From: Nitrosopumilus sp.
GTDB lineage: Archaea; Thermoproteota; Nitrososphaeria; Nitrososphaerales; Nitrosopumilaceae
Direction: 5' to 3'
DNA length: 64,000 nt
Assembly: GCA_965197525.1 (NCBI GenBank)
Contig: OZ240211.1
Location: 992,001-1,056,000, forward strand
The notes under the pieces were generated by a model. That model saw only the letters and a list, made by a program, of their open reading frames with translations. It did not search any database and had not been told where the DNA came from. A program made the position numbers and the translations under genes. Below are positions 1-64,000 of the stretch, one piece after another. How positions within the stretch are numbered: the stretch's first letter is position 1; the number at the start of each line of letters is the position of its first letter.

Positions 1-243
1 TTTGAGAAATTACAGTAGACGATTGCTTTATACTGCCAATATGAGCAGACTGCCAAACTAGAGTACATGGATAACTCCAACGAGAACCACAGATACAGCA
101 ACAATAACAAAAAAACCTACTGCTCCTACAAGGATTGACTATAAAGAAAAAAACATTGTGTATAGACGAATCATAATTTTTGATGGATTTAAGACTGAGT
201 CGTAAAGAGATTTATTGATTTTACAATAGGATTATAAACATTA

Positions 244-275
244 TTTCTTATGGTTCTGTCGGGTTAACGGGTGCT
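244..275 (+). repeat. Left TSD (TTTCTTAT, 244-251) and left TIR (GGTTCTGTCGGGTTAACGGGTGCT, 252-275)
   Basis: Exact reverse complement of 1508-1531; TSD identical to 1532-1539. Confidence 0.95.
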
Positions 276-280
276 GAGCA

Positions 281-290
281 ATAAATAATT
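281..290 (+). promoter_or_regulatory. Putative TATA box for tnpB
   Basis: ATAAATAATT lies about 20-30 nt upstream of the GTG at 311, just inside the left TIR. Confidence 0.45.
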
Positions 291-310
291 AACCTTGCAT
301 TCTATACTAC

Positions 311-1507
311 GTGTTGAAGGCACACAAGTCAATAGCACAAAAACATACTCCAAACTCCGACCTAATGGACATGATGGTTACATTCACAAAGATGGTCAAC
401 CACTGCATCAGGATCGGGTTAAGGGAAGATACCCACAACATGAAGCGGATGTCTATATTATGTTACCACGAACTCAGAAACTACGACATTTTATCTTCGT
501 ACAAACTCAATGCAATATCAAGAGCTGCCGGCATCCTGGCAAATAGAGATCAATCAGTCAAACGTGGCATCAAAGTTAGGTACCCAGTCGTAAAAAATCC
601 GTTTATCACAAACTGTTACGGCATAAAACATAATGGTGCTCTGTTGACAATCCCGTACAAGAACAGAAACCCTATCAACATCTTGCTGAACGAACACACT
701 CAAAAAATACTGTCCGATCCCGCCTTGACGGTATGCTCATTTTCATTGACTGCCTTCAACATCAGTCTTTGTATTTCGAAAGAAGTACGAGAGATAGAGT
801 GTACCAAGACAGTGGGAATAGACAGAAATCTTAGAAATGTAACCTGTGGAAATTACGAAGAGGTGACATTCTACAAAACCAACAAGTTGTTATCCATCAA
901 AGAGAACACAATACATGCTAGAACTGGTTTTCGCAGAAATGACCGAAGAAAGAAAGGTCAATTCTACAAAGAAAGGCAACGAAGAATGTCCAACAGAACG
1001 AAACAATACCTGCACAGAATCTCAAAAAGCATAGTGGATAACGCTGTCAAGAAGAAGACTGTCATCGTACTTGAGAATCTGAAAGGAATTAGAAAACTGT
1101 ACAAAAAAGGAAACGGTCAAGGTAACAAATACAGGCGTAGAATGAATGGATGGCAATTCTTTGAACTACAACGCCAAATAGAATACAAAGCCCAATGGGT
1201 CGGGCTCCCAATCAAATTTGTAGACCCAAAACGCACGAGCACGCAATGTCCAAGATGCGGAAAGAAACTCCAAGAGGACATGCAACACAGTCGTAAAATG
1301 TCGTGTAATAATTGCGGATTATACATGGATAGAGATATCATCGCTGCCATGAACATATCACGCAAACTGTCCCCTAGGTTTAGGGATAGTAGAGATGGCA
1401 TACATGAAGCGCAGTCTGGCATTTTTGAGCCAGCAATGATGGAATCCAGTACACCGGTAATCCAGATAGTCGATATGTCAAAGTCGGGTAGTCGGTGCGT
1501 TACTTGA
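311..1507 (+). CDS. tnpB: TnpB family RNA-guided endonuclease (398 aa)
   Basis: RuvC-I VGIDRN, RuvC-II VLENL, Zn ribbon CPRCG..CNNCG, RuvC-III DRDIIAAMNI; N-terminal LCYHELR helix typical of archaeal IS1341-like TnpB. Confidence 0.95.
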   Translation: MLKAHKSIAQKHTPNSDLMDMMVTFTKMVNHCIRIGLREDTHNMKRMSILCYHELRNYDILSSYKLNAISRAAGILANRDQSVKRGIKVRYPVVKNPFITNCYGIKHNGALLTIPYKNRNPINILLNEHTQKILSDPALTVCSFSLTAFNISLCISKEVREIECTKTVGIDRNLRNVTCGNYEEVTFYKTNKLLSIKENTIHARTGFRRNDRRKKGQFYKERQRRMSNRTKQYLHRISKSIVDNAVKKKTVIVLENLKGIRKLYKKGNGQGNKYRRRMNGWQFFELQRQIEYKAQWVGLPIKFVDPKRTSTQCPRCGKKLQEDMQHSRKMSCNNCGLYMDRDIIAAMNISRKLSPRFRDSRDGIHEAQSGIFEPAMMESSTPVIQIVDMSKSGSRCVT

Positions 1508-1531
1508 AGCACCCGTTAACCCGACAGAACC
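1367..1531 (+). ncRNA. Putative TnpB omega/reRNA scaffold overlapping the 3' end of tnpB and the right TIR
   Basis: Hairpin 1367-1389 with GGTT loop; hairpin CTGGC..GCCAG; terminal stem 1483-1525; 3' AACC complementary to the GGTT loop. Folded by eye. Confidence 0.6.
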
Positions 1532-1539
1532 TTTCTTAT
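1508..1539 (+). repeat. Right TIR (1508-1531) and right TSD (1532-1539)
   Basis: AGCACCCGTTAACCCGACAGAACC followed by TTTCTTAT; starts immediately after the tnpB stop codon. Confidence 0.95.
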
Positions 1540-1698
1540 ATACATCCAATATGTCTATCAGATATTACGTGGATAACCATTTGAAAATTCGTAACAGATA
1601 TTGTATAATTTGTACATTTTAACCGATATGTTTATCGTGTTGTCAACATACGGTACGATTTACACTTGTGCAGATTTACAAAATTTTAAAGACCTGTT

Positions 1699-1730
1699 TT
1701 CTTCTTCTTCTTCTTCTTCTTCTTCTTCTT
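1699..1730. repeat. (TTC)10 microsatellite
   Basis: Counted directly; intergenic. Confidence 0.95.
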
Positions 1731-1835
1731 GATCAATCTTGATATGTAATGGAATAACAAATACTGTAATCACATCCAGCTTCTAATCTCAACAATGTAA
1801 GATTAGCTAATAAAAATAAAAGAATGAAAAATCGA

Positions 1836-2597
1836 CTATTTCTTTGATTTGTTAACAAAGGCAGTCATACGTTCTTCTCTGTCAGGATGAGTAAAGCAGT
1901 TTCTCCAAGCAAGTAGTTCTATTGAAAGACCTGTATCAAGATCAGCGTTTCTTCCTTTGTTGATTGCAACCTTGGACATTTGAACACCCATTAGAGAGTT
2001 TTTAGCTATCGCTTGTGCCATCTTGAGGGTCTCTTCTTGCAATGATTCAAGAGGGACTACATGATTTACAAGACCAATCTCTTTGGCTTCTTGGGCTTTG
2101 ATTAGTTTACCAGTGTAAACGAGCTCTTTTGCCTTTGCAATGCCTACAATTCTCATCAATCTTTGTGTTCCACCCCATCCGGGAGGAATACCTATAGTAA
2201 CTTCTGGCTGGCCTAGTCGTGCGGTCTCAGATGCGATTCTAATATCACAAGACATTGCAAGTTCGCATCCTCCTCCTAGTGCAAAGCCATTAACTGCTGC
2301 AATAGTCGGCTGTTTGACCAATTCTACAGTCGCAGTAACTAGCTGACCAATCTTTGCATACTCTACTGACTCATCAGCAGATATCTTTGACATGTATTCA
2401 ATATCAGCACCTGCTGAAAATGCTTTTTGACCCTCACCAGTTAGGATAATAACTTTGACACTATCATCATGATTTAATGCTTCAAAAGTTTTGATTAGTT
2501 CTTTTGCAACATCAATATTCATGGCATTGAGTTTCTCTGGTCTGTTAATAGTAGCAGTGCATATCCCATCAGAAGTAGATGTTAAAACTAGCGACAT
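1836..2597 (-). CDS. Enoyl-CoA hydratase family; 3-hydroxypropionyl-CoA dehydratase/crotonyl-CoA hydratase of the 3HP/4HB cycle
   Basis: Crotonase motifs [19 protein letters not shown]; adjacent to the ADP-forming acyl-CoA synthetase as in Nitrosopumilus. Confidence 0.88.
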
Positions 2598-2636
2598 GAT
2601 AGACCTCCGAGTAATGAGAAACTTAAATGTTATCTA

Positions 2637-4754
2637 TTATTTTAGGTGTTTTCCCCATTGGTAGAGTGCAGAAGCTGCGGCACACCAATCTCTAAGATCA
2701 GAGTATACAGGAATTCCTCTCTCTTCGATGAGTTTTGAGACTTTTTCAGTATACGGACCACCATTGCCACCAACAAGAAGAGGTTTGGTTCTCTTCTTTG
2801 AGAATGCTGTCAGATAATCGACTATTATCTCATCGAGTGGATCGTCTTGAAATACAAACCAAGGCATAAGAATATCAACTCCTGGATCATCCATGTGAGA
2901 TTTGATTGTAAATTGGTAGTCCTCAGCAGTAGCACCACCAGTTACATCAGCAGGATTTCCACTGCCAATAACATATGTGGGTGGGAAATGTTTTAGCATC
3001 TTGTTCTTTGTTTTTTCAGAGACAGTAGCAAGTGAGAGATTTAGTCTATCAAATTGATCAATGGCTCCAATCATGGGTCCTGCACCGTTACTGCACAGGG
3101 CAGCCCTATTTCCTTTGGCAGCTGGCTGCCATGCAAGAGCCTTTGTTACTGCAACTAGTTCTTGATAACTGTCAACTGAGATGAGTCCTGCTTGTTTAAA
3201 TGCCCCCATAATAATTGCGTTAGAACCGCCAAGGGAACCAGTATGGGATGCGGCTTGTTTTGCACCTAGTTCAGTTCGCCCGCTCTTCCAAATTACAATA
3301 GGCTTCTTCTTCTCTTTCATAACTTTTTTAGCGGTGTTGATGAATTTTCTTCCATCTCCAAAACCCTCTACATACAATGCAATTACTTTGCTTTGAGGAT
3401 CATTTGCAAGATACCATATCATATCAGCCTCATCAACATCAGAACGATTGCCATAACTTACCATCTTTGACAATCCAAAAGAGTCAGCACTCTCCAAGAA
3501 ACTAATGCCCATAGTTCCGCTCTGTGACAAGAGGGCTACATTACCCAACTTTGCTCTAACCATCCTTTCTTGACCTTGGAATGCACAATCCAATCGATTT
3601 GCGGCATTAAACATTCCAATACAGTTAGGGCCAATAATTCTAATCTTGTGTTTTTCAGACAATTTTTTTACTTCAGCCTCGTATCCTGCTCGTTGACCTC
3701 CTAACTCTTTACCCCCGCCAGAGACTATCACAACACTATGAACTCCCTTCTTTGCACAATCCTCCAAGACAGGAGCTGTAATTGAGAGATCAACTGATAC
3801 TATAACAAGATCAACACGCCCAGGAATTGATGCAACGGAGGGATAACACTTTTGCCCAAATATTTTAGAGGCTTTTGGATTAATTGGATACACCTTACCC
3901 TTGAAATCATAATTTACAAGACTGTCCAATATAGAATTGCCAATCTTTCCCAGAGTTGATGACGCACCAACTAGGGCAACAGACTTTGGAGTAAAGAAAC
4001 TCTCCATAGATTCTTTGTTTGGTTTTGCTTTAGAGATCGAGTTTTTCCTTACTTTGTCATTTAAGATAATTTTGGCATCAACAATAAAATGAGATTTTGG
4101 ATATACTACAACCGGATTAAAGTCGATACTATTGATATAATCGGCATTATCTACACCTAGTTGTCCTATCTGCTTTAACATGGTGGCAACCATGTTAAGA
4201 TTAATGGGTTCGCTGCCTCTGAAACCTTTGAGAAGTTTTGAGCCCTTGAGCTCGTTTATCATGGATTTAGCATCAGCAGTTGTTATGGGAAGCATTCTAA
4301 AGGCAACGTCTTTCATTACTTCAGTCATTATTCCCCCTAGCCCCACCATTATGATAGGACCAAATTGAGGATCGTTTTGAATGCCTACAATTAGTTCAAC
4401 GCCTTTTGGAACCATCTTTTCAAGAAGAATTCCTTTGACATCAACGCCCCTCTTCTTAGATAGTCTGCCATGCATGTCCTCAAATGTTCTTTTTACATCA
4501 GCCACATTTTCTAGTCCAACCTTTACACCACCAACATCAGTTTTATGTAGAATTTGTGGGGATACTACCTTCATTACAAGAGGAAACCCAATTTTTTTGG
4601 CCTCTCTGGCTGCTTCTTTGGCAGAAGTTACTAGTGCAAATGGAGGAACTTGGAGACCATAATTTTTGAGAATAGATTTTGACAGCTCTTCAGTGATGAC
4701 CTTGTGGTCAGTTTGAATAGTATCTTCAAAAATTTTATTCCCAGATGAAATCAT
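2637..4754 (-). CDS. 3-hydroxypropionate--CoA ligase (ADP-forming)
   Basis: N-terminal ATP-grasp ([16 protein letters not shown]), CoA-binding domain ([15 protein letters not shown]) and phospho-His motif ASHTGS; recognisably the thaumarchaeal enzyme. Confidence 0.88.
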
Positions 4755-4925
4755 TCAATCGGTGAAATTAAAACTAAGTATATTAAACTTCTTAATTGAA
4801 TTTTTTAGACGTTTTAAACATAGTCAAGGGCTAGCAAAGCAGTAGCTTGTATTATAAAGAAGATTGCGTCCATTTTAGAAACGGTTTATCATATCAACTA
4901 TTTTGATTAGTTTTGACAGATGATG

Positions 4926-4948
4926 ATTATTATTATTATTATTATTAT
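4926..4948. repeat. (ATT)7 microsatellite
   Basis: Counted directly; inside an AT-rich ORF-free gap. Confidence 0.9.
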
Positions 4949-5951
4949 CTAAACCCATTATCATATAGTCAAAAACCAGATACGTCATAACCTAATAACA
5001 GCATAACAAAAACAAAAAACCAAGCACTTATTTGAAAAAATGATAGTATTAATTACACATACTATAATGGCATGAAAAATATAAAAAATTTTGAAATGAT
5101 TATTTCAAACTCTTTCGCAATACATCGTTTAACACAGCTGAAAAGCTGTACGATCTGCTTTGCTTTTTTATGATATCTGCTTGTTTAGACCTAAGCTTAC
5201 GGTCATTATCATCGTCTATCATGATGGTTACTCGTTTTGGCATATTAGTATATTAATACGATATTATATAAATTAAATTACTATTACAGTAAATATAGGA
5301 AATTAAATGTATTATTGCATCTTATCTAATATAATGAACACAAGTACATACAAAAGGAATTTAAAATAAAAATAGATATCGTAGCAAGAATAAAATGTAC
5401 AGTAGAGAGAATAACTGGAATATGTACAAGTGTAAGATAATCTTTCCTAAAAGTAGGAGAGACAGAAGAGAATAACGTGCAAGAATAAGCAAAAAATGCA
5501 GAATTTGCATATAATTAATCTTTAAAATAAAAATTAAATCAAGATTGTAAACAAAGTAACGACGATAAAAACAATCATATAAAAATATGTAGATCAGTAA
5601 TCTTAGTCTAGGTTTAGATGTATTGTGCCCACATAATAAATACAACTTGTATTACATATTCATATTGGAATAAGAATAGATGTACAGATCATATAACATC
5701 TAAGCTGATTTGATACAATCACAGTTTTTGGATATATGCCATCTATTCGTATCCATATTCAGTTGTGCCATTAATAGATGAAAGTGACAAATCATAACAA
5801 ATTCAAAGACGGATTATGCCACGCATTCATATAAAGGGCAAGATAGTAATTTGAGCATTAATTCATGGGATATGAGTATCAGGAGCAGTAAGATTAGAAC
5901 GATAACAAGTAACTTGCCAGAGAACGACTGCTAGCCTGGATAATATTTGAT

Positions 5952-7232
5952 CTAAGGCCAGATACCACGCAGCTCAAATGCTTCAACTACGCGTTTTACT
6001 GCAATAGCCATACAGGCTCTTCTCATATCAATTTTCTTGGTTTGAGCCATCTTAAAGGAGTCGTTGAATCCCTGAACGATATGAGCCTCCATAAGGTTTG
6101 CCACATGATCAAATTCCCAATACTGACCAGTGTTATTCTGAACCCATTCATAGTATGAGATTACCACGCCGCCTGCGTTTGCTAGAATATCTGGAATTAC
6201 AACAACATTGTTCTTAAACAATATTGGATCTGCCTTTGGTAGTGTAGGACCATTTGCAGCCTCACCAATAATCTTACACTGAATATTTTTTGCAATGTCT
6301 GTATCTATTTGATTCTCCAAAGCAGCAGGAATCAGAATATCACATTCGGTAGTTAGTAGCTCTTCTGTAGTTTTTTTCTTACTGCCGGGGAATCGTGCAA
6401 CAGATCCAGTTTTACGCTTCCATCTTTCAAGATCTCTCATCTTCATTCCTTTAGGATTAACGATACTGCCTTTTGAATCAGAGGCACCGATTACAACACA
6501 TCCCATCTTTTCTAAATACTTGCCAGCAAACGTTGCTGCATTTCCAAACCCTTGAAGAACAACTGTAGCGCCAGATAATGACAAATCGATTTGTTTGGCC
6601 GCTTCTCTAACACAATAAGCAGTTCCTAAACCAGTTGCAACGTTTCTTGCAAGTGAACCGCCCATTGGAATTGGTTTACCTGTAATCACGGCAGGTTGAT
6701 GAGTTACGCCATTGAGTTTTCCAAAAGTATCCATGATTTGTGTCATCTCAACGCCGGTTGTGTAGACGTCAGGTGCAGGAATATCCTTTTGTGGTCCTAT
6801 AATTTCAGAAATCATAAAAGCAAATCTTCGTGTCAAGCGAGCTAGTTCATCTTTACTAAGTTTCTCTGTTTTTGGATTGACATAGATAGCACCTTTTCCA
6901 CCGCCTAGGGGAACGCCTGCTATTGCAGTCTTCCAAGTCATCCACGCAGAGAGTGCCATAACCTCACGTTCCATGTACTCCACACCGCCTTCAGGATCAA
7001 AGTATCTAATCCCTCCCTTGTACGGTCCACGATCATTGTTGTGCTGACTTCTAAATCCAGTAAATACACGAATCTTACCATTATCAAGTTTTACGGGAAT
7101 TTTGACCCTCAGCATCTTATTTGGCATTTCAAGATACTTGCGCAGTCCTTCATCTCTAATTCCCAAGACATCACATGCATCATGGAGTTGTTTTGTAGCG
7201 TTTGCAAACGGATCTAGGCTAATCGTTGCCAT
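5952..7232 (-). CDS. gdhA: Glutamate dehydrogenase (Glu/Leu/Phe/Val family)
   Basis: GPYKGGIRY, GGGKG, DIPAPDV, QGFGNA and ANAGGV motifs. Confidence 0.95.
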   Translation of the reverse strand: MATISLDPFANATKQLHDACDVLGIRDEGLRKYLEMPNKMLRVKIPVKLDNGKIRVFTGFRSQHNNDRGPYKGGIRYFDPEGGVEYMEREVMALSAWMTWKTAIAGVPLGGGKGAIYVNPKTEKLSKDELARLTRRFAFMISEIIGPQKDIPAPDVYTTGVEMTQIMDTFGKLNGVTHQPAVITGKPIPMGGSLARNVATGLGTAYCVREAAKQIDLSLSGATVVLQGFGNAATFAGKYLEKMGCVVIGASDSKGSIVNPKGMKMRDLERWKRKTGSVARFPGSKKKTTEELLTTECDILIPAALENQIDTDIAKNIQCKIIGEAANGPTLPKADPILFKNNVVVIPDILANAGGVVISYYEWVQNNTGQYWEFDHVANLMEAHIVQGFNDSFKMAQTKKIDMRRACMAIAVKRVVEAFELRGIWP

Positions 7233-7904
7233 ATCAATTATATTCAGTTAAATATTGTTTATTTAAGTATGTTTCTTCTCATCCAACCTTCACAAATATC
7301 TCAAAAACATCCCAAATCTTGGCTTGAACATTACTAGAATCACGTCTCTAATACCACTACAGGCAAATACAAGATTATAATATGATAATCATATAGAATA
7401 TGAGACTAGTTGCCAGTCTTACTGTTTTTTTTTTTTGCTAATCAATCTTGCCATTTTAGATAAAATCAGCTTTGAGATGTTTTACGTATTCACAAACATA
7501 TCTTGTAGACAGGACAAGAGTACTGTCAAGTTAACATGGTGTTGTAAATTAAGAACAATAAAACCAAAAGATAAACTTGCAATTCCAAATATGATTTGCC
7601 AGTATGTAATATGCCAACATGACTAGATCATAGATAAAATGACTGCAAAATAATTTTGCAGGAAGGATTTTTCATAGTCAACATTAATACCGTAAATAAA
7701 TCATCATCATTGAATTTGTATTATAGTCACAAGAATCAATGAAAATACATACAAACACTAAGCGTTCAATGAATTTGATAAATTATGCAAAATATAAAAT
7801 GATTTTGTAATACCATACAAAAAAAATATCAGTTAGAGTATTGTATCAGATACTATCATGTATCAACGATGAGCTAAAAGCGTTGTAAAGATTGAATGCT
7901 TTAA

Positions 7905-8123
7905 TCAAAGTTTACCGTCAACAAAATCTTGTTTCAGCTCTTCAAGAAATTCAGCTGTTTCATCACGTGTATCTGACAAGTCAACACCGCTGTCACTATC
8001 ATTACTATCAATGCTGTCTTGAACGATCTGGCGCAATGCGCCGTTCTTGTGTGTCACAGTGTAGATATGAGTGACCCAGTCAGATTCTGCCACCTCAAGA
8101 TTACATACATTGCATTGTATCAT
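7905..8123 (-). CDS. Small protein with C2H2 (U1/matrin-like) zinc finger and acidic C-terminus
   Basis: From ATG at 8123: MIQCNVCNLEVAESDWVTHIYTVTHK (C-x2-C-x11-H-x5-H). Confidence 0.55.
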   Translation of the reverse strand: MIQCNVCNLEVAESDWVTHIYTVTHKNGALRQIVQDSIDSNDSDSGVDLSDTRDETAEFLEELKQDFVDGKL

Positions 8124-8166
8124 TTTAGAGTTATTTACAAAGATCATTAAAATAGTTTGGGCAGTG

Positions 8167-8556
8167 TTATTTTATATAGACTTTTTTGTAATTCATTTTT
8201 CGATCAAGGACATCAATTGCATCCACAAGTGCGTTGATATTCATTTCAAGGAAGTTTGAGAGATGGAATATTGCACCGTATCTATCACCAATCTTTGAGA
8301 CAATGTTGTTTCTTTCAAGAACTTTCATGTGATGTTGGACTGCTTTGTAATCAAGATCAAGTTTCTTGGATAATTGGTGGGTATTGTATGGTTGCTCCAA
8401 TAATTCTACAACTATTCGCAGACGGGTAAATCCACCTCTAGTACTTGTAAACAGGTAGAGTAACAGTTGTTTTGTATGCTTGTCAGGCGTCCTTGGTGTA
8501 GTAGATGATTGTTTTGACCTAAGGATCTCTTTGAATTCTAGTAACTGACTAGTCAT
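8167..8556 (-). CDS. ArsR-like winged-helix transcriptional regulator
   Basis: STRGGFTRLRIVVELLEQPYNTHQLSKKLDLDYKAVQHHMKVLE wHTH pattern. Confidence 0.85.
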   Translation of the reverse strand: MTSQLLEFKEILRSKQSSTTPRTPDKHTKQLLLYLFTSTRGGFTRLRIVVELLEQPYNTHQLSKKLDLDYKAVQHHMKVLERNNIVSKIGDRYGAIFHLSNFLEMNINALVDAIDVLDRKMNYKKVYIK

Positions 8557-8661
8557 TATATTAGCAATGGATTATAACCCTTAAAACTTTATTGCCATAT
8601 CTGCACCATATTGAAACAAGATAATTACCCTTAAATTGACTGAGATTAGACTTGTAATATT

Positions 8662-9387
8662 ATGATGGCATCACGTGGTTATGATATGACACCTACCATG
8701 TATTCTCCAGATGGTAGGATATACCAAGTCGAGTATGCTATAGAGACAGTAAAAAGAGGAACTTTAGCTATAGGAATCAAAAGTAAGCAGGGAATCATCA
8801 TGGCAGTAGAAGAGAAACCAAGAACGTTGCAGACTAGGGACGTTACACAGAAGATCTTTCAAGTTGACTATCATATTGGAGTTGCAGCAGCAGGATACAT
8901 TCCTGATGCACGCGTCCAAGTAGACAATGCCAGACTCTTTGCACAAGGAAATAGATTGACATATGATGAGTCAGTAGAGGTAGCAACAGTTGCCAAGCAT
9001 TTAGCAGACCAGGCTCATCAGTTTACACAATATGGAGGTGTACGCCCAAATGGGGTATCCATGATAATTGCAGGAATCGATCAAAAAGGAGAGTCAATTT
9101 ACATAACTGATCCTAGTGGAACGTATGTTCAATTTGCAGCCATTGCAATAGGAGCTGGTTCTGATGACGTAAACGCATTTCTCGAAGAACACTACAAAGA
9201 AGACATGAGTATAGATGATGCAGCATCGTTAGCTATAGCGGCAATTAATCTGAAAGTAGATACCAAGGATGAAGTAAATCACATAAAAATGGCAAAGATT
9301 ACAGCACAAGATAAAATATTTGAGAAGATTCCAGAGTCTGATTTGGAGAATTATTCCAAAAATGTTTCAAAATTTGCTGCATCATAG
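8662..9387 (+). CDS. psmA: Proteasome subunit alpha
   Basis: GYDMTPTMYSPDGRIYQVEYA N-terminal signature. Confidence 0.97.
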   Translation: MMASRGYDMTPTMYSPDGRIYQVEYAIETVKRGTLAIGIKSKQGIIMAVEEKPRTLQTRDVTQKIFQVDYHIGVAAAGYIPDARVQVDNARLFAQGNRLTYDESVEVATVAKHLADQAHQFTQYGGVRPNGVSMIIAGIDQKGESIYITDPSGTYVQFAAIAIGAGSDDVNAFLEEHYKEDMSIDDAASLAIAAINLKVDTKDEVNHIKMAKITAQDKIFEKIPESDLENYSKNVSKFAAS

Positions 9388-9432
9388 AAATTTAAATTTG
9401 AGAATCATTATTTTTGTAGGTATACAGATACT

Positions 9433-10128
9433 ATGACTGAGGGTTTGGGAAATTATTGGGGAGAGGTAATAAAGGTACTAGAAGAGATAATCCCAGTATA
9501 CGATAAAGTCAATTCAATTATATCGTTAGGTAAAGATAAAAAACACCGGGATCGTGGAATTTCACAAAGGGTAGTTCCAGGTAACAAGATTCTTGATGCA
9601 GGTTCGGGTTTTGGGAATATGTCAAAGACTGCAATGAGATTAACTGATGGTAAAATTTCAGTTACACTCTATGATCCACTAGTACCCATGCTAAAAAATA
9701 CCAGCACGTATTTTGACAAGGCCCCAGATATGGCAAACGGGGTTTTTGAACACATTCCATTTAGGGAAGGGGAATTTGATGCAGTGTTGTGTGGATACTC
9801 TTTGAGGGATGCAATAGATCTGAAAAGTGCAATATCCGAAATTCACAGAGTGTTAAAAAAAGGGGGAAGGTTTGTGATTGTGGATTTAGGCAAACCGGAT
9901 GAGGTGTTTTTTAGAGCAGGTGTATCATTTTATTTGAGATGTATATTACCTATACTGGCATTTGCTGCAGGGGGTAGATTGGGTTTGAAGTTTGGAACAT
10001 TGTATGGCACGTACAAAAGATGGCCTCAAAACAAGAGATTGGAGAAGATGATACTGGAAAAATTTTCAAGAATAGAGTTTGAAAAAGACCTCATGGGTGG
10101 TGCAATAATGGTTGCAGCATACAAATGA
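9433..10128 (+). CDS. Class I SAM-dependent methyltransferase (UbiE/MenG-like)
   Basis: ILDAGSGFG, FDAVLCGYSLRD and EIHRVLKKGG motifs. Confidence 0.85.
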   Translation: MTEGLGNYWGEVIKVLEEIIPVYDKVNSIISLGKDKKHRDRGISQRVVPGNKILDAGSGFGNMSKTAMRLTDGKISVTLYDPLVPMLKNTSTYFDKAPDMANGVFEHIPFREGEFDAVLCGYSLRDAIDLKSAISEIHRVLKKGGRFVIVDLGKPDEVFFRAGVSFYLRCILPILAFAAGGRLGLKFGTLYGTYKRWPQNKRLEKMILEKFSRIEFEKDLMGGAIMVAAYK

Positions 10129-11288
10129 ATCGAATCCTACTCGTAGTCAATTTGACTGGACTAATCATAGGAATATCCTATGGACTGCATGCACCGGTTC
10201 TACCGTTATTTGCACAAGATGTAATTGATGCAACATACTATGATCTAGGGTTAATCGGATTAGCAACATTTGTTCCTTACATAATCATTCCACTCTTTGT
10301 TGGAATCTTTCTTGATAGAATCAATAACTGGCATCTACTCTCCATAGGCACCATAATTAACTCGACATCAGTCTATCTGTTATCTGTAGCACAGTCAGTT
10401 CCAGAAGTCATAGGACTACGAGTGATGCTAGGAGTTGCTCATGCGTTTTTTTGGCCACCGTGTGAATCAATCATATCGTATGAGAGTACCCAGAAAGACA
10501 GGGTACAGAATATATCTCAATTTACAATGTTTTTTGTAACGGGTTTTATGATAGGACCTTTGATTGGCACAATACTATTAGAGAATCTTGACATTACCTA
10601 TAGAATTTTGTTTGAGATTTCAGGATTTGTTCTTGCAGCTGCAATAATTTTCTCACTTTCAGCCTCACGAAAGAATGTACGTGATCATCAAAGCAAGTTT
10701 TCACTTTCGTCAATCAAAGAGATGAAGCGATTTCCCGAAGTTATAGTGCTAGTAATCTTTTGTACAATTTCATTTGGAATTATCATCACAATCTATCCTG
10801 CATTCCTACATGATAACGGAATGAGTGCAGGAGATGTTTTGCTACTGTATTTTGTTTTCGGAATAGCACGCATAGGATCACTGATATTGATGAGAAAATT
10901 TGCAATCAGAACAAGCCAGACTTTGATTGCAGTAACCATTGCAATATCAATCGGGTTGGCAGTAACCGTAGTTGCAGATTCAATTATCACGTTTGGGGTT
11001 GCTTTGGTATTAATGGGATTCGGAGTTGCTGTATTCGGACCGCTAACGTTGGAAATAATTTTGAGAAAGACACACAAATCAATATCAGGAAAGATGATTG
11101 GTGCATACGAGGCAATCTTTGGGCTTGGTTGGGCCATTGGACCAATAGTTGGCGGTCCTATAGCACAGATATTTGGAAATAAAGCACCATACATTGTATT
11201 TTGTCTCATAGGAGTAGGAGTGGTGGTATTGGCCGTAGTTTCAAGAAATAAACTAGAGCTGGAGAACATCAGAGAAGATAAACAGTAG
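10125..11288 (+). CDS. MFS transporter
   Basis: About 12 hydrophobic helices; GIFLDRIN loop motif. Confidence 0.88.
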   Translation: MNRILLVVNLTGLIIGISYGLHAPVLPLFAQDVIDATYYDLGLIGLATFVPYIIIPLFVGIFLDRINNWHLLSIGTIINSTSVYLLSVAQSVPEVIGLRVMLGVAHAFFWPPCESIISYESTQKDRVQNISQFTMFFVTGFMIGPLIGTILLENLDITYRILFEISGFVLAAAIIFSLSASRKNVRDHQSKFSLSSIKEMKRFPEVIVLVIFCTISFGIIITIYPAFLHDNGMSAGDVLLLYFVFGIARIGSLILMRKFAIRTSQTLIAVTIAISIGLAVTVVADSIITFGVALVLMGFGVAVFGPLTLEIILRKTHKSISGKMIGAYEAIFGLGWAIGPIVGGPIAQIFGNKAPYIVFCLIGVGVVVLAVVSRNKLELENIREDKQ

Positions 11289-11478
11289 TAGCGGTAGGAG
11301 TAGTAAGAGCATTATTCATTGTTTGTACATATTGTCTTGAATCATGACTGTCAGAGAATGGCAAAGAACGTCTTTAGATTTATTGAAATTAACATATCCT
11401 AGATAAACGAATAGTGATAGTCGTTTGAGCGTGAATTTAAAACATTAAGTTTAATTTTCAATAGAAGGATTGTAAAAC

Positions 11479-11874
11479 ATGACACTATCTGCGAACTTGC
11501 TAAACATTGGTGGAAGTGAATGGATGATTATAATCTTCGTTGCACTGATCTTGATTTTAGGGACAGGGAAACTTCCAGGAGCTGCAAAAAAGATGGGAAA
11601 GATGGTCAGTGAATACAACAAGGCAAAAAATGAGATCAAAGAATCAATAGACACTGAAGCTAAAAACTCGCCCAACATAGCAGGTCCCGTTGAGACAGAA
11701 CGAGAAAAGTTGGAGATGATTGCAAAATCAATAGGAGTCAAAACAGAAGAGAGAACAGATGAAGAGATAAGAGAGAGCATAGCAGCAAAGATGGGTCAAA
11801 AAAGAGTAAAAGAATCTGGGAGTGACAACAAACCAGACGATAGCAACAGTGAAAATAATAAAAAGATAACATAG
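11479..11874 (+). CDS. tatA: Twin-arginine translocase TatA/TatE subunit
   Basis: IGGSEWMIIIFVALILILGTGKLPGAAKKMGK: TM helix plus amphipathic helix. Confidence 0.9.
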   Translation: MTLSANLLNIGGSEWMIIIFVALILILGTGKLPGAAKKMGKMVSEYNKAKNEIKESIDTEAKNSPNIAGPVETEREKLEMIAKSIGVKTEERTDEEIRESIAAKMGQKRVKESGSDNKPDDSNSENNKKIT

Positions 11875-11996
11875 GCTACACATAATGACTGAATTGCATA
11901 TTACAGATTTGTTCTAAACAAATATACGAACATGGATAGATAGTTTGATGATTTACCAGAACGTCATTAGAATACGTTATGGTTTTAATGTTGAGA

Positions 11997-12374
11997 CTAG
12001 ACTGCCAAGAGATTTGTTTTTTTCAAAAGTGTAAATGAGACAAGACCGGCAACACCACCTAGAATAACTCCCAAAACTGGACCGATGACTTGACTTATTG
12101 GAAGTATTATAATTTGAGCAGTCAAAATAGAAAACAAAACACCTGTAACTGTGAGATTTTTAAAAAGAATACAAAGTGCAACAAACAACATCAAAGAAGT
12201 GCATATTCCTAAAGCAAGTACAATGTACACACTCATTGCAATCCCATCAATGGATAACATAGTATCGCCAGAATAACTAGCAAGATCAACTAAAGGAATT
12301 GGAATCAGACCAATTATAACAACTACAAAAATGAGAGAAAGGGTTATTTTTGGTTTGGAGGCAGATAGCGTCAT
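11997..12374 (-). CDS. Membrane protein with an Amt-like C-terminal helix pair
   Basis: Hydrophobic ORF; ILPISQVIGPVLGVILGGVAGLVSF resembles the Amt ITPxxGxVxPxxAxIIGxxAG region. Confidence 0.4.
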   Translation of the reverse strand: MTLSASKPKITLSLIFVVVIIGLIPIPLVDLASYSGDTMLSIDGIAMSVYIVLALGICTSLMLFVALCILFKNLTVTGVLFSILTAQIIILPISQVIGPVLGVILGGVAGLVSFTLLKKTNLLAV

Positions 12375-12549
12375 CACAAAAATAGATAGTGTGCTGTTTA
12401 TAACATTTGATCGAAGATACAATTACAATAGTAAGTGAGGGTTTGTTTGATTTTTGTGGCTGCCTGAACAGATAAAACTGGCATACCAAAAAGATTCTTT
12501 ATTAAAACAGTATCAAATAACAGAATAGTAATTACATCCATCACCGGAG

Positions 12550-13320
12550 CTATTTTCTTATTTGATATGTGTTCGTATCAAGTCGTTTTTTAGCAAATTG
12601 ATAATAGTCTGGAACTATTTCAAAGCCAAGAAACTTTCTTTTCAATAATTTGCTAACTACTGCAACTTGTCCTGAACCAAGAAATGGATCCAATACGACA
12701 TCGCGTTCTTCACTAGAGTATTGTAGTATTTTTTTGATGATTTCAGATGGAAGTTTGGTTGGTGTTTTTTCAGATCCGTTCCAATACTCTCTTTTGATAG
12801 TCCATACATCTTCTTTGTCCATATAATGAAGACTTTTTCCGGTTGTAGTCTTTTCGTCTTTATCAAATCTAGAGAAGGGGAAAAATTTGCGTTCTTTGTT
12901 GTCTTTGCAAACGTAGAGACAGTGATAATGCGAAGTGACAAATTTTTTTCTAGTAACAACACCGAACTGATATTTCCAGATAAGATGGTTAATAGTAATA
13001 AAACCTACATCGTCTAGAGCTTGCAGGATATCTTTAAGGTGATTCCATCCCGAAAAAACATACATACTGCCAGAGTTTTTCAGGATTCGAAATACCTCAC
13101 TCATCCATCTAAATGTAAAATCATAGTAATTTGCAGGCCTAATCTCATTATATCCAGATATCACTCTTGATGAAATTCTGTTATAATTTGGCTTATTTGC
13201 TTTAAAGTCTATAGCAAACGGAGGATCAGTGACAACAAGATCGATTCTATTTTCAGGAATTGACTTCATTCCTTCGATACAATCTTGATTGTAAATGCTG
13301 TTAATTTTTACAGTCTTCAT
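12550..13320 (-). CDS. Site-specific DNA methyltransferase (N4-C/N6-A, beta class), orphan
   Basis: Catalytic DPPF precedes SAM-binding VLDPFLGSG; no restriction endonuclease next to it. Confidence 0.9.
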   Translation of the reverse strand: MKTVKINSIYNQDCIEGMKSIPENRIDLVVTDPPFAIDFKANKPNYNRISSRVISGYNEIRPANYYDFTFRWMSEVFRILKNSGSMYVFSGWNHLKDILQALDDVGFITINHLIWKYQFGVVTRKKFVTSHYHCLYVCKDNKERKFFPFSRFDKDEKTTTGKSLHYMDKEDVWTIKREYWNGSEKTPTKLPSEIIKKILQYSSEERDVVLDPFLGSGQVAVVSKLLKRKFLGFEIVPDYYQFAKKRLDTNTYQIRK

Positions 13321-13578
13321 TTTAAATTAAAATTAAATTAAATTCTTTGTTTATAATTCATACAACATTATCAAGATGCTAACATCATATCATTATCATC
13401 GCATAAAACACTGAAACACACAAAACAAGATTCTGATCTTGAACCCGCAACCTAACAACAACCAAATTTTATACAGATTTTTGTAAAGCAGATAAGAGAA
13501 AACGACACATAATCACTTAAAAATACTGAAAAACTATAAAAGCACTATTAAATAGGGCTTTCAAAGGTTTTACACTAC

Positions 13579-13878
13579 ATGGCAACTAAAAAATCTCATG
13601 GGCGTTCACACGGTTTCAAACACAAATCAAGATCTGTTATGAAGAAGAAAGCCCCTAGAGGAGTATCATTTCTACTACGTGAATACCAGCAAGGCCAGCA
13701 AGCACTAGTAATTATTGATCCTAGACAGCATAAAGGACTGCCACATAGGAGATACCACGGCAAAGTGGGTGTCATTACGGAGGTAGGCAGACGTGCAATC
13801 ACGCTTGATGTAAAACTAGGCAACAAATCGAAAACCTTAATCACTAGGTTAGATCACATAAAACCATTCGGTGTATGA
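13579..13878 (+). CDS. rpl21e: 50S ribosomal protein L21e
   Basis: HKGLPHRRYHGKVG motif. Confidence 0.96.
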   Translation: MATKKSHGRSHGFKHKSRSVMKKKAPRGVSFLLREYQQGQQALVIIDPRQHKGLPHRRYHGKVGVITEVGRRAITLDVKLGNKSKTLITRLDHIKPFGV

Positions 13879-13879
13879 T

Positions 13880-14206
13880 ATGGAAGAAGTAAAAAAGAAA
13901 CAAGCAATTTCCCTTTCAGAAGTAAAAGAAATTTTAGGTAAAGTAGATGTTGAAGAGATGGATCAGATTCAACGATGGACGTATGATTATGTTTCAAAGT
14001 TTGTGACAACAGAAGCAAAACAAGCAAAAGAGATGAAGAAACGGCTAATCAAGGAATGTGAACTAGCAGAGCATGAGGCAGTAGAGATAGTTAACATTAG
14101 ACCTACCAGTTTGGCAGAATTACGCTCATTTACATTTGGTTGGAAGAAACTGATTCTTGCTGAAACTCTAGAAAAGATGCTCAAGATAATCAAGGAGTAT
14201 TCATAA
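13880..14206 (+). CDS. rpo4: RNA polymerase subunit Rpo4 (RpoF)
   Basis: EAVEIVNIRPTSLAELRS HRDC-like motif; conserved position after rpl21e. Confidence 0.88.
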   Translation: MEEVKKKQAISLSEVKEILGKVDVEEMDQIQRWTYDYVSKFVTTEAKQAKEMKKRLIKECELAEHEAVEIVNIRPTSLAELRSFTFGWKKLILAETLEKMLKIIKEYS

Positions 14207-14224
14207 ACATAGAGGTATTTTATT

Positions 14225-14791
14225 TTGGACAGGGCACAACAGCCACCAAGAAAGTATGAAGAGCATGCATACGTCTTAGATTTTACTGCTAGAACCAAAT
14301 CATCTACCGTACGAGGCAGAGAAGGAATTATTGTTACAACTGTAGGAGAAGATAGATTGACACTTTTGGAAATTCTTGCAGTTCCAAACTCTACATTTGA
14401 TATAGGTGAGAAAGTGCATATTGGGAAAGAGGGACGGACCAAAGTTTTGGCGGTGTTAGGAAAGATGGAGTATGCAAGAATTTCTCAAGCTGCACAAAAT
14501 GAGTTAGAGCCAGTAGTAGAGAAGATTGTAACGGTAAACGAGGAAAAATTTGTAAAGTATCTAAACAATGCGCAAGCACTAACACCAAGAATACACACAC
14601 TCGAACTAATTCCAGGGATTGGAAAGACGTACATGAAGACAATGTTAGAAGAAAGAGAGAGGCAAAAATTTGAGAGTTATGATGATCTACAAGAACGTGT
14701 AGGATTCAAAGAACCAATTAAACATATTACAGAACGAATAATGTACGAAATAACAGGTCAGAGTAGAATAAACATATTTGTCAAGAAATGA
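14225..14791 (+). CDS. DUF655 family nucleotide-binding protein
   Basis: EEHAYVLDF, LELIPGIGK HhH motif; conserved rpl21e-rpoF-DUF655-ksgA operon. Confidence 0.88.
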   Translation: MDRAQQPPRKYEEHAYVLDFTARTKSSTVRGREGIIVTTVGEDRLTLLEILAVPNSTFDIGEKVHIGKEGRTKVLAVLGKMEYARISQAAQNELEPVVEKIVTVNEEKFVKYLNNAQALTPRIHTLELIPGIGKTYMKTMLEERERQKFESYDDLQERVGFKEPIKHITERIMYEITGQSRINIFVKK

Positions 14792-15525
14792 CCGATAATA
14801 TACGACGACTGCAAAAAAGACAACAACAGCAATTAGGGCAACACTTCCTCAACTCAAAGACGATAGCTGAGATTATAGTCTCAAAGGCAGATATCACAAA
14901 AAACGATATAGTATTTGAGGTTGGGACAGGACTAGGCATTCTGACTCCATTATTATGCCAAAAAGCATGCAAAGTGATTTCAGTGGATGTAGACGAGGAA
15001 CTGGTTAAAAGAGCAACATCAGAAATGTCTCATATTGACAACCTAGTCCTAGAGTCAGGCGACGGTTTTAAGAGAGATGACACATTCTCGATATTTGTAT
15101 CAAACTTACCATACTCGAGGAGCAAAGATGCAATTGAGTGGCTTGCCCAAACAGAATTCTCGCATGGTGTAATCATGGTACAAAAAGAGTTTGCAGACAA
15201 ACTGCTGTTTGTAGAAGCATCAAAGGCAAGAAGAGCGATAACAGTTATTGCAAATTTTGCATTTAATATTACAATTATCTCCAAAGTTGGCAAGAACAAT
15301 TTTCAGCCGCCGCCAAAAATTGACTCTGTTATTTTAAAGATAGTCAAGAGAAATAATCTAACAAAAGATATGATTCATGTAATTAACAGAATTTTTTCAT
15401 ACAGAAGAAAGACGGTTAAAAATATTCTAAAACAGTTCAACAAAGAGACAACAAGTGATAAACGGGTAGATGACTTGTCAGTAGGAGAGATAGTAGATAT
15501 TGCAATCAAGATACTTGAGAGATAA
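14788..15525 (+). CDS. rsmA: 16S rRNA adenine dimethyltransferase KsgA/RsmA
   Basis: LGQHFL, EVGTGLG, SNLPY, FQPPPKIDS. Confidence 0.94.
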   Translation: MTDNIRRLQKRQQQQLGQHFLNSKTIAEIIVSKADITKNDIVFEVGTGLGILTPLLCQKACKVISVDVDEELVKRATSEMSHIDNLVLESGDGFKRDDTFSIFVSNLPYSRSKDAIEWLAQTEFSHGVIMVQKEFADKLLFVEASKARRAITVIANFAFNITIISKVGKNNFQPPPKIDSVILKIVKRNNLTKDMIHVINRIFSYRRKTVKNILKQFNKETTSDKRVDDLSVGEIVDIAIKILER

Positions 15526-16042
15526 TAAAGAAGAATACACCCCTGCAGAAGATACGTTCTTTATAGTCGATAATATCAAAGACAAGAAAGGCGATTTTGC
15601 TTTAGATGTTGGGAGTGGTTCCGGATATTTGACAAAGCTGCTAGCTGAGAATTTTTCATTTGTGGTTGGAACTGATGTCAATTACAGTGTATTAAAAGGG
15701 CAGACTACCTACAAGACAGAAAACCTCGTATGTTGTAACGGTTCAGATGCATTGGCAATGAAATTCGATCTTATTGTGTGTAATCTCCCTTATCTTGCAA
15801 CAGATGAAATACAAGATATTGCAACAGATGGCGGTAAAGAAGGATTTGAGGTGCCTAAAAAGATATTTGATTCGGTCATAGATAACATGGCCCAAGATGG
15901 CAAATTTATTTTTGTAACATCGTCACTATCAAACTATCAAAAGTTGATAAAATACACCCATATACTGGGCTTGAAGACCAGAATAATTGCAAGAAAAAAG
16001 TTATTTTTTGAAGAGCTAATCCTAGTAGAATCGGTAAAATAG
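15500..16042 (+). CDS. HemK-related (HemK2/N6AMT1-like) methyltransferase
   Basis: YTPAEDTF, LDVGSGSG, NLPY, DGGKEG. Confidence 0.85.
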   Translation: MQSRYLRDNKEEYTPAEDTFFIVDNIKDKKGDFALDVGSGSGYLTKLLAENFSFVVGTDVNYSVLKGQTTYKTENLVCCNGSDALAMKFDLIVCNLPYLATDEIQDIATDGGKEGFEVPKKIFDSVIDNMAQDGKFIFVTSSLSNYQKLIKYTHILGLKTRIIARKKLFFEELILVESVK

Positions 16043-16052
16043 CAAGATGCGG

Positions 16053-17093
16053 TTATCTTCGCAATATGCCTTTAGCACATCTAATAATTTCATCAGTCAT
16101 CTGTGTGGTAGAAGCAGTACCTCCAATATCCCATGTTACCGTCTTGCCTTCGTTAATGACTTGTTCGGTTGCAGTAAAGATTGCATCTCGGATATCCGTC
16201 TCGCCTAAATATTGTGCCATCCAAGCGCCAGACAAAACTGTTGCAGTAGGATTCACTTTATTCTGTCCTGCAAACTGTGGTGCACTTCCATGCGCTGCCT
16301 CAAACATTGCAAAGTCATCACCCATGTTTGCAGAATAAATCAGGCCAATAGATCCAACCAATCCAGAGGCCAACTCTGAGATAATATCCATAAACAAGTT
16401 GGTACTGGCAAGAACCGCTCCGTTGAACTGTTCGGGGGCCACTATCATCTGTTGGGCCATATTATCGATGTAAATCTCAGATAGCGTTACATCTGTTCCG
16501 TCTACTGCCCTCTGTGCAGAATCCCAGAATATGCCATCTGTCTGTTTTAAGATATTTCTTTTAGTTATTGCAACCATCTTTTTCATGCTGTGCTGGTCTG
16601 CCCACTTCATTGCAGAACCAAAAAATCGGTCACATCCTTGTTTTGTTATCTTTCTAATCGCGATTGCTGAATCATCAGTAATCTTTGTCTCAATGCCGGC
16701 ATACAACCCTTCAGTTGCTTCTCTAAAACATACACAGTCAAGTCGTTTGTCTGGTGTGAGCCTATCAAAAGTTTTAGTAGGTCTAATGTTAGCGTATAAC
16801 TCAAACTTTTGCCTCAATGTGACTGCAACGCTTTTTGGGGATTCAGGGACCGGAATTGTTGTGGTAGGACCTTTAAAGCACGCATCTGATTCATCTAGGA
16901 TGCGGATAGTCTCGTCTGGAATATAGGATTTGTCTCGTCTTCCGTTTTTATCCCATTGCTCAGAACCTGCCTCACAAAGAATAATCTCTGACTGGATGCC
17001 ACATTCGTTTAACACACAAAGCATGGAATCCACAACTTCTGGCCCAATACCATCACCTTTCATGACTGCTGCTACTTTTTTACCCAATATCAC
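16053..17093 (-). CDS. Isocitrate/isopropylmalate dehydrogenase family protein
   Basis: GDGIGPEV, NLFMDIISE, EAAHGSAP, NPTA motifs. Confidence 0.92.
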   Translation of the reverse strand: MILGKKVAAVMKGDGIGPEVVDSMLCVLNECGIQSEIILCEAGSEQWDKNGRRDKSYIPDETIRILDESDACFKGPTTTIPVPESPKSVAVTLRQKFELYANIRPTKTFDRLTPDKRLDCVCFREATEGLYAGIETKITDDSAIAIRKITKQGCDRFFGSAMKWADQHSMKKMVAITKRNILKQTDGIFWDSAQRAVDGTDVTLSEIYIDNMAQQMIVAPEQFNGAVLASTNLFMDIISELASGLVGSIGLIYSANMGDDFAMFEAAHGSAPQFAGQNKVNPTATVLSGAWMAQYLGETDIRDAIFTATEQVINEGKTVTWDIGGTASTTQMTDEIIRCAKGILRR

Positions 17094-17194
17094 AAAATTT
17101 TGAGATTTTATTATTTAATCCTACCCTTTCTTCAAATGTTGTCTATTTATTTTCTATAGTGATGATTTAATATGTAACAACATCAAGCGTATGT

Positions 17195-17941
17195 ATGCAG
17201 ATAGTTCAGATCTCGGATTTACATGTAGGTTCTCAGTTTCTGCAAGAGAAATTCGACATTCTAGTAAAAGAAGTAAACGAGTTAAATCCAGATGTCGTCC
17301 TAGTTACAGGAGACCTGACAAACGAGGGATTAACCAAAGAGTACGAAAAATGTAAATCGTTGCTAAGTCAGTTTCGTACAAAAAAGATTATCACGCTGAG
17401 TGGAAATCATGATTATAGAAATACAGGCTACCTGTTGTTTAAACAATTTTTTCCATTTGAAACTGTCAATCATCTAAGTGACGACGTTGTCCTAGTTACA
17501 ATCGGTACTGCTAGACCTGATAGGAACGAAGGAGAGGTAGGACACAGACAGAACGTGTGGTTGGAAAATACCATGAAAAAATACAAAGATCACGTAAAAA
17601 TTGTGGCAATGCATCATCACCTAATTGCAATTCCAGATACCGGATCTGATCAGTTGACAGTTGTTGATGCAGGAGACGTGCTACGTACAGTCATGGATTC
17701 AAATGTTGATATCGTACTGTGTGGGCACAAGCACAGACCATGGTTATGGAATTTCAAATCATTAATTGTCGCTAATGCAGGGACAGCAACATCTGAGCGC
17801 GTTCGGGGATTCTTTGAGAACACCTACAACATTATCACTGTATCAGATAAAAAAATTCATGTGGACCTTAAGATAGTAGGAGGAAGACGACTCCCGATGA
17901 ATGAGATAGTCGAAAATTATAGCAAGTTTGACGATAAATGA
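17195..17941 (+). CDS. Calcineurin-like metallophosphoesterase
   Basis: DLH, GDL, GNHD, MHHH and GHKH motifs. Confidence 0.9.
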   Translation: MQIVQISDLHVGSQFLQEKFDILVKEVNELNPDVVLVTGDLTNEGLTKEYEKCKSLLSQFRTKKIITLSGNHDYRNTGYLLFKQFFPFETVNHLSDDVVLVTIGTARPDRNEGEVGHRQNVWLENTMKKYKDHVKIVAMHHHLIAIPDTGSDQLTVVDAGDVLRTVMDSNVDIVLCGHKHRPWLWNFKSLIVANAGTATSERVRGFFENTYNIITVSDKKIHVDLKIVGGRRLPMNEIVENYSKFDDK

Positions 17942-17973
17942 ATTTATTTACAGATAATTTTTAGAATCTGTAT

Positions 17974-18060
17974 GCGGGGATCGCCTAGCCTGGTAGGGCG
18001 TAGGATTGCTAATCCTATGTCCGCAAGGACACGGGGGTTCAAATCCCCCTCCCCGCGCCA
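17974..18060 (+). tRNA. tRNA-Ser(GCT)
   Basis: Acceptor GCGGGGA/TCCCCGC, anticodon arm TAGGA-TTGCTAA-TCCTA, long variable arm, GGTTCAAATCC, encoded CCA. Confidence 0.97.
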
Positions 18061-18095
18061 TTAAAACTTAATAGACCGTTAAAGTAAGTCTGACT

Positions 18096-18257
18096 ATGGG
18101 AAGACGAAAGACCCAAAAGATTATTCGTACCAGTCCAAAAAACGCAGCAACCGGAATGTGCCCTCTATGCAAAACAATCGGAAAGATATTCTTGCTAGGA
18201 GCCCCCGGCGAGGAGAGGGCAAAGTGTGAAAAGTGCCGACAAGAATTTGAATTATAA
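18096..18257 (+). CDS. Small zinc-ribbon protein, Elf1-like (53 aa; absent from ORF track)
   Basis: Own translation: MGRRKTQKIIRTSPKNAATGMCPLCKTIGKIFLLGAPGEERAKCEKCRQEFEL; basic N-terminus plus two CxxC. Confidence 0.7.
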   Translation: MGRRKTQKIIRTSPKNAATGMCPLCKTIGKIFLLGAPGEERAKCEKCRQEFEL

Positions 18258-18330
18258 AGTAACCAAAAACAATAATCAAGTGTCACCAGTAACCAATAAC
18301 TTTTTAACAGAATATCTATTTTAGATGATT

Positions 18331-18501
18331 ATGAGTGCAGAAGTTGAGACCATTTATGAACGTGTATCAAAACTTGAAGATGAAATAGCACTACTTCGAA
18401 ACGAAATTGACGTCATCAAACATACACTAAAAAATAGGATTATGCGTTATGAGATAGATAAAGTAAAGAACGGAGAGAACATAGACTCGATTATGGGCTA
18501 G
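18331..18501 (+). CDS. Small coiled-coil hypothetical protein (56 aa; absent from ORF track)
   Basis: Own translation: MSAEVETIYERVSKLEDEIALLRNEIDVIKHTLKNRIMRYEIDKVKNGENIDSIMG; heptad pattern. Confidence 0.7.
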   Translation: MSAEVETIYERVSKLEDEIALLRNEIDVIKHTLKNRIMRYEIDKVKNGENIDSIMG

Positions 18502-19343
18502 TAGTTGTTTGTTTTAGTATTCTGATTAATTTTTTGTTTTAGTATTCTGATTAACTCCAAAATGAGATCCACATCCTCAGCATTCGGACTGATCTCCAAA
18601 TAACGGGTCAGGTATTCTAAAGCAGTTTCGTAATGTTGTAGCCTATCCTCCAAGATTCCCTTGTCCCTTATATCATCAGGGGATTCGGGTGCAATGGCTA
18701 GGATCATATCAATACAACGCAATGCCTTGTCGTAGACAAATGATTGAGCATAGGAGTTCTTCAAGTTACGCGCTAGTCTAACTAGTATATGAGTAGCGGT
18801 TATAGCATCAAGGTAGTGAGGTTGGAACTCTAGCTGCCCACCAAAATTAGCGTCCAAGATACTCTGCAGATCATCAATGTCTAGCAACCGTCCATCAGAG
18901 AACGGATCCAATATGGTCTCCTCGTTATACTTTACCAGTACGTGACCCGGGAACCCAATTACTTGAAGATCCAATTCGATAAACTTTGCAATCTCGACAT
19001 AAAGAATTGACAAGGTAATTGGAATGCCAGATCTCTTATCAATAACGTTGTTTAGAAAATTATTATTTGGATTATAATAGTCAGTGTCGTCTTTACTGAA
19101 ACCCAAATTCTGGAATAGATGCTCGTTTAGTATGGAGATCAAGTATGTGGGATTTTTAACATCACCGACTGATTCTTTGAGTGATTTACCGATTCGATTT
19201 ATTTTTTGGATATACTCATTGACATCTAAATCTGGATACTCTAAAAGCTGTGCAAATTTCAAAGATTTTTCAGCTAGGTTAAAGTTTGGATTTTTTACAA
19301 ATGCAAGCCATTCGGCAACAAATGGATCAAAGTCTTTGTCCAA
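18498..19343 (-). CDS. SirB1/transglutaminase-like protein with TPR repeats
   Basis: GIPITLSILY, IGFPGHVLV, C-terminal TPR-like helices. Confidence 0.85.
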   Translation of the reverse strand: MDKDFDPFVAEWLAFVKNPNFNLAEKSLKFAQLLEYPDLDVNEYIQKINRIGKSLKESVGDVKNPTYLISILNEHLFQNLGFSKDDTDYYNPNNNFLNNVIDKRSGIPITLSILYVEIAKFIELDLQVIGFPGHVLVKYNEETILDPFSDGRLLDIDDLQSILDANFGGQLEFQPHYLDAITATHILVRLARNLKNSYAQSFVYDKALRCIDMILAIAPESPDDIRDKGILEDRLQHYETALEYLTRYLEISPNAEDVDLILELIRILKQKINQNTKTNNY

Positions 19344-19346
19344 TTA

Positions 19347-20543
19347 TCACAAACTCAATCTATTCAGGTACAGCTGCGGATCCTTGAGCTCTCGTGTGCT
19401 GGGAGGCACATCTATCATTTTCTTAAAGGCATATTTGCCTAATTTTTCGTAGATTGTGCGTGTAAAGTCATTACCCATGCTCTTTCTTACTTGGTATGAC
19501 GAGAGATCAGTTCCCATAAACGTGGTAAGGTAGTTTTGAAAATCGATATCATCTTTTAGGATACGCTTGACTGCAAATTCTGCCATACCCTCCATAACGG
19601 TAAATGCTGCATGATGACGTTGTATAGGAGCAAGCCATCGCTTGTAAATATCCAACAATTCAGGAATTGATTCAGAAATTTTGGGATCCATCTCGACATG
19701 TGTAAATGTCATTACGTCAGGTCCAATCTGTTCGATTAAAAAGTGATCGGGATTCAAGAAAAAGAACAGGTTGGCCCTTTTTGCAAACGGAAAGTCGTCA
19801 GGAACTGTCTGCAACTGGCAATAGTCAGACAGATGGTTAACAACTGTGATATCAAGGGATAAGATTATCTTGGCTAATTCCTCGTTAATTTGGTTAACCT
19901 GCATGGCAGCATCCCGATTTATCTCTTGTAAATTTTGCTGGGTAGAATGAACTAATTCTTCAAGGACTGTCATCTTGATAGCTCCAAGATATCCTGAATT
20001 TACATTTGGAAATCGCGACTCAAATGGCGGACCTTGTTTATGCAAAATTATCTTCGGATATCGTGACAAAATGAATTTGTTCAAGCAGATTACTGGATCA
20101 AGATAGTCACCGTATGTAGTTGTGATTTTAGAGATATATTGAATGGCATATGTAGAGTATACCAGGTATTTAGCGGTGTCTTGCTGCATTAATTCTGCAA
20201 TCTTTTTTGAATGCTGTTTTGCAACAGCATTAAATAACTCGGCGACGAATTCAGTCGATTGTGAGTCGGCAAATACCTTTTTGCCCTTTAATCTCTTTAA
20301 TTCTTCAAGCTCTGGGAATTTTAGCTGTAGGTTATCAGGAACTTTAACTCCCAAAAACTCTTCAACCTTTGTTTTAGAATCAGGCAGTATATCATGGGCA
20401 ATATCTTCTAATTCTTTGAATTGTACGCTATCTGCAATGTCATCTTGTGCCTTGACTGCCAACTCTGCAATCTCGCTCTCCTCTGAAATTTCAACTGATA
20501 ATTGTCCAAATAACGCCTCTACAAACTCTTGAAATTCTCCCAA
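19347..20543 (-). CDS. Conserved hypothetical protein, zincin-like
   Basis: LEELVHSTQ and MEGMAEF resemble metallopeptidase-like motifs. Confidence 0.6.
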   Translation of the reverse strand: MGEFQEFVEALFGQLSVEISEESEIAELAVKAQDDIADSVQFKELEDIAHDILPDSKTKVEEFLGVKVPDNLQLKFPELEELKRLKGKKVFADSQSTEFVAELFNAVAKQHSKKIAELMQQDTAKYLVYSTYAIQYISKITTTYGDYLDPVICLNKFILSRYPKIILHKQGPPFESRFPNVNSGYLGAIKMTVLEELVHSTQQNLQEINRDAAMQVNQINEELAKIILSLDITVVNHLSDYCQLQTVPDDFPFAKRANLFFFLNPDHFLIEQIGPDVMTFTHVEMDPKISESIPELLDIYKRWLAPIQRHHAAFTVMEGMAEFAVKRILKDDIDFQNYLTTFMGTDLSSYQVRKSMGNDFTRTIYEKLGKYAFKKMIDVPPSTRELKDPQLYLNRLSL

Positions 20544-20638
20544 TTTGGATAAAATTTGAGGAATACTACATTTAAGATTATCTTGAATAGATGCAGCAAA
20601 GAAATTATTAGTTTGACGTTGACAAAAATTATCAGAAT

Positions 20639-21544
20639 ATGCTTGAATCTACTCTCGAATTTTTAAGATGTGTTAGATGTAGTAATTCAAGATTAGAGTT
20701 AGATGCATTCAAAGTGGAAAAAGAGATCAAAGAAGGAATTTTAGAATGCAGCAAATGTCATGCAATATATCCGGTTGTCGAAAAGATCCCAATTCTTTGG
20801 AATGAGCTGTCAGAGTATTTTGCATCTCGTAAGATTTTAGGTGGACAGTTATACCAACTAGTTCAAACAAGGGAGTTAAAACAACTCATAAAATCATCAT
20901 TGTTGAATACAGGACAAATAAAATATGAAGACGATAAAAAGATAGAAGAGAAAGAAGATAGAACCATAATTGAAAAACGATGGGCTACAATATATCAAAA
21001 CAACAAGTCATCCAAATTCTATTTTACAATAATGGACAATATCAAAAACATAAAGCGAAAAAATTTAGTTTTAGAGTATGGATGCTCGATTGGAATTACA
21101 GCTGCATCACTTGCCAAATCACATGACATGGTATTTGGTATCGATAGATCATTTACTGCGTTACAATATGCAAAAAAATTATACAAAAATAATCTAGATT
21201 ATGTCACAGCTGATCTACTATCTCCAGTATTTGGGAATTTACAGTTTGAACTTGTTCTTGCTTTGAATGTCCTAGATTTGGTAGAACCCAAAGAGCTACT
21301 AAATTGCATATCAAGACAAGTATCAAACGGATATGTCATATTGGCAGACCCTTACGATTTTGACAGAGGAGTAAACTCTGTAAAAAAATCAGTTGATGAG
21401 ACAACGCTACGTAAAAGTTTGACTGATTTGGGATTTAAGATATCAGCAGAAACACGGCACCCGTCCTTTATTCCCTGGAATTTAAAACTAAATCCACGCG
21501 CCACACTAAACTACAAAGTTGATCTTGTGATGGGAAAGAGATGA
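20639..21544 (+). CDS. Trm112-like Zn domain fused to a SAM methyltransferase
   Basis: CVRC..CSKC at the N-terminus; VLEYGCSIG SAM motif. Confidence 0.75.
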   Translation: MLESTLEFLRCVRCSNSRLELDAFKVEKEIKEGILECSKCHAIYPVVEKIPILWNELSEYFASRKILGGQLYQLVQTRELKQLIKSSLLNTGQIKYEDDKKIEEKEDRTIIEKRWATIYQNNKSSKFYFTIMDNIKNIKRKNLVLEYGCSIGITAASLAKSHDMVFGIDRSFTALQYAKKLYKNNLDYVTADLLSPVFGNLQFELVLALNVLDLVEPKELLNCISRQVSNGYVILADPYDFDRGVNSVKKSVDETTLRKSLTDLGFKISAETRHPSFIPWNLKLNPRATLNYKVDLVMGKR

Positions 21545-21755
21545 AATTTTTGATTTTATAGAATGTTTTTTGAACTAGGCGACTCTTGTTTTGCCATACA
21601 ATGTAAGACCAATATACAAGACTGCCTAAAATTAATGAAGATGAGATGAGAATCTACAAAATCAACGTAATCTGACTGTCTAAATTATACTATCATGCCT
21701 AGAACTCGAAAAAAAATAGAATAACAAAGAAATACTGAAAAGAACTAGAATAGTT

Positions 21756-22067
21756 ATGGCAACAGCTGTGATCATAATACCTATCATTATTGTTACAATT
21801 GTAGGGTTGGCAGGATATCTCTTGTATCGATTGGTAATTTATGATTGGTCCTGCAAGAGAACAGTCAACCAATCGCTTCAGAGATACAATATCAAAGAGA
21901 CGCCATCACAGATAATCAAAAAATATTATGATAAAAAAGGGGAATCCATTTCGCCTAAAGAGATTCAAGACTTGGAAAAAAATTACAGACAGAAAGAGCC
22001 AGAACAATTTCTAGCAATGTATGATGCAATAATGGACAATAACCAAAAGAATAGAAAAGAAGATTAG
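21756..22067 (+). CDS. Hypothetical protein with N-terminal TM helix
   Basis: Clean ORF with hydrophobic N-terminus. Confidence 0.7.
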   Translation: MATAVIIIPIIIVTIVGLAGYLLYRLVIYDWSCKRTVNQSLQRYNIKETPSQIIKKYYDKKGESISPKEIQDLEKNYRQKEPEQFLAMYDAIMDNNQKNRKED

Positions 22068-22237
22068 AGTTTTTTCTTGTAATTCAAGTGACAAAGCAAA
22101 TTAGAGATAACGCAGTTAGAAGGCATCTTATTCAAATAGAATTACACAATCACTGTTATAATAGGAAACTTGAGAATCAAAGTGCTATATCTAATTGATA
22201 CAAATAGATATACAATCATTTACAAAATTTTAAAAGT

Positions 22238-23113
22238 CTAAGGATTGACAGGTATTGAGATGAATGGCGTGCCACCCTCGCCTACAACTAGTGGTAATTC
22301 ACCATCCCAAGCTTGTGTCTTTAACCATTCCAGGTAATTTGGATTACTAGCTAATGCATCATTAATAATAGAAATTGCTTCTGCCTCACCCTTGGCTTCG
22401 GCAATGTTTGCGTTTGCTATACCGATTGCTTGGGCTTCGTGCTGTTTAGCTTCAACTTCGATTCTTCTCAAGTCATTTTCTGCTTTTAGGGCTTTTTGTT
22501 CGGCTTCTACTTTTGACTCAATGGCTTGAGAAAACAAAGGTGAAAACTCAAAATCAGTAATAGATATGACCTCAGTTACAATATTAAATTGAGACAGTCT
22601 CTCACTGATTGACGCTTCAATATCTGATTTAACTAGAGGTCTTTTGGTAATAAGTTCCTCAGCATTATAATTTGCAGTTACTTGTTTAACAGTCTCTTCT
22701 ATAGCTGGTTCAATTACTCTATTCTCATAATCAAGACCTAGATTCTTGTATAGTCTATGTACAGACTCTCGGTCAGGATAATAGTTGACTGTCACTGTAG
22801 TCTCCACTGTTTGAAGATCTTTTGATGCACTTCTAGCCTCACTTGCATACTTTAAGGTACGTACCTCGATATTGACTACCTCATCTTGGAATGGAACAAC
22901 AAAGTGTATTCCCTCAACTAATGGGGGTTGTGTAGTATCAACTGCGTTCCAGTGTAATAGTACGCCTCTGTGACCTGCATCTACTATCTTGACTGAAGAT
23001 GATGCCACGACTCCTACCAGAGCAAGAACGATTATACAAACTAGAACTATTTTTGCTGCGTTAAGATTAACTTTTGGGGACTGATACCTTGACAATTCTA
23101 CCATGTATAGCAT
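22238..23113 (-). CDS. Prohibitin/SPFH (band 7) family membrane protein
   Basis: TM helix, SKDLQTV, AIESKVEAEQ coiled coil. Confidence 0.92.
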   Translation of the reverse strand: MLYMVELSRYQSPKVNLNAAKIVLVCIIVLALVGVVASSSVKIVDAGHRGVLLHWNAVDTTQPPLVEGIHFVVPFQDEVVNIEVRTLKYASEARSASKDLQTVETTVTVNYYPDRESVHRLYKNLGLDYENRVIEPAIEETVKQVTANYNAEELITKRPLVKSDIEASISERLSQFNIVTEVISITDFEFSPLFSQAIESKVEAEQKALKAENDLRRIEVEAKQHEAQAIGIANANIAEAKGEAEAISIINDALASNPNYLEWLKTQAWDGELPLVVGEGGTPFISIPVNP

Positions 23114-23199
23114 TTATCATTATATTAACCATACAGTAAGCGCGGTAGCAGAGCACACATGTCTCAACAAATTTATGCTATACAAGATATGAGGTTATA

Positions 23200-23691
23200 A
23201 TGGAACATGACTTTACATGGATTTATTTACTGATCTTTCTAGCGATTCCACTAGCAAGAATAATCCCCAGATTGTTAGCAAAAGCTGGAATTAGTAGTGG
23301 CTATATCGGTGGCAGAATGAGAGATAATATGAATACGAGCAGTGATTACAGAGATGCAGTACGTGCAGAGGAAGAAAAACAGTTCAAAGTAGAACGTAAT
23401 GATTATTCAAAGAAACAAGTACCAGAACCTAAACCTGCGACAAAATCCAAACCTACGATTGAGGATAAACCCCAAACAAAGAACAATCTTGTGTTAGGAG
23501 CCTTAAACAGAGGATCAAAAACATTTGCGAGCCTTCAAAAAAATACAGGATTGAATAGTGATGAGCTTGATTCAGTGTTGGGAGATTTAGAAAAGAAAGG
23601 CATGGTAAAAGTAGTAAAGAAACAAGGATTGTTTGGTACCAAGACTGAACTATACCCCACAGATAAAGGATTTCAAGCGTATTACTCCTAA
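23200..23691 (+). CDS. Membrane-anchored protein with C-terminal winged helix
   Basis: N-terminal TM helix; SKTFASLQKNTGLNSDELDSVLGDLEKKGMV wHTH. Confidence 0.7.
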   Translation: MEHDFTWIYLLIFLAIPLARIIPRLLAKAGISSGYIGGRMRDNMNTSSDYRDAVRAEEEKQFKVERNDYSKKQVPEPKPATKSKPTIEDKPQTKNNLVLGALNRGSKTFASLQKNTGLNSDELDSVLGDLEKKGMVKVVKKQGLFGTKTELYPTDKGFQAYYS

Positions 23692-24302
23692 ATGTATGTA
23701 TTCAGATGCATGTCTAAAATTTTACAATCTTGGCAGATGAATCATATGCAGTTGGGCCAAAACGAGATTGGCTAGAACGTACAAATGACAGTATAACCAT
23801 AAAGATTTTGATTGCATCTACAAGCGACAACTTGGAGGATATATTCAAATGGATAAAATGCTAACAGCTGACATATCTGATGTTTAGGATATAAAAAAAA
23901 TATGCATAATTTAGATCTTGTGAATGCGTGTATGGCAAAACAAAACATTGTGAATTATTTACTGATATTATCAAAATATGCTTTGCAAAATCAAGATTTT
24001 ATTTTTATAATGGAATAAAAATCATCCAAGGTTTACAGTAGTTAGTCGGCACAGATGTAATCAAAAAATAAAAAAATATCCAAAGATAAATCGTATCGAT
24101 AGGATAAATGATCGATGCCGGTAACGCAGAAATATACAAATATGCGTCAGACAGTATCGTATAATTTATCAGACATAAAGCAATCAGTTACGGTATCATC
24201 GCTACAAATACAGTTACCTAACTAACGCAAAATCACGTATTGAAGTGACAGACAGATTCCAATCTGAAACGAGTACGGTAAATTAACAAGATGTTTAGTG
24301 TG

Positions 24303-24417
24303 TGCCGGGGGCGAGTTTCGAACTCGCGACCTCCAGATTATGAGTATTGCCTTTGTTGGAGAACCGTTAGAGATTACCAATTCAACTGGCACTCTAACCA
24401 GGCTGAGCTACCCCGGC
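24303..24417 (-). tRNA. tRNA-Met(CAT), elongator type, with 40-nt intron (24346-24385) at non-canonical position 30/31
   Basis: Acceptor GCCGGGG/CCCCGGC; after splicing the anticodon arm is CCAGA-CTCATAA-TCTGG; BHB central helix TGCC/GGCA. Confidence 0.92.
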
Positions 24418-24454
24418 ATAATCTTTGCATAAAAATTTGAGAAATTAAATGATT

Positions 24455-26308
24455 CTAATTGGATTTAAATGTCTGCCAGTCTACATCTTCATCCTTGACC
24501 CAAGTGAACTTTTTTTGCAACGCTGGAGTATACAGTTTCTCCCATTCTAAACCAACTTTGCTGGTCCAAGCCTTAAAAACACGAGGATCTATATAATTTC
24601 TCAATGAAGTCCCAATGTTATAGTCTTTTGTAGCCTTTGCTAGGTCAATCTGTGATTGTAATTTCTCGATTCTTGCATCATGTCTTGTTTTTTGATTGTT
24701 GATCTGGTCTTTGAGTGTCTTGATTCGCTTGGTTCTATTGGTTTTTTGTTTACGTGTCTTTGCTTTAGATGCCTTTTTCTTTTTTAGAAGAACTTCTGAG
24801 CGTTTCCAAGGCTTTTCACTCTTCAGAGTTTCAAGCCTCTCTCGTTTCTTTTCTAATGATTCGAAAAACGTCTTTGGAATAGTTCTTTTGTGATTACACA
24901 TCTTGGCAGCCTCCAAATTAGCTTGTTTGCCATGATAGATCTTTTTATTCTCTGTTTCGTCAGATATATCATCGTGTTCCAAGAGATATTCTTGAACTTT
25001 GTTTGTTGCAAGATAGGTTCTGAACACTTTAGCAGATAATCCCTTTATGATACTAGAATAGTATTGATTGACGTGTCGTGATCGAATCGAGTCAAAAATA
25101 TCATCATTTGGTTTCTTTTTTGCGATTATCTGTTTTAGATTCTCACGGAACTGTAGATCATCACCTGTAGCGGATATTGTCTCTTGCCATCTAATACTAT
25201 CTTTTCCCAGAAAATCAAATTTAATTGCATCATCAGTGATTTCGATATGTTCCTTTCTAAGAGTTGTAGCGCCTACAGTATCTGCCTCTTCAGGATCTTT
25301 TTCATCACCTACCCTCATTGCAGTTCTATAAATCAAGTAACAGGCTGTAGATATCTTGCGTTTTTTTGGATCTCTGCTTTTCATATCACTGATTATCTTC
25401 TTTTTGACTTTGTCAATGAGTTTTGCAAGGTTTACTGCTTTTTCGTATTTTTCCTTGTCCTTGTCTTGTTTTAATCCAGCAGTATCTGCAAGCCAGACAT
25501 ACTTTGTCTTACCAGTAAGAAAATCTTCCCAGCTTGCCAACCATGTAGCTTCATGGTTATGGACGATTTTGCCCCAGTCACCAGGTGGTCGGATAGCTTT
25601 TTTATCAAGATTAAGTATAACATCTTTTGGAGTAATTCGAGGTTTCCATCTACCACGAAGAGGGTGTTCTCCCCGTCCAATGAATATTCCAGGAGGTTCT
25701 GCCATATAGTTTCCCACTTCAACTGACTCACCGTCCACAGTGGCAAATCCATACTTTGCCTTGATTTTATCTTTTAGAGCCTTCTTCTTTGCAGCCTCTG
25801 ATCTCATTTTGACATCAAGATCGTCAACTGATTTGTATAAAGCATCTAAATCTGTTGATTGTTCTCTGCTCTTACCAGATTTTTCCATCTTTTTAATCTC
25901 TAGCTTTAATCGCTTTTTCTCATCCCGCATCTCTGCTCGTTTGAGTTTAGCCTGTTCTTTCTCTTTTTCCTTCTTCGCCTTTTCTTTGTCCACTATGGCA
26001 TAAACATCTGAAAAATCGATATCATCGTATGGTGTTTTTTTAAACGGGCTGCTGCCAAAAGTTTTGAGAAAATCCTTGGTGAAGTTTTTTTGAAATACTC
26101 TATCTTGTACGTACGGTGTGTCTTTCTTTTTTGCCCATTGATATGCCATCTCTTCCTGATTTGAAGTGAGTTTGGCAGTCTCACCTTTGATCTTGATGGT
26201 AAATCCACGAACATCATATTCTGGAGGAAAAATAATTCCTTTATGTTGCAGTGTCTTCCACTTTTTACTTTTTTTGACTTTGCGCTTCTTTTTTTTACTA
26301 GTTGACAT
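24455..26308 (-). CDS. top1: DNA topoisomerase IB (eukaryote-like, thaumarchaeal)
   Basis: WKTLQHKG, EPPGIFIGRGEHP, MRVGDEK, FDFLGKDS, AKVFRTY, CNH, TSLRNYIDP (catalytic Tyr). Confidence 0.97.
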   Translation of the reverse strand: MSTSKKKKRKVKKSKKWKTLQHKGIIFPPEYDVRGFTIKIKGETAKLTSNQEEMAYQWAKKKDTPYVQDRVFQKNFTKDFLKTFGSSPFKKTPYDDIDFSDVYAIVDKEKAKKEKEKEQAKLKRAEMRDEKKRLKLEIKKMEKSGKSREQSTDLDALYKSVDDLDVKMRSEAAKKKALKDKIKAKYGFATVDGESVEVGNYMAEPPGIFIGRGEHPLRGRWKPRITPKDVILNLDKKAIRPPGDWGKIVHNHEATWLASWEDFLTGKTKYVWLADTAGLKQDKDKEKYEKAVNLAKLIDKVKKKIISDMKSRDPKKRKISTACYLIYRTAMRVGDEKDPEEADTVGATTLRKEHIEITDDAIKFDFLGKDSIRWQETISATGDDLQFRENLKQIIAKKKPNDDIFDSIRSRHVNQYYSSIIKGLSAKVFRTYLATNKVQEYLLEHDDISDETENKKIYHGKQANLEAAKMCNHKRTIPKTFFESLEKKRERLETLKSEKPWKRSEVLLKKKKASKAKTRKQKTNRTKRIKTLKDQINNQKTRHDARIEKLQSQIDLAKATKDYNIGTSLRNYIDPRVFKAWTSKVGLEWEKLYTPALQKKFTWVKDEDVDWQTFKSN

Positions 26309-26365
26309 TGCAAACGTTGATGATTACACTAAAAAATATGTATATCAATTTAACTAAATATGGTA

Positions 26366-27208
26366 TTATTGAGGAAATAGTTCTTTACTCATGTATTTTT
26401 CAAATTCTATATCCGTTTTTGTGCTTTTTGCCTCTAAAAACATTGCAGCGTCTGTTCCAACAATGTATCGTGGTAAGATCTCATCATCATAAATTGCCTT
26501 TAAAACAGTATCTGCAACTTGAGAGGGAGGGGTTCCCATCTCTACCATCATTTTAAGCCCGGCAAGAATATTACTAGTCAGTGTCGTATATTTGGGATCC
26601 GTCTTGGAATCGGGTATCTTCATGGAGTTAAAAAAGTTCGTCTTGATGACGCCTGGTTCAATTATAACAATTTTGATACCAAACTGGCCCAACTCATACC
26701 GTAAACATTCACTCAATCCCTCTAACGCAAACTTGGAACTGATGTATGCAGATGACCCAGGCAGTCCCATCCTACCTGCAACAGAACTGATATTTACAAT
26801 AATGCCTGACTGTTGAGCCCTCATGATTGGAGATACTTTTTGAATAATGTTTACGATACTAAAAAAATTGGTCTCAAATTGTTCTTTGAACTCATCAAGA
26901 GTAACATCCTCTGTACATCCAAACTGTCCGTATCCAGCGTTATTTACTAGGACATCGATTTGTTCAGAGTCCGAGATAACTTGGTTAATAGCAGAATCAA
27001 CGGATTTGTCATCATTTACATCAAGACGTATCGCCGTAACTGACAAATTCTCTTTTTTAGCAGCATTTTCTAGCTCTCCTGCTTTTGTAGTGTCTCGCAT
27101 GCTAGCAAAGGTACGATAACCATCCCTTGCCAAGGCCAACGCAGTCTCTAATCCAATCCCGGATGAACTGCCTGTAACGAGTGCGACCTTCTTCCTCTTG
27201 TCATTCAT
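26366..27208 (-). CDS. Short-chain dehydrogenase/reductase
   Basis: TGSSSGIG, NNAG, YISSK. Confidence 0.93.
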   Translation of the reverse strand: MNDKRKKVALVTGSSSGIGLETALALARDGYRTFASMRDTTKAGELENAAKKENLSVTAIRLDVNDDKSVDSAINQVISDSEQIDVLVNNAGYGQFGCTEDVTLDEFKEQFETNFFSIVNIIQKVSPIMRAQQSGIIVNISSVAGRMGLPGSSAYISSKFALEGLSECLRYELGQFGIKIVIIEPGVIKTNFFNSMKIPDSKTDPKYTTLTSNILAGLKMMVEMGTPPSQVADTVLKAIYDDEILPRYIVGTDAAMFLEAKSTKTDIEFEKYMSKELFPQ

Positions 27209-27250
27209 GACTTTGTATGATTACAGGCATATTTATCCCATTTTATTTAT

Positions 27251-29764
27251 TCATACTAGGGTTTTCTCACCTTGGATGGGTTCAATCAGCTCAGTCTCCT
27301 CACCATTATTGATTCTTGTAAGAATCTCCAATGCCGAATGCTTGTGTAAAAATTCATTATTGTTGCCACAGCGATATGAAAATGTACATCTAGGGCATCC
27401 TGATTCATGCTTGCATGGGCATTCTTTTACAATGTACATGCTCCTCTCAAGGGCTTTCTCAAACCTATCATACAACGCCTTACTAGCACCACTTCCGCCT
27501 ATTGCCCCATCATATATGAAGATCAAGCCAGAAGTTCCCATGGATATTCCACCCAGATCTTGAGATACCCCGCCTGTTATCATATTACTGCCTTCAATAA
27601 CTACATGTTCAGTTGCATGATATCCACTTCCTTCAACATACGATTCGTTGTCAGATTTTGCAATAATATCCAAAGGTCTCGGAGCATGAAACACAATTCC
27701 TTTTGTGACAAAATCATATTCTAGTGGCACATCGAGTTGGTTTTTTTCTCCTTGGGCAACATCCTGACCTAACTCTATGTTGACATAGCCGTACACCGTT
27801 TTTTGAATATGTAGCTTGCAAAATGCAACATTGACCCCATACACTCGTCTCTGTTCAAAGATAGTTTCTATTGTAGGCCATTCATCAGTTAATGCCTTTG
27901 TATAGTAGGGGTGATCCCGAGGGATCTTCTTTAGTACAGCATAATTTTTTTTGGGATACTCAAACTCTGCGACCCGATAACGGGTACCTGCCAAAAAGTA
28001 TATTGCGTCTTTGTGCAATTCCTCTAATGCAATGGGCAATACTCGATCACCAATCTTTTTGGTCGCAAGACGAATGTCAATGGATTGACCAATTCCGCGT
28101 ATGCTGTAATTGTTTAGCAGCGGGTTTATCTTGGCAAAGTTCGGGATAATTCTATTTTTAGATACTAGCAGATTGTTGTTAGCTATGTGGGTTTGAATGG
28201 TGTCACGATGTTCCTGCAACTCGTGTTTAGATAATGGCCTGTCACAGGCCATTGCCAAGATTTGAAACTCTTCAACGAACGGATTTTGTGGATCAATGTA
28301 GGTCTTTTCAATATCCTCAAAGTAATCGTCAGGGTGATTCTTGTAATACTGGGATATGGGATCATTGCCTAATGCCAAAAAAGCGTATCCGCGCTGCCCT
28401 TTTCGTGCAGCCCTGCCTATTCTCTGAATTAGACGGTTCACGGGGATGGTAGACGAGATTACACAGTCAACATCGCCCACGTCAATACCTAACTCAAGCG
28501 TAGGAGTGCATGATACGGCAGATAGCATGTCATTTTTGAACTTGCGCTCTACACTGGTTCGATAATTTGCCATCAGACCAGCCCTATGAACCTCGATGTT
28601 GACCTTTTGTCGTTTAGCTTGAATTGCCAATAACTCGGAATTTAGATGAGAGTTGTTAAACACCATGGTCTTGTGATTTTTCAGAGTCATCTTTTTTGTC
28701 AATTCTACCATTAACTTTCGTTGGGTTCGAAGTGATGGAAACAACATTACAAAATCCGTGTTGCCTTTCCTTCCTGAACCGTGGATTGTAATCATATTCT
28801 CCTCCCCAAACAGCGTCTGACAAAATGATTTTGCATCATCTAACGTGGCAGAAGCTGCAACAAACTGTAACTTGTTGGTACAAATTCGTTTTAACCGTTT
28901 GACTATATAATGAACGTTTGAACCAAATATTCCAGAATATACATGAGCTTCATCAATGATCATAATTCGGATAGATGTTAAAATTGACGCAAATCTAGTT
29001 TGATGCCATAAATGATAGTGTAATGTATCAAAGTTTGTAATCAAGATACGTGGAGGATCATCAAGTACTCTGTTTTTATCATGCCGTGACGTATCACCAT
29101 CAAAAATATTTACATCTATTCCAAGGTTTTGCGTAAATTTTAGAATTTTCGGATATTGATCCCTTGATAATGCTTTTGTAGGATACACAAATACGGCAGA
29201 CACAACTCCAGGGTTGGATTCATTTTTTATTCTTTGGAGCGCTGGAATTAGAAATGCCTCAGTCTTCCCAGACGCAGTAGGGGATTCTATGACAACATTA
29301 TTCCCAAACATAATCTCATATATTGACTCTTCTTGAAATTTGTAGAACTGCTTGATGCCCAGCTCGTCAAGACGTTGCAATATGGCAGGCTCTAACCCCA
29401 GCTCGTCAACGTGGCAGCCCATTTCAGGCTCGGGATTCTTTAAGATTTTGTATTGTGAGATATAGTCTTTTTTGGATGATAGGATGTTTTGGATGATCTT
29501 ATTTGGTTTATTCTTGCCTATCATCTCTGCGATTTCTTCTGCACTTCTGATGATCCCTTCGTCTTGTAGGCTCTCTGAGAGCTTTTTAACAGTAACAAGT
29601 CCCTTGTCAAATCTTGTCAGAAATTCAAGAAATACCTCGTCTGGATTGCTTGAAAATTCCAATATATCTTCAATCCCACACGCATCGCACGAGACATGCA
29701 TTTTTTTGTTGAATGTTTTTTGAATATCTATTTTAGATCTGCATTTTGGACATCGAAACGCCAT
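27251..29764 (-). CDS. DEAD/DEAH-box helicase with DUF1998 (Hrq1/SftH-like)
   Basis: PTASGKT, DEAH, SAT, QRIGRAAR; C-terminal CPC..GCPRC Zn site. Confidence 0.92.
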   Translation of the reverse strand: MAFRCPKCRSKIDIQKTFNKKMHVSCDACGIEDILEFSSNPDEVFLEFLTRFDKGLVTVKKLSESLQDEGIIRSAEEIAEMIGKNKPNKIIQNILSSKKDYISQYKILKNPEPEMGCHVDELGLEPAILQRLDELGIKQFYKFQEESIYEIMFGNNVVIESPTASGKTEAFLIPALQRIKNESNPGVVSAVFVYPTKALSRDQYPKILKFTQNLGIDVNIFDGDTSRHDKNRVLDDPPRILITNFDTLHYHLWHQTRFASILTSIRIMIIDEAHVYSGIFGSNVHYIVKRLKRICTNKLQFVAASATLDDAKSFCQTLFGEENMITIHGSGRKGNTDFVMLFPSLRTQRKLMVELTKKMTLKNHKTMVFNNSHLNSELLAIQAKRQKVNIEVHRAGLMANYRTSVERKFKNDMLSAVSCTPTLELGIDVGDVDCVISSTIPVNRLIQRIGRAARKGQRGYAFLALGNDPISQYYKNHPDDYFEDIEKTYIDPQNPFVEEFQILAMACDRPLSKHELQEHRDTIQTHIANNNLLVSKNRIIPNFAKINPLLNNYSIRGIGQSIDIRLATKKIGDRVLPIALEELHKDAIYFLAGTRYRVAEFEYPKKNYAVLKKIPRDHPYYTKALTDEWPTIETIFEQRRVYGVNVAFCKLHIQKTVYGYVNIELGQDVAQGEKNQLDVPLEYDFVTKGIVFHAPRPLDIIAKSDNESYVEGSGYHATEHVVIEGSNMITGGVSQDLGGISMGTSGLIFIYDGAIGGSGASKALYDRFEKALERSMYIVKECPCKHESGCPRCTFSYRCGNNNEFLHKHSALEILTRINNGEETELIEPIQGEKTLV

Positions 29765-29828
29765 TCTACTGTAAATGAGAATGGTTTGAGGATTTATTGT
29801 TTGAGATTTTTACCAATCAAGTAGAACT

Positions 29829-31433
29829 TCATTTTATCAATCTTGTAATAGTCTTCTTCCTTGTTATCCGTGCTTTGAGTTTCCAGACGATAGTTGCAGG
29901 AACTATAACATACATGCCAACGTTGAGCATTATTACCAAACTTCCCAACCCCAGAGTATGAACCTCAGAGCCATTGTCAGCTAGAGCCATTACATTCAAC
30001 GAATAGATCATAGGAGCAATCGCATGTTTGATCATATGACGAACAGCAGGGATCTCCCTCTCAAAGTCTGCTACTGTAGGCGAAAATGTATAGTATATAG
30101 AATTAAACACAGACATAAAGGATGTACCTGATTCAGTAGAGAGCAGACGCTCATCTCTTATCTCACGCAAGAGTTGCACTTGTGGTGCAAGCTCTGTACC
30201 ATAAGCAGCAGTAGCGATTAGACATCCACCACCATCATCATCATCAGAGATATCGTTTGATCTCCCCATGGCATCGACATCACCTGCAATAGATGCAACA
30301 GCAGGTAGAATTCTATATATGTTATTATCCACATGACTTGCAAGATACAAGTATCCATCAGGACCGTTGACCATTCCGGTTATACAGCCAAACTCCTTGC
30401 CAATTATTATCTCATCCATAGAATCACCACTGTCTACTAGTAGGTCCTGAAGAGCAGGATCACTGAATACAAATCCGTCGCGTTCGGAGTTTAGTTGAAA
30501 TCTGTACAGATTGCTGTTGTTACAATCGCCAACAAAGAGCGAGTCGTTGTATGCATCAGTCTCCTTAAAGTCGATAAAACTCAAGGCCGCAGGTGCAACC
30601 GTGCGCAACCAGCTGAATTTGGGATCTTGGTATGTATAGTCCTCATATCCGATAAAACTCTCCAATTCTGCAGCTGTTGCAGGACCCATGATATGTGACC
30701 ATCCACTGTTAAAGCCTGCAGGTACTTGGTTAATCTCATCAAAATCATCATCTCCGTTTTCAGTAATCCACATAATGCCAGTTTGCGGATCTATGGCAAG
30801 ACCAAAACTGTTTCGAATGCCTACGGCATGATATGGTCCTTGTGGCTCTATCTGCAAAACTGCACTAGTGTCCAGATAATCAGTAATTCCGGGAGGATAC
30901 AGAGTCTCTAGAGATTTATTTTGAAGTGGTCCGTATCTGCCAGTGTCACCTATTATTGCATACACCTTACCGTCTAGTCCCGTTACCATTACGCCACTAT
31001 TATGATACAGATTTGCAGGTAACTCTTTAACCAGGACAGGATCAATTAACGATTGACCGTCCCATGTATACTTGGTAATTTTGTTGAGCATGATGTCTTC
31101 ATTGCTTGTATTGTCTGTATGATAAATGTATACAGTAGAATCCACAGATGTAATTCCAAGCAAGCCGGTTTCACGAATGGGATTGGTATCCACAATTAGA
31201 ACAGATTCAGATTGTAGCACTCCATCATGAATCAATCTAACATGGCCGTTTTTTTGTAAAACAAGTAAATTATCCTCATCAACAAAGTTCATAGTTGTCA
31301 CACCACAGCAAAGTCCAGTGACATACTTTTCTAAGATAAGGTTATCATCAACTAAGAATGGCTCAGCATATGCACTATGAAACGAGATTGCGATAAATAG
31401 TACAGAGACAACGGATATTGGTAATAAAATCAT
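29829..31433 (-). CDS. PQQ-dependent sugar dehydrogenase family protein with CFI-box-CTERM anchor
   Basis: Signal peptide; GIRNSFGLA, ENGDDDFDEIN; GGGCLIATAAYGTELAPQVQLLRE followed by a TM helix. Confidence 0.88.
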   Translation of the reverse strand: MILLPISVVSVLFIAISFHSAYAEPFLVDDNLILEKYVTGLCCGVTTMNFVDEDNLLVLQKNGHVRLIHDGVLQSESVLIVDTNPIRETGLLGITSVDSTVYIYHTDNTSNEDIMLNKITKYTWDGQSLIDPVLVKELPANLYHNSGVMVTGLDGKVYAIIGDTGRYGPLQNKSLETLYPPGITDYLDTSAVLQIEPQGPYHAVGIRNSFGLAIDPQTGIMWITENGDDDFDEINQVPAGFNSGWSHIMGPATAAELESFIGYEDYTYQDPKFSWLRTVAPAALSFIDFKETDAYNDSLFVGDCNNSNLYRFQLNSERDGFVFSDPALQDLLVDSGDSMDEIIIGKEFGCITGMVNGPDGYLYLASHVDNNIYRILPAVASIAGDVDAMGRSNDISDDDDGGGCLIATAAYGTELAPQVQLLREIRDERLLSTESGTSFMSVFNSIYYTFSPTVADFEREIPAVRHMIKHAIAPMIYSLNVMALADNGSEVHTLGLGSLVIMLNVGMYVIVPATIVWKLKARITRKKTITRLIK

Positions 31434-31545
31434 AATTAAAGGAATTAAAAAAACAATATACCTGTTGTGTTTGATTAGATTTATCTAGAATACTGTAAAT
31501 ATTTACAAATTATTTTAGAATTTGCTGGGGTTTAGTAAAAATCAG

Positions 31546-31728
31546 CTAACGTCGTTTTCTTCTTTGTCCAGGCTTGTTTTGACCTGGAAATCGACCTAGT
31601 ACAAATCGTTTCTTAAAGTTGCTCTTGTTACGAAGACTAGAACTAGTACCTACAATCTTACGTCCTTCAACTTTGGGCGTTTGTCCCCGTACTTTACCTG
31701 CTTTGGTAAGCGAACCGTGAGTTGCCAT
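31546..31728 (-). CDS. rps30e: 30S ribosomal protein S30e
   Basis: HGSLTKAGKVRGQTPKV. Confidence 0.96.
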   Translation of the reverse strand: MATHGSLTKAGKVRGQTPKVEGRKIVGTSSSLRNKSNFKKRFVLGRFPGQNKPGQRRKRR

Positions 31729-31909
31729 AGCATAATACCAGAATTAGTAAATTTATGTATTTTGATTGTCTATTGGTGTGGTGTTGTATGAAAAACAGTT
31801 CGTCATTTTTGCGTGTCATTAGACCGTATTGTGTGTAACCCCTAGATAATGACGCACCCCCTACATCCACATGAATGGGCAGCAAAAGCTTTAGACCGGC
31901 AAAGATAAA

Positions 31910-33331
31910 ATGGAATCATTCCTAAATTCTGCTATGGACGCATCTGTTTCTAGGCTCCGCAAATACGTCTCAGACCTTCTAACATACAAGATGAACGAAC
32001 CAGGCAAGACCATACCCCAGATAAGAACGAAGTCTACAAAAGAGGTTCCACGGGATTACTCACAGCGAGAGTACGAAACGAAGCAGATCTGGCACAAGAG
32101 ATCAGATCTCATAGATTATCTGGCAGTGGAGATGAAAGTAGGAAGCCATTATTGTGGTTCGAATAGAAGATCGTCTGACTTTTACAATCTAGTAGACCAA
32201 GAGATTGCCAAGCTGCGAAGAAAGAAGGGCATAGTCGACTGGGCAAGTAATAGCCGGACCGGCATATTCAGGCTTTCGTCTGATGGACAGATGATCAAAA
32301 AACCGGTCATGGATTTGGGAGATGCCCAAGTTACAAAGTCCACAAACACTGATGAGCGTTCTCTCAAGGAGACGTTCATATCCATACTTACACATGGTAA
32401 AAAGGACAACACCTACAAGTTTGCCCTCGCCAGGGCGCTAATTGAATACTGTAGAATGAACCCATCCGGAACGGCCGCGTACGACATACCATACAGCTAT
32501 TTTGCAGACAAGTTTCTAGAATACTATTGGCATCAGGAATGTAAGTACAGAATAAAGCAAGACTTTAAGACAAAGAGTACACCCAAGGTCATACAGGCAA
32601 TACGGCACGTCTTCAAGGACAATTCCTACGGTAGTTTTGAGATGGTCAACGATGAGGAGAGACAATTAGGCAGAGACATGATAATGAAAACCGTCTTCGG
32701 CCATGCCAGGTCAAAGACGTCTCTGGTCATCCCTAGATTCCAGAATGTCTCAGAGGGAAGCGGCTCCACACTGAAAAGACTGCTCTATGAGTATGACGAC
32801 GATGCCAAGATTGTCCGCCTCAGACCGGAGACGTTTGAATTCTTCAAAAGCAACCACAGGATCCTCTCGATGGCAGTCCTCTCAGAGTGGGCCAAGTTCC
32901 TAGAGAGAATCAACAAATCACTTCCCATGCTGGTAGCCAAGATAGAACAGGATGAGATGCACCGCGAATCTCTGGTCAAATACAGAAAGATGTACCTAGA
33001 GTACGCAAGCCACTGCTTTTACTGCGGGGACAAGCTGGAGACCAGTCACATACAGGTGGATCACTTTCTTCCCTGGTCATACATATTTGAAGATCAGCCA
33101 TGGAATCTGGTACTTGCATGCAGCAGGTGCAACCTCAAAAAGAGCGCATCTCTCCCACAGGAAGACTTTCGGGAAGAGATCATCAGAAGAAACAGCAAGT
33201 ATCGTGGACAGATACAGGAATTAGACCGTTCACTTAGAATCATAGACACAAGGCTTGGCTGGGAGAAGGAGATAGAAAACCACTATACTACCTGTAAGGA
33301 ATACGGTTTTGGCATAGTCAGACTGCCGTGA
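31910..33331 (+). CDS. HNH endonuclease with N-terminal winged-helix-like domain (candidate modification-dependent restriction enzyme)
   Basis: NTYKFALARAL domain; CFYCG..VDHFLPWS..NLVLACSRCN HNH motif. Start may be downstream (MNEPGK). Confidence 0.8.
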   Translation: MESFLNSAMDASVSRLRKYVSDLLTYKMNEPGKTIPQIRTKSTKEVPRDYSQREYETKQIWHKRSDLIDYLAVEMKVGSHYCGSNRRSSDFYNLVDQEIAKLRRKKGIVDWASNSRTGIFRLSSDGQMIKKPVMDLGDAQVTKSTNTDERSLKETFISILTHGKKDNTYKFALARALIEYCRMNPSGTAAYDIPYSYFADKFLEYYWHQECKYRIKQDFKTKSTPKVIQAIRHVFKDNSYGSFEMVNDEERQLGRDMIMKTVFGHARSKTSLVIPRFQNVSEGSGSTLKRLLYEYDDDAKIVRLRPETFEFFKSNHRILSMAVLSEWAKFLERINKSLPMLVAKIEQDEMHRESLVKYRKMYLEYASHCFYCGDKLETSHIQVDHFLPWSYIFEDQPWNLVLACSRCNLKKSASLPQEDFREEIIRRNSKYRGQIQELDRSLRIIDTRLGWEKEIENHYTTCKEYGFGIVRLP

Positions 33332-33449
33332 TGTGCAAGAGGTTGTCGCCATTCTGCAGTGTCATAGCCTGATGCGATTGCGACTTTTTTGTAGAAGGAT
33401 ATAAACCAGACACAGTTAGTTTTTCGTAACTACTCATGTCATCTCCTAG

Positions 33450-33560
33450 TCTGAGCATAACTACAATCTACACAGATCTGCCAATAGTCACCGACATTGC
33501 GAATATCAGTGACTTCTGTAATTCTGAGCATAACTACAATCTACACAGATCTGCCAATAG
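33450..33560. repeat. Two identical 38-bp direct repeats separated by a 35-bp hairpin-forming spacer
   Basis: TCTGAGCATAACTACAATCTACACAGATCTGCCAATAG at 33450-33487 and 33523-33560. Confidence 0.9.
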
Positions 33561-33647
33561 GAACGGATCAGGAGAGGCGGGGACAGTTACCAATAATGCG
33601 TATACTGACATAACAAGACAGAGACAGAAAATTACACAAGTATAATA

Positions 33648-35393
33648 TTACCAGTACTTGGCTTTAACAGTCTCAATAACTCGTTCGTGCTCTTTGCTCT
33701 TTCTGCGAGCATATCGCTCCATTGCACCTAACGGAACGCCACCAAGGGATCTGGCGATTGCATTAAAGAAATATCTTTGTGGACCCTTAGAACCAGTCTT
33801 AGTCATGAATTTTTGAATGCCGTACTTGAAGTTGTGCTGCCATGTCTTGTACAAAACACCCAACTGAGCAGGAGTCATCTCATTTCCAATATGGAAAAAG
33901 TCAGACTTTTCAAGCAAGCCGATTGGCACGAATGTTAATGCAGTAGCCGTAAACATGGAGTCAGGCTGTTCACACTCCAACTCGTTAATCAATCGTATAG
34001 TCTCCCATGAATCCTCAGGCGTTTCATCATTATCAAGGCCCATTATCAAGGTAAATGCAGGAATCCAGTAATCTTGATTCAAGGTCTTGACACCCTCTTT
34101 TACCACCCAGTGCCATTCGCTTGGAGAGTATGGTGCAAGTTTTCTGTCTGCATACTTTTCAATCAGCCTAAGACTGCCGGTCTCAAAACCAGCTTGGATG
34201 CCTATCATGTTGTCAGGACCTGCGTTTATAATTCGAGACAGGTTAGGAATCAGTTTTTCATCGGCGATTGCGCCAGCTAGTGTGCCATGAGTTGGATTCG
34301 TATGTTCGACACCAGTTGACATGATTGCAGTAAATAGCTCCTCTAAGGCCTCTCGGTTAGGCTCCATACCTTTGGCAGTTCTAGGATCCATTCCATAAAC
34401 AAAGATATCATCACTGTGAATCCATGCTGATGTGGAACCGCCTTTCTTGATGTTGACTTGGATCTCCTCTTTGACTTTTTCTGGTGAATAGTATCGCAAT
34501 GAGCGCAGTGTTACATCGCAGAATTTACAACCTCGTCCACAACCACGCATTACCTCAACCATACCATGCATGCTAGGCTCTATGATGTTAGGAATCTCTT
34601 CAAGATCAGGTCTGTCCCAAAAGTTAACAAATCTTCCGTGAAGTTTTTTGCCATTTCTCTCAAATTCTTTAATGTTAACTTTGAAATCACTTCTCTTTCT
34701 AAACGGATCCATATTTTCAAAGTCACCGTTAATCAGATAGTTAAAGAATCGTCCTGCATGTCCATCGATCTCTGGTGCAATTCCACCTAGCTCACCTTCA
34801 AGAATTGCGTAAATTCCAAACTCTTCAATCTTTTCTGGATCATAGTTGTACTGCCATGTCCCAGATGCACCAGATATTACTTTTGCTTTACTTCCAGTCT
34901 TTTCTTTAGCAGCTTTAATTCTGCGATGGAGTTCTGCATTATAAAATTCGTCATAAGATGTCTGTTTTCTACCATAAGTAAATGTCATGGTGACAGGTCC
35001 CATTCCAAGTGGATCCATCTCGTAGGTTCCAACTGCCAGTGTGTCAGGTCCAATGAATTTCTCAATGTGATCAGGATGCGCAATGACAACATCCTGTCTA
35101 CTAAACCCATCTCGCAACAGACCGGCTTCTAATTTGCGCAACCCATAAGGTGCATAATTTGCAACGCCATTTGTGTGAGGAATATAATTACAGATAAAAT
35201 CAAAGAGAATCTTAGGAGTCACCTGATTCCCTAGAATCTTGTACCAGAAACTCTTCTTATCCCTATGAGGGTCAAGTGCCGGAGCACATCCAAAAAACGT
35301 GGCAAGAGACAGTCCCCTATAAGGAGACATTAGTGTTCTATCAGCTGTTAGTACTATCTTGGGATTGCTCATTCCTTTATGAAAATAATCCAA
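33648..35393 (-). CDS. Radical SAM protein (B12-binding-like, conserved archaeal)
   Basis: RGCGRGCKFC CxxxCxxC motif. Confidence 0.88.
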   Translation of the reverse strand: MDYFHKGMSNPKIVLTADRTLMSPYRGLSLATFFGCAPALDPHRDKKSFWYKILGNQVTPKILFDFICNYIPHTNGVANYAPYGLRKLEAGLLRDGFSRQDVVIAHPDHIEKFIGPDTLAVGTYEMDPLGMGPVTMTFTYGRKQTSYDEFYNAELHRRIKAAKEKTGSKAKVISGASGTWQYNYDPEKIEEFGIYAILEGELGGIAPEIDGHAGRFFNYLINGDFENMDPFRKRSDFKVNIKEFERNGKKLHGRFVNFWDRPDLEEIPNIIEPSMHGMVEVMRGCGRGCKFCDVTLRSLRYYSPEKVKEEIQVNIKKGGSTSAWIHSDDIFVYGMDPRTAKGMEPNREALEELFTAIMSTGVEHTNPTHGTLAGAIADEKLIPNLSRIINAGPDNMIGIQAGFETGSLRLIEKYADRKLAPYSPSEWHWVVKEGVKTLNQDYWIPAFTLIMGLDNDETPEDSWETIRLINELECEQPDSMFTATALTFVPIGLLEKSDFFHIGNEMTPAQLGVLYKTWQHNFKYGIQKFMTKTGSKGPQRYFFNAIARSLGGVPLGAMERYARRKSKEHERVIETVKAKYW

Positions 35394-35422
35394 CGATTAA
35401 TTTTAAACCTTACGTGCTAAAT

Positions 35423-36244
35423 TCAGTAATTTTCGAGAATTCCAGCCTTATTTCTATGAAAATAGCCAAATTCCTTGTTTGCAGACAGATGCTGACCGTC
35501 AAAGACGGTTCCGTCACGGCATACCAAGTCCTCACCGGTACAACAACTTCCGCATATCCCTACACCACATTTCATCATTCGTTCAAGACTAGCTTGAACA
35601 AAGATATTTCTAGAATGAGCAGATTGGACAATTTTGTGCATCATGATTTCAGGACCGCATGTATAGATGCCGTCATAACTAGTAGTAGTTGTATCGACTA
35701 ATTTTTCAACCAGATCAGTTACAAATCCCTTTTCACCGTAACTGCCATCATCTGTACAAACAGTTACGCGATGATGTACATTACGTTTGAGTAGACTGTT
35801 TGCCAAATCTTCAAAAAACACCTCTTCTTTTGATTGGGCTCCAATTAGGACAGTGACGTCGTCTGAGGGTTTTACAAAGGTAAGCAATCTCATCATAGGA
35901 ACAAGACCCGTTCCTCCGCCAACTAACAAAAGCTTTCCTTCTTTGAGATCAAACGAATTTCCATACGGACCACGGATGCCAATCTGTTGACCTACTTTGG
36001 TGTTAAACAGACCAGTGGATGCAGGACCATGACGTCTTACAGTAAATGCAGCTTTGCCAGACTCTTGAGATATCATCACACTCATAGGTAACTCGTTGAT
36101 TCCAGGTATCCAAACCATTGCGAATTGTCCTGGAAGAACAGCAGACATAACTGCATCTGAAAATACCAGAGTCCGAACAGTAGGAGTCTCATCAATTACC
36201 TGTTCAATTGTAACCATTGTGGGATGATTATTGTTTCTTTGCAA
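35423..36244 (-). CDS. pyrK: Dihydroorotate dehydrogenase electron transfer subunit
   Basis: GGGTG, CGP, MKCGVGICGSC 2Fe-2S motif. Confidence 0.93.
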   Translation of the reverse strand: MQRNNNHPTMVTIEQVIDETPTVRTLVFSDAVMSAVLPGQFAMVWIPGINELPMSVMISQESGKAAFTVRRHGPASTGLFNTKVGQQIGIRGPYGNSFDLKEGKLLLVGGGTGLVPMMRLLTFVKPSDDVTVLIGAQSKEEVFFEDLANSLLKRNVHHRVTVCTDDGSYGEKGFVTDLVEKLVDTTTTSYDGIYTCGPEIMMHKIVQSAHSRNIFVQASLERMMKCGVGICGSCCTGEDLVCRDGTVFDGQHLSANKEFGYFHRNKAGILENY

Positions 36245-37139
36245 GACCTACCATATCCGTTATTGTAGAATGATTTTTTCGCTCCATATAATCTAAAATT
36301 CCGCTGTTAATTTCATCAAATACATCAATCCAATTATCACCTATGGCACTTCCAAGCTGAACAGCAGAGGCGCCGGCTAAAAAGAATTCCACTGCATCTT
36401 CCCATGTGTATATACCGCCACATCCTATTATTGGAACGTCGTATTTTGATGAAATTTCATAGACGCACCTTAGTGCAATAGGCTTGATTGGAGTACCAGA
36501 TAGCCCGCCAAATCTGTTACTAAGTATAGGACGTTGGGTATCAACGTTGATTGCCATTGCACGAACGGTGTTAATGGCAGTGATTGCATCTACCCCGGAA
36601 TGTATTGCGGCCTCTACGGTATCAAGATAATGACTCGTACCCAAGCCTACTTTGGCAATTACAGGAACGTCAGAGGCATTCTTTACATCAGATACAATCT
36701 TCTTTACCAATTCAAGGTCGTCACCAACTTCCAAGCCAACTTTGTCGACGTGGGGACAGGATAGGTTTAGCTCATATGCCATAACATTACAATCTTTGAA
36801 TTCATTTATCATCATCTCAAAATCTCCAGGTATAGAACCTACCAAACTCACTATTATCGGAACATCTTGGTTTGGTTTTATCATCTTGGCAAAGTTTGGT
36901 GCGCCAGGATTTGACAGACCTACTGCATTTATCCAGCCACCGTTTTTTAAACCTAGTATAGTTGGATTCGGATAGCCGTCCCAAGGCTCAGTACTGATGG
37001 ATTTAGTTACAACAGCTCCTGCACCTGACGCGTAGAGTCGTTTAAACACATCTAGTGATATCCCTAAAATTCCAGACGCCAACATTACAGGCCTGTCTAA
37101 CTGAATTGGTCCTATGAGAGTTGCAAGACTGGGTTTCAC
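36228..37139 (-). CDS. pyrD: Dihydroorotate dehydrogenase B, catalytic subunit
   Basis: LASG, NLSCPH, GGLSG, GCGGI. Confidence 0.94.
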   Translation of the reverse strand: MKPSLATLIGPIQLDRPVMLASGILGISLDVFKRLYASGAGAVVTKSISTEPWDGYPNPTILGLKNGGWINAVGLSNPGAPNFAKMIKPNQDVPIIVSLVGSIPGDFEMMINEFKDCNVMAYELNLSCPHVDKVGLEVGDDLELVKKIVSDVKNASDVPVIAKVGLGTSHYLDTVEAAIHSGVDAITAINTVRAMAINVDTQRPILSNRFGGLSGTPIKPIALRCVYEISSKYDVPIIGCGGIYTWEDAVEFFLAGASAVQLGSAIGDNWIDVFDEINSGILDYMERKNHSTITDMVGLAKKQ

Positions 37140-37173
37140 TTTGATTAATAAGATTGCATTTGAATATAACAGT

Positions 37174-37206
37174 TGATTTAGGGTAATTATATACCTAGGT
37201 TACGTT
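37174..37206. repeat. TSD TGATTTAG (37174-37181) and TIR GGTAATTATATACCTAGGTTACGTT (37182-37206)
   Basis: 19/25 match to the reverse complement of 38794-38818; TSD repeated exactly at 38819-38826. Confidence 0.85.
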
Positions 37207-38818
37207 TCTGCACCAAGGTTTTTTTCTGACAGTCCAACAAATCATTCACAGCTTGGTTCTTGCCGTCTTTTTTAGAAACAACATGGTGTAAGCCATGTCT
37301 TGATTCTTCTGTCTTGTGACGATAGTCCCTACCGCCACTAATAATACTGACACTATTAGATGTGCCATTTTTATTAGCTAAAATAATATTTTCCATGCTG
37401 TCACACCTGTAGTTTCCATATCTGTCTACAAGCGGGAGCCTTCGTATGCACGGAAGTCCGTAATGTCTGATGTTTGTGCCGGCGTTATCGTCTGCATCGC
37501 ACAAAAATCCACAGTATACGCATTGAAACACATCCCTGGTAGTTCTAGAGTTGCTGTTGATCATATTGCACTTACTACACGTTATGCTGGTATAATGTGG
37601 AACAATCTCAAGCGTTTTGGTTCCGTGGTTTTCGGCAGTCATTTTTATTCTATCCCCCATTCTTCCCATACCTGCCCCGTAAATCTCCCTGTTAAGGCCG
37701 CTTTTCCGCTTTTCATTTTTTGCAGTCATATTGCCAATGTTTAGTTTTTCCATGACTATCACTCCTGTTCTCATCACAATCTGTTTGGCAAGGAAATTAT
37801 TGTGCTCGGTTCTTCTGTTGTTGAGTGTTTTCTTCATCCTCTTCAGTTTGCGATCCTCTTTTTTCCATCTGTTACTATGCAGTTTGTGGCCGTCTCTTTT
37901 TGACTGTTGTTCTGAGACTACATCGTCTTTTTTTCTCCTACAGGAATAAGGTGTCCTGTAAAAATCGGCATTTATTCCGTCATGAACGATTAGGGATCTC
38001 TTAACCCCCATGTCTATTCCGCATACGACTGTACGATCCGTATTTTTAGGTCTCTGTATTTTTAATGTCAGATGGATCTCAAACGTGCGGTTCGAATCGT
38101 TTGTATTGACAGTGATTTTTTTGGTGTTCTCTACAAGCCTGTATGATACAATGTTGGTCTGGTAGAACTTGTTGGTGCTGTTTTTGTCTTTTTCACATAC
38201 CATCTGCTTTGGAAGATTATTCAAAGACGACAACAGCTCCACCTGACCCATACCAGGCAGGTTCATGTACAGTTTTTTCCACTTTCCCATCCTTAGCGAG
38301 GGATGCTTACCGTTTACTGTTATGGATGCATGTTTTGCATTTTTGGCGTTTCTGAACAAACTGTTTCTGTCAATCCATTTGTTTGGTTTGAGATTTTTAA
38401 ATGACGTGTGCCAGTTGTGGTTCTTGCCACCAGTCTTTTTTGCCCAGTTTCGTACTCTGCGTTTTTTTGCGCAGGATTTCAAATGTTTGTCTGCCGTATC
38501 ATGCCCCTGTTGGAACGCAGTTGTTGCCACATTGGTGTGATATCTGTTGCTCCATGGCATGGTGTGATGTATGTCAGTAATGGTACGGCTTGTCTTGATT
38601 TTGTCATATTTTTCAACCAGTCCTGCCTCTACGCCCATGTTGAAAAAATACGTCTGAAAGTTTGCAATCCTGCGTGCCTTCAATGACAGTTCTTTTGTCT
38701 GCCTTGGTTTTACAATCACTGTTCTATAAATAAAATCTTCTATATCTTTTTCCATCCAGTTAATAGTCTGTGTATTATATATAATTGACGTATAATGTAA
38801 TCCAAGTATGTAATTCCC
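37182..38818 (-). mobile_element. Second TIR-bounded, tnpB-only element (imperfect 25-bp TIRs, 8-bp TSD), 1637 bp
   Basis: TIRs at 37182-37206 and 38794-38818, each directly abutting a TGATTTAG copy; inserted between divergent pyrD and nop5. Confidence 0.85.
37187..38755 (-). CDS. tnpB: Large TnpB family RNA-guided endonuclease (about 522 aa from MEKDIED)
   Basis: RuvC-I CGIDMG, RuvC-II VMEKLNI, Zn ribbon CSKC..CVYC, RuvC-III DADDNAGTNI. The ORF-track start at 38830 lies outside the element, so ATG 38755 is preferred. Confidence 0.88.
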   Translation of the reverse strand: MEKDIEDFIYRTVIVKPRQTKELSLKARRIANFQTYFFNMGVEAGLVEKYDKIKTSRTITDIHHTMPWSNRYHTNVATTAFQQGHDTADKHLKSCAKKRRVRNWAKKTGGKNHNWHTSFKNLKPNKWIDRNSLFRNAKNAKHASITVNGKHPSLRMGKWKKLYMNLPGMGQVELLSSLNNLPKQMVCEKDKNSTNKFYQTNIVSYRLVENTKKITVNTNDSNRTFEIHLTLKIQRPKNTDRTVVCGIDMGVKRSLIVHDGINADFYRTPYSCRRKKDDVVSEQQSKRDGHKLHSNRWKKEDRKLKRMKKTLNNRRTEHNNFLAKQIVMRTGVIVMEKLNIGNMTAKNEKRKSGLNREIYGAGMGRMGDRIKMTAENHGTKTLEIVPHYTSITCSKCNMINSNSRTTRDVFQCVYCGFLCDADDNAGTNIRHYGLPCIRRLPLVDRYGNYRCDSMENIILANKNGTSNSVSIISGGRDYRHKTEESRHGLHHVVSKKDGKNQAVNDLLDCQKKTLVQKRNLGI

Positions 38819-38826
38819 TGATTTAG
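38794..38826. repeat. TIR (38794-38818) and TSD TGATTTAG (38819-38826)
   Basis: Reverse complement of the TIR is GGGAATTACATACTTGGATTACATT. Confidence 0.85.
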
Positions 38827-38866
38827 GCATGGTACTTTTTTAAAGGTGGTTTAAAAGTAATTAGGT

Positions 38867-40162
38867 ATGTATTCTGTAATATTAACAGAACTAGGGATTT
38901 CTGTATTCAATGATGGAAAGCTAGACAAGGCATTTGCATTCTCAAACGCAGTAAAAGAGTATCTTTTAATAAAAAACAAGGAATCAAAACTCAACGAGCT
39001 TGTAAACTATCTAACAACGCTTCAGAGAGGAGTGTCAGTTAGTGATGAATCATTACTTGCGATTTTAAAAAAACATTCTATTGACTGTTACATTATGGAC
39101 GCATCAGAGTTGGAGACTGTTCAGGCATCAAAACCTCAGATTATTGTTGATTCGGGTTTTGCCTCAAACATGCAAGATACGCTTGGAAAACTCAGAGGAT
39201 TTGCATTAGAATTATCATCCTCAAAAGTCACAGAGATATCAGAGAGTCCCGATTTACACATAATTCAAGCAATCAACTCTTTAGACGAGGTTGACAAGAT
39301 TATAAATCAGCTCAGCTCAAGACTAAAAGAGTGGTACGGGTTGCATTTTCCAGAGTTGGAGAATGTGATTGATAGCATTAATGGATATGCACAAATAGTA
39401 ATGGCAGGCAAGCGAGAGTCATTAACAAAACAGGTTTTTGAAGATGCAGGGTTTCCAGAAACAAAAGTAGAGATGCTGGTGCTAATCTCATCGAAGAGCA
39501 GAGGAGGAGATATCTCAGACATTAATTTGACAATTGTACAGTCAATTGCAAAGCAGATTTTAGACTTTCATGATTTGCGTAAGAAGCTTGAAGATCATGT
39601 AGAGTCAGAGATGCAGAGAATTGCACCCAACCTCACAATAATACTGGGAGCAGCGGTAGGCGCAAGAATGTTGGGAAGGGCAGGCAGCCTAAAGAGGTTG
39701 GCGTTGCTTCCTGCAAGTACGATACAAGTTTTGGGAGCAGAAAAAGCGTTGTTTAGATCGCTAAAAACTGGAGCCCAACCGCCAAAACATGGATTGTTGT
39801 TTCAACACGCAGCAGTACATGCAGCTCCTAGATGGCAGAGAGGAAAGATTGCACGTGCAGTCGCTGCAAAGACAGTGATTGCTGCAAGGGTAGATGTGTA
39901 TGGAGAAGGAGTAAACAGTACGTTGCTTGAAAAACTCAACATACGAGTAGATGAGATTAGTAAAAAGTATGAGAATCCAACGGAAAAAGATATCAGACAG
40001 CCGTCATCTCAGCCTATGTTCAAGCGCGGAGATAGAGATGGGTACAAGGGCAACAGGGAAGACAGGGATAGGTTCAGAACCGGTAGCAGAAGAGAGAGCC
40101 GAGGGAATAACGAGAGATCAAATTCAAAGAAGAAGAAGAGAAAGAAGTTTGGAAGAAGATAA
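38867..40162 (+). CDS. nop5: C/D box sRNP protein Nop5 (Nop56/58)
   Basis: EWYGLHFPEL, QVLGAEKALF, PKHGLLF. Confidence 0.95.
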   Translation: MYSVILTELGISVFNDGKLDKAFAFSNAVKEYLLIKNKESKLNELVNYLTTLQRGVSVSDESLLAILKKHSIDCYIMDASELETVQASKPQIIVDSGFASNMQDTLGKLRGFALELSSSKVTEISESPDLHIIQAINSLDEVDKIINQLSSRLKEWYGLHFPELENVIDSINGYAQIVMAGKRESLTKQVFEDAGFPETKVEMLVLISSKSRGGDISDINLTIVQSIAKQILDFHDLRKKLEDHVESEMQRIAPNLTIILGAAVGARMLGRAGSLKRLALLPASTIQVLGAEKALFRSLKTGAQPPKHGLLFQHAAVHAAPRWQRGKIARAVAAKTVIAARVDVYGEGVNSTLLEKLNIRVDEISKKYENPTEKDIRQPSSQPMFKRGDRDGYKGNREDRDRFRTGSRRESRGNNERSNSKKKKRKKFGRR

Positions 40163-40823
40163 TCAGTCGTTTTTTTGGATCAAGTCAGAAGGACAAAAGA
40201 AACTAGCTACAGAAAACATGGTGCCAAGAAATCACGTCTATAAAGAAAAACTAGTCATTAAAAAAAACACAGAGTACAGACTGTGGGATCCGTTTAGAAG
40301 TAAGTTGGCAGCTGCCATAATGAATGAACTGGAATATTTTCCGTTTAAAAACAAGACCAAAGTCCTGTATTTGGGAGTGTCAACTGGAACCACAGTCAGC
40401 CACATATCAGATATTGTAGGTCCCAGCGGAGTAATCTTCGGAGTAGAGCATGCAAGCAGGGTTGCAAGAGAGTTCTTGGATAGAGTTGCATCACATAGGC
40501 CAAATATCGTTCCAATTTTACAAGATGCGAGAAAACCAAAAGAGTATTTTGCAGTATTCGGAAAGGTGGATGTGATATATGTGGATATTGCACAACCTGA
40601 TCAAACTGACATTGCAATAGAGAACTGTGAGATATTTTTAAAGAAAGGAGGATACTTTTTCCTAGTAATCAAAACAAGAAGTATCGATGTCACAAAAGAA
40701 CCAAAAAGAGTTATTGATCAAGAGATTCGAAAACTAAAAACACGATTCGATGTTTTGCAGACTATAGATTTGCATCCTTTTGACAAAGATCATGCAATGG
40801 TAGTTGCAAGATATAAAAATTAG
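40149..40823 (+). CDS. flpA: Fibrillarin-like rRNA/tRNA 2'-O-methyltransferase
   Basis: WDPFRSKLAAAI, LYLGVSTGTTVSH, DIAQPDQ; TTG start at 40149 inferred. Confidence 0.95.
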   Translation: MEEDNQSFFWIKSEGQKKLATENMVPRNHVYKEKLVIKKNTEYRLWDPFRSKLAAAIMNELEYFPFKNKTKVLYLGVSTGTTVSHISDIVGPSGVIFGVEHASRVAREFLDRVASHRPNIVPILQDARKPKEYFAVFGKVDVIYVDIAQPDQTDIAIENCEIFLKKGGYFFLVIKTRSIDVTKEPKRVIDQEIRKLKTRFDVLQTIDLHPFDKDHAMVVARYKN

Positions 40824-41443
40824 ACACTGTTCATTATTCGTATAACAGGTTTCCAACTTTTACGTATAAAATTAGGCATGATACGGTTTTGATTATAAAA
40901 CATGGTAGTAAAATTCACAGTTTTTGCATCAGAGGGATAACCGCTTCCAAGATTATTGTAATCTTTTCTTAATTTCGTTATTGCCCTATCACGCGTTACT
41001 TTGGCAAGAATAGATGCTGCAGATACCACTACAAACCTACTGTCTGCGTGATGATACGATCTAATCTTGTAGTTGCCAGATAGACTAGAGATCTTTCGCC
41101 CAAATCTCAACGGGTTAACATCACATGAATCAACATAGGAGACATCAGGATGCAGTTTTGAGACAACCCTTGCCATGTATTTTGCCTCTAGATCGTTTAG
41201 GCCGTGTTTTTTAACACTAGCGTCAATGGAACGAGGAGGAATCCTTACAACATGATAATCATCAACAGTGCGGATAATTTTTTTGTAAAAGTACTCACGT
41301 AGTCGTGGAGAGAGTTGTTTTGAGTCTTTAAGACCAAGTGAGGATAGTCTCTTCAAGTTTTTCTTATCTATTGAGACCCCAGCTATAACGAGAGGGCCAA
41401 GCATGGAACCTCTGCCCGCATCATCAACGCCACAAATTTGCAC
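40820..41443 (-). CDS. rnhB: Ribonuclease HII
   Basis: GVDDAGRG, DSKQL, AASILAKV, GSGYPSD. Confidence 0.95.
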   Translation of the reverse strand: MQICGVDDAGRGSMLGPLVIAGVSIDKKNLKRLSSLGLKDSKQLSPRLREYFYKKIIRTVDDYHVVRIPPRSIDASVKKHGLNDLEAKYMARVVSKLHPDVSYVDSCDVNPLRFGRKISSLSGNYKIRSYHHADSRFVVVSAASILAKVTRDRAITKLRKDYNNLGSGYPSDAKTVNFTTMFYNQNRIMPNFIRKSWKPVIRIMNSV

Positions 41444-41503
41444 GAATTTTATCTCAAGACACAAGTATTAAACCGTTAGACAATTGAAGAGAGTGAAAAA
41501 CAG

Positions 41504-42655
41504 TTGAAAATTCCTGACGAAACGCTACAAGAGATAACAGAAGGCACGACAAAGATTTTGGTTCCAAAAAAATCAATGACGGATATAGTGCCTCCAAAAA
41601 AACCAGCGTTCTTTAATCCAAGAGCAAGGGTAAACAGAGACATATCAATAGTTGCGTATGCTGCATTTCTTGACAAGTTTAAAGGACCAAAAATCTTCTT
41701 AGATGGACTATCAGGAATCGGTCCAAGAGGGCTACGAGTTGCAAACGAGTTAAAGAAGATTGAAGAGGTAACAATCAATGATCTAAATCCATCTGCACTT
41801 AGAATTGCAGAATATTCAGCAAAACTCAACGGATTAAAAAATATAAGGTTCTCTGAAAATGAGATATGCCGATTTCTAAGCAGCCATGCAAAGAAAGGAG
41901 AGCGAGGCTCAATAATAGACGTTGATCCATTTGGTTCTCCTGCACCGTTCTTTGACTGTGGTATAAGAGCAACTATGCACGGTGGCATACTGTCTACAAC
42001 AGCAACTGATCTTCAAGTGTTAAACGGGTTATTTCAGGATGCGTGTAAGAGAAGATACGGAGGTACGCCAATCAGAGTAGAATATGGAGACGAGATGGCA
42101 ATTAGGTTAATTCTTGGCTGTCTTGGAACAACATCTGCAAGACTGGGAGTTACAATGATGCCATTGTTTGTAGAAAGCGAGATGCACTACTATAGAACAT
42201 ATGTCAAGATTCTAAATCGGCCAGACCAACAAAACAATCTAGGATACATCCTTCATTGTAAAAACTGTAAACACAGAAAGGTTGGACTGCAACAAGATCA
42301 AGAGTGTGAATTGTGCAAGTCAAAAATCAGTATTGCAGGACCGTTATGGATTGGGAAGATTTTCGAGAAGGAATTCATTGAATGTATGTTGCTACAGGTA
42401 CCTAACCTTCAAGTGGATAAGGTATGTAAAAAAACACTTGACAAATGTCTTGAGGAATCTGAGATGCCCGGAACATACTTCACATTAGATGAAGTGGCAG
42501 CAGAAATGAAAGGATCACCTCCAAAGTTAGAATATGCAATATCAGGTTTACAAAAAAATAATTTTCAAGCAAGTGTTACATCTTTTAGTCCAACAGGATT
42601 TAGAACCAATGCCAACATTGATGAGATAATCCAAGTTTTCAGGACTGTCCAGTAA
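41504..42655 (+). CDS. trm1: tRNA (guanine-N2)-dimethyltransferase
   Basis: FFNP..NRD, DVDPFGSP, GPLWIG, TGFRT. Confidence 0.93.
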   Translation: MKIPDETLQEITEGTTKILVPKKSMTDIVPPKKPAFFNPRARVNRDISIVAYAAFLDKFKGPKIFLDGLSGIGPRGLRVANELKKIEEVTINDLNPSALRIAEYSAKLNGLKNIRFSENEICRFLSSHAKKGERGSIIDVDPFGSPAPFFDCGIRATMHGGILSTTATDLQVLNGLFQDACKRRYGGTPIRVEYGDEMAIRLILGCLGTTSARLGVTMMPLFVESEMHYYRTYVKILNRPDQQNNLGYILHCKNCKHRKVGLQQDQECELCKSKISIAGPLWIGKIFEKEFIECMLLQVPNLQVDKVCKKTLDKCLEESEMPGTYFTLDEVAAEMKGSPPKLEYAISGLQKNNFQASVTSFSPTGFRTNANIDEIIQVFRTVQ

Positions 42656-43241
42656 AGCCCAGACAGACATAGTATAGCTCACTGCTCTGTTTTCTACTAG
42701 CCTTGGGTTTTGTAAGATTAATTCTTAGAAATTTTTTCTTGACATAGTCTTTAAACTCCATGGAGTATTCACCGTCAAATATCTTGAAAATCGCATTTCC
42801 TTTATGTGCTAAAACTTTGTCCATAATTTTGGCGCAACTGTAGTTCAAAGAGATCTGCTTGGCATGATCAACTGACCAATTTCCACTAACCTGAGGAGAA
42901 AGATCACAGATCACAGCGTTGACTTTGCGCCCAAAATAAGACATTATCTCGTCGACTACGTGTTCACAATCATCAATATCCTCTCGAATGATGTAGGCAT
43001 TCGGAATCTCTTCTACATATGATAGGTCAATGCCCATCACACGCCCTTGATTTCCCACTAGCTTTACTGCCATTTGGGTCCACCCGCCGGGAGCACAGCC
43101 AAGATCCAAGACGTTGAAACCCGGTCCAACTATACGATATGACTGATTCAATTCTTTTAACTTGTATGCAGCACGACTGCGATAACCTTGCTCATGTGCT
43201 AATTTGCGATAATAATCCTTACGTGCATCTATGAGTTTCAT
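42639..43241 (-). CDS. rlmE: 23S rRNA (uridine-2'-O)-methyltransferase RlmE/FtsJ
   Basis: YRSRAAYKL, DLGCAPGGW, ASRKQSSELY. Confidence 0.94.
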   Translation of the reverse strand: MKLIDARKDYYRKLAHEQGYRSRAAYKLKELNQSYRIVGPGFNVLDLGCAPGGWTQMAVKLVGNQGRVMGIDLSYVEEIPNAYIIREDIDDCEHVVDEIMSYFGRKVNAVICDLSPQVSGNWSVDHAKQISLNYSCAKIMDKVLAHKGNAIFKIFDGEYSMEFKDYVKKKFLRINLTKPKASRKQSSELYYVCLGFTGQS

Positions 43242-44458
43242 TTAGACTTCACAGGTTTTTTCAGTTCAAGAATTACCCAATCTTCAATAAGTTGACAAGT
43301 TTTAGGGCTTATCTCACCATCAAGCGAGCATTTTTGCTCTACAGGACATACTAGACATGGTGCATTCTCAATGGATTGTGTACTAATTGGTGTCTTTTTT
43401 AAAATTAATTTATAGGTCCAACGATTATTCTCAAGAAGCTTTTCTCGTGTGATTGTCCCCATTCTTTCAAGTTTTAAGGCTAAGCGAGAACCATCACGAC
43501 CTGTAAGTTTGAGTTTCTTCCACAACTCAGTTTGAAACATTCCACTAGATTCACGTTCTGCAAGAATGTCACAGACCTTGTTTGTCAACCGTTCCATGTC
43601 AACTTTTTCAATTTGAAAGTTTTCGATCTCTTCATCAGAGAGCTGTTCTTCTAGCTCTTCTTCTAGTGTCTTTTCAGCTTCTCTTTTAGCATCTGCCAAT
43701 TCTTGTTTAGTTAATTTTTTTGCTTTAACAGGCTTTTCTGGCGTTTGAGTAGATTTTTTGGCTGTTGTTTTTTTGGCGGGTTTCTTTGATTCTGCTTTTT
43801 TGGTTTGTTTTGGTTTTTTAGTTGGTTTTGATGAAGAAGATGTAGATTTCTTTGATTCTGCTTTTTTGGTTTGTTTTGGTTTTTTAGTTGGTTTTGATGA
43901 AGAAGATGTAGATTTCTTTGATTCTGCTTTTTTGGTTTGTTTTGGTTTTTTAGTTGGTTTTGATGAAGAAGATGTAGATTTCTTTGATTCTGCTTTTTTG
44001 GTTTGTTTTGGTTTTTTAGTTGGTTTTGATTTAGATTCTTTGCTTGTAGATGGTGATGTAGTAGATTTTTTGGCTGTTGTTTTTTTGGCGGGTTTCTTTG
44101 ATTCTGCTTTTTTGGTTTGTTTTGGTTTTTTAGTTGGTTTTGATGAAGAAGATGTAGATTTCTTTGATTCTGCTTTTTTGGTTTGTTTTGGTTTTTTAGT
44201 TGGTTTTGATGAAGAAGATGTAGATTTCTTTGATTCTGCTTTTTTGGTTTGTTTTGGTTTTTTAGTTGGTTTTGATTTAGATTCTTTGCTTGTAGATGGT
44301 GATGTAGTAGATTTTTTGGCTGTTGTTTTTTTGGCGGGTTTTGTTGTAGTTTTTGATGAATCCTGTGCACTCTGTGATCTGGTTAACCCAATAGGATCAG
44401 CTGTAGCTGAGTCCTTACCTATACTACTACCGGTCAAAGCATCTCTTTTCTGTACCAC
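43238..44458 (-). CDS. RPC34-like wHTH/Cys-cluster protein with long Lys/Ser/Pro-rich repeat N-terminus
   Basis: GMFQTELWKKL wHTH; PCLVCPVEQKC..ISPKTC Cys cluster typical of archaeal RPC34 orthologues. Confidence 0.78.
   Translation of the reverse strand: MVQKRDALTGSSIGKDSATADPIGLTRSQSAQDSSKTTTKPAKKTTAKKSTTSPSTSKESKSKPTKKPKQTKKAESKKSTSSSSKPTKKPKQTKKAESKKSTSSSSKPTKKPKQTKKAESKKPAKKTTAKKSTTSPSTSKESKSKPTKKPKQTKKAESKKSTSSSSKPTKKPKQTKKAESKKSTSSSSKPTKKPKQTKKAESKKSTSSSSKPTKKPKQTKKAESKKPAKKTTAKKSTQTPEKPVKAKKLTKQELADAKREAEKTLEEELEEQLSDEEIENFQIEKVDMERLTNKVCDILAERESSGMFQTELWKKLKLTGRDGSRLALKLERMGTITREKLLENNRWTYKLILKKTPISTQSIENAPCLVCPVEQKCSLDGEISPKTCQLIEDWVILELKKPVKSK
43748..44338 (-). repeat. In-frame higher-order tandem array (114-bp B and 66-bp A units: B-A-A-B-A-A-A)
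   Basis: A=STSSSSKPTKKPKQTKKAESKK; B=PAKKTTAKKSTTSPSTSKESKSKPTKKPKQTKKAESKK. Confidence 0.95.
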
Positions 44459-44514
44459 TATATATCACCATATCTCTTGATTCATTTTCTTATCTATCAA
44501 TCTCTATTTCATTC

Positions 44515-44967
44515 CTATTTAACAGTAAATAATCCTCTTCCATTAATCATATCTAATTCTTTTGAAACGATTTCTACAACTAATTCATAAGAACCAGGCG
44601 TCTGGACGACTTCAGAAAATTCTAGTGGATGCATCATATCTGGTGCACTAACACATTGATCAAAAAATCCATTCTGAACTACTACAGTATCACTTGTAGT
44701 ATCATAGATTGTGACATATATATCTCCACAGCTAAATGATGGATGAGCAATTTGCAATGCAATCTCTACTGGTTCTGAGGTAGTGTACTCTTCAGATAAT
44801 CCAATTATTCCAACTAAAGTGTCAGATGTAGAGTGTCCACTTCCAAACTGCCACATATTTAATTCTCTGCCAGGTTGCTCAACTATACCGTTTAGCACTA
44901 CAGCACCCAAAAATATTGAAAAGATTACAGGAAGCACAAATACAACAAAAACTCTCATAGTAGCCAT
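44515..44967 (-). CDS. Hypothetical membrane-anchored protein
   Basis: N-terminal TM helix followed by a beta-rich domain. Confidence 0.7.
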   Translation of the reverse strand: MATMRVFVVFVLPVIFSIFLGAVVLNGIVEQPGRELNMWQFGSGHSTSDTLVGIIGLSEEYTTSEPVEIALQIAHPSFSCGDIYVTIYDTTSDTVVVQNGFFDQCVSAPDMMHPLEFSEVVQTPGSYELVVEIVSKELDMINGRGLFTVK

Positions 44968-45069
44968 TTTACTTTAAGTGACATAATTCCCTTATATCTA
45001 TTTAGTAAAATCTGTCAAAGGTAAGTGTTTGACGAATGAGTTAAATCGTAGTCAACTAAGTATTGATAG

Positions 45070-47163
45070 ATGAGGCTTAGAAAATTCAGAGTAAAGGCAT
45101 ATCGTTGCATTCATGATTCAGGAGAGATCACGGTAGGTGATCTAGCTGCCTTTGTGGGAAGAAACGAGAGTGGAAAGACCACAATTCTTCAGGCATTAAC
45201 ACTGTTAAACAAAGATGAAAAAGTCTCAGAGTTAGATCTTTGTGATGAGATGGTCGAAGAGTTAAAAGAGGAGGTAAGATTAGCAGAAGGGGAATTTGAG
45301 TTAAACCAGCACGAGCGTAATATAATTAAACAAAAGTTTCCAGGTTTAGCGGACGTTAAAAAAATTAAGCTAGTGCGAACAAATCAAAGCCCAAAAATCC
45401 AGTATGAATTTGAAGATATTGAACTCGATGAAAGTGAGAATGCAGGGATCAATTCTTGGGAGAATTTCACAAGGCAGATATTTGGATTCTTAGATACCAT
45501 TCCAAATCACTTGAGAATACAAGTAGATACGAGCTTCTTTGATGGCGGTGTTCCAAAAAATCAAGAGGTATTTGAGAGAGAGATGGCAGAATTTAGCAAT
45601 CGTTTTCATGTACTGGCTACTCAAGAACGTAGGGTCATTGAAGAATGGGAAAAGATCTATCAAGATCCTGAGAATCAATTCACAAATCTTCTAAGCGGCA
45701 GTAGTGAAAAGACAGCATTACAAAATTTTGTTGCATCAGAGTTGCACCCACGATTTGTCTACTTTTCAGATTACAAGAAAATATACGGCAACATCAACCT
45801 CAATGAATACATCAGAGAGACAACTGGTGAGCGTGGAGATTCAATCGAGTATATTGAAGAGTTTGACAAGGCAGAGACGGTAAGAAACCTCTTTTATTTG
45901 GCAGAGCTGGACATAAGAGAACTAGATAACGTAAAAAATAGTCCGTCAAAATGTATCAAGCTGCTCAACACAGCAAGTAGCAGATTATCTAAAAAACTGA
46001 ATCCCGCATGGAAAGGAGATCCTATTTATGTTGATTTGAGGTATAATCCGGGTAATATAATGAGTGTAGTAATTTCAGATGTTCATAGAGATGGCACTAT
46101 TACAAATACAGGGCTATTAAATAGAAGAGCAGAAGGTTTCAAATGGACATTTTCGTTTATAGTAAACTTTGCAGCAGAGACACAGAGAGCAGAACTAAAA
46201 GAGGCAATACTGCTTTTAGATGAACCAGCAAGAAATCTTCATCCTACTCAACAAATGGGAATCTCAGAGTTGCTGAAGAATTTGGCAGGATCAAACCAAG
46301 TTTTGTATGCTACACATTCGCCATTTATGATATTTGATTATACTCCAGGTAATCTGCTGGTCGTAGAGTTGGATAAAAGAAAACATCTCAGTAGGATATT
46401 TTACGACTACTGGAATGCTGATGATAAGACACTGACACCGGTTTTGTATGGGTTGTGCAGAGGACAAGTTGAGTCTATTGTAGACAGAGCGATTGGAGCA
46501 AACTCTAGACCAGTAATAATTGTAGAGACAATGTCTGATTCTATGTATCTGAACGCATTTGACAAATTATTACAAGATCCAAACATATCAATGAATCCAC
46601 TCAATGTTGTTGCAGCGCATAGTAAAAATTCGGTTCTCCCGCTTGCGATATTTTACAGGAATCACGGTTACAAGACATTTATCTTGCTAGATAATTCAGA
46701 AGAGTCAAAACATATTACAGCACAGCTGAGTTCGAATGATTTTTCAAGATTTCAGATCATCTTCTTTGAGAAAGAAGGAAAGAAGATAGACTCAATTGAA
46801 GAATATATGACTCTGGAGGATTATGTGTATCCAGTGAATCAAACGTATGAGATAAAGTTAAGAGATGAGGGTTTCTCAAACATTACGCCCCAAGACGTAT
46901 TGGTAAAAGACGGTAGAGGAATGTTAGATAAATTAAATAGCATATGGCGAGATAATGCAGAGAACGACTGGGGCGAATTTAACAATGAAGATATTACAAG
47001 GTATATTTGTGAAAAGATCGCATTAGGAGAGACTGATTTTATATCAGATAAGACAAAAGACCAATTCAGAACACTATACCGACTAATTGCTGAAAGAATA
47101 AGACAATATCAAAACATCTCTACAAAATCGGAATTGGATAAATTTCAAAAAGGAGATGGGTGA
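45070..47163 (+). CDS. ABC-type AAA ATPase with TOPRIM-like C-terminus (OLD-family-like)
   Basis: GRNESGKTT, LLLDEPARNLHP, THSPF; IIVETMSD and LLDNS TOPRIM-like motifs. Confidence 0.75.
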   Translation: MRLRKFRVKAYRCIHDSGEITVGDLAAFVGRNESGKTTILQALTLLNKDEKVSELDLCDEMVEELKEEVRLAEGEFELNQHERNIIKQKFPGLADVKKIKLVRTNQSPKIQYEFEDIELDESENAGINSWENFTRQIFGFLDTIPNHLRIQVDTSFFDGGVPKNQEVFEREMAEFSNRFHVLATQERRVIEEWEKIYQDPENQFTNLLSGSSEKTALQNFVASELHPRFVYFSDYKKIYGNINLNEYIRETTGERGDSIEYIEEFDKAETVRNLFYLAELDIRELDNVKNSPSKCIKLLNTASSRLSKKLNPAWKGDPIYVDLRYNPGNIMSVVISDVHRDGTITNTGLLNRRAEGFKWTFSFIVNFAAETQRAELKEAILLLDEPARNLHPTQQMGISELLKNLAGSNQVLYATHSPFMIFDYTPGNLLVVELDKRKHLSRIFYDYWNADDKTLTPVLYGLCRGQVESIVDRAIGANSRPVIIVETMSDSMYLNAFDKLLQDPNISMNPLNVVAAHSKNSVLPLAIFYRNHGYKTFILLDNSEESKHITAQLSSNDFSRFQIIFFEKEGKKIDSIEEYMTLEDYVYPVNQTYEIKLRDEGFSNITPQDVLVKDGRGMLDKLNSIWRDNAENDWGEFNNEDITRYICEKIALGETDFISDKTKDQFRTLYRLIAERIRQYQNISTKSELDKFQKGDG

Positions 47164-47243
47164 GATACAAAAATTGCTTATAAAAAACACGAAACAAGAT
47201 AGTACAAATATGTGTAGGAGTATAGGTAAATGAGTGATGCTCA

Positions 47244-49439
47244 ATGATGTATGTGAACAGATTTATCACTACTGCGACTATGACTATTACCACTAAACGA
47301 ATTCTTATTTCAGCAGCGGTGCTACTAGTGATGTTTTCATTCACATTAACGATATCTGAGCCTACAGATGCGTATGCTGAAGGAGCTACAATGACAAGCA
47401 TTGCACTAGAAGAGACGATAGTATTGGAACTAACAAATGATTCAGATGTGGGTATAGTCATGTTAAGAATTTGGCCTGAACCGGACTTTAATTTTCAATC
47501 ATTCAAGACTGAGAGAGGATGGGCAGGGGTAAAGAATTCGGTGGGCGTAATTATATTTACAACAACAGAGCCAATAGGACCTTCAGAGTCAGTAAAGTTT
47601 GGAGTAAAGACGGACAGACCTATTCAAAATATCAATTGGAAGGCATTAGACGGCCAAGAAAATATCATAGGTCTAGAGAAACTATTCCTAACTCAGATGC
47701 CTACAAGTGGTGATAAGGATACGCAGGATCCCATAATACCAAATAAACAGGTAGAACAAGGGGTAACTAGCGAATCAACGTTCAGAATAATTCCAGAGAG
47801 ACCAAATGTTGGCTCACCGATTAGAGTAACAGGAGAAGAGTTTGGTCCATCAGAAAAGTTTTCTTTTCATATTAATGACAAACAGATTGGTACCTTTACT
47901 ACAAACGAAGATGGTAACTTTATGACCACAATGAAGATTCCTGATGATCAAGAGGCAGACAGAACAGAGTTCATAGTAAGAGATCAAGAAGGAGAGGAGA
48001 AGACCTTGAGTATCAGGATAACTGATGTCCCTGACAGAACTGTTCCCTCACATAGCATTCCGCTTACGATAAATGGAATTCCAAATGTTGTTTATCAAGG
48101 CGACCTTTTGAATATTTTTGGAACCGGAAACCCCGGCAGTGCGATAACTGCGATAATCACTACGCCTACAGGTGAGATTATCAATTCTAGAACAGCAGAG
48201 ATAGATAGCAAGGGGGACTGGAAGATAGATGAGCCGGTAATTGTATCAGCAGATAGTCAATTTGGCTTGTACACTGCAACAATTACTGACGGACGAGAAA
48301 GTAAACAAATTACATGGACCGTTGAATCAGATAAGAAGATTCTCATCCAGCCAACTAATATAAGATTTGAACGGGGAGATACCATATCATTTAATGGTAC
48401 GGCAGTACCCAACAAACCAATTGACTTGACATTAGAAGATCCTCTTGGAACAGAGATTGGTTCAAGGATCATACAAGTAAATAATGCAGGTGATGTGACA
48501 GTAGAATTTCCAACTATACCAAGCATAGATGAAGGAACGTATACATTGATTGCGGTTCAAGACGGACGTACAGAGTTTGTTTATGTAGGAGTAGGAGAGT
48601 TGCCAGTAACGCCAATCAGATTTGAGTTTGATAAACTAAATTATAAAAAAGGAGATACGGCAATAATCACACTATCAGGCAAGAAATCAGATACTATTGA
48701 TTTGGTGATAATTGATACGTCTGATAGGCCAAAAGGAAATTCGACATCAATTAAATTGCAGTCAGATGGACGTGCAACGCACGGTATAAAATTAGATGAC
48801 TATAAAACCGGAGTGTATACTGCAGTTGTCAGCAAGGGCGGCACCCAGAGTGAAAAAACGTTCACAGTAGGCCTAAAGACAACATTTGGAGAGATTGACA
48901 TAAACACCACAAAGACAGAGTATACTAAAGGAGACCCAATACTGATTTTAGGAAGTGTGGATGGTCCTCATGCTCTTCTTACAATAAGCATGATAAACCC
49001 TGCAGGGGAGACAGTAAAGAGTATAGAGACGTTTTCAGATTTAAATGGAAAGATATCTGATGATTCGTTTAGAATTCCAGTAGATGCGGAGATAGGAGAG
49101 TGGACAATTAAAGCACAAGGCGCATCAAGTTTCCATAATGTTAGTATTCAGGTACAAGCGGATATTACAGAAGGAGTAGTAATAGATGTAAGAGATAGTG
49201 ATTTATCTACAGGACAGAACAGAATTATAGATATTCATGTATCTGGTGCAAAAGACAAAGTGCGCATGGAGATTATAGCAGCAGACGGCGAGGTGGTAGC
49301 CATACTAGAAGGGAGCATAACTAATAACGGCGATCACGCTCAACCATGGTCCATTCCAGATAATATTGTACCTGGAACATACAGGATCACAGTCACAGAT
49401 CATCGCACCAGTAATGAAACAACTTTTGAGATTCAATAA
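47244..49439 (+). CDS. Large secreted Ig-like repeat surface protein
   Basis: Signal-peptide-like segment; repeated beta-sandwich-like units ending G.YT.. Confidence 0.75.
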   Translation: MMYVNRFITTATMTITTKRILISAAVLLVMFSFTLTISEPTDAYAEGATMTSIALEETIVLELTNDSDVGIVMLRIWPEPDFNFQSFKTERGWAGVKNSVGVIIFTTTEPIGPSESVKFGVKTDRPIQNINWKALDGQENIIGLEKLFLTQMPTSGDKDTQDPIIPNKQVEQGVTSESTFRIIPERPNVGSPIRVTGEEFGPSEKFSFHINDKQIGTFTTNEDGNFMTTMKIPDDQEADRTEFIVRDQEGEEKTLSIRITDVPDRTVPSHSIPLTINGIPNVVYQGDLLNIFGTGNPGSAITAIITTPTGEIINSRTAEIDSKGDWKIDEPVIVSADSQFGLYTATITDGRESKQITWTVESDKKILIQPTNIRFERGDTISFNGTAVPNKPIDLTLEDPLGTEIGSRIIQVNNAGDVTVEFPTIPSIDEGTYTLIAVQDGRTEFVYVGVGELPVTPIRFEFDKLNYKKGDTAIITLSGKKSDTIDLVIIDTSDRPKGNSTSIKLQSDGRATHGIKLDDYKTGVYTAVVSKGGTQSEKTFTVGLKTTFGEIDINTTKTEYTKGDPILILGSVDGPHALLTISMINPAGETVKSIETFSDLNGKISDDSFRIPVDAEIGEWTIKAQGASSFHNVSIQVQADITEGVVIDVRDSDLSTGQNRIIDIHVSGAKDKVRMEIIAADGEVVAILEGSITNNGDHAQPWSIPDNIVPGTYRITVTDHRTSNETTFEIQ

Positions 49440-49464
49440 ATAATATCAAACAATTTTATTTCCC

Positions 49465-49995
49465 TTGGACTGGTTTGATATTGTGAATCTGAAAGATATA
49501 ATAAAAGAGTATCAAGATTTTCCAAAAAAAGGCATATTATTTAGAGATTTTAGTCCAGTGCTAAGAGACCCAACAGCACTATCATTTATTGCAGATGAAT
49601 TTACCAAGCATTTTGATCCAAAAGATGTAGATATGTTTGTAGGAGTCGAGTCACGTGGGTTTATTCTAGCATCGATTTTAGCCTCAAGGTACAACAAGGG
49701 CATGGTAATGATTAGAAAAGCAGGCAAGTTACCCGGAGAGACTGCAAAGATATCATATACCATAGAGTATGGAGAAGATACGATAGAGATTCAAAAAAAT
49801 ATAATCAGAGACGGGGAACGGATAGTCATATGCGACGATCTGCTTGCAACCGGCGGAACTGCAAAGGCTACTGCTGAACTAGTCGAAAAGGCAGGTGGAA
49901 GTATTTCAGGCTTGTTGTTCATAATCGAGCTGACAGAACTTGACGGAATCAAAAAAATTGACAACTATATTTGCAAATCATTGGTGAAATACTAG
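49465..49995 (+). CDS. apt: Adenine phosphoribosyltransferase
   Basis: [30 protein letters not shown]. Confidence 0.96.
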
Positions 49996-50786
49996 TGGAC
50001 AAAGACGTAGAGATTGGGATATTTGGCGGAACCGGAATCTATGATCCAGGCTTATTGGAAAATTCGCATGGGATAGACGTGGATACGCCTTTTGGAAAGC
50101 CCTCAGATACAATAACAGTTGGAACCTTTAACAAAAGAAAGATTGCATTTCTTCCAAGACATGGGAAGAACCATACCATTCCACCACATATGATTAATTT
50201 TAAAGCAAATATTTGGGCATTCAAAGAACTCGGAGTTACAAGAATTATAGCACCGTCAGCAGTAGGAAGCCTGAGAGAAGAGTTAGAACCAGGACATTTT
50301 GCACTGCCTACACAGTTCTTAGATTTTACAAAATCAAGGGATGGTTCGTTCTCAAAAGAAGGTCAAGTTATTCATATTTCAGTTGCAGATCCCTTTTGCC
50401 CAGAACTGCAGTCATCAGTACTAAAAGTAACCAAAGCCCAGGATATGAAGATGCATACGGATTGTATATATGTCTGCATTGAAGGTCCGCGGTTCTCAAC
50501 TAAAGCCGAATCAAAATTTTTCAGGCATCTAGACGCTGATATTATTGGAATGACGCTTGTACCAGAATGTCAGCTGGCAAGGGAGGCACAGATGTGCTAT
50601 GTATCCATCTCGACTGTTACAGATTATGACGTCTGGGCAGAAAAACCAGTGACTGCAAAAGAAGTCTTAGAGACACTCTCAAAGAATGTAAAGAAGACAA
50701 AACAGGTACTAGCACAGCTAATAGATGTAATTCCTGAGAGTAGAGGTTGTGCATGTTCTAGAGCTCTGGATGATGCAGAGTTCTAG
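49995..50786 (+). CDS. mtnP: S-methyl-5'-thioadenosine phosphorylase
   Basis: IFGGTG, FLPRHG, EGPRFST, GMT, VTDYD. Confidence 0.94.
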
Positions 50787-50802
50787 TTAGGTAGTCAGTC
50801 AG

Positions 50803-51090
50803 TTAGTCATCAACAAACGATTCTTTTTTCAATCCTTTTGGAAGAGTCAGGTCACCTTGCAGCAGTTTTTTCTGCAGCGACATGACAACATCATCAACAT
50901 CATAACCTAATTTTTTCAGTTCGTTTTGGGTGGTATCAGACAGTTTTGCGCCAACGTTCTGCCCTCCTATTCTTCCAAATGCAATAGCAGTAAAGCGAAA
51001 TTTGTGAACATCATCTACAGTAAAACTACCAGTAATCTTGGCTGCCATCTGGCTCCCGTGAACATTATTAATGTGAATTAGAATTTCCAT
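50803..51090 (-). CDS. Conserved hypothetical protein
   Basis: Clean ORF within an operon-like array. Confidence 0.7.
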   Translation of the reverse strand: MEILIHINNVHGSQMAAKITGSFTVDDVHKFRFTAIAFGRIGGQNVGAKLSDTTQNELKKLGYDVDDVVMSLQKKLLQGDLTLPKGLKKESFVDD

Positions 51091-51097
51091 ACCAAAG

Positions 51098-51535
51098 TTA
51101 GATCTCTACTGCTCGGTTGATATTATCATCGATTAAAAAGCTCCAGTGTGTGTCGTCCTTAATTTTAAAATTATCAACATTCAAAGAGAGTACTTTTTCA
51201 TCCAAGCATTCATGCTTGAGCTGTCCGTCTTGCTTTAGTTTTACCAGCTTCCACTTGTATTTGCTTTGTTGCAGTTTGCATACAGACACGGCCCATTTTG
51301 CATCAGGGTCTATCTTTGGCATTCCTACCAAATCTGCAATCTCTTCAATGCCTAGCTGTTTCTCCTCGCAGAATCGCTTTTTACAGACGCCGCACCGCCA
51401 CACATCAACTGAGCCGATGGTGCGTTCGTCAATGTTGATATTTACTACGCCATAGTAGACCGGCTGATGTTTACAAGTTTCAGTATCCAATGTTGTAAAA
51501 CCATCACTAGTATTATTTAGTCCTTGCATCATCAT
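51098..51535 (-). CDS. Hypothetical Cys-containing protein
   Basis: Clean ORF with CKH and CGVC motifs. Confidence 0.7.
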   Translation of the reverse strand: MMMQGLNNTSDGFTTLDTETCKHQPVYYGVVNINIDERTIGSVDVWRCGVCKKRFCEEKQLGIEEIADLVGMPKIDPDAKWAVSVCKLQQSKYKWKLVKLKQDGQLKHECLDEKVLSLNVDNFKIKDDTHWSFLIDDNINRAVEI

Positions 51536-51869
51536 AGGGTTTCTCCAAGATTACTCCGATGTTATCAACTATACTGTTACGTTTGAAAGTTATATTTCGG
51601 CGTACGCATACTCGTCTATACATGTTAACTGCAGTGAATCTAGGATGCATGGCCTCAAACTCAGTCTCTGAGATATCTATGAATGCGCCTAGTTCTACCA
51701 AGTCTTGTGAGGCTTTTTTGGCAGTATCGGCAGATATCTTTAATCTGTCTGCAATCATTTGAGGAGACATTTTTCCATGGCACGTAACTAACAGATACAC
51801 TTTGGCTTGTACAGGTTCTAGATGAACCTCACTGACTAGATCGTCCTCAACCCTTTGAAGTAAAGACAT
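51513..51869 (-). CDS. TrmB-like HTH protein
   Basis: QAKVYLLVTCHGKMSPQMIADRL HTH pattern. Confidence 0.7.
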   Translation of the reverse strand: MSLLQRVEDDLVSEVHLEPVQAKVYLLVTCHGKMSPQMIADRLKISADTAKKASQDLVELGAFIDISETEFEAMHPRFTAVNMYRRVCVRRNITFKRNSIVDNIGVILEKPYDDARTK

Positions 51870-51962
51870 ATCTTTGATGTGTTAGAACGCCATAAAACAT
51901 TTTACAAGAGGACAGAGCTATTTTTCACCGGTATTTTTGAGATTGGCAAAGAAGAATGCGGT

Positions 51963-52280
51963 TTATCCGCCTAACACCTTGGCATGCTCATATCCTTTTA
52001 GAATCCACTTCATAGCACTTGCTGTGGTGGTGATTTGTTTTGAGTCAATTTCAATCCATCCCATCTTGGCACCATGAGAAAATGGTTGGATTGCATTTGA
52101 CTTGACTGCAATCTCCTGTTGATCTTTAGGGAGTCTAACGATGATTTGCTGAGTATTCTTGTTGCTGAATCCAACAAAAAATTTCTTGTTTATTGAAAAA
52201 CATTGATAGCCAAACATGGGCCTAGTTGTCACATATTCCATAGATTCGACTTGTTTTTTGATTGGAACGTAACTATTCAT
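51963..52280 (-). CDS. TfoX N-terminal-like domain protein
   Basis: RPMFGYQCF..KFFVG pattern. Confidence 0.6.
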   Translation of the reverse strand: MNSYVPIKKQVESMEYVTTRPMFGYQCFSINKKFFVGFSNKNTQQIIVRLPKDQQEIAVKSNAIQPFSHGAKMGWIEIDSKQITTTASAMKWILKGYEHAKVLGG

Positions 52281-52493
52281 TTATGTCCTCTTGGTTTGTA
52301 AATAAAGCAGAGTATTATATCTATAGATACTAGCACGTTGTTGCAGACTCGTAGCATTTCATGTTAATGCTCAATCAAGGAGTAAAGAGGATAATAAAAA
52401 ATTGAGAATGTTCTAAAAATGAAACAACCAATATGTAATTACCAACAATAACAGCAACAGTAACAACAACAACAGCAATAATAACAGCAAATA

Positions 52494-52712
52494 TTATTTT
52501 TTCACTAGTATTTTTTTAGAGATCTTCAAAGAGAACCCCATGGCGATAAAATGAACAACTCCTCCCAAAATTATAGCATACCAAATATTATCAAGAATAC
52601 TCCAAGCAATAAGAAATGCAATGATGGATGGGATGGTAATAATAACTGCGATAACTGTTCCTCTTATGGCGATTTGACTTATTGAAAGTTTGGATGAGTC
52701 ACTCTCAGACAA
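52494..52712 (-). CDS. Small two-TM membrane protein
   Basis: Two hydrophobic helices. Confidence 0.7.
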   Translation of the reverse strand: MSESDSSKLSISQIAIRGTVIAVIITIPSIIAFLIAWSILDNIWYAIILGGVVHFIAMGFSLKISKKILVKK

Positions 52713-52760
52713 CAGCGAGAAATATCAAAAACGATAATAAAAATCAAAGATACTTTATAT

Positions 52761-53243
52761 TTGGCAGACGTTGATTTTTACTGTTTGGCAAGTTACAAGG
52801 GTACATATTCAAATGAACAGTCGTTAAATTTGGTAATACCTATTATCATAATCCTGTTTTTGGGGCTGATTTACATGATGACACAGAGGGCAGATTCAGG
52901 ATTTGCGAGTTTTATACTAATTGGTGCAGCAGCCCTTACAATGTTTTACTGGGCTAGAGTATTAAAAAAGATAGCAAAGGACAACAAACCACTGTACACC
53001 CAAGCAAGAGAACAAGAGACAAAAAATTGGGTTTATGACCTGATTAAAGGAGAGGCAGAGTTTGTATTTGTAGCCGAAGTTCCAGGACCTGAAGATAAGA
53101 TTGCAGTTAGGTTGGTAGACGGAATTTTGTACATACGCGGGACATACGGATTTGCAAAAGAGATTCCAATAGAAGGTGCCAAAGACATGCAGATATATGA
53201 CTTTAAGTATAGAAACGGCGTGTTGACACTACGCATAAAATAA
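52761..53243 (+). CDS. Hsp20/alpha-crystallin domain protein with TM helices
   Basis: VAEVPG and YRNGVLTLRI alpha-crystallin motifs. Confidence 0.8.
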   Translation: MADVDFYCLASYKGTYSNEQSLNLVIPIIIILFLGLIYMMTQRADSGFASFILIGAAALTMFYWARVLKKIAKDNKPLYTQAREQETKNWVYDLIKGEAEFVFVAEVPGPEDKIAVRLVDGILYIRGTYGFAKEIPIEGAKDMQIYDFKYRNGVLTLRIK

Positions 53244-53268
53244 TAAAGACAAAAATAAAAATAAAAAA

Positions 53269-54378
53269 CTAGAGACTTTTTGCCAATTCTAATTTTTGGG
53301 GCAGGTATTTATCAGTGATATTAGTAAGGCCGTACTTTGAGAAAGCCTCCAACTCTGCTTTTCTCTTTAATCGTAAAAATACATCTAGTTCTTTTTTCCA
53401 TATTCCGTCTTGGTATCGTGGATCTTTTTGAAGATCATAACATCGCTTTATGTCAGATTCAGTCATTGGTATGGTAGGGAGTTTATATTTTTCAATGTCA
53501 GTTGCCCATACACCCACCCACTTTGCATCAGGTACTGTCAACTCTCGTAGATGGGCAGCATTGGCAGATCCAGATTTTATAACCATGGCAATATGTTCTC
53601 CATACACATCACCGTCAGTCAATACAATTACAGGCAAGTTCATCTCGTCGTGTAGTCGTTTGAGCAGAGTTCTAGTTGAGCGAGGTGCTTGCCCTCCTGT
53701 GTTAATTATAATTGATTTGAATTTTTTATCGACTTGTTCTTCAACGAATCTAGTAAATAGACCGCCTTTCTCTATTGCAATAACTATTTCTGCACTGGTA
53801 TCAACTAATTCGGCAGTAGTCAAGCTAGGACCAATAGAGTATCCATCAGGATGGTTGGACAGATTCATGCGTTTGCCCTCGTACCCTGGAATAGTATACT
53901 CTATGTTTAGATCACCGAAAATTGAGCTTCGTTCTTCAGGAAATATGTGAAAATCTTCTCGAGGCTTAGATGTTACAGCCTCCAAATCTACAATAATGTT
54001 GTCTGACTCTGATTGGTCATCAAACTCAATTGCAAATGCTTGTGAAGAGTAATAGACGTCTCGTAGAGTAGACGACTTTTTTTCATGTGTGAGCCTATTT
54101 GCAAAGAATGCAAGCCACATCAGCTGTGTAAATGAGCGTAATTGGGCAGAGTTTCTCGAACTTCTCAGAGCAGTATTGTCGCCTAGAATGTACTGTCTGA
54201 GTGATTTATCATAAACGATGTTACCTACTGATCTGCTAGGTATTGAAAATTTGGGAAACTGTCCATTATCTAAATCCTCATATATTTTTGCGCCGTGACT
54301 CTTTAACATATTAAGAATATTCTTTTGCTTCTCTTCTGCTTTTTTACGGCGTTCTTTTGACTTTTTACTTCCGTTCAA
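53269..54378 (-). CDS. top6A: DNA topoisomerase VI subunit A
   Basis: TLRDVYY, IEKGG, TDGDVYG, KAELEA. Confidence 0.96.
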   Translation of the reverse strand: MNGSKKSKERRKKAEEKQKNILNMLKSHGAKIYEDLDNGQFPKFSIPSRSVGNIVYDKSLRQYILGDNTALRSSRNSAQLRSFTQLMWLAFFANRLTHEKKSSTLRDVYYSSQAFAIEFDDQSESDNIIVDLEAVTSKPREDFHIFPEERSSIFGDLNIEYTIPGYEGKRMNLSNHPDGYSIGPSLTTAELVDTSAEIVIAIEKGGLFTRFVEEQVDKKFKSIIINTGGQAPRSTRTLLKRLHDEMNLPVIVLTDGDVYGEHIAMVIKSGSANAAHLRELTVPDAKWVGVWATDIEKYKLPTIPMTESDIKRCYDLQKDPRYQDGIWKKELDVFLRLKRKAELEAFSKYGLTNITDKYLPQKLELAKSL

Positions 54379-56500
54379 CGTTGGTTTGCTCCTTTTTTAC
54401 TGGGATTAATGTGGTTTGTAATGTTTTGGCAGGTTTCTTTGTTTTGGACTGTTTGGATTTGCTTGATTTTGATGATTTTTGGTGTTTTACAGTGTTGGAT
54501 GTTTGTGGTGTTGCTGTTTTAGGTGTTGCTGTTTTAGGTGTTGCTGTTTTAGGTGTTGCTGTTTTAGGTGTTGCTGTTTTAGGTGTTGCTGTTTCAGATG
54601 CTGTTGTTTCAGATGTTGCTACTACTGCCGCTATTGTTTTTGTCGGCGTCACAGATTGTTGTTTCATTAGCGTGTCTGCGTTTTGAACTTGTAATATTTT
54701 TTGATAATCAGGTTCTTTTTTCTTACCTGCAAGCTCAGTACAAAACTCTGCAATTAATGGAATGTATTTTGCGTAAAGATTAGCTCTCTTTTTTGCCATA
54801 TCAGCTTGGCCTCTCTTTGACATGTATGCTGCTAATTTTCTTGAAAGGAATTGGAGACCTAGTCTTAACTCTCGTTCTATCTCTGGTCTGTCAGCAACGT
54901 TCTCTTTACCTGCAGTCTTGTACGGAATACGCGTAGAGCAAATATGAGATACGATAATGAACGGAGGTTCACCTTTTACTTTGTATCTGCCCCAGTCAGT
55001 ATCGTGAACTACCTTTAGCACTACATCACTGCCCTCATCATATAATAAAGGAATCCTATTGGCATATCTGTACACATGTGGGCCGCCAGATTTAATATCG
55101 CCACCGTATGCAATACCCATCTCCACTATAAATGGAAATCCGGAATAAGCAGATGCAGGACGTTGCACTACAGCTGCAAAATCAGGATTAAAGAACTTTT
55201 TTATCCCTTTCTCCAAAGGTGTCTCACCTAAAGGAGCAAGACAACTGTGATCAGGTGCTAGAAAATCTTCAAATTTTTGGAGCGAATCACTAAGATTGAC
55301 TAGCTCTTGATTAGTCATAGTGCCCATTCGTTTTTCAGGCTTGAATCCGGTAAATTCAGCAAATCGTAGCGCAGTTGTAGGACCTACGCGCTGAAACCTC
55401 TTTGTCAGAAACGTGGTAAGGGATTCGCCTTGGACAGTATTGGTTAGCTGCTTAAAGTACGTACTTTGGTGGTCAAGTTCTATTGATTTTGATTGAGAGT
55501 CACCAAAATCCCAATAAGATAGCGTTTTATTTTTCATGTCGATGTCCTCAATTGCGATTTTACGTAGTTTATCAAAATTCATCTTTAGGAATGACATCAA
55601 AGATATAACAACACGAACCTGACGAGGGAGGTTCTTCCATCTCTTACTTGCTTTGGCCATTATTGCTGTAAACCCAAGATTCTTGGCAGACAGTCCCAAA
55701 TCTTTTCTGACTTTTTCTATCATTGCATCATCAATAGTTGGAATCTCAAACTGCGATTCTACGATCATTCGTCGTATTCTCTCAACATCTATACCGTGTG
55801 GATGAGGTTTGATTATTGTAGGAGGAGGAGGGATGTCTTTGACAAATCTCGGATGACTGAATCTCTGTCCTTTGGGATCATCGAAAGTTATAGAGGCATA
55901 AGGGGTAATCAGAGAGGTCTCATAGACATAGTCACGTATCTTGTTACCGGCCTTTGAATAGTCGCCCTCAAGATATATGCTGACAGAGAGTCCTGGCTTG
56001 GTAGCTTTTTTGGTGATATGTTTTTGAATGATGGGCTTGTTTTTTTGAATATCAAGTAATAACTCAAACTCGTCTTGTGTCTTTCCGTCAACAGAACTTT
56101 TTACAGTGACCGGTTTGTTGGTGGTAATCTGTCCATACAGTATAGCCATGGTAGCCCCCAATCCAAACATGCCCCTTGCTTGTTTGAGGCCAAACTTTGA
56201 TCCGTATAACACGGTGCCAAATGCAAGTGGAATGTGTCCTGCATCTACACCTGGACCGTTATCTTTTACAGTCAAGATATAGGTTCTGGGATCAGGTTTT
56301 TCAGGATTGACAGCTTTGATTGTAAGATGTACATCAGGCAGAATGCCTTTTTGATCACAAGCGTCTAGCGCGTTCTCTACAAACTCTCTTACTGCTGTGT
56401 ATAAAGATCGTGTAGGATTGCTAAATCCGGCAAGATCACGATTACTATAAAAGAATTCACTTGGAGAGATTTGGTTAAACTTTTCTTTAATGGAGGACAT
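54365..56500 (-). CDS. top6B: DNA topoisomerase VI subunit B with low-complexity C-terminal tail
   Basis: EFVENALDA, DNGPG, LYGSKF, RGMFGLG, YANRIPL. Confidence 0.96.
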   Translation of the reverse strand: MSSIKEKFNQISPSEFFYSNRDLAGFSNPTRSLYTAVREFVENALDACDQKGILPDVHLTIKAVNPEKPDPRTYILTVKDNGPGVDAGHIPLAFGTVLYGSKFGLKQARGMFGLGATMAILYGQITTNKPVTVKSSVDGKTQDEFELLLDIQKNKPIIQKHITKKATKPGLSVSIYLEGDYSKAGNKIRDYVYETSLITPYASITFDDPKGQRFSHPRFVKDIPPPPTIIKPHPHGIDVERIRRMIVESQFEIPTIDDAMIEKVRKDLGLSAKNLGFTAIMAKASKRWKNLPRQVRVVISLMSFLKMNFDKLRKIAIEDIDMKNKTLSYWDFGDSQSKSIELDHQSTYFKQLTNTVQGESLTTFLTKRFQRVGPTTALRFAEFTGFKPEKRMGTMTNQELVNLSDSLQKFEDFLAPDHSCLAPLGETPLEKGIKKFFNPDFAAVVQRPASAYSGFPFIVEMGIAYGGDIKSGGPHVYRYANRIPLLYDEGSDVVLKVVHDTDWGRYKVKGEPPFIIVSHICSTRIPYKTAGKENVADRPEIERELRLGLQFLSRKLAAYMSKRGQADMAKKRANLYAKYIPLIAEFCTELAGKKKEPDYQKILQVQNADTLMKQQSVTPTKTIAAVVATSETTASETATPKTATPKTATPKTATPKTATPKTATPQTSNTVKHQKSSKSSKSKQSKTKKPAKTLQTTLIPVKKEQTNVERK
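54507..54611 (-). repeat. In-frame 15-bp tandem repeat (KTATP)n in top6B
   Basis: GGTGTTGCTGTTTTA x5 perfect plus 2 degenerate units. Confidence 0.95.
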
Positions 56501-57059
56501 CTTGATCCTCCCACAATTGCATCCGTCCTATCTTGTCTCTTCTGTTTGCAGCCTCCAGTTTGGTATATACCGGGCCGTGCATGCTGCCATGAGATATAGA
56601 GGATATGGCATCAGCTACCAGTCGTAATTTATTGGCATTGCCAATGATTGATACAGTCTTTCCATAAACGGAAATATGTGTACGGCTAAGATTTTCAATA
56701 TTTTGTCTAGAACGCCCCCCTTCGCCAATAATCCTCCCCTTTATTCTCTCTACATTAGCACTAGACTTTCCAGCAAACTCTCGCAGATCTATAACGTGTA
56801 ACGTGTTATCACCTTGCAGCAGAGTCATAGCATTCTGAGGTGAGAATCCTCTCCCTATAGCAGTAACGATCTCGACTGCTTTGAATGGTTGGGTCTCTTG
56901 TATGTCACCCTTTGACCTGACGTAGATCTCACCTGTACTGCCATCGATATCCAAGGTAACATAACACTTGGACTCTATATCCGATTTGACGTTTCCTGAC
57001 TTGCCAATCAGAGCACCAATTCTGTCACCAGGTATTCGAATTAATTTCTCAAAGCTCAT
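56487..57059 (-). CDS. KH-domain RNA-processing protein (Dim2/Pno1-like)
   Basis: IGALIGKSG, RIKGRIIGEGG. Confidence 0.92.
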   Translation of the reverse strand: MSFEKLIRIPGDRIGALIGKSGNVKSDIESKCYVTLDIDGSTGEIYVRSKGDIQETQPFKAVEIVTAIGRGFSPQNAMTLLQGDNTLHVIDLREFAGKSSANVERIKGRIIGEGGRSRQNIENLSRTHISVYGKTVSIIGNANKLRLVADAISSISHGSMHGPVYTKLEAANRRDKIGRMQLWEDQDVLH

Positions 57060-57841
57060 TTTATTATATCCTCATATATCGCATCATTTGTATCATTAAT
57101 AGAAACTGCCCTTTTTTTAAAGAATCTCACAATATTACGAACGTCTCTTTTAAGAAACTCCAAAGCGTTTGGATGCCTGATATCAACCCCTGAGGCTAGA
57201 TCAAATACAACCAAACCGTTATCAGTCTTGAAGATATTGTACTCAGAGAAATCACCATGTACTAATTTTGCTTTGTGGTATAGATCGTGTAAAAGCGATA
57301 TAGCCTGTCTGTAGTCATCATCATCTACTTGCGAATGCAACAAAGATTTGCAAGGAACGCCTGTGCTGCTGCCTACAAACTCCATAGCAAGAACGTTATT
57401 TTTAAGATGCAGTGGCTGTGGAACTGGAATGCCGGCACTGTAGCATTGAGACAAGTTACGAAACTCTTTTCTTGCCCACAAATAAACTAAATTTTTAGTG
57501 CCTTTTCTGAGATGAGAAAATCTTGGGTCTCCTGTGATGTATCCCTCACGTTTTTTAAAGTTAGAGGTAGACACCAGATAAATTTTCAAAGCAACATTGG
57601 TATCATCGTCTGCGACGCCCCAAAAAAGAAGAGATTCTTTTCCGGCACTAACTGCACCATTAACATATGCAATAACGTGATCGTTTATCATTTTGTACAA
57701 AGTCATGACAGTTGGCTTGTCTAAAACCTCGTTGACGACTTTGCCTTTTTTAAAACCATCGTCTAACCGTTTTCGTTTTGCTTTTGAAATCAGTTTGTTA
57801 TCTAGCTTTGATTCTAGTTTTTTACTAATGGTGTCAGTCAT
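57056..57841 (-). CDS. rio1: RIO1 family Ser/Thr kinase
   Basis: SAGKES, EFRNL, LVHGDFSEYNI. Confidence 0.94.
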   Translation of the reverse strand: MTDTISKKLESKLDNKLISKAKRKRLDDGFKKGKVVNEVLDKPTVMTLYKMINDHVIAYVNGAVSAGKESLLFWGVADDDTNVALKIYLVSTSNFKKREGYITGDPRFSHLRKGTKNLVYLWARKEFRNLSQCYSAGIPVPQPLHLKNNVLAMEFVGSSTGVPCKSLLHSQVDDDDYRQAISLLHDLYHKAKLVHGDFSEYNIFKTDNGLVVFDLASGVDIRHPNALEFLKRDVRNIVRFFKKRAVSINDTNDAIYEDIIK

Positions 57842-57925
57842 ACAAGATATTCATCGGTAGTATCTAAAATAGATTTGTATACGGCGTAATAAACAATACA
57901 TCTATAATAAAAGATCAGAATACAC

Positions 57926-58222
57926 TCATGTATTAAAAACGATGAGAAACGGAACGTTAGAGATTAACTTGACTGCGTCTTTTGAACCAATTCCTAGTTT
58001 GAGGGACAGATCAACAGTACGTTTTCCAGCCATATTGATAATCGCGGAATTTTTTAGCAAGGCTTCGGCTTGATCTTGCTCTACGAATGTTCCGCCATAG
58101 TATGATTCACTAATATGCATGGTTAAATCGTCTTGGGTAACCTTTTTTCCCAGCAGATCAGCGTCACATATGTTAAGCATCACAGTCTGCTGATAGTCTG
58201 TAACTTTGACTGAGAATAACAT
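57926..58222 (-). CDS. DUF424 family protein
   Basis: ICDADLLGK, SESYYGG, INMAG. Confidence 0.85.
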   Translation of the reverse strand: MLFSVKVTDYQQTVMLNICDADLLGKKVTQDDLTMHISESYYGGTFVEQDQAEALLKNSAIINMAGKRTVDLSLKLGIGSKDAVKLISNVPFLIVFNT

Positions 58223-58644
58223 TATGCATATTTGCCCTTTAGAGTGGATTTTGCACCGCAAGCCTCACAGATTAGAAAGGATATTCGGTGTTCTTTGAGA
58301 ATTTTAGTGTCGGGGCTCTTGCATGTGGGGCATTCAAGGTAATCTTTGACATAGATTTGGAACAGTCTTGTAAAGTCATCAGGGGCACGCCTGCCAACAA
58401 ACATGGCCTTCTCGCCTAGACGCTCTGCTGGAACTGCGAACTCTTTTGAGAGATACTGGAGAACTTTGTCAGGATCACGCCTGAGCACTTTGGGAAAGTC
58501 TGAAAAGTTTCTCAAAAAAGTCTTTTGGCCCTCCCACATTACATCAACAACTGGGAGCTCAAATCTAGTTTGAGATTCTTTATTGGTATCGCCCAAGTTT
58601 TTTTGAATTCGTTTAAGTAAATTCTCGTATTCTGCTTTTGTCAT
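58222..58644 (-). CDS. eif2b: Translation initiation factor 2 subunit beta
   Basis: YENLLKR, LRRDP, CPTCKSPDT..CEACGA. Confidence 0.95.
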   Translation of the reverse strand: MTKAEYENLLKRIQKNLGDTNKESQTRFELPVVDVMWEGQKTFLRNFSDFPKVLRRDPDKVLQYLSKEFAVPAERLGEKAMFVGRRAPDDFTRLFQIYVKDYLECPTCKSPDTKILKEHRISFLICEACGAKSTLKGKYA

Positions 58645-58705
58645 TAAAAGATAGTGTATGGTATACCCTATATGGGTTTTGAAAAATAGAGAATGTGGAA
58701 ATGTT

Positions 58706-58858
58706 CTAACTTTCCTGCTTTTTCATAATTCGGTTAACTCTAGTTCCACAAACAGAGCATGTACCTTTCATTGCAGGACGTCCGTTCTTGAATGTAGTCT
58801 CAACAGGATCTTTGATATCAGTTTTTGCTCTACATTTTACACAATAGGCTTGAACCAT
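58706..58858 (-). CDS. Small Zn-finger protein, DUF5679-like (50 aa; absent from ORF track)
   Basis: Own translation: MVQAYCVKCRAKTDIKDPVETTFKNGRPAMKGTCSVCGTRVNRIMKKQES. Confidence 0.8.
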   Translation of the reverse strand: MVQAYCVKCRAKTDIKDPVETTFKNGRPAMKGTCSVCGTRVNRIMKKQES

Positions 58859-59102
58859 TATGGAGTTTCTTGAAAAGGGTATTATATAGAAACATATTAA
58901 AAATTAATTAGCTATATGCTAAATATACGTAAATGTTTTTTAGCGTTACAAAGATAAAATATAATAAGAAGTTCCGAAAACAGACGCCTTTTTGAATGAT
59001 TATTAGAAAATGTATAGAGTATGTGGTTTTTTCTGATAATTGCTTAATAAAGTATAATTTTTGTGTCAGCAATTATAAACTACTCTGTAGTAAATAAACA
59101 AA

Positions 59103-59609
59103 ATGGCATCAAAGAAGGGAATAATAGTAACGGTAATAATTTTAGCAGCCATTACTGGTGCAAGTTTTTCGTTATGGTTTATCCCACAGGATGTAGAGAC
59201 AACATTTGTTGTCTCAGACTATGAGGGCTATTTGGATGGAGTAAAAAACATTCACGAGGTTTTAATCGAAGCAACTGACATAGAATATCAAAAGCTACGT
59301 CAAGGAGATATCGCCCCACAAGAGTATATCGCATCAACCCAAATAACAACCACGCAAGTGACTGCACAGATAAGTGAATTTGTAACATCAAAGCCATCAG
59401 AAGCATGGCAAGAGAGCTACATCAGTTACATGGAGGGTATGCGAAAGTTCAACGAGTATGTCGGGGAGACCATAGTACTAGCAAACTTGATTGAAGGACA
59501 GGGGGGGACACAGGAAGATATTGAGGAGACTATCAAAAGGATAGAATCGCTAAAAACAGAATCAATAGAGCTGACTCAGCGCTCTGATCTATTAAGACCC
59601 ATACCATGA
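59103..59609 (+). CDS. Hypothetical membrane-anchored helical protein
   Basis: N-terminal TM helix; clean ORF. Confidence 0.75.
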   Translation: MASKKGIIVTVIILAAITGASFSLWFIPQDVETTFVVSDYEGYLDGVKNIHEVLIEATDIEYQKLRQGDIAPQEYIASTQITTTQVTAQISEFVTSKPSEAWQESYISYMEGMRKFNEYVGETIVLANLIEGQGGTQEDIEETIKRIESLKTESIELTQRSDLLRPIP

Positions 59610-59702
59610 TGAATGACTGCCGGTGGTGGTAGCCTCAAAACCGAGATTTACTAATCAGAATTGTTGGAAACCATTAAAAAGTAATTTCGGCATATAGACA
59701 TA

Positions 59703-60851
59703 ATGTCTCAACGCACAGATAATAAAATAAAGAAAAAAGTTGACGTGTCAACTACAAACAAGTTACTAGTAATCTGTATTGACAGGGATAACGATGTTGG
59801 AGAGAAGGCAGGAATTCTTACGCCGGTTATAGGCAGAGATGCATGTATTGAAGCAGCACAGAGATTAGCGTTAGAGGATCCAGAAGATGCAGATTCAAAT
59901 TCCATCTTTGCTGCAATAAAGACGTATGAGGATCTAATAAGCAAAGGATATCAGGTTGAAGTAAGTACAGTTGCGGGAGTTAAGAAACTAGGTGTACAGG
60001 CTGATGAAAAAATTCTAAACGAGATAAAAAAAATCTTGGAGATATTTTCTGCAGACGGTGCAATTATAGTTTCTGACGGGGAGAGCGATGAGAGCGTCAT
60101 TCCAGTGATTCAGAATGTTTTGCCGATAGTGTCTGTGCAACGTGTGGTGATAAAGGTAAACAGAAGTGTAGAGTATTCGTATGCAGTATTTGGAAAATAT
60201 CTAAAGATGCTTGTGTATGATTCTAAATATTCAAAATTCTTTTTAGGACTTCCGGGAATTCTTTTGTTGATAGGCGGGGTAGCTACAATATTTGGTTATA
60301 CTGCAGAAATATTTGCAGTGCTTGTGAGTATTTTAGGGGCAGCATTTTTGATCAGAGCATTTGATGTCGACAAGATATGGTCGCGATGGGCAAAGCCGAC
60401 ACCTATGGGTTTTGTTAGAATGTTTACAATGGTAGCAGGAGTGTTGTTGATTCTCTCATCAGTACCGTCAGGCGTTAATGCAATAGATACCAAACTATTA
60501 GAAGCAGATACAGAGTTGATTACAAAGATTACAGACCAGGTGATCATAGGACAGTTCGTTGCAGGGGCACTACCAATTTTATGGATGGGACTAGGTGCAA
60601 TATTTGCAGGAACTCTGCTCAGTAATTGGATTGGAGGAATTCCACGACAGATTAGCGATATTCTAAGAATCGTTGTATTGGTAGCGCTGTATCCTACTGT
60701 ATCACAGTTTACCAACATTATGATTTATGATGAGAACTCGTTTACCTTGGTTCCGCCACTACTAGCAGGATTGGCAATAACAATAGTTTCTGCCACGATT
60801 CTCTTCAAAAAGTACAGAAAACACAAGGATCAAGAGATGATTTCAGATTAG
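59703..60851 (+). CDS. DUF373 family membrane protein
   Basis: LVICIDRDNDVGEK, DPEDADSN, SDGESD. Confidence 0.88.
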   Translation: MSQRTDNKIKKKVDVSTTNKLLVICIDRDNDVGEKAGILTPVIGRDACIEAAQRLALEDPEDADSNSIFAAIKTYEDLISKGYQVEVSTVAGVKKLGVQADEKILNEIKKILEIFSADGAIIVSDGESDESVIPVIQNVLPIVSVQRVVIKVNRSVEYSYAVFGKYLKMLVYDSKYSKFFLGLPGILLLIGGVATIFGYTAEIFAVLVSILGAAFLIRAFDVDKIWSRWAKPTPMGFVRMFTMVAGVLLILSSVPSGVNAIDTKLLEADTELITKITDQVIIGQFVAGALPILWMGLGAIFAGTLLSNWIGGIPRQISDILRIVVLVALYPTVSQFTNIMIYDENSFTLVPPLLAGLAITIVSATILFKKYRKHKDQEMISD

Positions 60852-61016
60852 AACTAGTCTACGCCTGCCTGACAGACCGTACTAACAAGTATGTTTTGAG
60901 AATTTGTCTATAGTTAGCTGATCGCCTAGATGACATGAGGCCAGGTGGCCCATGCTGGAATCCATATCTGAAAAACACTGATAACTGATAGCTGTTAGAC
61001 AATATGATGATAAGAC

Positions 61017-61808
61017 GTGAACAAGATTAAAGATGCGGTATTTCAGTTATCAGGGCTCTATAAGATATATGGCAAAAGATTGGAGAGCGAGATTCAAAAC
61101 GGAGACATCCCAAACCATGTTGCATTAATTTTAGATGGAAACAGGAGATGGGCTAAGCGACATCTTGCCATGCCAAAAAACGGGCACTGGAAGGGAGCTG
61201 ATGCAGTGGAGAATCTCCTTGATTGGTGTGAGGAGTTTGACATTAAAATTATCACTCTTTATGCACTGTCTGCTGAGAACCTAAACAGAAAAGATGAAGA
61301 GTTGGAGTATCTTTATGAACTGATTCGTATGAGACTAGAGAAGCTATTCAATGATCCAAGAATCCACAAAAATAAGATGAGGGTCAAAGGCATAGGAAGA
61401 ATAGAACTGCTACCAGAATCAATTAAACAGATTCTAAAGCGGTTAGACGAGGTAACAAAAAATTATGACGGGCATTTTCTTAACATCGCACTAGCATATG
61501 GTGGACAGTACGAGTTAGTAGATGCCGTAAAGAAGATAGGAGAAAAGATAAAAGACGGATCGTTGAATGTAGAGGATATTAGCAAAAAAGAGATCGAGTT
61601 AAATCTATACACATCATATCTGCCACAATCTTCACCGGATATGATTTTGAGGACATCAGGAGAGAAGCGATTGAGCGGATTTCTCATGTGGCAGAGCGCA
61701 TACAGTGAGTTGATTTTTATGGATATTTTTTGGCCGGAATTTAGAAAAATAGATTTAATGAGGGCCATTAGAACATATCAAGAAAGAAAGAGAAGGTTGG
61801 GAAAATGA
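61017..61808 (+). CDS. uppS: Polyprenyl (undecaprenyl) diphosphate synthase
   Basis: HVALILDGNRRWA, RTSGEKRLSGF. Confidence 0.95.
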   Translation: MNKIKDAVFQLSGLYKIYGKRLESEIQNGDIPNHVALILDGNRRWAKRHLAMPKNGHWKGADAVENLLDWCEEFDIKIITLYALSAENLNRKDEELEYLYELIRMRLEKLFNDPRIHKNKMRVKGIGRIELLPESIKQILKRLDEVTKNYDGHFLNIALAYGGQYELVDAVKKIGEKIKDGSLNVEDISKKEIELNLYTSYLPQSSPDMILRTSGEKRLSGFLMWQSAYSELIFMDIFWPEFRKIDLMRAIRTYQERKRRLGK

Positions 61809-62233
61809 TTGAAGAGACATCTGCAGGAGTTGTGCTGTTTAGGACAGAAGGGACAAAGAAACTGTTTCTGTTGTTGCATTATCCATCAGGACATTGGGAT
61901 TTTGTAAAGGGAAAGATAGAAAAGGGAGAGACTTCGCGTCAGACGGCCATTAGAGAAACGCAAGAAGAGACAGGGATTACAGACATTGAATTTATAGAAG
62001 ATTTTGAGGAGTGGATCAAGTACGAATTTCAATATCAAGGGGAGTTAGTCTTCAAAAAGGTAGTATTCTTTTTAGCTGAAACAAAGAACAAAGACGTCAA
62101 AATCTCACACGAACACCTAGATTACGTCTGGGCAAGTTATAATCGGTCAATGAAGAGAACTACATTTGTCAATGCAAAGAAAGTGTTGACCAAAGCGCAG
62201 CAGACGCTACTTTCCAATGCTGGCCAGCTGTAA
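61805..62233 (+). CDS. NUDIX hydrolase, bis(5'-nucleosyl)-tetraphosphatase-like
   Basis: Nudix box GKIEKGETSRQTAIRETQEETG; SHEH. Confidence 0.9.
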   Translation: MIEETSAGVVLFRTEGTKKLFLLLHYPSGHWDFVKGKIEKGETSRQTAIRETQEETGITDIEFIEDFEEWIKYEFQYQGELVFKKVVFFLAETKNKDVKISHEHLDYVWASYNRSMKRTTFVNAKKVLTKAQQTLLSNAGQL

Positions 62234-62950
62234 CTGTTTTGCCACATCAACAGGACTATCAGAGTTTAGGATAGTTCTGCCAACTATCAGATAGTTGGTC
62301 CCAGAGGAGATGACTGCAGTTGCACTGCCGCCTTGAGTGCCTACGCCGGGTGAGTAGATGCTCAAACGCTTTTTTGATTTTTGGGAGCAGTATCGAATTA
62401 TGTCAGGGAACGTGGCTCCAACTATGATTCCGTCTGCTTTTGCGTCCAAAGCCCAGTCCAGAAATAGCTGGTATAGGTGCTGTCGTCGCTGATTTACCAT
62501 AATTTTCATATCGTAGGATAGTCTGGCCTCTGGTGCACTCATGTGACATAAAGTTACAACTCCTTTGCCGTGCCTGTGAGCAGACTTTACCAGATTCTTT
62601 AGACTATCAAGACCCATTATTGGATTTACAATTACAGCGTCAAATCCTAAATCCCACAGATGCTCTGTAGTTACCTTGTTTGTGTTTCCAATATCGTTTA
62701 GCTTGATATCAGCGATGGCCTGCAGCCCGTATCTGTGAGCTGTTTGAGTGATTTTGAGTATCTCTTTTTTACCTAATGGGAGCAAGAGATGAAAATTTAG
62801 TTTGATTCCACAAAGATACGGATGCAGCTGTTTGATATTCTGAATCGTCTTTTTTTGCAAATGTTCTACTGAAGCGTCGTAGTCATTGGCAAGAATGACT
62901 TTGCCGTTGGTCTTTGAGATGCGCGATAGTCGGGTCTTAAAATGAAGCAT
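62207..62950 (-). CDS. pyrF: Orotidine-5'-phosphate decarboxylase
   Basis: DIKLNDIGNT, PGVGTQGG, IVGR. Confidence 0.94.
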   Translation of the reverse strand: MLHFKTRLSRISKTNGKVILANDYDASVEHLQKKTIQNIKQLHPYLCGIKLNFHLLLPLGKKEILKITQTAHRYGLQAIADIKLNDIGNTNKVTTEHLWDLGFDAVIVNPIMGLDSLKNLVKSAHRHGKGVVTLCHMSAPEARLSYDMKIMVNQRRQHLYQLFLDWALDAKADGIIVGATFPDIIRYCSQKSKKRLSIYSPGVGTQGGSATAVISSGTNYLIVGRTILNSDSPVDVAKQLQLASIGK

Positions 62951-63075
62951 GATCAGCTAACAAACAAGTCTCTTTTAACTTTATTATTTTGATTAGGTAA
63001 TTGAAAAGCTCTTGAGATTGAACAGTATAATAAATTTGGTTTAAAGTATACAGATCAGGCGTTGTGAGGTCTTCT

Positions 63076-64000
63076 TCATCTTCTTCTATCAATGACATGA
63101 CTGATTTCAGGACCTGTTCCAATTATGGTAACAGGCAAGTTTAATCGGTTCTCAATATTCGCAATGAATGCTTTTGCATCATCAGCTAGTTCGTCAAATG
63201 CAGTTTTTTTGGCACAGTCTGGAAACAGTACATCCAATTTTGTCACTGCAATCTGGGTTGCACCATTAAGCATAATTGAACGTCTAGCCAGATCAAAGTC
63301 AAAGTCAGCAGCACGTCTCTGACGACCCGTAACGGTGCCAAACTCTGACCAACCCTTCTTCTCTGCATCCTCTAATGTCAGTTCGTTTGCAAGAGGGCCT
63401 GTTCCAACACGAGTAACATAAGACTTGAAGACGATTATAACCTCATCTACCCTAGTTGGTCCAAGTCCAATATCAGCGCATATTCCTGATGCTGTGACAT
63501 CTTTTGATGTCACATAGGGATATGTCCCGTGCCACAATGACAGAAACGTTCCCTGAGTACCCTCTACTAGGACAGATTCGTCATTATCAAGTGCGGTGTT
63601 TATCTCCAAGGGAACGTCAGTGACAAGCGACGATAATGAATCAAAGTCCTTTGCCAATCTCAAGACTCGCATGGCCCTATCGGCATTTGCAGGGCCCGTA
63701 CCTGAACCGGTGCTGCCAATCTTATTTTTTAACTCGCCCTTTGAGTCTCGTGACAGATGAGTCTCTTCAATGACTCCACAGTGCTTGTCAATAAACGAGC
63801 GTCCTGATACACCAAAATCTGAGATCTCTTTATTTAATACATCAGGATTGATGACAACGCCTGGTCCTATCATCACTTTGGAATCTTTGTTTAAAAATCC
63901 GCTTGGAAGCATTCGTACTTTGTATACAGTGTCACCATCCTTTATTGTATGTCCGGCATTGGGACCTGCGCCCCCGCGTACTATTATCTTTGGATTATCT
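63076..64000 (-). CDS. purA: Adenylosuccinate synthetase (5' end beyond the window)
   Basis: GPNAGHT upstream of the track start; EGTQG, GTYPYVTS, GTVTGRQRR, TKLD. Confidence 0.95.
   Translation of the reverse strand, partial: DNPKIIVRGGAGPNAGHTIKDGDTVYKVRMLPSGFLNKDSKVMIGPGVVINPDVLNKEISDFGVSGRSFIDKHCGVIEETHLSRDSKGELKNKIGSTGSGTGPANADRAMRVLRLAKDFDSLSSLVTDVPLEINTALDNDESVLVEGTQGTFLSLWHGTYPYVTSKDVTASGICADIGLGPTRVDEVIIVFKSYVTRVGTGPLANELTLEDAEKKGWSEFGTVTGRQRRAADFDFDLARRSIMLNGATQIAVTKLDVLFPDCAKKTAFDELADDAKAFIANIENRLNLPVTIIGTGPEISHVIDRRR

What the first reader, a model, noticed from the sequence alone, without database searches (positions are those of the whole stretch)
244..1539. TnpB-only element with perfect IS6-type TIRs and an 8-bp target-site duplication
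Seen: a 24-bp perfect TIR pair (252-275, 1508-1531) and identical TTTCTTAT on both sides enclose a single intact tnpB. Only 35 bp separate the left TIR from the start codon and the stop codon touches the right TIR, leaving little room for separate IS200/IS605 ends. Established: TnpB normally travels in IS200/IS605 (HUH TnpA, no TIRs, no TSD) or IS607 (serine recombinase) elements, whereas IS6-family ends such as IS257/IS1216 begin GGTTCTGT and make 8-bp TSDs. Inference: this is a non-autonomous DDE-mobilised element whose only cargo is an RNA-guided nuclease, a prokaryotic parallel to Fanzor capture by eukaryotic DDE transposons. Perfect TIRs and TSD imply recent movement. I cannot confirm novelty without a literature/database search.
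Basis: partly seen in the sequence, partly recalled or inferred. Interest (0 to 1): 0.9.

Follow-up and report, generated by a model that had tools for sequence, protein, structure and literature searches.

The report
TnpB nuclease riding IS6-like transposon ends
This is a small archaeal mobile element carrying only the RNA-guided nuclease TnpB and its guide RNA between the ends of an IS6-like transposon; a transposase encoded elsewhere most likely moves it, and every traceable insertion sits next to a short motif that looks like the nuclease's own recognition signal.

Summary
A perfect 24-bp inverted repeat (252-275 / 1508-1531) and an exact 8-bp duplication (TTTCTTAT) enclose one intact tnpB (311-1507).

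It is not a one-off. This 2.2-Mb Nitrosopumilus-type genome holds 33 full-length relatives and about 10 miniature derivatives. All have GGTTCTGT-type ends, and 26 have different 8-bp duplications.

The genome encodes at least four clearly IS6-like DDE transposases. One element has identical terminal 8-mers, 18 bases shared with one tnpB subfamily, and an 8-bp duplication. No Y1 or serine transposase was found.

New here:
- A covarying RNA structure (1366-1480) marks the guide-RNA scaffold.
- tnpB is under purifying selection (dN/dS about 0.1).
- All 37 duplication-flanked members of this TnpB clade, in six genomes, have T-A/G immediately 5' of the duplication on the tnpB side only. Only 1 of 12 sides of elements lacking the RNA module has it.

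This fits a TnpB recognition motif with the guide read from the right flank. That part is inferred, not shown.

TnpB in DDE transposons was published in 2023, but I found no paper naming IS6. The scan flagged this family before on other DNA.

The parts
241..243 (+). TTA: candidate TnpB recognition motif (TAM), immediately 5' of the left target duplication
   Evidence: T at -2 and A/G at -1 in 37 of 37 duplication-flanked members of this clade, against a background of 0.145. Function as a TAM is inferred.
244..251 (.). Left copy of the 8-bp target-site duplication (TTTCTTAT)
252..275 (+). Left terminal inverted repeat, IS6-like (GG tip, CTGT motif)
   Evidence: 24/24. Family-wide terminus. Motif as described for IS6 in PMC7986276.
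280..292 (+). AT-rich TATA-like stretch upstream of tnpB, a possible archaeal promoter
   Evidence: Read from the sequence only; not tested
311..1507 (+). tnpB, 398 aa, with RuvC motifs around D171, E255 and D342 and a CxxC...CxxC zinc finger
   Evidence: dN/dS is about 0.10 across copies.
1366..1485 (+). Conserved structured RNA (candidate omega/reRNA scaffold core). Helices: 1366-1372/1384-1390, 1396-1402/1474-1480, 1439-1443/1461-1465. The core ends ...ATGTCAAAGTC.
   Evidence: RNAalifold on 14 diverged members: 15 of 22 pairs compensatory. Controls: 96.6% paired against 67.7% in shuffles and 29-46% when slid. dS drops about 3.3-fold in this overlap. The miniature derivatives retain it.
1486..1507 (+). 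Subfamily-specific spacer between the scaffold core and the right inverted repeat. In this copy it can pair with the inner part of the repeat.
   Evidence: The spacer is absent in G021 relatives, and the pairing is not supported by covariation.
1508..1531 (-). Right terminal inverted repeat
1532..1539 (.). Right copy of the 8-bp target-site duplication; predicted first 8 nt of the guide
   Evidence: The guide role is inferred from the position of the TTR motif.
1532..1547 (+). Predicted guide segment of the omega RNA (duplication plus right flank; length assumed to be about 16 nt)
   Evidence: Inference only. Based on TAM geometry and on the precedent of TIR-bounded Fanzor reRNAs that extend about 15 nt outward (PMC10711439).

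Best explanation
The element (252-1531) is a non-autonomous transposon. It has the ends of an archaeal IS6-like insertion sequence but carries an OMEGA module (tnpB plus its overlapping guide-RNA gene) instead of a transposase. IS6-like DDE transposases with an N-terminal zinc-binding extension, encoded by a few autonomous elements elsewhere in the genome, most likely bind the GGTTCTGT-type ends and insert the element with an 8-bp staggered cut. This step is inferred from the shared ends and the equal duplication length.

The RNA is transcribed from the 3' part of tnpB. Its conserved scaffold (1366-1485) continues through the spacer and the right inverted repeat and reads out into the flank. 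The guide is therefore the 8-bp duplication plus the DNA to its right. In a chromosome that lacks the insertion, that same sequence is preceded by T-T-A/G, which serves as the TnpB recognition motif. TnpB can then cut empty sites but not occupied ones: at the left junction only 8 nt match the guide, and at the right junction the motif is missing.

Repair of the cut from an occupied copy would copy the element in (homing). This would explain why only insertions that landed right after the motif, in the right orientation, are seen. The miniature derivatives that keep only the ends and the RNA gene would use TnpB supplied in trans.
For: Shown:
- The layout recurs. There are 33 full-length copies (31 with intact ORFs of at least 395 codons) and about 10 miniature copies, with different 8-bp duplications.
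- Autonomous elements have the same tips and 8-bp duplications. Their transposases pass Pfam PF13610 and hit the NCBIfam IS6 model best and over its full length. The element at G000 746475 and three tnpB copies share 18 terminal bases.
- A six-frame search of the 99%-complete genome finds no Y1 (PF01797) or serine recombinase (PF00239), while the control genomes are positive.
- tnpB is under purifying selection (median dN/dS 0.10). Synonymous change drops from 1.08 to 0.32 where the RNA overlaps.
- The RNA structure covaries, with shuffle and slide controls.
- T(-2)R(-1) is found 5' of the duplication, on the tnpB side, in 37 of 37 cases across six genomes (binomial p about 1e-31). It is found on only 4 of 24 mirror sides and on 1 of 12 sides of elements lacking the RNA core (Fisher p 4e-10).
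- A second TnpB clade (35-39% identical) with the same kind of ends shows TAT in 3 of 3 cases. This argues that the motif follows the nuclease, not the transposase.
- Precedent: in TIR/TSD-bounded Fanzor elements the inverted repeat is part of the reRNA and the RNA runs about 15 nt outward (PMC10711439).
Against: - There is no experiment, and no RNA 5' or 3' end was mapped. The public runs are kept only as contigs, which cannot show RNA ends.
- No empty allele was recovered.
- The control set of elements lacking the RNA core is small: 6 elements, 12 sides.
- The transposases fall just below NCBIfam's IS6 cut-off (103 and 121 bits against 125). At 378-383 aa they are much longer than typical IS6 enzymes.
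- No autonomous element carries this copy's own inner repeat sequence; only the terminal 8 bases are shared.
- IS6-family elements are described as replicative (cointegrate-forming), so the classical role of restoring an excised copy does not apply. Homing needs empty copies in the same cell or DNA exchange between cells, and neither was shown for this organism.
- A spacer of 0-110 nt between the scaffold core and the guide is unusual for known omega RNAs.
Confidence: 0.72

Rival explanations
1. The element is moved by the IS6-like transposase, but the TTR motif is that transposase's own asymmetric target preference. TnpB would then be a passenger whose guide and motif have nothing to do with the insertion site.
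For: The control set without the RNA core is small (6 elements). The autonomous elements have different inner repeat sequences from most tnpB subfamilies, so a different preference cannot be excluded.
Against: The motif is one-sided relative to the cargo, although the ends are symmetrical (4 of 24 on the mirror side). It is absent from all 5 transposase-bearing elements, 10 sides. It is present in miniature elements only when they keep the RNA core, and on the side set by the core's orientation. A different TnpB clade on similar ends has a different motif, TAT in 3 of 3.
Confidence: 0.12
2. The guide is internal. The scaffold ends at ...AAAGTC, and the next 16-20 nt (spacer and/or right inverted repeat) act as a fixed guide, so TnpB targets transposon ends, for example those of competing or sister elements.
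For: Sequence conservation drops sharply right after the core. In G021 relatives the core abuts the inverted repeat directly.
Against: This model does not explain the TTR motif outside the element. The sequence after the core differs between subfamilies in both length and content. The published precedent places inverted repeats inside the scaffold.
Confidence: 0.06
3. It is an ordinary IS200/IS605 (IS1341-type) tnpB element that once landed inside an IS6-type miniature element, a chance composite.
For: TnpB-only elements are usually filed under IS200/IS605. The TnpB protein itself is a typical one.
Against: All 33 full-length copies found with ends, and relatives down to 33% identity in other genera, lie directly between such ends with 8-bp duplications. 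Only 35 nt and 0 nt separate the ORF from the ends. The genome has no Y1 or serine transposase.
Confidence: 0.02
4. TnpB takes part in integration itself. Its binding to the motif positions the DDE transposase so that the staggered cut falls right after TTR.
For: The motif is present in 37 of 37 cases with exact spacing. Post-insertion selection must be very strong to give that in a lineage that may be largely clonal.
Against: No such mechanism is known for TnpB. A guide taken from the old site cannot recognise a new one. No fusion or conserved linkage between TnpB and the transposase was seen.
Confidence: 0.08

Closest known systems
DDE-transposase-associated TnpB branches (DDE-1 to DDE-6) and solo TnpBs with matching ends (Altae-Tran et al. 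2023, PNAS, PMC10691335; a 2026 review, PMC13565253, names ISL2, IS630 and IS1031)
   Same: A prokaryotic TnpB lies between inverted terminal repeats. The 3' end of tnpB is close to the transposon end. Solo copies carry ends like those of transposase-bearing elements, which implies mobilisation in trans.
   Different: IS6 is not named in the text I could read (the supplement is not held). Here the duplication is 8 bp of any sequence, so the recognition motif lies outside it. RNA-only miniature derivatives and a one-sided motif at every traceable insertion are documented here.
Fanzor elements in eukaryotic TIR/TSD DNA transposons (Bao and Jurka 2013; Saito 2023; Yoon et al. 2023, PMC10711439)
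   Same: A TnpB-family nuclease is carried as cargo of cut- or copy-type transposons. The inverted repeat is embedded in the guide-RNA scaffold, the RNA reads out into the flank, and non-autonomous nuclease-only copies exist.
   Different: This element is archaeal, and its TnpB is a typical one with the usual RuvC-II glutamate position (alignment). Fanzor duplications are short and of fixed sequence and are absorbed into the scaffold or motif. Here the duplication is variable and would be the start of the guide.
IS6 family (IS26, IS257, archaeal ISH14 and ISPfu types; Varani et al. 2021, PMC7986276)
   Same: 8-bp target duplication, GG tips with a CTGT motif in the inverted repeats, and a DDE transposase matching the IS240/IS6 profile.
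   Different: The transposase is 378-383 aa, with an N-terminal zinc-binding extension, against 213-254 aa. The autonomous element is 1.97 kb against about 0.8 kb. The score falls just below NCBIfam's IS6 cut-off. The review lists one passenger-carrying member, two miniature elements and no TnpB.
IS1341-group (tnpB-only) elements of IS200/IS605, with ISDra2 TnpB/omega RNA as the functional model
   Same: TnpB as the sole protein, a guide-RNA scaffold overlapping the 3' end of tnpB, and a T-rich motif 5' of the target.
   Different: IS200/IS605 elements have no inverted terminal repeats and no target duplication, and they depend on a Y1 transposase. This element has both features, and the genome lacks Y1.

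Membership tests
TnpB / OMEGA RNA-guided nuclease | Protein matches the curated TnpB family model above its cut-off | tested here: met
   NF040570 at 133.3 bits against a cut-off of 100. PF07282 at 74.8 bits against 26.3.
TnpB / OMEGA RNA-guided nuclease | Intact RuvC D-E-D motifs and a zinc finger | tested here: met
   GIDRN at residue 169, VLENL at 253, DRDII at 340, CPRCG at 313 and CNNCG at 332. The E and the RuvC-III D align to those of a solved Cas12f/TnpB-like chain. Enzymatic activity was not tested.
TnpB / OMEGA RNA-guided nuclease | Structured guide-RNA scaffold overlapping or following the 3' end of tnpB | tested here: met
   Covariation: 15 of 21 pairs compensatory, with controls. 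Synonymous-rate drop in the overlap. No Rfam family matches.
TnpB / OMEGA RNA-guided nuclease | Guide taken from the DNA flanking the right end, and a TAM 5' of the target in the empty site | tested here: inconclusive
   A one-sided T-R motif is present in 37 of 37 cases and fits this feature. RNA ends and cleavage were not observed.
IS6 family (ends and transposase of the partner elements) | 8-bp target-site duplication | tested here: met
   26 tnpB or RNA-bearing elements and 2 transposase-bearing elements in this genome have exact 8-bp duplications.
IS6 family (ends and transposase of the partner elements) | Short terminal inverted repeats with GG tips and a conserved cTGTt motif | tested here: met
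   GGTTCTGT is invariant across subfamilies. The motif definition is from PMC7986276.
IS6 family (ends and transposase of the partner elements) | DDE transposase of the IS6/IS240 type | tested here: inconclusive
   Pfam PF13610 passes (42-53 bits against 27). NCBIfam NF033587 is the best hit over the full profile, but at 102.8 and 120.6 bits it is below the 125-bit cut-off. Hence 'IS6-like'.
IS6 family (ends and transposase of the partner elements) | Compact size (about 0.7-0.9 kb; transposase 213-254 aa) | tested here: not met
   The autonomous element is 1970 bp and its transposase is 378 aa, with a SWIM/zinc-binding N-terminal extension. The review does list a few longer members.
IS6 family (ends and transposase of the partner elements) | Transposition through cointegrates (copy-in) | not testable with these tools
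   Only indirect: 19 of 43 members lack a perfect duplication, and one pair in the related MAG has swapped flanks. Recombination between copies explains that equally well.
IS200/IS605 (IS1341 group) | No terminal inverted repeats, no target duplication, subterminal hairpins | tested here: not met
   A perfect 24-bp inverted repeat and an 8-bp duplication are present.
IS200/IS605 or IS607 | A Y1 (HUH) or serine TnpA is available in the genome | tested here: not met
   PF01797 and PF00239 give no match in the 99%-complete genome, with positive controls.

The most novel reading that the evidence does not exclude
In this archaeal lineage the TnpB/guide-RNA module decides which insertions of a DDE (IS6-like) transposon survive. 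The transposase itself shows no motif preference, yet only insertions that land immediately 3' of T-T-A/G, in the orientation that lets the read-out guide plus that motif recognise the empty site, are ever seen. This implies RNA-guided homing (or TnpB-assisted integration) for a transposon type that is not known to excise. RNA-only miniature elements would exploit the same nuclease in trans.
Probability: 0.5. Interest if true: 0.75.

Novelty: new variant of a known kind. Interest (0 to 1): 0.6.

Why it matters
TnpB's accepted role is to restore IS200/IS605 or IS607 elements after they excise scarlessly. How it benefits a DDE transposon, especially one related to a family described as copy-in, is an open question; a 2026 review discusses it only in theory.

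This family offers a natural data set to address it:
- dozens of independent insertions, each with a readable 8-bp duplication;
- a strictly one-sided motif next to each;
- matching transposase-only elements without the motif;
- RNA-only miniature derivatives.

This makes the question directly testable by TAM assay, by a transposition assay with and without TnpB, and by population data. It also predicts a compact archaeal TnpB with a short TTR motif.

Finally, it adds a case of transposon expansion in a Nitrosopumilus-type genome: about 2% of the genome is full-length copies of this one family.

Tried and rejected
- Rfam scan of window 1-2000 at E <= 1: no family matched.
- My by-eye idea that the bases just after the scaffold core form a hairpin with the inner part of the right inverted repeat, co-varying between subfamilies, failed its control. 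Cognate pairs score 11.3 of 18 and non-cognate pairs 10.9. G021 relatives lack the spacer altogether. In the window copy alone the hairpin is predicted.
- Empty-site search. In other genomes of the genus only an 85-nt block and the enoyl-CoA hydratase gene are alignable, so no base-level empty site is available. The related MAG has no match to the non-conserved flanks.
- Reads. Four runs were laid (two DNA, two sponge metatranscriptome), all kept as contigs. There was no joint skipping the element, and RNA ends cannot be read from contigs. RNA-library contigs cover parts of tnpB and the scaffold. One continues from the core for 72 letters into a sister copy's spacer. By my count that would reach about 16 nt past that copy's end, but only its first 30 letters were shown, so I treat it as a weak hint only.
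- ARAGORN on the conserved 85-nt block upstream: no tRNA.
- Search for reciprocal 8-mer exchange among the duplication-less copies of this genome: none was convincing.
- A generic inverted-repeat finder picked shifted registers. I replaced it with a terminus-anchored search.
- Literature: whole-word search for 'IS6' with 'TnpB' gave 22 papers, none describing such an element. The supplement of PMC10691335, which could name DDE-1 to DDE-5, is not held.

Full report
**What is in the sequence.**
- A 24-nt perfect inverted repeat lies at 252-275 and 1508-1531.
- It is bracketed by TTTCTTAT at 244-251 and 1532-1539.
- It encloses one ORF, 311-1507 on the plus strand, 398 aa.
- The ORF starts 35 nt after the left arm, and its stop codon touches the right arm.
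- The protein is a TnpB. Pfam PF07282 scores 6e-21. NCBIfam NF040570 scores 133 bits against a cut-off of 100.
- The three RuvC motifs and both CxxC pairs are in place.

**It is a family, and it has moved many times.** The window lies in a single-contig genome of 2.21 Mb, 39.6% G+C and 99% complete.
- The genome holds 33 full-length relatives of 1.28-1.45 kb at 77-87% identity. 31 of them keep an ORF of at least 395 codons.
- It also holds about 10 derivatives of 259-655 bp that keep only the 3' part of tnpB.
- Together the full-length copies make up about 2% of the genome.
- All are bounded by inverted repeats beginning GGTTCTGT. The inner repeat bases define several subfamilies.
- 21 full-length and 5 short or remnant members have exact 8-bp duplications, each of a different sequence. 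These are independent insertions.
- Of 43 members with ends, 19 lack a perfect duplication.
- In a related Nitrosopumilus MAG chromosome (OZ245003.1), two inverted copies have exactly swapped their 8-mers. Recombination between copies therefore explains at least part of the missing duplications.

**Who moves it.**
- Elements with the same tips and no tnpB encode DDE transposases. One is a 1,970-bp element (G000 746475-748444) with perfect 26-bp repeats, an 8-bp duplication and a 378-aa transposase. Another is a 3,190-bp element with 40/40 repeats that also carries a DNA methyltransferase gene. There are also broken or nested versions.
- At least four intact transposase genes are clearly of this type (37-100% identical to the 378-aa protein). 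Two more distant matches also exist.
- The two transposases that I scanned pass Pfam's IS240/IS6 domain threshold. They hit NCBIfam's IS6 model best and over its whole length, at 103 and 121 bits, with the next family (IS1) at 55-61 bits. They stay just under the 125-bit cut-off and carry an extra N-terminal zinc-binding region. I therefore call them IS6-like.
- The ends fit the IS6 description: GG tips, a cTGTt motif and an 8-bp repeat (PMC7986276).
- Three tnpB copies share 18 terminal bases with the 1,970-bp element.
- The window copy shares only the terminal 8 bases with any autonomous element found.
- The genome has no Y1 transposase and no serine recombinase, while both searches are positive in control genomes.
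- Mobilisation in trans by the IS6-like enzymes is therefore the best-supported mechanism, but it remains an inference.

**The cargo includes an RNA gene.**
- Conservation across copies rises in the last third of the element and collapses right after ...ATGTCAAAGTC at 1485.
- An alignment of 14 members from nine genomes (48-87% protein identity) gives a consensus fold of 22 pairs, 15 of which keep pairing through changes on both sides.
- Counting 21 of these pairs, 96.6% of cells are paired. Shuffles give 67.7 +/- 2.1% (0 of 500 reach the observed value), and sliding the partner gives 29-46%.
- The helices are 1366-1372/1384-1390, 1396-1402/1474-1480 and 1439-1443/1461-1465.
- Median dN/dS is 0.10 upstream of this region. 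Inside it, dS falls from 1.08 to 0.32. That is what a second, nucleotide-level constraint predicts.
- The short derivatives keep this region. One 208-bp element has it on the opposite strand.
- No Rfam family matches.

**A one-sided motif at every traceable insertion.** I oriented each copy by tnpB (or by the RNA core) and looked at the bases immediately 5' of the left duplication.
- They read T at -2 and A or G at -1 in 26 of 26 copies in this genome. The same holds in 7 of 7 in the MAG and in one copy each in G021, G169, G170 and G209. That is 37 of 37 against a background of 0.145 (binomial p about 1e-31).
- T at -3 is frequent (28 of 37).
- The mirror position on the right side has the motif in 4 of 24 cases.
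- Elements with the same kind of ends but no RNA core (five with transposase genes, plus one 851-bp element) have it on 1 of 12 sides (Fisher p 4e-10).
- 14 of 19 copies without a duplication still have it on the left. This is expected if they arose by exchange between copies that each had it.
- A different TnpB clade (35-39% identical) on similar ends shows TAT in 3 of 3 cases.
- The window copy has TTA at 241-243.

**How it most likely works.**
- In the empty site, the motif directly precedes the 8 bases that become the duplication, followed by the right flank. An RNA that continues through the right repeat and out of the element would carry that same stretch (duplication plus right flank) as its guide. 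This is the TnpB geometry: TAM, then target.
- In the occupied site, the left junction matches only 8 nt of the guide and the right junction lacks the motif. The element would therefore be immune, while empty copies would be cut and repaired from an occupied copy.
- For TIR/TSD-bounded Fanzor elements, inverted repeats inside the reRNA and read-out of about 15 nt have been shown experimentally (PMC10711439).
- I could not map RNA ends here, because the public runs are contigs only.
- The variable spacer of 0-110 nt between the core and the repeat is unusual, and my hairpin idea for it failed its control.
- Because IS6-type elements are thought not to excise, the benefit would be homing into empty copies, not restoration after excision.
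- TnpB helping integration directly is a less likely alternative that the data do not exclude.

**Comparison with what is known.**
- Altae-Tran et al. 2023 (PMC10691335) report six TnpB branches linked to DDE transposases, all with inverted terminal repeats. They also report solo TnpBs whose ends match transposase-bearing elements, and they propose mobilisation in trans.
- A 2026 review names ISL2, IS630 and IS1031 (PMC13565253).
- IS6 is not named in any text I could read. The 2021 IS6 review lists one passenger-carrying member and no TnpB.
- A whole-word literature search found nothing on IS6 with TnpB as one element.
- The kind is therefore known. New to my knowledge are the IS6-like carrier, the variable 8-bp duplication with the motif outside it, the RNA-only miniature derivatives, and the complete one-sided motif statistics.
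- Earlier notes of this scan describe the same family in other windows of this genome and similar elements in Asgard, Bathyarchaeia and Nitrososphaera genomes. Two of them mention a TTG/TTA or TTTR motif. My counts were made independently and agree.

**Verdict.** This is a new variant of a published kind. It is of moderate to high interest, because it makes the role of TnpB in a DDE transposon testable.

Noticed in passing
L033 (G000 699962-703151), outside the window: A 3,190-bp IS6-like element with perfect 40/40 inverted repeats. Besides its 383-aa transposase it carries a 333-aa N6/N4 DNA methyltransferase gene (PF01555, 1e-42). This is a second kind of passenger on the same transposon type.
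   Followed up: partly
G000 143852, 516420, 548812, 736087, 803351, 852600, 870887, 1385894, 2108878 (outside the window): Miniature elements of 208-497 bp keep only the two IS6-like ends and the guide-RNA scaffold region of tnpB. The four with duplications all have TTA on the side set by the RNA's orientation.
   Followed up: partly
L072 and L073 (Nitrosopumilus MAG OZ245003.1, about 126 kb apart, inverted): Two copies have exactly swapped their flanking 8-mers (TAGAAACT and TTATGTTA). This is the signature of an inversion by recombination between two copies.
   Followed up: partly
window 1700-1732: A run of about 10 TTC (CTT) trinucleotide repeats in the intergenic DNA to the right of the element. 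Read-laying reported that reads seem cut at 1691-1739.
   Followed up: no
L001 1102-1186 (G000 991845-991929, just upstream of the window): An approximately 85-nt block is 78-90% conserved in 70 of 80 genomes of the genus. There it lies only about 40-60 nt from the enoyl-CoA hydratase gene; here the gap is about 1.9 kb (the element plus about 590 nt of extra DNA). ARAGORN does not call it a tRNA, and its identity is unknown.
   Followed up: partly
G000 291139-291164 (outside the window): A solo end identical over 26 nt to this window's left inverted repeat, followed by unrelated DNA. It may be a remnant of a lost sister copy.
   Followed up: partly
L049, L051 (G021) and L134 (G153): A second TnpB clade (35-39% identical to the window's protein) also lies between GGTTCTGT-type ends with 8-bp duplications. 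All three copies have TAT instead of TTR 5' of the duplication.
   Followed up: partly
window 1836-4754, minus strand: The neighbouring genes are an enoyl-CoA hydratase-like ORF (253 aa) and a 705-aa ADP-forming acyl-CoA synthetase-like ORF. That pairing is typical of ammonia-oxidising archaea. They are named from reading the translations only.
   Followed up: no

Follow-up and report, generated by a model that had tools for sequence, protein, structure and literature searches.

Two tnpB cassettes with different DDE-type ends in a Nitrosopumilus genome, one of them beside a one-sided TAM-like motif

How did a sponge-associated, ammonia-oxidising archaeon come to carry two unlike tnpB genes, each enclosed by a different kind of TIR, and what moves them? 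The pair lies in a 64,000-nt window (the whole stretch analysed) of Nitrosopumilus sp., assembly GCA_965197525.1, contig OZ240211.1, positions 992,001-1,056,000 of the forward strand. The original prediction for this window ran from position 252 to position 38818, which are the outermost bases of element 1 and element 2. We think it likely that both loci are separately recruited TIR-tnpB-omegaRNA cassettes that are mobilised in trans, and that those of the family of element 1 (family 1) would have a guide- and TAM-dependent homing function. The features of element 1 are:

252-1531, plus strand: element 1, a tnpB cassette with IS6-like ends and no transposase
241-243, plus strand: TTA adjoining the left TSD on its 5' side; exemplifies the family 1 T-T-R motif (one-sided, TAM-like)
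244-251, unstranded: left TSD, 8 bp, TTTCTTAT, a direct repeat with 1532-1539
252-275, plus strand: left TIR, GGTTCTGT..., IS6-like (GG tip, then CTGT)
280-292, plus strand: A/T-rich TATA-like box found by sequence inspection, 19-31 nt 5' of the tnpB start; putative promoter
311-1507, plus strand: tnpB of family 1, 398 aa, with a zinc-ribbon TNB domain (Pfam PF07282, Cas12f1-like_TNB, 74.8 bits)
1363-1531, plus strand: omegaRNA-like scaffold, with a conserved structured core (1363-1485) and a terminal hairpin
1508-1531, plus strand: right TIR, inverted repeat of 252-275
1532-1539, unstranded: right TSD, second copy of the 8-bp repeat TTTCTTAT; a read-through guide would begin with these 8 nt

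An inverted-repeat search found the two 24-nt TIRs to be 100% complementary. The tnpB stop codon (1505-1507) adjoins the right TIR, and the terminal hairpin of the scaffold pairs with the inner portion of that TIR. Alignment with solved TnpB and Cas12f chains identified the RuvC motifs GIDRN (D171), VLENL (E255), and MDRDIIAAMNI (D340/D342). Element 2, whose boundaries were set from six genomic copies, is on the opposite strand:

37182-38818, minus strand: element 2, a tnpB cassette with IS1595-like ends and no transposase
37174-37181, unstranded: TSD on the tnpB 3' side, 8 bp, TGATTTAG on the plus strand
37182-37203, minus strand: right (tnpB-distal) TIR, IS1595-like, from the six-copy boundaries
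37182-37340, minus strand: RNA-like tail; contains a hairpin (37318-37336) and, near 37218-37229, a CAGAAAAAAAC block
37187-38755, minus strand: tnpB of family 2, 522 aa (Pfam PF01385, OrfB_IS605, and PF07282, TNB)
38774-38785, minus strand: TATA-like box read off the sequence, 19-30 nt 5' of the tnpB start; possibly promoter-like
38797-38818, minus strand: left (tnpB-proximal) TIR, from copy comparison
38819-38826, unstranded: second TSD copy, repeat of 37174-37181

Its TIRs (GGGAATTA..., GGGAATTAYATAC...) match at 18 of 22 positions, and the tnpB stop codon (37187-37189) falls within the right TIR. We rejected a longer, 547-aa reading frame because it starts beyond the element boundary (ATG 38830); the true start codon is that of M26 (ATG 38755). 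The RuvC motifs, aligned to TnpB structures, are GIDMG (D248), VMEKL (E336), and CDADDNAGTNI (D420/D422). The anatomy thus agrees with the original prediction: there are two tnpB elements (398 and 522 aa) at the coordinates listed, with two distinct TIR pairs (24-nt perfect vs. 18/22), 8-bp TSDs on both, the layout TSD-TIR-TATA-tnpB-RNA-like tail-TIR-TSD, a stop codon that abuts the right TIR in element 1 and lies inside it in element 2, and intact RuvC triads (D171/E255/D342 and D248/E336/D422).

Both elements belong to families. Family 1 has 34 full-length copies in the genome, including element 1, and TIRs bound all 34. The TSDs are perfect 8-bp repeats in 22 copies and match at 7 of 8 positions in two more; the other 10 lack a matching TSD, which we count against our preferred explanation. 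Copies that are up to 99.5% identical occupy different sites, each with a different TSD. Family 2 comprises five intact copies, one interrupted copy, and one 386-bp derivative, all with perfect 8-bp TSDs. The site of element 2 is empty in 22 of the 24 same-genus genomes searched (the flanks are adjacent and the target region is single-copy). To judge from these multi-copy families and their young members, both have moved recently. Neither element is a singleton. IS6-like (DDE_Tnp_IS240) transposase genes and two IS1595-family transposase genes (PF12762) are present in the genome.

Could these instead be ordinary IS1341-type (IS200/IS605) solo-TnpB elements that have inverted repeats and duplications by chance? 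Public annotation does call their relatives [quoted passage not shown] However, the 34 + 6 copies share the same TIRs within each family and have a different 8-bp TSD each, and relatives have a precise empty site. Also, the genome (a single contig, 98.99% complete) contains no match to the Y1 transposase (PF01797) or to the serine transposase (PF00239). We consider this reading extremely improbable and reject it on these grounds. All 52 of the TNB matches in the genome belong to TIR-bounded families or to fragments of them.

On the evidence of sequence divergence, the TnpB of family 1 is under purifying selection (median dN/dS, or omega, of 0.13 between sublineages). When 20 diverse copies, MITEs, and relatives are aligned, compensatory changes are seen in several stems of the tail; synonymous divergence (dS) is 2-3 fold lower in the part of the ORF that overlaps the scaffold, and derivatives with internal deletions keep exactly the scaffold part. 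The tail has no match in Rfam. Contigs from RNA libraries cover tnpB, including its 3' part, although such contigs cannot show RNA ends, and none of them crosses the right TIR. For element 2, we aligned 3' ends from family 2, the L162 and G018 elements, and family 3. The hairpin and the CAGAAAAAAAC block are conserved at the nucleotide level even though the TnpBs are only 29-42% identical, and two compensatory positions preserve the pairing of the hairpin, which is suggestive of a conserved structured RNA.

Were the two TnpBs recruited separately? They are about 22% identical, and only in the RuvC/TNB core; their Pfam architectures differ; and RuvC-III is of the DRDxN type in family 1 vs. NADxN-like in family 2 (DADDN) and family 3 (NADVN). 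Different lineages had been predicted, and these comparisons bear that out. Furthermore, each TnpB clade retains its own end type across several genomes and genera. Because of the low identity, the different RuvC-III types, and the clade-specific ends, separate recruitment of the two lineages by two end types, with mobilisation in trans, is well supported by the sequences. An improbable alternative is that a TIR transposon captured an ancestral TnpB once and that IS6-like and IS1595-like carriers exchanged ends later, in place of two independent recruitments from IS200/IS605-type elements. The two families do coexist in one genome, where mosaic units nest IS6-type and IS1595-type ends and gene fragments (for example, at genome positions 1394563-1396016). 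Against a single capture, the 22% identity is limited to the RuvC/TNB core, and the RuvC-III distinction is the one that separates the "typical" from the "derived" major TnpB clades in the text of Altae-Tran et al. (2023, PMC10691335). Also, beyond its own clade, family 2 is closest to three-domain TnpBs of the ordinary IS605 type.

The transposases would be supplied by other loci. The candidate mover of family 1 is an IS6-like transposase (about 380 aa). Units that have GGTTCTGT termini and 8-bp TSDs, among them one of 1970 bp with a perfect TIR and TSD, encode IS240-type transposases of 374-383 aa, some of which also have a SWIM zinc finger. The TIRs of these units match those of family 1 at 18-20 of 24 positions. 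The clade also has IS6-like ends elsewhere, on contigs labelled Nitrosarchaeum and Nitrosotenuis and in two other families of the order. For family 2, an IS1595-family transposase is the most likely mover. Relatives with 42% and 34% identity have GGGAATTA TIRs and 8-bp TSDs, and a PF12762 fragment lies 0.5 kb from an 80%-identical TnpB. The IS1595 link is the weaker one: two contigs of a relative carry GGRAATTAYATA termini that face inward, about 230 bp away from IS1595 transposase fragments, but our search found no complete autonomous IS1595 element with GGGAATTA ends. The proposal of repeated recruitment and movement in trans is supported by the separate lineages and ends and by the termini that family 1 shares with IS6-like units, and less firmly by the IS1595 link. 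Both transposase gene types co-occur with the cassettes in the genome.

The left flanks of family 1 share a motif. Across the 34 copies, T is found at position -11 in 25, T at -10 in 32, and R at -9 in 33, and the TR dinucleotide (32/34) is far above its genome frequency (P about 7e-25). This T-T-R motif is always on the tnpB 5' side, it has no mirrored counterpart on the right flank across these copies (A is slightly in excess at the corresponding right-hand positions, +10 and +11, with 15 and 17 of 34), and 9 of the 11 MITE derivatives that retain the omegaRNA keep it. Units that bear a transposase show no TR enrichment (5/20 sides; Fisher P about 2e-7 per side vs. TnpB units), in a small comparison set of 10 units with several TIR subtypes from several genomes. 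The motif resembles a TAM and may function as one.

We propose that both are non-autonomous cassettes, ordered TIR, promoter, tnpB, omegaRNA scaffold overlapping the tnpB 3' end, and TIR, and that DDE transposases encoded elsewhere move them. After recognising the TIRs, the transposase would cut the two target strands with an 8-bp stagger, and this would yield the TSD. Transcription of the omegaRNA would continue past the right TIR into flanking DNA, and the guide would therefore consist of the TSD and the downstream DNA. As the family 1 TTR lies just 5' of the left TSD, an unoccupied allele would present a TAM followed by the target and could be cleaved. Homologous repair of the cut would then favour the occupied allele as the one that is copied (homing or retention). 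That allele itself would be protected because its left junction matches the guide over 8 nt only and because ...ACC, rather than TTR, precedes the right junction. Two points count against this proposal. First, IS6-family transposition is classically replicative (via a cointegrate) and leaves no excision to repair, which makes a benefit from homing less obvious. Second, a selective filter would have to raise the motif from the roughly 4% expected at random sites to the >70-90% that is seen in family 1.

Another explanation, which we judge unlikely, is that TTR is the target-site preference of the family 1 transposase and that TnpB is mere cargo. The fixed distance of the motif from the cut site is typical of transposase preferences, and there is the slight A excess at the mirrored +10/+11. 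Also, the mover of family 1 is a candidate only and the comparison set is small and heterogeneous. But DDE transpososomes have two-fold symmetry and their preferences are usually palindromic, while the TTR signal is strongly one-sided. TR at 5/20 sides of same-termini transposase units, vs. 32/34 TnpB units, also argues against a transposase preference, as does the constant placement of the motif on the tnpB 5' side, where a guide read from the 3' end requires its TAM.

A further possibility is that TnpB helps to choose the site: TAM-bound TnpB, with or without its RNA, would recruit or orient the DDE transpososome so that insertion occurs directly 3' of TTR and always in the same orientation. 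Such a system would amount to a natural, minimal relative of CRISPR-associated transposition. Even the youngest copies (99.0-99.5% identical) already adjoin TR, targeting would account more readily than later selection for the rise from about 4% to >70-90%, and transposase-only units lack the motif. Nevertheless, we find this quite improbable. There is no sign of contact between TnpB and the transposase; the old-flank guide cannot match the new site, so only TAM binding could act, and in known TnpBs TAM binding is weak and transient; and the transposase would have to cut inside DNA that TnpB occupies. Family 2 has no such motif: none of its seven datable sites shows a TAM-like sequence. The common design of the original claim is therefore not shown at the level of targeting. 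We retain homing or retention as the likelier role of TnpB in family 1.

The original prediction also suggested an undescribed class of elements, and at class level this does not stand. The text of Altae-Tran et al. (2023, PNAS, PMC10691335) describes six DDE-associated TnpB branches (DDE-1 to DDE-6), all with inverted terminal repeats, as well as solo TnpBs whose ends are nearly identical to those of transposase-bearing elements and which were inferred to be "mobilized by transposases in trans." Our elements share with these branches a TnpB between TIRs and a tnpB 3' end that is <250 bp from the transposon end. That text and a review from 2026 name IS630, ISL2, and IS1031 as partners; ours are IS6-like and IS1595-like. 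The main text of PMC10691335 has no word that starts with Thaumarch- or Nitroso- and does not describe a one-sided TAM-like motif abutting a TSD, and in the portions of the literature consulted we found neither the two carrier families nor the family 1 motif. Thus, the class is catalogued, and the IS6-like and IS1595-like carrier families seem to be new, as does the T-T-R motif, which occurs on one side only, at the 5' edge of the left TSD, and is missing at transposase-bearing units.

Like IS1341-group (IS200/IS605) elements, the cassettes have tnpB as their sole gene, an omegaRNA over its 3' end, no autonomy, and, in family 1, a TAM-like motif on the tnpB 5' flank. In contrast, IS200/IS605 elements have subterminal hairpins and a Y1 transposase but no TIRs or TSDs (PMC13565253), while ours have TIRs and 8-bp TSDs in a genome with no Y1 transposase. 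With the IS6 family (IS26, IS257), family 1 shares 8-bp direct repeats and short TIRs; the family hallmarks given by Varani et al. (2021, PMC7986276), a GG tip and a cTGTt motif, appear here as GG and CTGT. Also in common are a transposase of the DDE_Tnp_IS240 type, MITE derivatives, and the lack of TSDs at some copies, which replicative/cointegrate chemistry would lead one to expect. A typical IS6 member measures about 800 bp and encodes a transposase of about 235 aa, and ISfinder listed only a single IS6 member that carries a passenger gene, and no clade from thaumarchaea (PMC7986276). Here, the autonomous units measure at least about 2 kb, their transposases have 374-383 aa and in some cases a SWIM finger at the N terminus, and the dominant form is a TnpB/omegaRNA cassette without a transposase.

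Fanzor proteins in DDE transposons (Bao and Jurka, 2013, PMC3627910) are likewise TnpB-type nucleases carried as cargo by several unrelated TIR/TSD superfamilies, which implies repeated recruitment. Fanzor elements are found in eukaryotes and giant viruses and usually encode a transposase; ours are archaeal and non-autonomous. Finally, type V-K CAST (Cas12k, Tn7-like) also combines a TnpB-derived protein with a DDE transposon and inserts in one orientation on one side of a short motif. CAST uses a nuclease-dead effector, CRISPR guides, and TnsB/TnsC/TniQ, and inserts about 60-66 bp from the PAM. Our elements have an intact nuclease triad and no CRISPR array; the transposases linked to them are unrelated to that of CAST, and the family 1 motif lies right beside the duplicated target.

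Elements 1 and 2, TnpB cassettes on IS6-like and IS1595-like ends, were originally predicted to have the same layout, with tnpB between terminal inverted repeats (TIRs) and target-site duplications (TSDs). Their coordinates, lengths, and layout proved to be correct in detail (repeats, ORFs, and the boundaries of six copies). Element 1 consists of:

252-275 and 1508-1531, a perfect TIR of 24 nt, whose termini begin GGTTCTGT
flanking the TIRs, an 8-bp direct repeat, TTTCTTAT, which is the TSD
311-1507, tnpB, 398 aa, the sole ORF between the repeats, which matches the Cas12f1-like TNB domain

Element 2 is on the minus strand, and its ends (37182 and 38818) are fixed by six genomic copies with 95-98% identity. 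These boundaries revealed its TIR, which begins GGGAATTA; this repeat is imperfect (18/22) and was not flagged by a repeat scan of the window. The 547-aa ORF as listed begins 12 nt outside the element; the true protein starts from the ATG at 38755 and has 522 aa. As predicted, the tnpB stop codon adjoins the right TIR in element 1 and lies inside it in element 2, and the RuvC acidic residues are intact in both proteins: alignment to solved TnpB/Cas12f chains places the triad at D171/E255/D342 in family 1 (element 1 and its relatives) and at D248/E336/D422 in family 2 (element 2 and its relatives), and both families match PF07282.

The genome that holds the window is a single contig of 2.21 Mb (98.99% complete), and TIR- and TSD-bounded copies of both families recur in it. 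Family 1 has 34 full-length copies (33 with an intact ORF), all 34 bounded by ~24-bp TIRs starting GGTTCTGT; the TSD is a perfect 8 bp in 22 of the copies and 7/8 in another 2. These copies fall into at least nine sublineages, each marked by a TIR variant of its own, and identity within a sublineage reaches 99.5%. The window copy is a singleton among them, with its nearest neighbor at 84%. Family 2 comprises 5 intact copies, one that is interrupted, and a derivative of 386 bp; each has a perfect 8-bp TSD.

For element 2, the empty site is directly confirmed: in 22 of 24 same-genus genomes, the two flanking genes, pyrD-like and nop5-like, lie next to each other with a single copy of the target region. 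The insertion point is a divergent promoter spacer of ~90 bp. Element 2 splits this spacer (window 37140-38866; the pyrD-like gene starts at 37139 on the minus strand and the nop5-like gene at 38867 on the plus strand), and the TATA-like boxes of the two genes are now 1.6 kb apart. The pyrD start now follows the 3' end of the element 2 tnpB after 43 bp, and both genes have the same orientation. Elsewhere, the 8-bp flank CTACTGAA is common to a family-2 left end that stands alone at genome position 33714 (L031:1502) and to a 5'-truncated copy at 50591-52173 (L023); apparently, the solo end and the truncated copy ending at 52173 are one insertion that was split by a ~17-kb rearrangement or insertion. 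For element 1, an orthologous empty site was not identifiable; the spacer between the conserved flanking genes varies from 36 bp to ~3 kb among relatives. To the right of element 1, this variable spacer holds a (CTT)n microsatellite of ~11 units (window 1699-1732).

The TnpBs of families 1 and 2 are 22% identical, and only across the RuvC/TNB core. Family 1 has a DRDxN-type RuvC-III motif, with TNB as its sole Pfam domain, and family 2 has the motif DADDN, with OrfB_IS605 besides TNB. The motif NADVN, likewise with OrfB_IS605 besides TNB, is found in a third TnpB family of this genome, whose 443-aa protein is 29% identical to family 2. This family is present as a single copy (L042:143-1492, genome 1984842-1986191) with IS1595-like GGGRATTATATA ends. 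Altae-Tran et al. (2023, PMC10691335) tell "typical" from "derived" TnpBs by this difference in motif. IS6-like TIRs with TSDs of 8 bp also bound relatives of family 1, down to ~35% identity, in other species, on contigs labelled Nitrosarchaeum and Nitrosotenuis, and in two further families of the order. Family 3 and relatives of family 2 at 42% and 34% identity have GGGAATTA-type TIRs and 8-bp TSDs (7/8 for family 3). Less probably, TnpB was captured once, with the ends exchanged later. However, the low, core-only identity, the different motifs, and the distinct end type of each clade support at least two separate recruitments, in line with the original proposal of different lineages that acquired different ends.

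In two related complete genomes, G018 (L128, L131, L134, L137, L144) and G002 (L126-L143), we found more than 20 matches each to TnpBs that are 26-34% identical to family 2. Many of these are bounded by a different TIR of ~26 bp (TATACYGACGCGCAAAAGTT...), with putative termini and no clear 8-bp TSD. This TIR may be a further end type.

The proposal that these elements are mobilized in trans is supported by the transposases that the genome encodes. The complete genome has no match to PF01797 (Y1 transposase) or to PF00239 (serine recombinase), and all 52 of its TNB-domain matches are in the TIR-bounded families or fragments thereof. Seven ORFs are above the Pfam cut-off for DDE_Tnp_IS240 (PF13610), the IS6/IS26 catalytic domain. 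These transposases are mostly 374-383 aa, some with an N-terminal SWIM finger, and several lie within units whose termini are of the GGTTCTGT type and whose TSDs are 8 bp long; one such unit, of 1970 bp, has a perfect TIR and TSD. Units of this kind are also found in relatives. The TIRs of the transposase units and of the TnpB sublineages are identical at 18-20 of 24 positions, and an IS240-type transposase is a candidate that may move family-1 TnpB units. The ends of element 1 have the GGTTCTGT start, GG tip, CTGT, and 8-bp repeats of an IS6 element (the hallmarks of the family are 8-bp direct repeats, 15-20-bp TIRs, a GG tip, and a cTGTt motif; PMC7986276).

One IS6-like unit (L164:1-3190, genome 699962-703151) has perfect 24-bp GGTTCTGT TIRs; its flanks differ from each other, so it lacks a TSD. 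It encodes, in L164 coordinates:

8-1159, minus strand, a transposase of 383 aa
1678-2679, an N6_N4_Mtase DNA methylase
2654-3082, an HNH endonuclease

This looks like restriction-modification-like cargo on the type of carrier that would move TnpB.

The link of family 2 to an IS1595 transposase is weaker than the link of family 1 to IS6. Element 2 has IS1595-like ends (TIRs and an 8-bp TSD, as is usual for the family). The genome contains two IS1595-type transposase genes (PF12762), and a solo terminus that matches family 2 lies ~1 kb upstream of one of them. On two contigs of a relative, inward-facing family-2-type termini lie ~230 bp from IS1595 transposase fragments, and on a metagenome contig, a PF12762 fragment lies 0.5 kb from a TnpB that is 80% identical to family 2. 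No complete autonomous IS1595 element with GGGAATTA ends was found in this genome and 60 relatives, and both loci where the matching solo terminus occurs are mosaic, with IS6-type insertions. In two mosaic units (genome 1394563-1396016, L111, and 614150-616176, L041), an IS6-type TIR pair with an 8-bp TSD surrounds an IS1595 terminus together with the N-terminal part of a transposase of that family and a 3' fragment of tnpB. The sole intact IS1595 transposase gene is preceded by a tRNA-like fragment, and its putative left end is interrupted, 25 nt in, by an IS6-type terminus.

Several observations are evidence that the TnpB cargo is functional. Comparison of the family-1 sublineages gives a median dN/dS of 0.13, or 0.09 when limited to the first 350 codons. 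Synonymous divergence is reduced 2-3 fold in the C-terminal tail, as expected if the same DNA also encodes a structured RNA. In an alignment of 20 diverse 3' ends, several stems of a conserved core (window 1363-1485) are kept by compensatory changes, and in a terminal hairpin, lineage-specific sequence pairs with the inner right TIR. Because of this pairing, the RNA scaffold of family 1 probably runs to the element's end. We also considered a fixed internal guide in the variable linker between scaffold and right TIR, and dismissed it, as such a linker is practically absent from the largest sublineage, which has just the hairpin with the TIR. Internal deletions have left short derivatives of 208-497 bp in which both TIRs and the final ~250 nt of tnpB remain; that is, these MITE derivatives retain exactly the conserved RNA-like region.

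Five miniature derivatives with perfect 8-bp TSDs (genome 562158-562543, which is L142:1427-1812; 143852-144348; 803351-803738; 870887-871264; and 1385894-1386101) have both TIRs and otherwise essentially only the omegaRNA-like 3' region of tnpB. For this reason, they are candidates for guide-RNA-only elements that would be served by TnpB in trans.

Sponge metatranscriptome contigs aligned to window 1-3000 cover tnpB at 325-649, 889-1099, and 1138-1485, and none of them crosses the right TIR of element 1. Paralogues cross-map at 90%, and we take these contigs only as sequence that is present in RNA libraries. Their summed depth peaks near 1300-1500, and contigs cannot show RNA ends or rank parts of the RNA. 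An Rfam scan of window 1-2000 gave no match at E ≤ 1. In family 2, nucleotide-level conservation among proteins of 29-42% identity extends to an A-rich block and to one hairpin, which has two compensatory positions; this is only suggestive of an RNA-like tail.

Family 1 has a motif on one side of its insertions. Just outside the left TSD (the 5' side of tnpB), the bases are T in 25 of 34 copies, T in 32 of 34, and a purine in 33 of 34 (TTR; p ~7e-25 for the enrichment of TR). In the window copy, these bases are TTA (241-243). Almost no information is found at the mirrored positions on the right. The motif is present in 9 of 11 derivatives that retain the omegaRNA. IS6-like units that carry a transposase instead of TnpB lack it, with TR at 5 of 20 sides (ten units, several genomes). 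In family 2, there was no TAM-like motif at 7 sites of this genome, and four related elements in G018 have TTG, ATG, TTG, and TGG, which is too few to interpret. Ten of the 34 family-1 copies have unrelated 8-bp flanks. As most of these have kept the left TTR, we suggest that the right flank was lost or replaced (by deletion or rearrangement), as in IS26-type intramolecular events. When the 20 units whose TSDs do not match were compared for a reciprocal exchange of flanks, no partners emerged, and just two weak matches of low complexity.

The geometry of TTR, as read from the insertion sites, is what OMEGA logic would need. A guide that is read out through the right TIR would start with the TSD, so the unoccupied site would consist of TTR, the TSD, and the flank. 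TTR may result from selection for "armed" insertions, from TnpB-dependent target choice, or from the preference of some transposase. We consider it improbable that TnpB-omegaRNA of family 1 is more than a passenger, such that TAM recognition sets or filters IS6-like insertion sites and the survivors are "armed" against their own empty site; in its boldest form, this would be direct target capture, a natural, minimal, nuclease-active counterpart of CRISPR-associated transposition.

The TTR motif beside the left TSD is at most indirect evidence for TAM-dependent RNA-guided cleavage. If family-1 TnpB performs such cleavage with TTR as its TAM, then OMEGA homing logic would extend to transposons that duplicate their target, perhaps without excision. 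Homing logic in such transposons is discussed as an open question in a 2026 review of OMEGA systems (PMC13565253). For family 1, the prediction can be tested: the guide should be the 8-bp duplication plus the flank, and the TAM should be TTR. Should the motif stem instead from target choice that depends on TnpB, this would be a new way to link DNA insertion to an RNA or a TAM.

Cas12 descends from TnpB, which already serves as a miniature genome editor. To our knowledge, nearly all that is understood of TnpB biology concerns IS200/IS605 and IS607 elements, in which the benefit of an RNA-guided nuclease is explained by scarless excision. This one complete genome provides a natural comparison set: two unrelated TnpB lineages and a third that is related to the second, all on DDE-type ends, with no Y1 or serine transposase nearby and with many young copies. 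With these elements, what TnpB does in DDE transposons can be tested directly.

How do these elements compare with known systems? IS200/IS605 elements (IS1341 group) have subterminal hairpins, no TIRs, no TSD, and a Y1 transposase in the genome. In contrast, families 1 and 2 have TIRs and 8-bp TSDs (34 and 6 copies) and the genome has no PF01797, so we rejected this assignment. IS607 elements have a serine-recombinase TnpA and neither TIR nor TSD, and we rejected this assignment as well (TIRs and TSDs are present, and PF00239 is absent from the genome). The elements do have the features of DDE-associated TnpBs: inverted ends, a tnpB 3' end at most 250 bp from the element's end, and ends that are common to solo and transposase-bearing copies. 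Altae-Tran et al. (2023, PMC10691335) reported six such branches (DDE-1 to DDE-6), all with inverted terminal repeats, and also solo TnpBs whose ends are nearly identical to those of transposase-bearing elements and whose mobilization in trans they inferred. Thus, the class is already known, and the suggestion that it is undescribed was mistaken. The DDE partners of TnpB in a 2026 review are ISL2, IS630, and IS1031 (PMC13565253), and a review of the IS6 family has one passenger-carrying member and no thaumarchaeal clade (PMC7986276). Literature searches for TnpB with IS1595 returned no account of TnpB riding IS1595, and searches for TnpB with Nitrosopumilus returned no paper. No earlier description appears to exist of these carriers, of the host group, or of the motif that abuts the TSD. 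Finally, unlike IS6 elements, the family-1 TnpB units encode no transposase of their own. The autonomous units are at least 1.97 kb, versus ~700-890 bp for the IS6 family (up to ~1.76 kb in the long clades), and their transposase is ~380 aa instead of ~235 aa. As the TnpB units have no transposase and the autonomous ones exceed classical IS6 elements in length, we term these elements IS6-like and the TnpB units their non-autonomous derivatives.

Follow-up and report, generated by a model that had tools for sequence, protein, structure and literature searches.

The element studied here raises the question of whether the terminal inverted repeat of a DDE-type transposable element can also be a structural part of a guide RNA. 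The window, a 64,000-nucleotide stretch of DNA from Nitrosopumilus sp. (GCA_965197525.1 OZ240211.1:992001-1056000), contains a 1280-bp element at positions 252–1531, whose sole gene is an intact tnpB (311–1507, 398 aa). All features of this locus described below lie on the plus strand. The element is bounded by perfect 24/24-nt inverted repeats (TIRs, 252–275 versus 1508–1531) and is flanked on both sides by the exact 8-bp duplication (TSD) TTTCTTAT, at 244–251 and 1532–1539. The left TIR is of the IS6-family type and has the tip GGTTCTGT, and the right TIR ends with the tip CAGAACC. An initial annotation of this DNA had proposed that the right TIR is built into the omegaRNA of TnpB, as its terminal stem and as one side of a pseudoknot. 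The results below favor, with a probability of roughly 80%, an IS6-ended tnpB element whose right TIR would be both the terminal stem of the omegaRNA and a strand of its pseudoknot. The host genome is a single contig of 2.21 Mb with a G+C content of 39.6%, and its nearest relatives in public collections carry the labels Nitrosopumilus and Nitrosopumilaceae.

The protein encoded by the element matches Pfam PF07282 (Cas12f1-like TNB, 6e-21, 74.8 bits versus a cut-off of 26.3) and NCBIfam NF040570 (guided_TnpB, 133.3 bits versus a cut-off of 100). The RuvC residues D171, E255 and D342 are invariant among this TnpB and 15 relatives, and the zinc-finger residues C313, C316, C332 and C335 (CxxC...CxxC) are invariant across 15 relatives. 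With an intact reading frame, the RuvC D-E-D triad and the zinc finger all kept, tnpB is active-looking. RNA-guided, TAM-dependent cleavage by TnpB is predicted, for which a TAM-like TTR motif beside the element (see below) provides indirect support.

About 33 full-length intact tnpB paralogs exist in the genome, with 79–87% amino-acid identity to the window copy, together with one more distant copy and about 10 deletion derivatives that retain the 3' RNA module. These copies and derivatives all terminate at ...ACAGAACC, and most of them begin with GGTTCTGT. Exact 8-bp TSDs were found at 22 of 32 own-genome paralogs; those of the other 10 are unmatched, as expected if intramolecular events or recombination between copies had occurred. 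The same tips and 8-bp TSDs also bound tnpB-less elements carrying a 378–383-aa protein with SWIM and DDE_Tnp_IS240 domains (autonomous IS6-type copies at genome coordinates 746475–748444, 699962–703151, 1956395–1960520 and 583727–588872), as well as small MITEs with the same tips. A 378-aa IS6 transposase is encoded at 746963–748096. Between one autonomous copy and one TnpB subfamily, the first 19 TIR bases are identical. The transposase matches the Pfam models DDE_Tnp_IS240 and SWIM; its best NCBIfam model is IS6, at 102.8 bits and under the cut-off of 125, so these archaeal IS6-type transposases are only distantly related to IS26. The tnpB elements are non-autonomous elements with IS6-family ends, and they are probably mobilized in trans, through copy-in cointegrates, by the IS6-type SWIM and DDE transposases of the genome.

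The same layout was found in relatives with 31–66% amino-acid identity from Nitrosotenuis, Nitrosotalea, Nitrososphaera, Asgard archaea, Bathyarchaeia, Methanobacteriota and metagenomes. No inner IS605-type ends were seen in these elements. An IS200/IS605 (IS1341-type) element lacks TIRs and TSDs and carries subterminal hairpins at both ends; the window element differs in that it has a TIR and a TSD and its left end is unfolded (z 0.07). An IS605-type element inserts directly 3' of its TAM, whereas here 8 bp separate the candidate TAM from the left end.

The bases from which the initial annotation had built its structure were all found in place, namely GTCGGGT (1483–1489) facing ACCCGAC (1519–1525), GGTGC (1494–1498) facing GCACC (1509–1513), the tail AGAACC (1526–1531) and the upstream GGTT (1377–1380). 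When positions 1481–1531 were folded alone, exactly the two expected stems (7 bp plus 5–6 bp) and the free 6-nt tail were obtained. The energy of this fold was -20.6 kcal/mol versus -10.9 ± 2.6 kcal/mol in shuffled sequences (z -3.7), and 0 of 200 shuffles were as good. The 5' arm of this terminal hairpin (1483–1525), termed the anti-TIR (1483–1498), lies in the coding tail of tnpB, and the 3' arm (1509–1525) consists of TIR positions 7–23. The tnpB stop codon TGA (1505–1507) lies within the hairpin loop and abuts the right TIR. No such structure appeared when the left element end was folded likewise (z 0.07). In the TnpB elements, folding is confined to the right end, and neither end of the TnpB-less IS6 copies that share these tips forms a hairpin.

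Further upstream, a strong hairpin had been placed at 1367–1389, exposing the 4-nt loop GGTT. The hairpin and the position of GGTT in its loop were recovered, but the register and the loop size were not. The true register of hairpin A (1366–1390) is 1366–1373 paired with 1383–1390, as given by the minimum free energy structure and by the compensations C1372T/G1384A and T1370C/A1386G in paralogs. Its 9-nt loop CTAGGTTTA (1374–1382) carries GGTT(T) (1377–1381) in the middle, and a loop of 9 nt suits the proposed pseudoknot better than one of 4 nt. In addition, RNAalifold predicted a long-range helix between TGGCATA (1396–1402) and TATGTCA (1474–1480).

The three helices were evaluated in an alignment of 74 sequences, of which 41 were distinct own-genome copies and 33 came from relatives in other genomes (31–80% amino-acid identity). 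They were 89.6% paired, versus 66% with shuffled partners and 33–47% in slid registers, and their covariation score was 0.599 versus 0.202 in shuffles, with 0 of 500 shuffles reaching the observed score. Hairpin A was 90% paired, with double changes at 6 of 7 pairs, and the long-range helix was 98.3% paired, single pairs having as many as 13 double changes. The outer terminal stem was about 80% paired; one of its variable pairs occurs as GC in 11, AU in 10 and GU in 9 cases, and its third pair is C.C in the largest paralog subfamily. The TIR interiors differ strongly between subfamilies, and each is accompanied by an anti-TIR that matches it, in the tail of tnpB. For cognate arms the median binding energy is -9.1 kcal/mol versus -6.0 kcal/mol for non-cognate arms, and 33 of 63 cognate pairs are among the best tenth.

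Covariation of the terminal stem had been named beforehand as a check, and it was passed: across about 40 paralogs and relatives in other archaeal phyla, the pairs are kept by compensatory changes, switching between paralog subfamilies and distant relatives. Since the covarying helices span 1366–1525 and terminate at the TIR tip, they argue for the proposal that the right TIR is built into the omegaRNA, of whose predicted scaffold it would be the last 24 nt. No match at E <= 1 was obtained with the Rfam 15 covariance models in window positions 1–2000. Metatranscriptome contigs match parts of 325–1485. Parts of the element were present in two sponge metatranscriptome runs and two 'organism A' runs, all as assembled contigs that carry no start, end, strand or level, and the depth peaks are located in parts common to paralogs.

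The second component of the proposal, pairing of the hairpin A loop GGTT with the terminal AACC (3' strand (G)AACC, 1527–1531), required distant relatives, because both strands are invariant within the own genome. The ends used were either TSD-verified or read by eye from the conserved CAG plus 4 nt, and elements with uncertain right boundaries (L040, L049, L060, L067, L074, L077, L078 and L079) were omitted from the formal test. Two automatic tip-calling schemes based on TIR alignment (94 loci) were discarded, for their boundaries were off by repeat multiples or ran into the flanks, and the permutation results obtained with them (p about 0.2) are not meaningful. In the clade of L059 and L071, the most distant one, mapping of the loop through the protein alignment was off by 3 nt.

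Across 34 diverse elements, pairing at the four pseudoknot positions (GGUU/AACC) amounted to 96.3%. G-C forms the outermost pair in 32 elements and A-U in 2, and the third pair is U-A in 28, C-G in 3 and U-G in 2, being broken in one pseudogene. The covariation score was reached by 0 of 500 shuffles, and slid registers were only 61–64% paired. The compensated combination GGCT/AGCC was found in at least five elements (L068, L070, L072, L192 and L205); in L205 the end is verified by a TSD, and the left tip, GGCTCTGT, matches. AGTT/AACT was found in L047 and AGTT/AATT in L069. In L196, two pairs have switched jointly (loop GACAC versus tip GTGCC). L192, L196 and L205 were added through a metagenome scan. 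Thus, the 3' strand changes with the loop in L047, L068, L069, L070, L072, L192, L196 and L205. On the TnpB tree, GGCT/AGCC occurs in separate clades (L070, and L072 with L074) and AGTT/AACT-AATT forms a third group; L068 is absent from this tree, its ORF being too short. Among the elements with a GGTT loop, every tip is AACC or wobble-compatible, for example AACT or AATC, and no incompatible tip was observed.

The expected GGTT/AACC pairing thus covaries among homologues, with uncompensated exceptions in some lineages. An uncompensated A.C is present at the second pair in one clade (L181, L183–187 and L194) and in L196, the outermost pair is A.C in L207 and L213 and U.C in L212, and the fourth pair is missing from the GGTC clade. 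Pairing is best kept in the core GUU(Y)/(G)AAC. That the outermost pair is weak is unsurprising, since the cryo-EM structure of the ISDra2 omegaRNA has a pseudoknot that adjoins the guide and pairs positions -5 to -3 with -103 to -105, leaving -1 unpaired (PMC10097598).

These exceptions, and the invariance of both strands within the own genome, would also fit an explanation in which the terminal stem is real and the GGTT/AACC complementarity is a by-product, the true pseudoknot partner lying elsewhere. The loop GGTT doubles as the codon pair Arg356-Phe357, within a motif conserved in the protein, and AACC is the conserved tip of IS6, so a part of their conservation is explicable by the protein and the transposase without RNA pairing. 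However, two-sided changes co-occur in GGCT/AGCC in separate clades, in AGTT/AACT, in AGTT/AATT and in L196, which a by-product does not account for, and the compensated loop variants carry amino-acid replacements (Phe to Leu, Arg to Gln), a cost that argues for selection at the RNA level. The results of the shuffles and the slid registers, and the guide-adjacent position shared with the ISDra2 pseudoknot, also speak against a by-product, which is considered unlikely. The comparison of homologues shows that the helices and the pseudoknot of the predicted scaffold RNA are conserved through covariation.

The sequence around the insertion sites was then compared among 32 own-genome copies. A TTR motif 5'-adjacent to the left TSD was counted in 30 of them; counted from the left end, position -11 is T in 23 copies, -10 is T in 30 and -9 is A/G in 31. 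In the window copy the motif is TTA (241–243), the candidate TAM. The TSD itself and the right flank of the 32 copies gave no signal and no mirror motif. Of the 17 youngest copies, those sharing at least 98.4% identity with some other copy, 16 have the motif. It was also found at TSD-verified elements in other genera, in an Asgard archaeon and in metagenomes; outside the own genome, one element, from Methanobacteriota, is an exception with TTT. The flanks of TnpB-less IS6 copies and MITEs have the motif at only 3 of 14 sides, and those of autonomous copies at 0 of 8 sides (Fisher p 1.8e-6 for the association with tnpB elements versus TnpB-less ones). These results link the motif to tnpB rather than to the transposase, and in form it resembles a T-rich TAM of the TnpB type.

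The order in the empty site is TAM, duplication, flank, and the order in the predicted RNA is scaffold, duplication, flank. Both orders fit only with 1531 as the last base of the scaffold and 1532 as the first base of the guide. The earlier suggestion of guide capture at the TIR boundary, with the junction at 1531/1532, gains independent support from the TTR directly 5' of the left TSD. The 3' TSD copy is thus predicted to be the first 8 bases of the guide, which would extend over the right TSD copy and the flank, to about 1551 (1532–1551, a presumed length). In DNA contigs from related samples, divergence from the window sets in exactly at 1531/1532. In two genomes, two unrelated TnpB elements share a single insertion site and its duplication. 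When an empty site was sought with the right flank in 40 genomes of the genus, none comparable was found; conservation is limited to the neighboring gene (about 84% or less), and the intergenic flank could not be aligned.

The two element ends also differ in their conservation. All 33 full-length copies have an intact 7-nt right tip CAGAACC, compared with 24 of 33 for the left tip (p 0.002), and the left tip is likewise more decayed than the right in several distant elements. This excess conservation is what added selection at the RNA level would produce. A single 24-nt sequence would then be under two constraints, as DNA for the DDE transposase and as RNA for TnpB, and such double duty would explain why the right tip is conserved more strongly than the left.

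A different function of the terminal hairpin was also considered, in which it is real but not part of a scaffold, acting as a terminator or read-through barrier, as a regulator of transposase binding to the right end, or as a DNA cruciform. Hairpins at IS ends often regulate expression, and the position of the tnpB stop codon in the loop would be compatible with such a role. However, the hairpin is followed by the tail AGAACC and then by variable flank, without a U-run, and TnpB-less IS6 copies with the same tips do without it. It is one among several covarying helices of a TnpB-like scaffold that ends in a pseudoknot, and the TAM geometry links its boundary to guide use. A non-scaffold function is therefore quite improbable.

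Chance nesting of an IS1341-type tnpB inside an IS6 MITE, by insertion or capture, with a functionless TIR complementarity, has very little left to recommend it: according to PMC10691335, TnpB is usual in IS200/IS605 or IS607 contexts and solo tnpB is common, but about 33 intact copies and 10 derivatives share one terminal tip, the layout recurs in distant relatives of several archaeal groups and in metagenomes, inner IS605-type ends were not seen, and the stem and pseudoknot covary with the TIR, the TAM lying outside the TSD. The number of intact genome copies and the recurrence of the architecture in several archaeal phyla agree with the view of the initial annotation that this is an integrated system, and the covariation of stem and pseudoknot with the TIR among homologues agrees with its view that scaffold and DDE-type end have co-adapted.

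The predicted RNA resembles that of ISDra2 TnpB (IS200/IS605) in that it overlaps the 3' end of tnpB, has several stems and a guide-adjacent pseudoknot, takes its guide from the DNA just beyond the right end, and is associated with a T-rich TAM 5' of the target. It differs in three respects. The right end of ISDra2 is a hairpin of the Y1 transposase (HUH), with no TIR or TSD, whereas here it is a DDE-type IS6 TIR. The TAM of ISDra2 is the transposase's own target site and abuts the left end, whereas here an 8-bp TSD intervenes. The 3' pseudoknot strand occupies -5 to -3 in ISDra2, and -5 or -4 to -1 here.

That TnpB occurs inside DDE elements with inverted repeats is already known. Six DDE-associated TnpB branches (DDE-1 to DDE-6) are described in the main text of Altae-Tran et al. 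2023 (PMC10691335). As described there, they share with the present elements the inverted terminal repeats, a span of at most 250 bp between the 3' end of tnpB and that of the transposon, and solo tnpB genes flanked by ends identical to those of transposase-bearing copies. That main text names only IS630 among the TnpB-linked DDE families, and a 2026 review lists ISL2, IS630 and IS1031 for TnpB (PMC13565253); IS6 as a TnpB context was found neither in the main text of the former nor in the latter. The present elements may nevertheless overlap with one of the six branches. In the parts of the literature on DDE-associated TnpB covered here, no description at base level was found of a TIR that serves as scaffold.

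Fanzor1 and Fanzor2 are similar in that they are TnpB homologues inside eukaryotic DDE transposons with TIRs and TSDs and that their omegaRNA extends as far as the end of the transposon. The TAM of Fanzors includes the 5' TSD, and their scaffold contains the 3' TSD (PMC13565253). In contrast, here the TSD is variable, the TAM is outside the TSD, and the 3' TSD is predicted to provide the first 8 guide bases.

Members of the IS6/IS26 family generate 8-bp TSDs and form copy-in cointegrates with no excision step (PMC6807381). The archaeal members are separate, distant branches, whose membership in the family is questioned by Harmer and Hall (PMC6807381). The window element resembles this archaeal branch in its 8-bp TSD, its GGTTCTG-type tips and the presence of DDE transposases matching the IS240 and IS6 models in the same genome. 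Unlike IS6/IS26 elements, it has no transposase and carries tnpB instead.

From these features, the following working is proposed for the element. The IS6-type transposase of autonomous copies would move it in trans and create the 8-bp TSD. The 3' part of the tnpB transcript, approximately 1366–1531, would fold into the omegaRNA scaffold, made up of hairpin A, the helix 1396–1402 : 1474–1480, the terminal hairpin 1483–1525 and the pseudoknot, in which the hairpin A loop GGUU(U) would pair with the last TIR bases (G)AACC. The scaffold would end on the last base of the element, and the outside DNA, the right TSD copy plus flank, would become the guide. TnpB with this RNA may then recognize and cut the uninterrupted site, that is, TTR followed by the duplication sequence and the flank. 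The occupied site would escape cutting, because ...ACC precedes its right flank and the TIR comes after its left duplication.

The predominance of TAM-adjacent insertions might arise in two ways. TnpB may favor the retention or spread of such copies, by cutting empty alleles that are then repaired from the occupied one. Alternatively, TnpB might participate in target choice, its TAM recognition, with or without RNA, helping to choose or license the site of the copy-in DDE insertion. Licensing of this kind fits the TTR at 16 of the 17 youngest copies, its absence beside TnpB-less IS6 copies and the site shared in two genomes, but we regard it as doubtful. If true, the 8-bp staggered cut would land immediately 3' of TTR in new copies, and a TnpB would be connected with a DDE transposase in a natural and minimal form, resembling CRISPR-associated transposons.

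TnpB is thought to serve transposons that are cut out, where the emptied donor site is cut and the element is copied back. Because IS6 elements copy in without excision, this usual rationale of restoration after excision does not simply apply here. Two aspects of the element are new: a base-level case, drawn from comparative sequence analysis, in which a DDE TIR would act as omegaRNA stem and pseudoknot strand, and a TAM/TSD geometry that differs from those of IS605 and Fanzor, with the TAM outside the duplication and the duplication inside the predicted guide. A whole archaeal TnpB clade resides in IS6-ended elements, with scaffold, tip and flanking TAM tightly fitted to each other. The approximately 40 paralogs, with different TIRs and matching anti-TIRs, would provide a natural series for defining a minimal scaffold and for engineering. 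The role that a guide-RNA nuclease may play for a replicative transposon has thereby become a testable question.

The source genome G000 carries about 33 full-length copies of the tnpB element, each about 1.3 kb long, and copies and fragments together make up roughly 2% of its 2.2 Mb. The flanking duplications are unmatched in 10 of 32 copies, and the left TTR, the candidate TAM, is usually retained in these. This combination is as would be expected after intramolecular copy-in or recombination between copies.

Five short elements with the same TIRs were also found in the genome (143852-144348, 803351-803738, 870887-871264, 516420-516797 and 736087-736573). They are 380-500 bp long, and three of the five are flanked by exact 8-bp duplications. 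Because the 3' omegaRNA module is kept while most of tnpB is gone, the short elements are possibly guide-RNA-only MITEs.

Within the predicted scaffold of the element at window 252-1531, a hairpin is located at 1411-1433 (CAGTCTGGC...GCCAGC). It is present only in the copies of the Nitrosopumilus lineage, and the relatives from other genera are without it. Since it is confined in this way, the hairpin is, as judged from the compared sequences, a lineage-specific insertion in both the RNA and the protein tail. Downstream of the element, the intergenic flank contains eleven CTT units in a run (1697-1729).

Window 150-1750 was matched by assembled contigs from two sponge metatranscriptome runs and from two runs of one organism. 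The contigs of the latter two runs depart from the window at 1485, where they enter the tail of another paralog, and at 1532, where they enter other flanks. These departures indicate that the same right end lies at other sites in related strains.

A different right end was observed for three distant relatives, L040, L049 (genome G059) and L067, which have 31-40% amino-acid identity. Their apparent right end is ...GAACAG rather than ...CAGAACC, the boundary being approximate. The loop of L040 and L049 reads TGTTC and might support a GUUC/GAAC pairing that leaves one or two bases unpaired ahead of the guide, the placement of the end being provisional.

The window contains a second cassette with TIRs and a TSD at 37174-38826. 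Its inverted repeats (GGTAATTATATACC... and, as reverse complement, ...GGGAATTACATAC) are unlike those of the 252-1531 element, and its 8-bp duplication is TGATTTAG. Read on the tnpB strand, the triplet 5' of this duplication does not fit TTR. A tblastn search with the TnpB of the 252-1531 element (E 1e-5) gave no match to the cassette gene, which therefore belongs to another family.

Two unrelated tnpB elements, L053 (G077:C6) and L071 (OY969559.1), occupy the identical insertion site beside a tRNA gene in two genomes. Their interiors share no nucleotide similarity and their TnpBs fall into different clades. Both are flanked by the 8-bp duplication TAAAAGAC, preceded directly by TTTG, and both end on the right in the rare tip GAGCC. 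The flanks of the two sites are 79% and 95% identical. The shared site suggests that the site may have been re-used or that the interior of the element may have been replaced.

Follow-up and report, generated by a model that had tools for sequence, protein, structure and literature searches.

At positions 37182-38818 of the window, a 64,000-nucleotide stretch of the genome of a sponge-associated ammonia-oxidising archaeon (Nitrosopumilus sp.), lies a real, recently mobile element of about 1.6 kb. Judged by its ends and its relatives, its assignment to the IS1595 family is settled. Very probably, it is a non-autonomous member of the IS1595 clade with ends GGGAATTAYATAC, in which the transposase was lost or never present, while tnpB, its promoter and a guide-RNA-like scaffold are kept. 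Mobilisation in trans by an IS1595-type DDE transposase is most likely the way in which it works.

Boundaries, insertion site and sibling copies

The genome containing the window (hereafter G000; the window is G000:C1:992001-1056000) is a single contig of 2.21 Mb with 39.6% G+C and is 99% complete. The element measures 1637 bp and consists of 25-bp inverted ends and one gene, with an exact 8-bp duplication outside the ends (Table 1). A preliminary description of the window had pointed to this duplication and to an imperfect 25-bp inverted repeat with each arm adjoining one duplication copy. Both are present as described, the two arms agreeing at 19 of 25 positions in the window copy and at 20 of 25 in the family consensus. 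The tnpB stop codon (TAA, 37187-37189, minus strand) lies within the left arm, leaving 5 bp between the tnpB 3' end and the element end, and the TATA-like run sits just inside the other end. No transposase is encoded inside, the sole long open reading frame matching OrfB_IS605 and Cas12f1-like_TNB. These three points had also been made in the preliminary description. The TATA-like box is the best minus-strand promoter-like match of the region in a scan of bacterial type, which makes the match only indicative; its distance from the ATG suggests a leaderless mRNA. A 547-aa tnpB open reading frame reaching 38830 was rejected as a read-through artefact, the frame being open across the element end and the four other intact siblings being 522 aa long with the start MEKDIED.

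Table 1. Features of the element and its surroundings (window positions) and its sibling copies (G000 positions)
Feature	Position	Strand	Evidence or remark
Target-site duplication, left copy, TGATTTAG	37174-37181		Present once in the empty site as reconstructed and once in each of 11 congeners
Terminal inverted repeat, tnpB 3' side	37182-37206		Family consensus start GGGAATTATATACCTAGGTTAC; T at position 3 here; same first base in all siblings
tnpB, 522 aa and stop	37187-38755	-	Pfam PF01385 and PF07282; structure alignment; 522-aa sibling genes
Guide-RNA-like (omega RNA) scaffold over tnpB 3' end, predicted	37182-37336	-	Covariation, alignments A3, A1 and A2
TATA-like box TTATATATAA	38775-38784	-	About 25 nt upstream of the tnpB ATG at 38755
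Terminal inverted repeat, tnpB 5' side	38794-38818		Reverse complement begins GGGAATTACATACTTGGATTAC
Target-site duplication, right copy, TGATTTAG	38819-38826		
Flanking pyrD (dihydroorotate dehydrogenase)	36228-37139	-	Pfam DHO_dh, E 1.9e-57
Flanking nop5 (Nop domain)	38867-40162	+	Pfam Nop, E 3e-67
Sibling (G000)	545581-547217		Duplication TTTTTTTA
Sibling (G000)	874687-876323		Duplication AATTGATT
Sibling (G000)	879513-881149		Duplication ATTGAATT
Sibling (G000)	1330018-1332960		Duplication TTGATTAC; copy interrupted by a 1.3-kb IS
Sibling (G000)	33714...52173		Duplication TTCAGTAG; copy split by a 16.8-kb insertion
Sibling (G000)	from 1612198		Far end degenerate
Deletion derivative (G000)	562158-562543		Duplication GTTAACAT; 386 bp, internal deletion

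An exact 8-mer direct repeat with an adjoining 25-bp inverted repeat of at least 19/25 matches was found twice in the real window and in none of 200 block-shuffled windows. The two matches are the element at 37182-38818 and another TnpB element (252-1531). The TnpBs of these two elements had been called unrelated; they are in fact distant homologues, with 23% identity over 248 aa.

The insertion lies between the back-to-back core promoters of pyrD and nop5, and both TATA-like boxes stay beside their own genes. In the spacer alignment, the pyrD TATA-like TTATATTC remains between the element and the pyrD start codon, and the upstream box TTTTTTAAAGG of nop5 is intact. The two genes are divergent neighbours in 11 genomes of the same genus, with spacers of 84-86 bp (85 bp in 9 of the 11) that align with the window flanks after deletion of the element together with one TGATTTAG. 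The inverted-repeat sequence is absent from the pyrD-nop5 spacer of all 11 congeners, and a single TTGATT-type site is found there, as had been predicted for relatives of the window's organism. Public run X5 represents a related organism with about 93% identity in this region; one of its contigs connects 37176 directly with 38823, an empty site. The same run carries the element at another place, unoccupied in G000, where it is flanked by CATATGGC. In a contig of run X4, a copy of the element adjoins a sequence that continues without interruption in G000 at 1570781. The empty sites and the differing insertions in these runs indicate a recent insertion and a family that is polymorphic between strains.

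At least six further copies of the 1637-bp unit are present in G000, 95-98% identical and with the same ends, in addition to the 386-bp deletion derivative. First and last bases are identical across the G000 copies, and in the family consensus either end starts with GGGAATTA. Exact 8-bp duplications accompany the window copy and six siblings; the same was observed in a congener (G110), in a genome of a sister genus (G145) and in metagenome relatives. The search of the genome for sibling copies, which had been proposed as a check, therefore returned exactly the same boundaries with different duplications. It also bore on two readings of the window copy's ends. The GGTAAT end that had been likened to IS1 is a private G-to-T change of the window copy, the family end being GGGAAT. 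The imperfect match of the arms had been put down to an older insertion or to naturally asymmetric ends; age is not borne out, and asymmetry (20/25) is, because the five other arm differences are common to all copies.

The copies could still be fossils of a family that is immobile in G000, with TnpB kept for a host function or decaying. Interruption or degeneration in 3 of the 8 copies, the mutated end of the window copy and a transposase gene without ends (see below) agree with such a history. It is nevertheless unlikely, since five copies, including the window's, have an intact 522-aa gene with 93-100% protein identity, since insertion sites differ between related strains in the public runs, and since the site is empty in the strain that is about 93% identical.

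IS1595-type ends and candidate transposases

The IS1595 family is defined by its transposase architecture and 8-bp duplications, and its eukaryotic Merlin relatives end in GG (PMC8101967). In the element, the ends start with GG and the duplication is 8 bp long; a transposase with a Zn-ribbon and a DDE_Tnp_IS1595 domain is absent. The assignment to IS1595 was made because the same ends and 8-bp duplications bound elements with the IS1595 transposase architecture. Since no transposase lies inside, the element is filed as non-autonomous and not as an IS proper, and a helper must come from elsewhere. The same 13-nt ends and 8-bp duplications are found on autonomous IS1595 elements in Nitrosopumilaceae and in many bacterial metagenome-assembled genomes (MAGs), among them loci L092, L103, L110, L112, L113, L115, L118 and L173. 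DDE elements with matching ends had been suggested as something to look for, and the tentative list of families then given (IS1, IS1595, ISL3, IS256) did contain the right one.

The ends, the transposase and tnpB occur together in G145. A two-gene element at L076, 2106-4667, encodes a TnpB of 441 aa and a 320-aa transposase of the Zn-ribbon/DDE_Tnp_IS1595 type; its ends are GGGAATTAT and it is flanked by the 8-bp duplication CCGGTATC. A second two-gene copy (L077) is flanked by TACCGCGA. A genome search with the G145 transposase yielded 236 relatives. At 4 of 80 kept loci tnpB is present, all four being from Nitrosopumilaceae; bacterial relatives often carry DNA methyltransferase-like genes in its place. 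In MAGs of Nitrosopumilaceae, ends of the GGGAATTATATAC type bound plain elements; in many bacterial MAGs of sponge-associated types, they bound elements with cargo genes. The 8-bp duplications of the relatives are mostly AT-rich and include TAAAATTA, AATTGATT, TTTTTTTA and CAAAGTTT. Divergent tnpB-only elements with the same end type and 8-bp duplications were found as well: several families (TnpBs of 440-463 aa) in G110, and in G000 itself one with a 443-aa TnpB at 1984842-1986191.

Two PF12762 genes are present in G000, one of which is intact (615175-616176); it encodes a 333-aa protein that has a zinc ribbon and matches PF12762 at E 5e-33. Over its length, this protein shares 55% identity with the tnpB-linked enzyme of G145. 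The closest relative found is that of L173, with 71% identity in the best segment. The L173 element spans 3.9 kb, its GGGAATTATATACAATAGTAC ends are perfect and its duplication is CTTTATTT; these ends nearly match those of L171, a tnpB-only relative of the window's TnpB. No recognisable GGGAATTA ends were found near the G000 transposase gene, which adjoins a tRNA-Leu gene. It may be a stranded copy with a product still able to act in trans. Solo GGGGATTATATAC ends at G000 614150 and 1395933 were considered as ends of an autonomous copy and rejected, as neither a partner end nor a duplication was found. IS1595 transposase sequence follows about 1 kb downstream of them, with a GGTTCTGT-type end and a gene for tRNA-Leu in the interval. 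A second IS1595-type gene (L032, 284 aa) was likewise set aside, being 25% identical to the G145 enzyme and without such ends. In G110, at least 12 such cassettes were found, some of them 99.5% identical, and the only IS1595 transposase found there (PF12762) is truncated.

The lack of cognate ends around the IS1595 gene of G000, and the near-identical G110 copies without an intact IS1595 transposase, could mean that another DDE enzyme of G000 moves the cassette. This might be the IS6-like one tied to the GGTTCTGT-ended TnpB family or one from another family making 8-bp duplications, and IS6-type elements do make them. G000 is rich in IS elements. Its multi-copy DDE families, which comprise DDE_Tnp_4, three DDE_Tnp_1 types, IS630 types, IS3, an rve type and the IS6-like type, were examined, and GGGAATTA ends are on none of them. 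The ends match autonomous IS1595 elements over at least 13 nt in many genomes, and G145 shows them in physical linkage with both an IS1595 transposase and tnpB. We consider the involvement of another DDE enzyme decidedly improbable.

A Y1 TnpA (PF01797) and a serine recombinase (PF00239) were also sought, and neither domain had a match in the 99%-complete single contig, which contains 52 matches to the TnpB TNB domain. This bears on the reading of the window's element as an ordinary IS200/IS605-type (IS1341-group) tnpB-only element moved in trans by a Y1 TnpA, with the repeat and the duplication incidental. Such elements are the usual carriers of TnpB, tnpB-only copies of them are common, and TTGAT-like words occur in several of the target sites. 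The missing Y1 and serine enzymes argue against it, as do at least seven copies with exact inverted-repeat boundaries and a duplication of their own each, and the fact that the same ends bound IS1595 transposase genes. We attach almost no weight to it, and mobilisation by an IS1595-type enzyme is preferred.

TnpB and the guide-RNA-like scaffold

The window's TnpB matches PF01385 and PF07282. Its RuvC D-E-D residues lie in the motifs GIDMG, VMEKLN and DADDNAG, which align with the catalytic positions of 9yyg, a solved ISDra2-like TnpB-type nuclease. A zinc finger of the form CSKC...CVYC (CxxC...CxxC) is present and aligns with solved ISDra2-type TnpB structures. By these alignments, the active site is intact. 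TnpBs located between GGGAATTA ends score 82-273 bits against each other and 20-56 bits against the GGTTCTGT-ended TnpB of G000, which indicates that the end type tracks the TnpB lineage. Metagenome homologues of the window's TnpB were 41-80% identical to it; seven were fetched, all with the same kind of ends. An 8-bp duplication is present in six of these seven elements, exact in five and matching at 7 of 8 positions in one.

A TnpB with an intact nuclease site might itself make the staggered cut, the duplication then arising from RNA-guided insertion in which no DDE transposase takes part. Cas12-type nucleases do cut with a 5' stagger, and fresh copies in G110 lack an intact cognate transposase. 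The same ends and 8-bp duplications, however, are found on IS1595 elements that carry a transposase and no tnpB, and the target sites have no guide-like relation to each other. Such an origin of the duplication is barely credible, and a DDE transposase remains the preferred source of the cut.

A guide-RNA-like scaffold across the 3' end of tnpB has support from covariation, and its last stem is predicted to use the inner inverted repeat. In the window, ACCUUGG would pair with CCUAGGU of the inner inverted repeat to form the last hairpin, and GACAG (37313-37309) with CUGUC to form the closing stem. As read from the alignments, G110 has AACAG/CUGUU as its closing stem and the 443-aa family has GGCGC/GCGCC. 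Alignment A3, made of the last 200 nt of the fetched metagenome homologue elements and of the window, gave a consensus fold of 29 pairs. In this fold 92.5% of cells are paired, compared to 82.3 ± 1.2 in shuffled alignments and 28-44% with the partner slid, and compensatory changes occur in 11 pairs, compared to 5.3 ± 1.6 in shuffles. The eight G110 elements (alignment A2) gave 39 pairs, 19 of them with compensatory changes. In alignment A1, which comprises 12 elements of all families, an invariant GAAAA (GAAAAA in 11 of 12) is followed by AC and then by a 6-bp stem. The 3' strand of this terminal stem is the inner inverted repeat; the stem is 94% paired, compared to 75% in shuffles, and includes four compensatory pairs.

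Part of the scaffold conservation is protein-level, because the scaffold overlaps coding sequence. Few substitutions separate the five intact copies, which were compared for RNA-level versus protein-level constraint. The single-sequence fold of the scaffold is modest (z = -2.1), and a search of Rfam across 36900-39100 (E up to 1) gave no match. Positions 37185-37367 are joined to 254 nt of another flank in a contig (X1) from a sponge metatranscriptome; it was kept out of the evidence, because transcript ends and levels are not readable from contigs and it may come from DNA carry-over. The 386-bp derivative was considered as a guide-RNA-only remnant and rejected, as only 73 nt of the tnpB 3' end are kept.

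Proposed mechanism and relation to known systems

We propose that an IS1595-type DDE transposase supplied in trans would bind both ends, cut the target with an 8-bp stagger and insert the cassette, the candidate enzyme being the product of the single intact gene at 615175-616176 of G000. The five fixed differences between the ends would reflect a second task of the 3' end, which has to supply the last guide-RNA stem as well. Transcription would read through past the element end, and the flank, with or after the 8-bp duplication, would serve as guide, as in eukaryotic Fanzor1. TnpB might then cut matching DNA, favouring retention or spread of the cassette. Several observations count against this explanation: the candidate helper is without cognate ends and 55% identical to the G145 enzyme, the only IS1595 transposase found in G110 is truncated, the window copy has a G-to-T change at position 3 of one end, and no candidate for a target-adjacent motif (TAM, a short sequence that TnpB requires; see below) was found at the insertions of eight elements.

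DDE-transposase-associated TnpBs, among them solo copies whose ends match, have been described before. The main text of Altae-Tran et al. (2023, PNAS, PMC10691335) describes six DDE-associated TnpB branches (DDE-1 to DDE-6) with inverted terminal repeats, in all of which the tnpB 3' end is no more than 250 bp from the transposon end. According to the same text, some solo TnpBs have ends nearly identical to those of transposase-bearing systems, for which mobilisation in trans was inferred. The window's element resembles these systems in its inverted ends, in the closeness of the tnpB 3' end (5 bp) to the element end and in sharing its ends with transposase-bearing relatives. It differs in its partner, IS1595, where that main text names only IS630, in its thaumarchaeal sponge-symbiont host, and in that copy number and recent activity are documented here. 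A 2026 review (PMC13565253) gives ISL2, IS630 and IS1031 as DDE partners and calls such prokaryotic elements rare; IS1595 is named neither in its list nor in the PNAS main text. A full-text literature search for IS1595 together with TnpB returned, by titles and abstracts, no work about the pairing.

With the IS1595 family (ISfinder; PMC8101967) the element shares 8-bp duplications and inverted repeats starting with GG, and the related autonomous elements examined here carry passenger genes. Unlike those relatives with their Zn-ribbon and DDE_Tnp_IS1595 transposase, it lacks a transposase, its passenger is a predicted RNA-guided nuclease with its RNA, and one of its ends appears to be shaped to form part of the guide-RNA-like scaffold. 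Elements of the IS1341 group (IS200/IS605) likewise have a single tnpB, no transposase and many copies; their lack of inverted repeats, lack of a duplication and dependence on a Y1 TnpA are three traits of which none applies here.

A further parallel is with Fanzor1 of eukaryotes and their viruses, whose cut-and-paste transposons are also non-autonomous, have inverted repeats and a duplication, encode only a TnpB-like nuclease and have the repeat predicted within the scaffold. In Fanzor1, the predicted scaffold takes in both the inverted repeat and the duplication, the RNA continuing for about 15 nt past the latter (Yoon et al. 2023, NAR, PMC10711439). The window's element differs in being prokaryotic and in the canonical TnpB active site, and its scaffold is a prediction from sequence. 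It is quite possible, if somewhat short of probable, that a Nitrosopumilaceae TnpB lineage has co-evolved with an IS1595 (Merlin-related) transposon so closely that the transposase-binding repeat also serves as the final guide-RNA stem. The element would then be a prokaryotic counterpart of the Fanzor1 arrangement. As a tractable prokaryotic model for arrangements of the Fanzor type, the element has several assets: its family is recently active and present in many copies, autonomous relatives can be identified, a helper transposase can be proposed, and covariation speaks for one transposon end being part of the guide RNA.

TnpB is thought to persist by repairing the loss of IS200/IS605 and IS607 elements, which excise scarlessly. 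The element bears on the question of whether, and how, TnpB benefits a DDE transposon that leaves duplications, and all of the approximately 50 TNB-domain matches of G000 exist without any Y1 or serine TnpA. If the co-evolution is real, RNA-guided cutting is coupled here to a transposon with variable 8-bp duplications and no fixed neighbouring motif. Eight elements of the window TnpB lineage (six from G000 and two from metagenomes) were compared, and no TAM-like consensus was found in the bases 5' of the duplication on the tnpB 5' side, in the last bases of the duplication or in the first bases after it. In all six G110 elements a G precedes the duplication, which is not the case in the family of the window's element.

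Insertion between pyrD and nop5

The core promoters of pyrD and nop5 stand back to back, and the main tnpB-only element of the window inserted between them (window 37140-37181 and 38827-38866). The TATA-like boxes of both genes, which are conserved in 11 congeners with an empty site, were each kept with their own gene after the insertion. Read-through from tnpB would enter pyrD, which lies on the same strand. The window's other TnpB element is one of roughly 37 family members, whose TnpB has 412 aa.

Coordinates of features in the Nitrosopumilus genome G000
Feature	Position	Inverted ends	Duplication	Remark
Other TnpB element	window 252-1531	GGTTCTGT-type, 24/25	TTTCTTAT (8 bp)
386-bp deletion derivative of main element	G000:C1:562158-562543		GTTAACAT
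Miniature element, 165 bp	G000:C1:891809-891973	GGGGATTATATA	TTTCATAT
IS4-like transposase gene	49158-50261			within 16.8-kb insertion of L031, immediately adjoining truncated tnpB element

Altered copies and mobile-element content of the genome

A sibling copy of the main element is split by a 16.8-kb insertion (G000:C1:33774-50590, locus L031), and its own duplication, TTCAGTAG, is still intact. Directly next to the 386-bp derivative lies a DDE_Tnp_1 IS whose ends are CAGTAGTCGGAAATGTAC; an IS of this type (1331426-1332729) is also contained in the sibling at 1330018-1332960. Two solo ends, GGGGATTATATACATGGGTATACTT..., were observed at G000:C1:614150 (L029, position 351) and 1395933 (L030). 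Both are directly followed by a GGTTCTGT-type end, with the 5' part of an IS1595 transposase gene located ~0.95 kb beyond each. The intact IS1595 transposase gene adjoins a tRNA-Leu(CAG) gene. The genome is very IS-rich (IS630, IS110, IS3, IS4/IS5-like and IS6-like); the TnpB TNB domain was matched 52 times across the whole genome, and neither Y1 TnpA nor serine recombinase was found there.

Related elements in other genomes

The congener genome G110 contains at least 12 tnpB-only elements with GGGAATTA ends (L035, L043, L050, L054-L062, L068), which fall into several divergent families with copies reaching 99.5% identity. On the 5' side of tnpB, the base immediately before the duplication is G in six of six elements. 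No intact IS1595 transposase was found in G110, the sole match being truncated and fused to other sequence (L068, 937-1941).

Bacterial and archaeal MAG contigs (L103, L110, L113, L115, L118 and L173) hold autonomous IS1595 elements that share these GGGAATTATATAC ends, and the cargo of the elements often consists of DNA methyltransferase-like genes. The MAG hosts of the cargo-bearing elements are Poribacteria, Dehalococcoidia, Binatia and Thalassobaculaceae. These taxa are typical sponge associates, which suggests exchange inside the sponge community.
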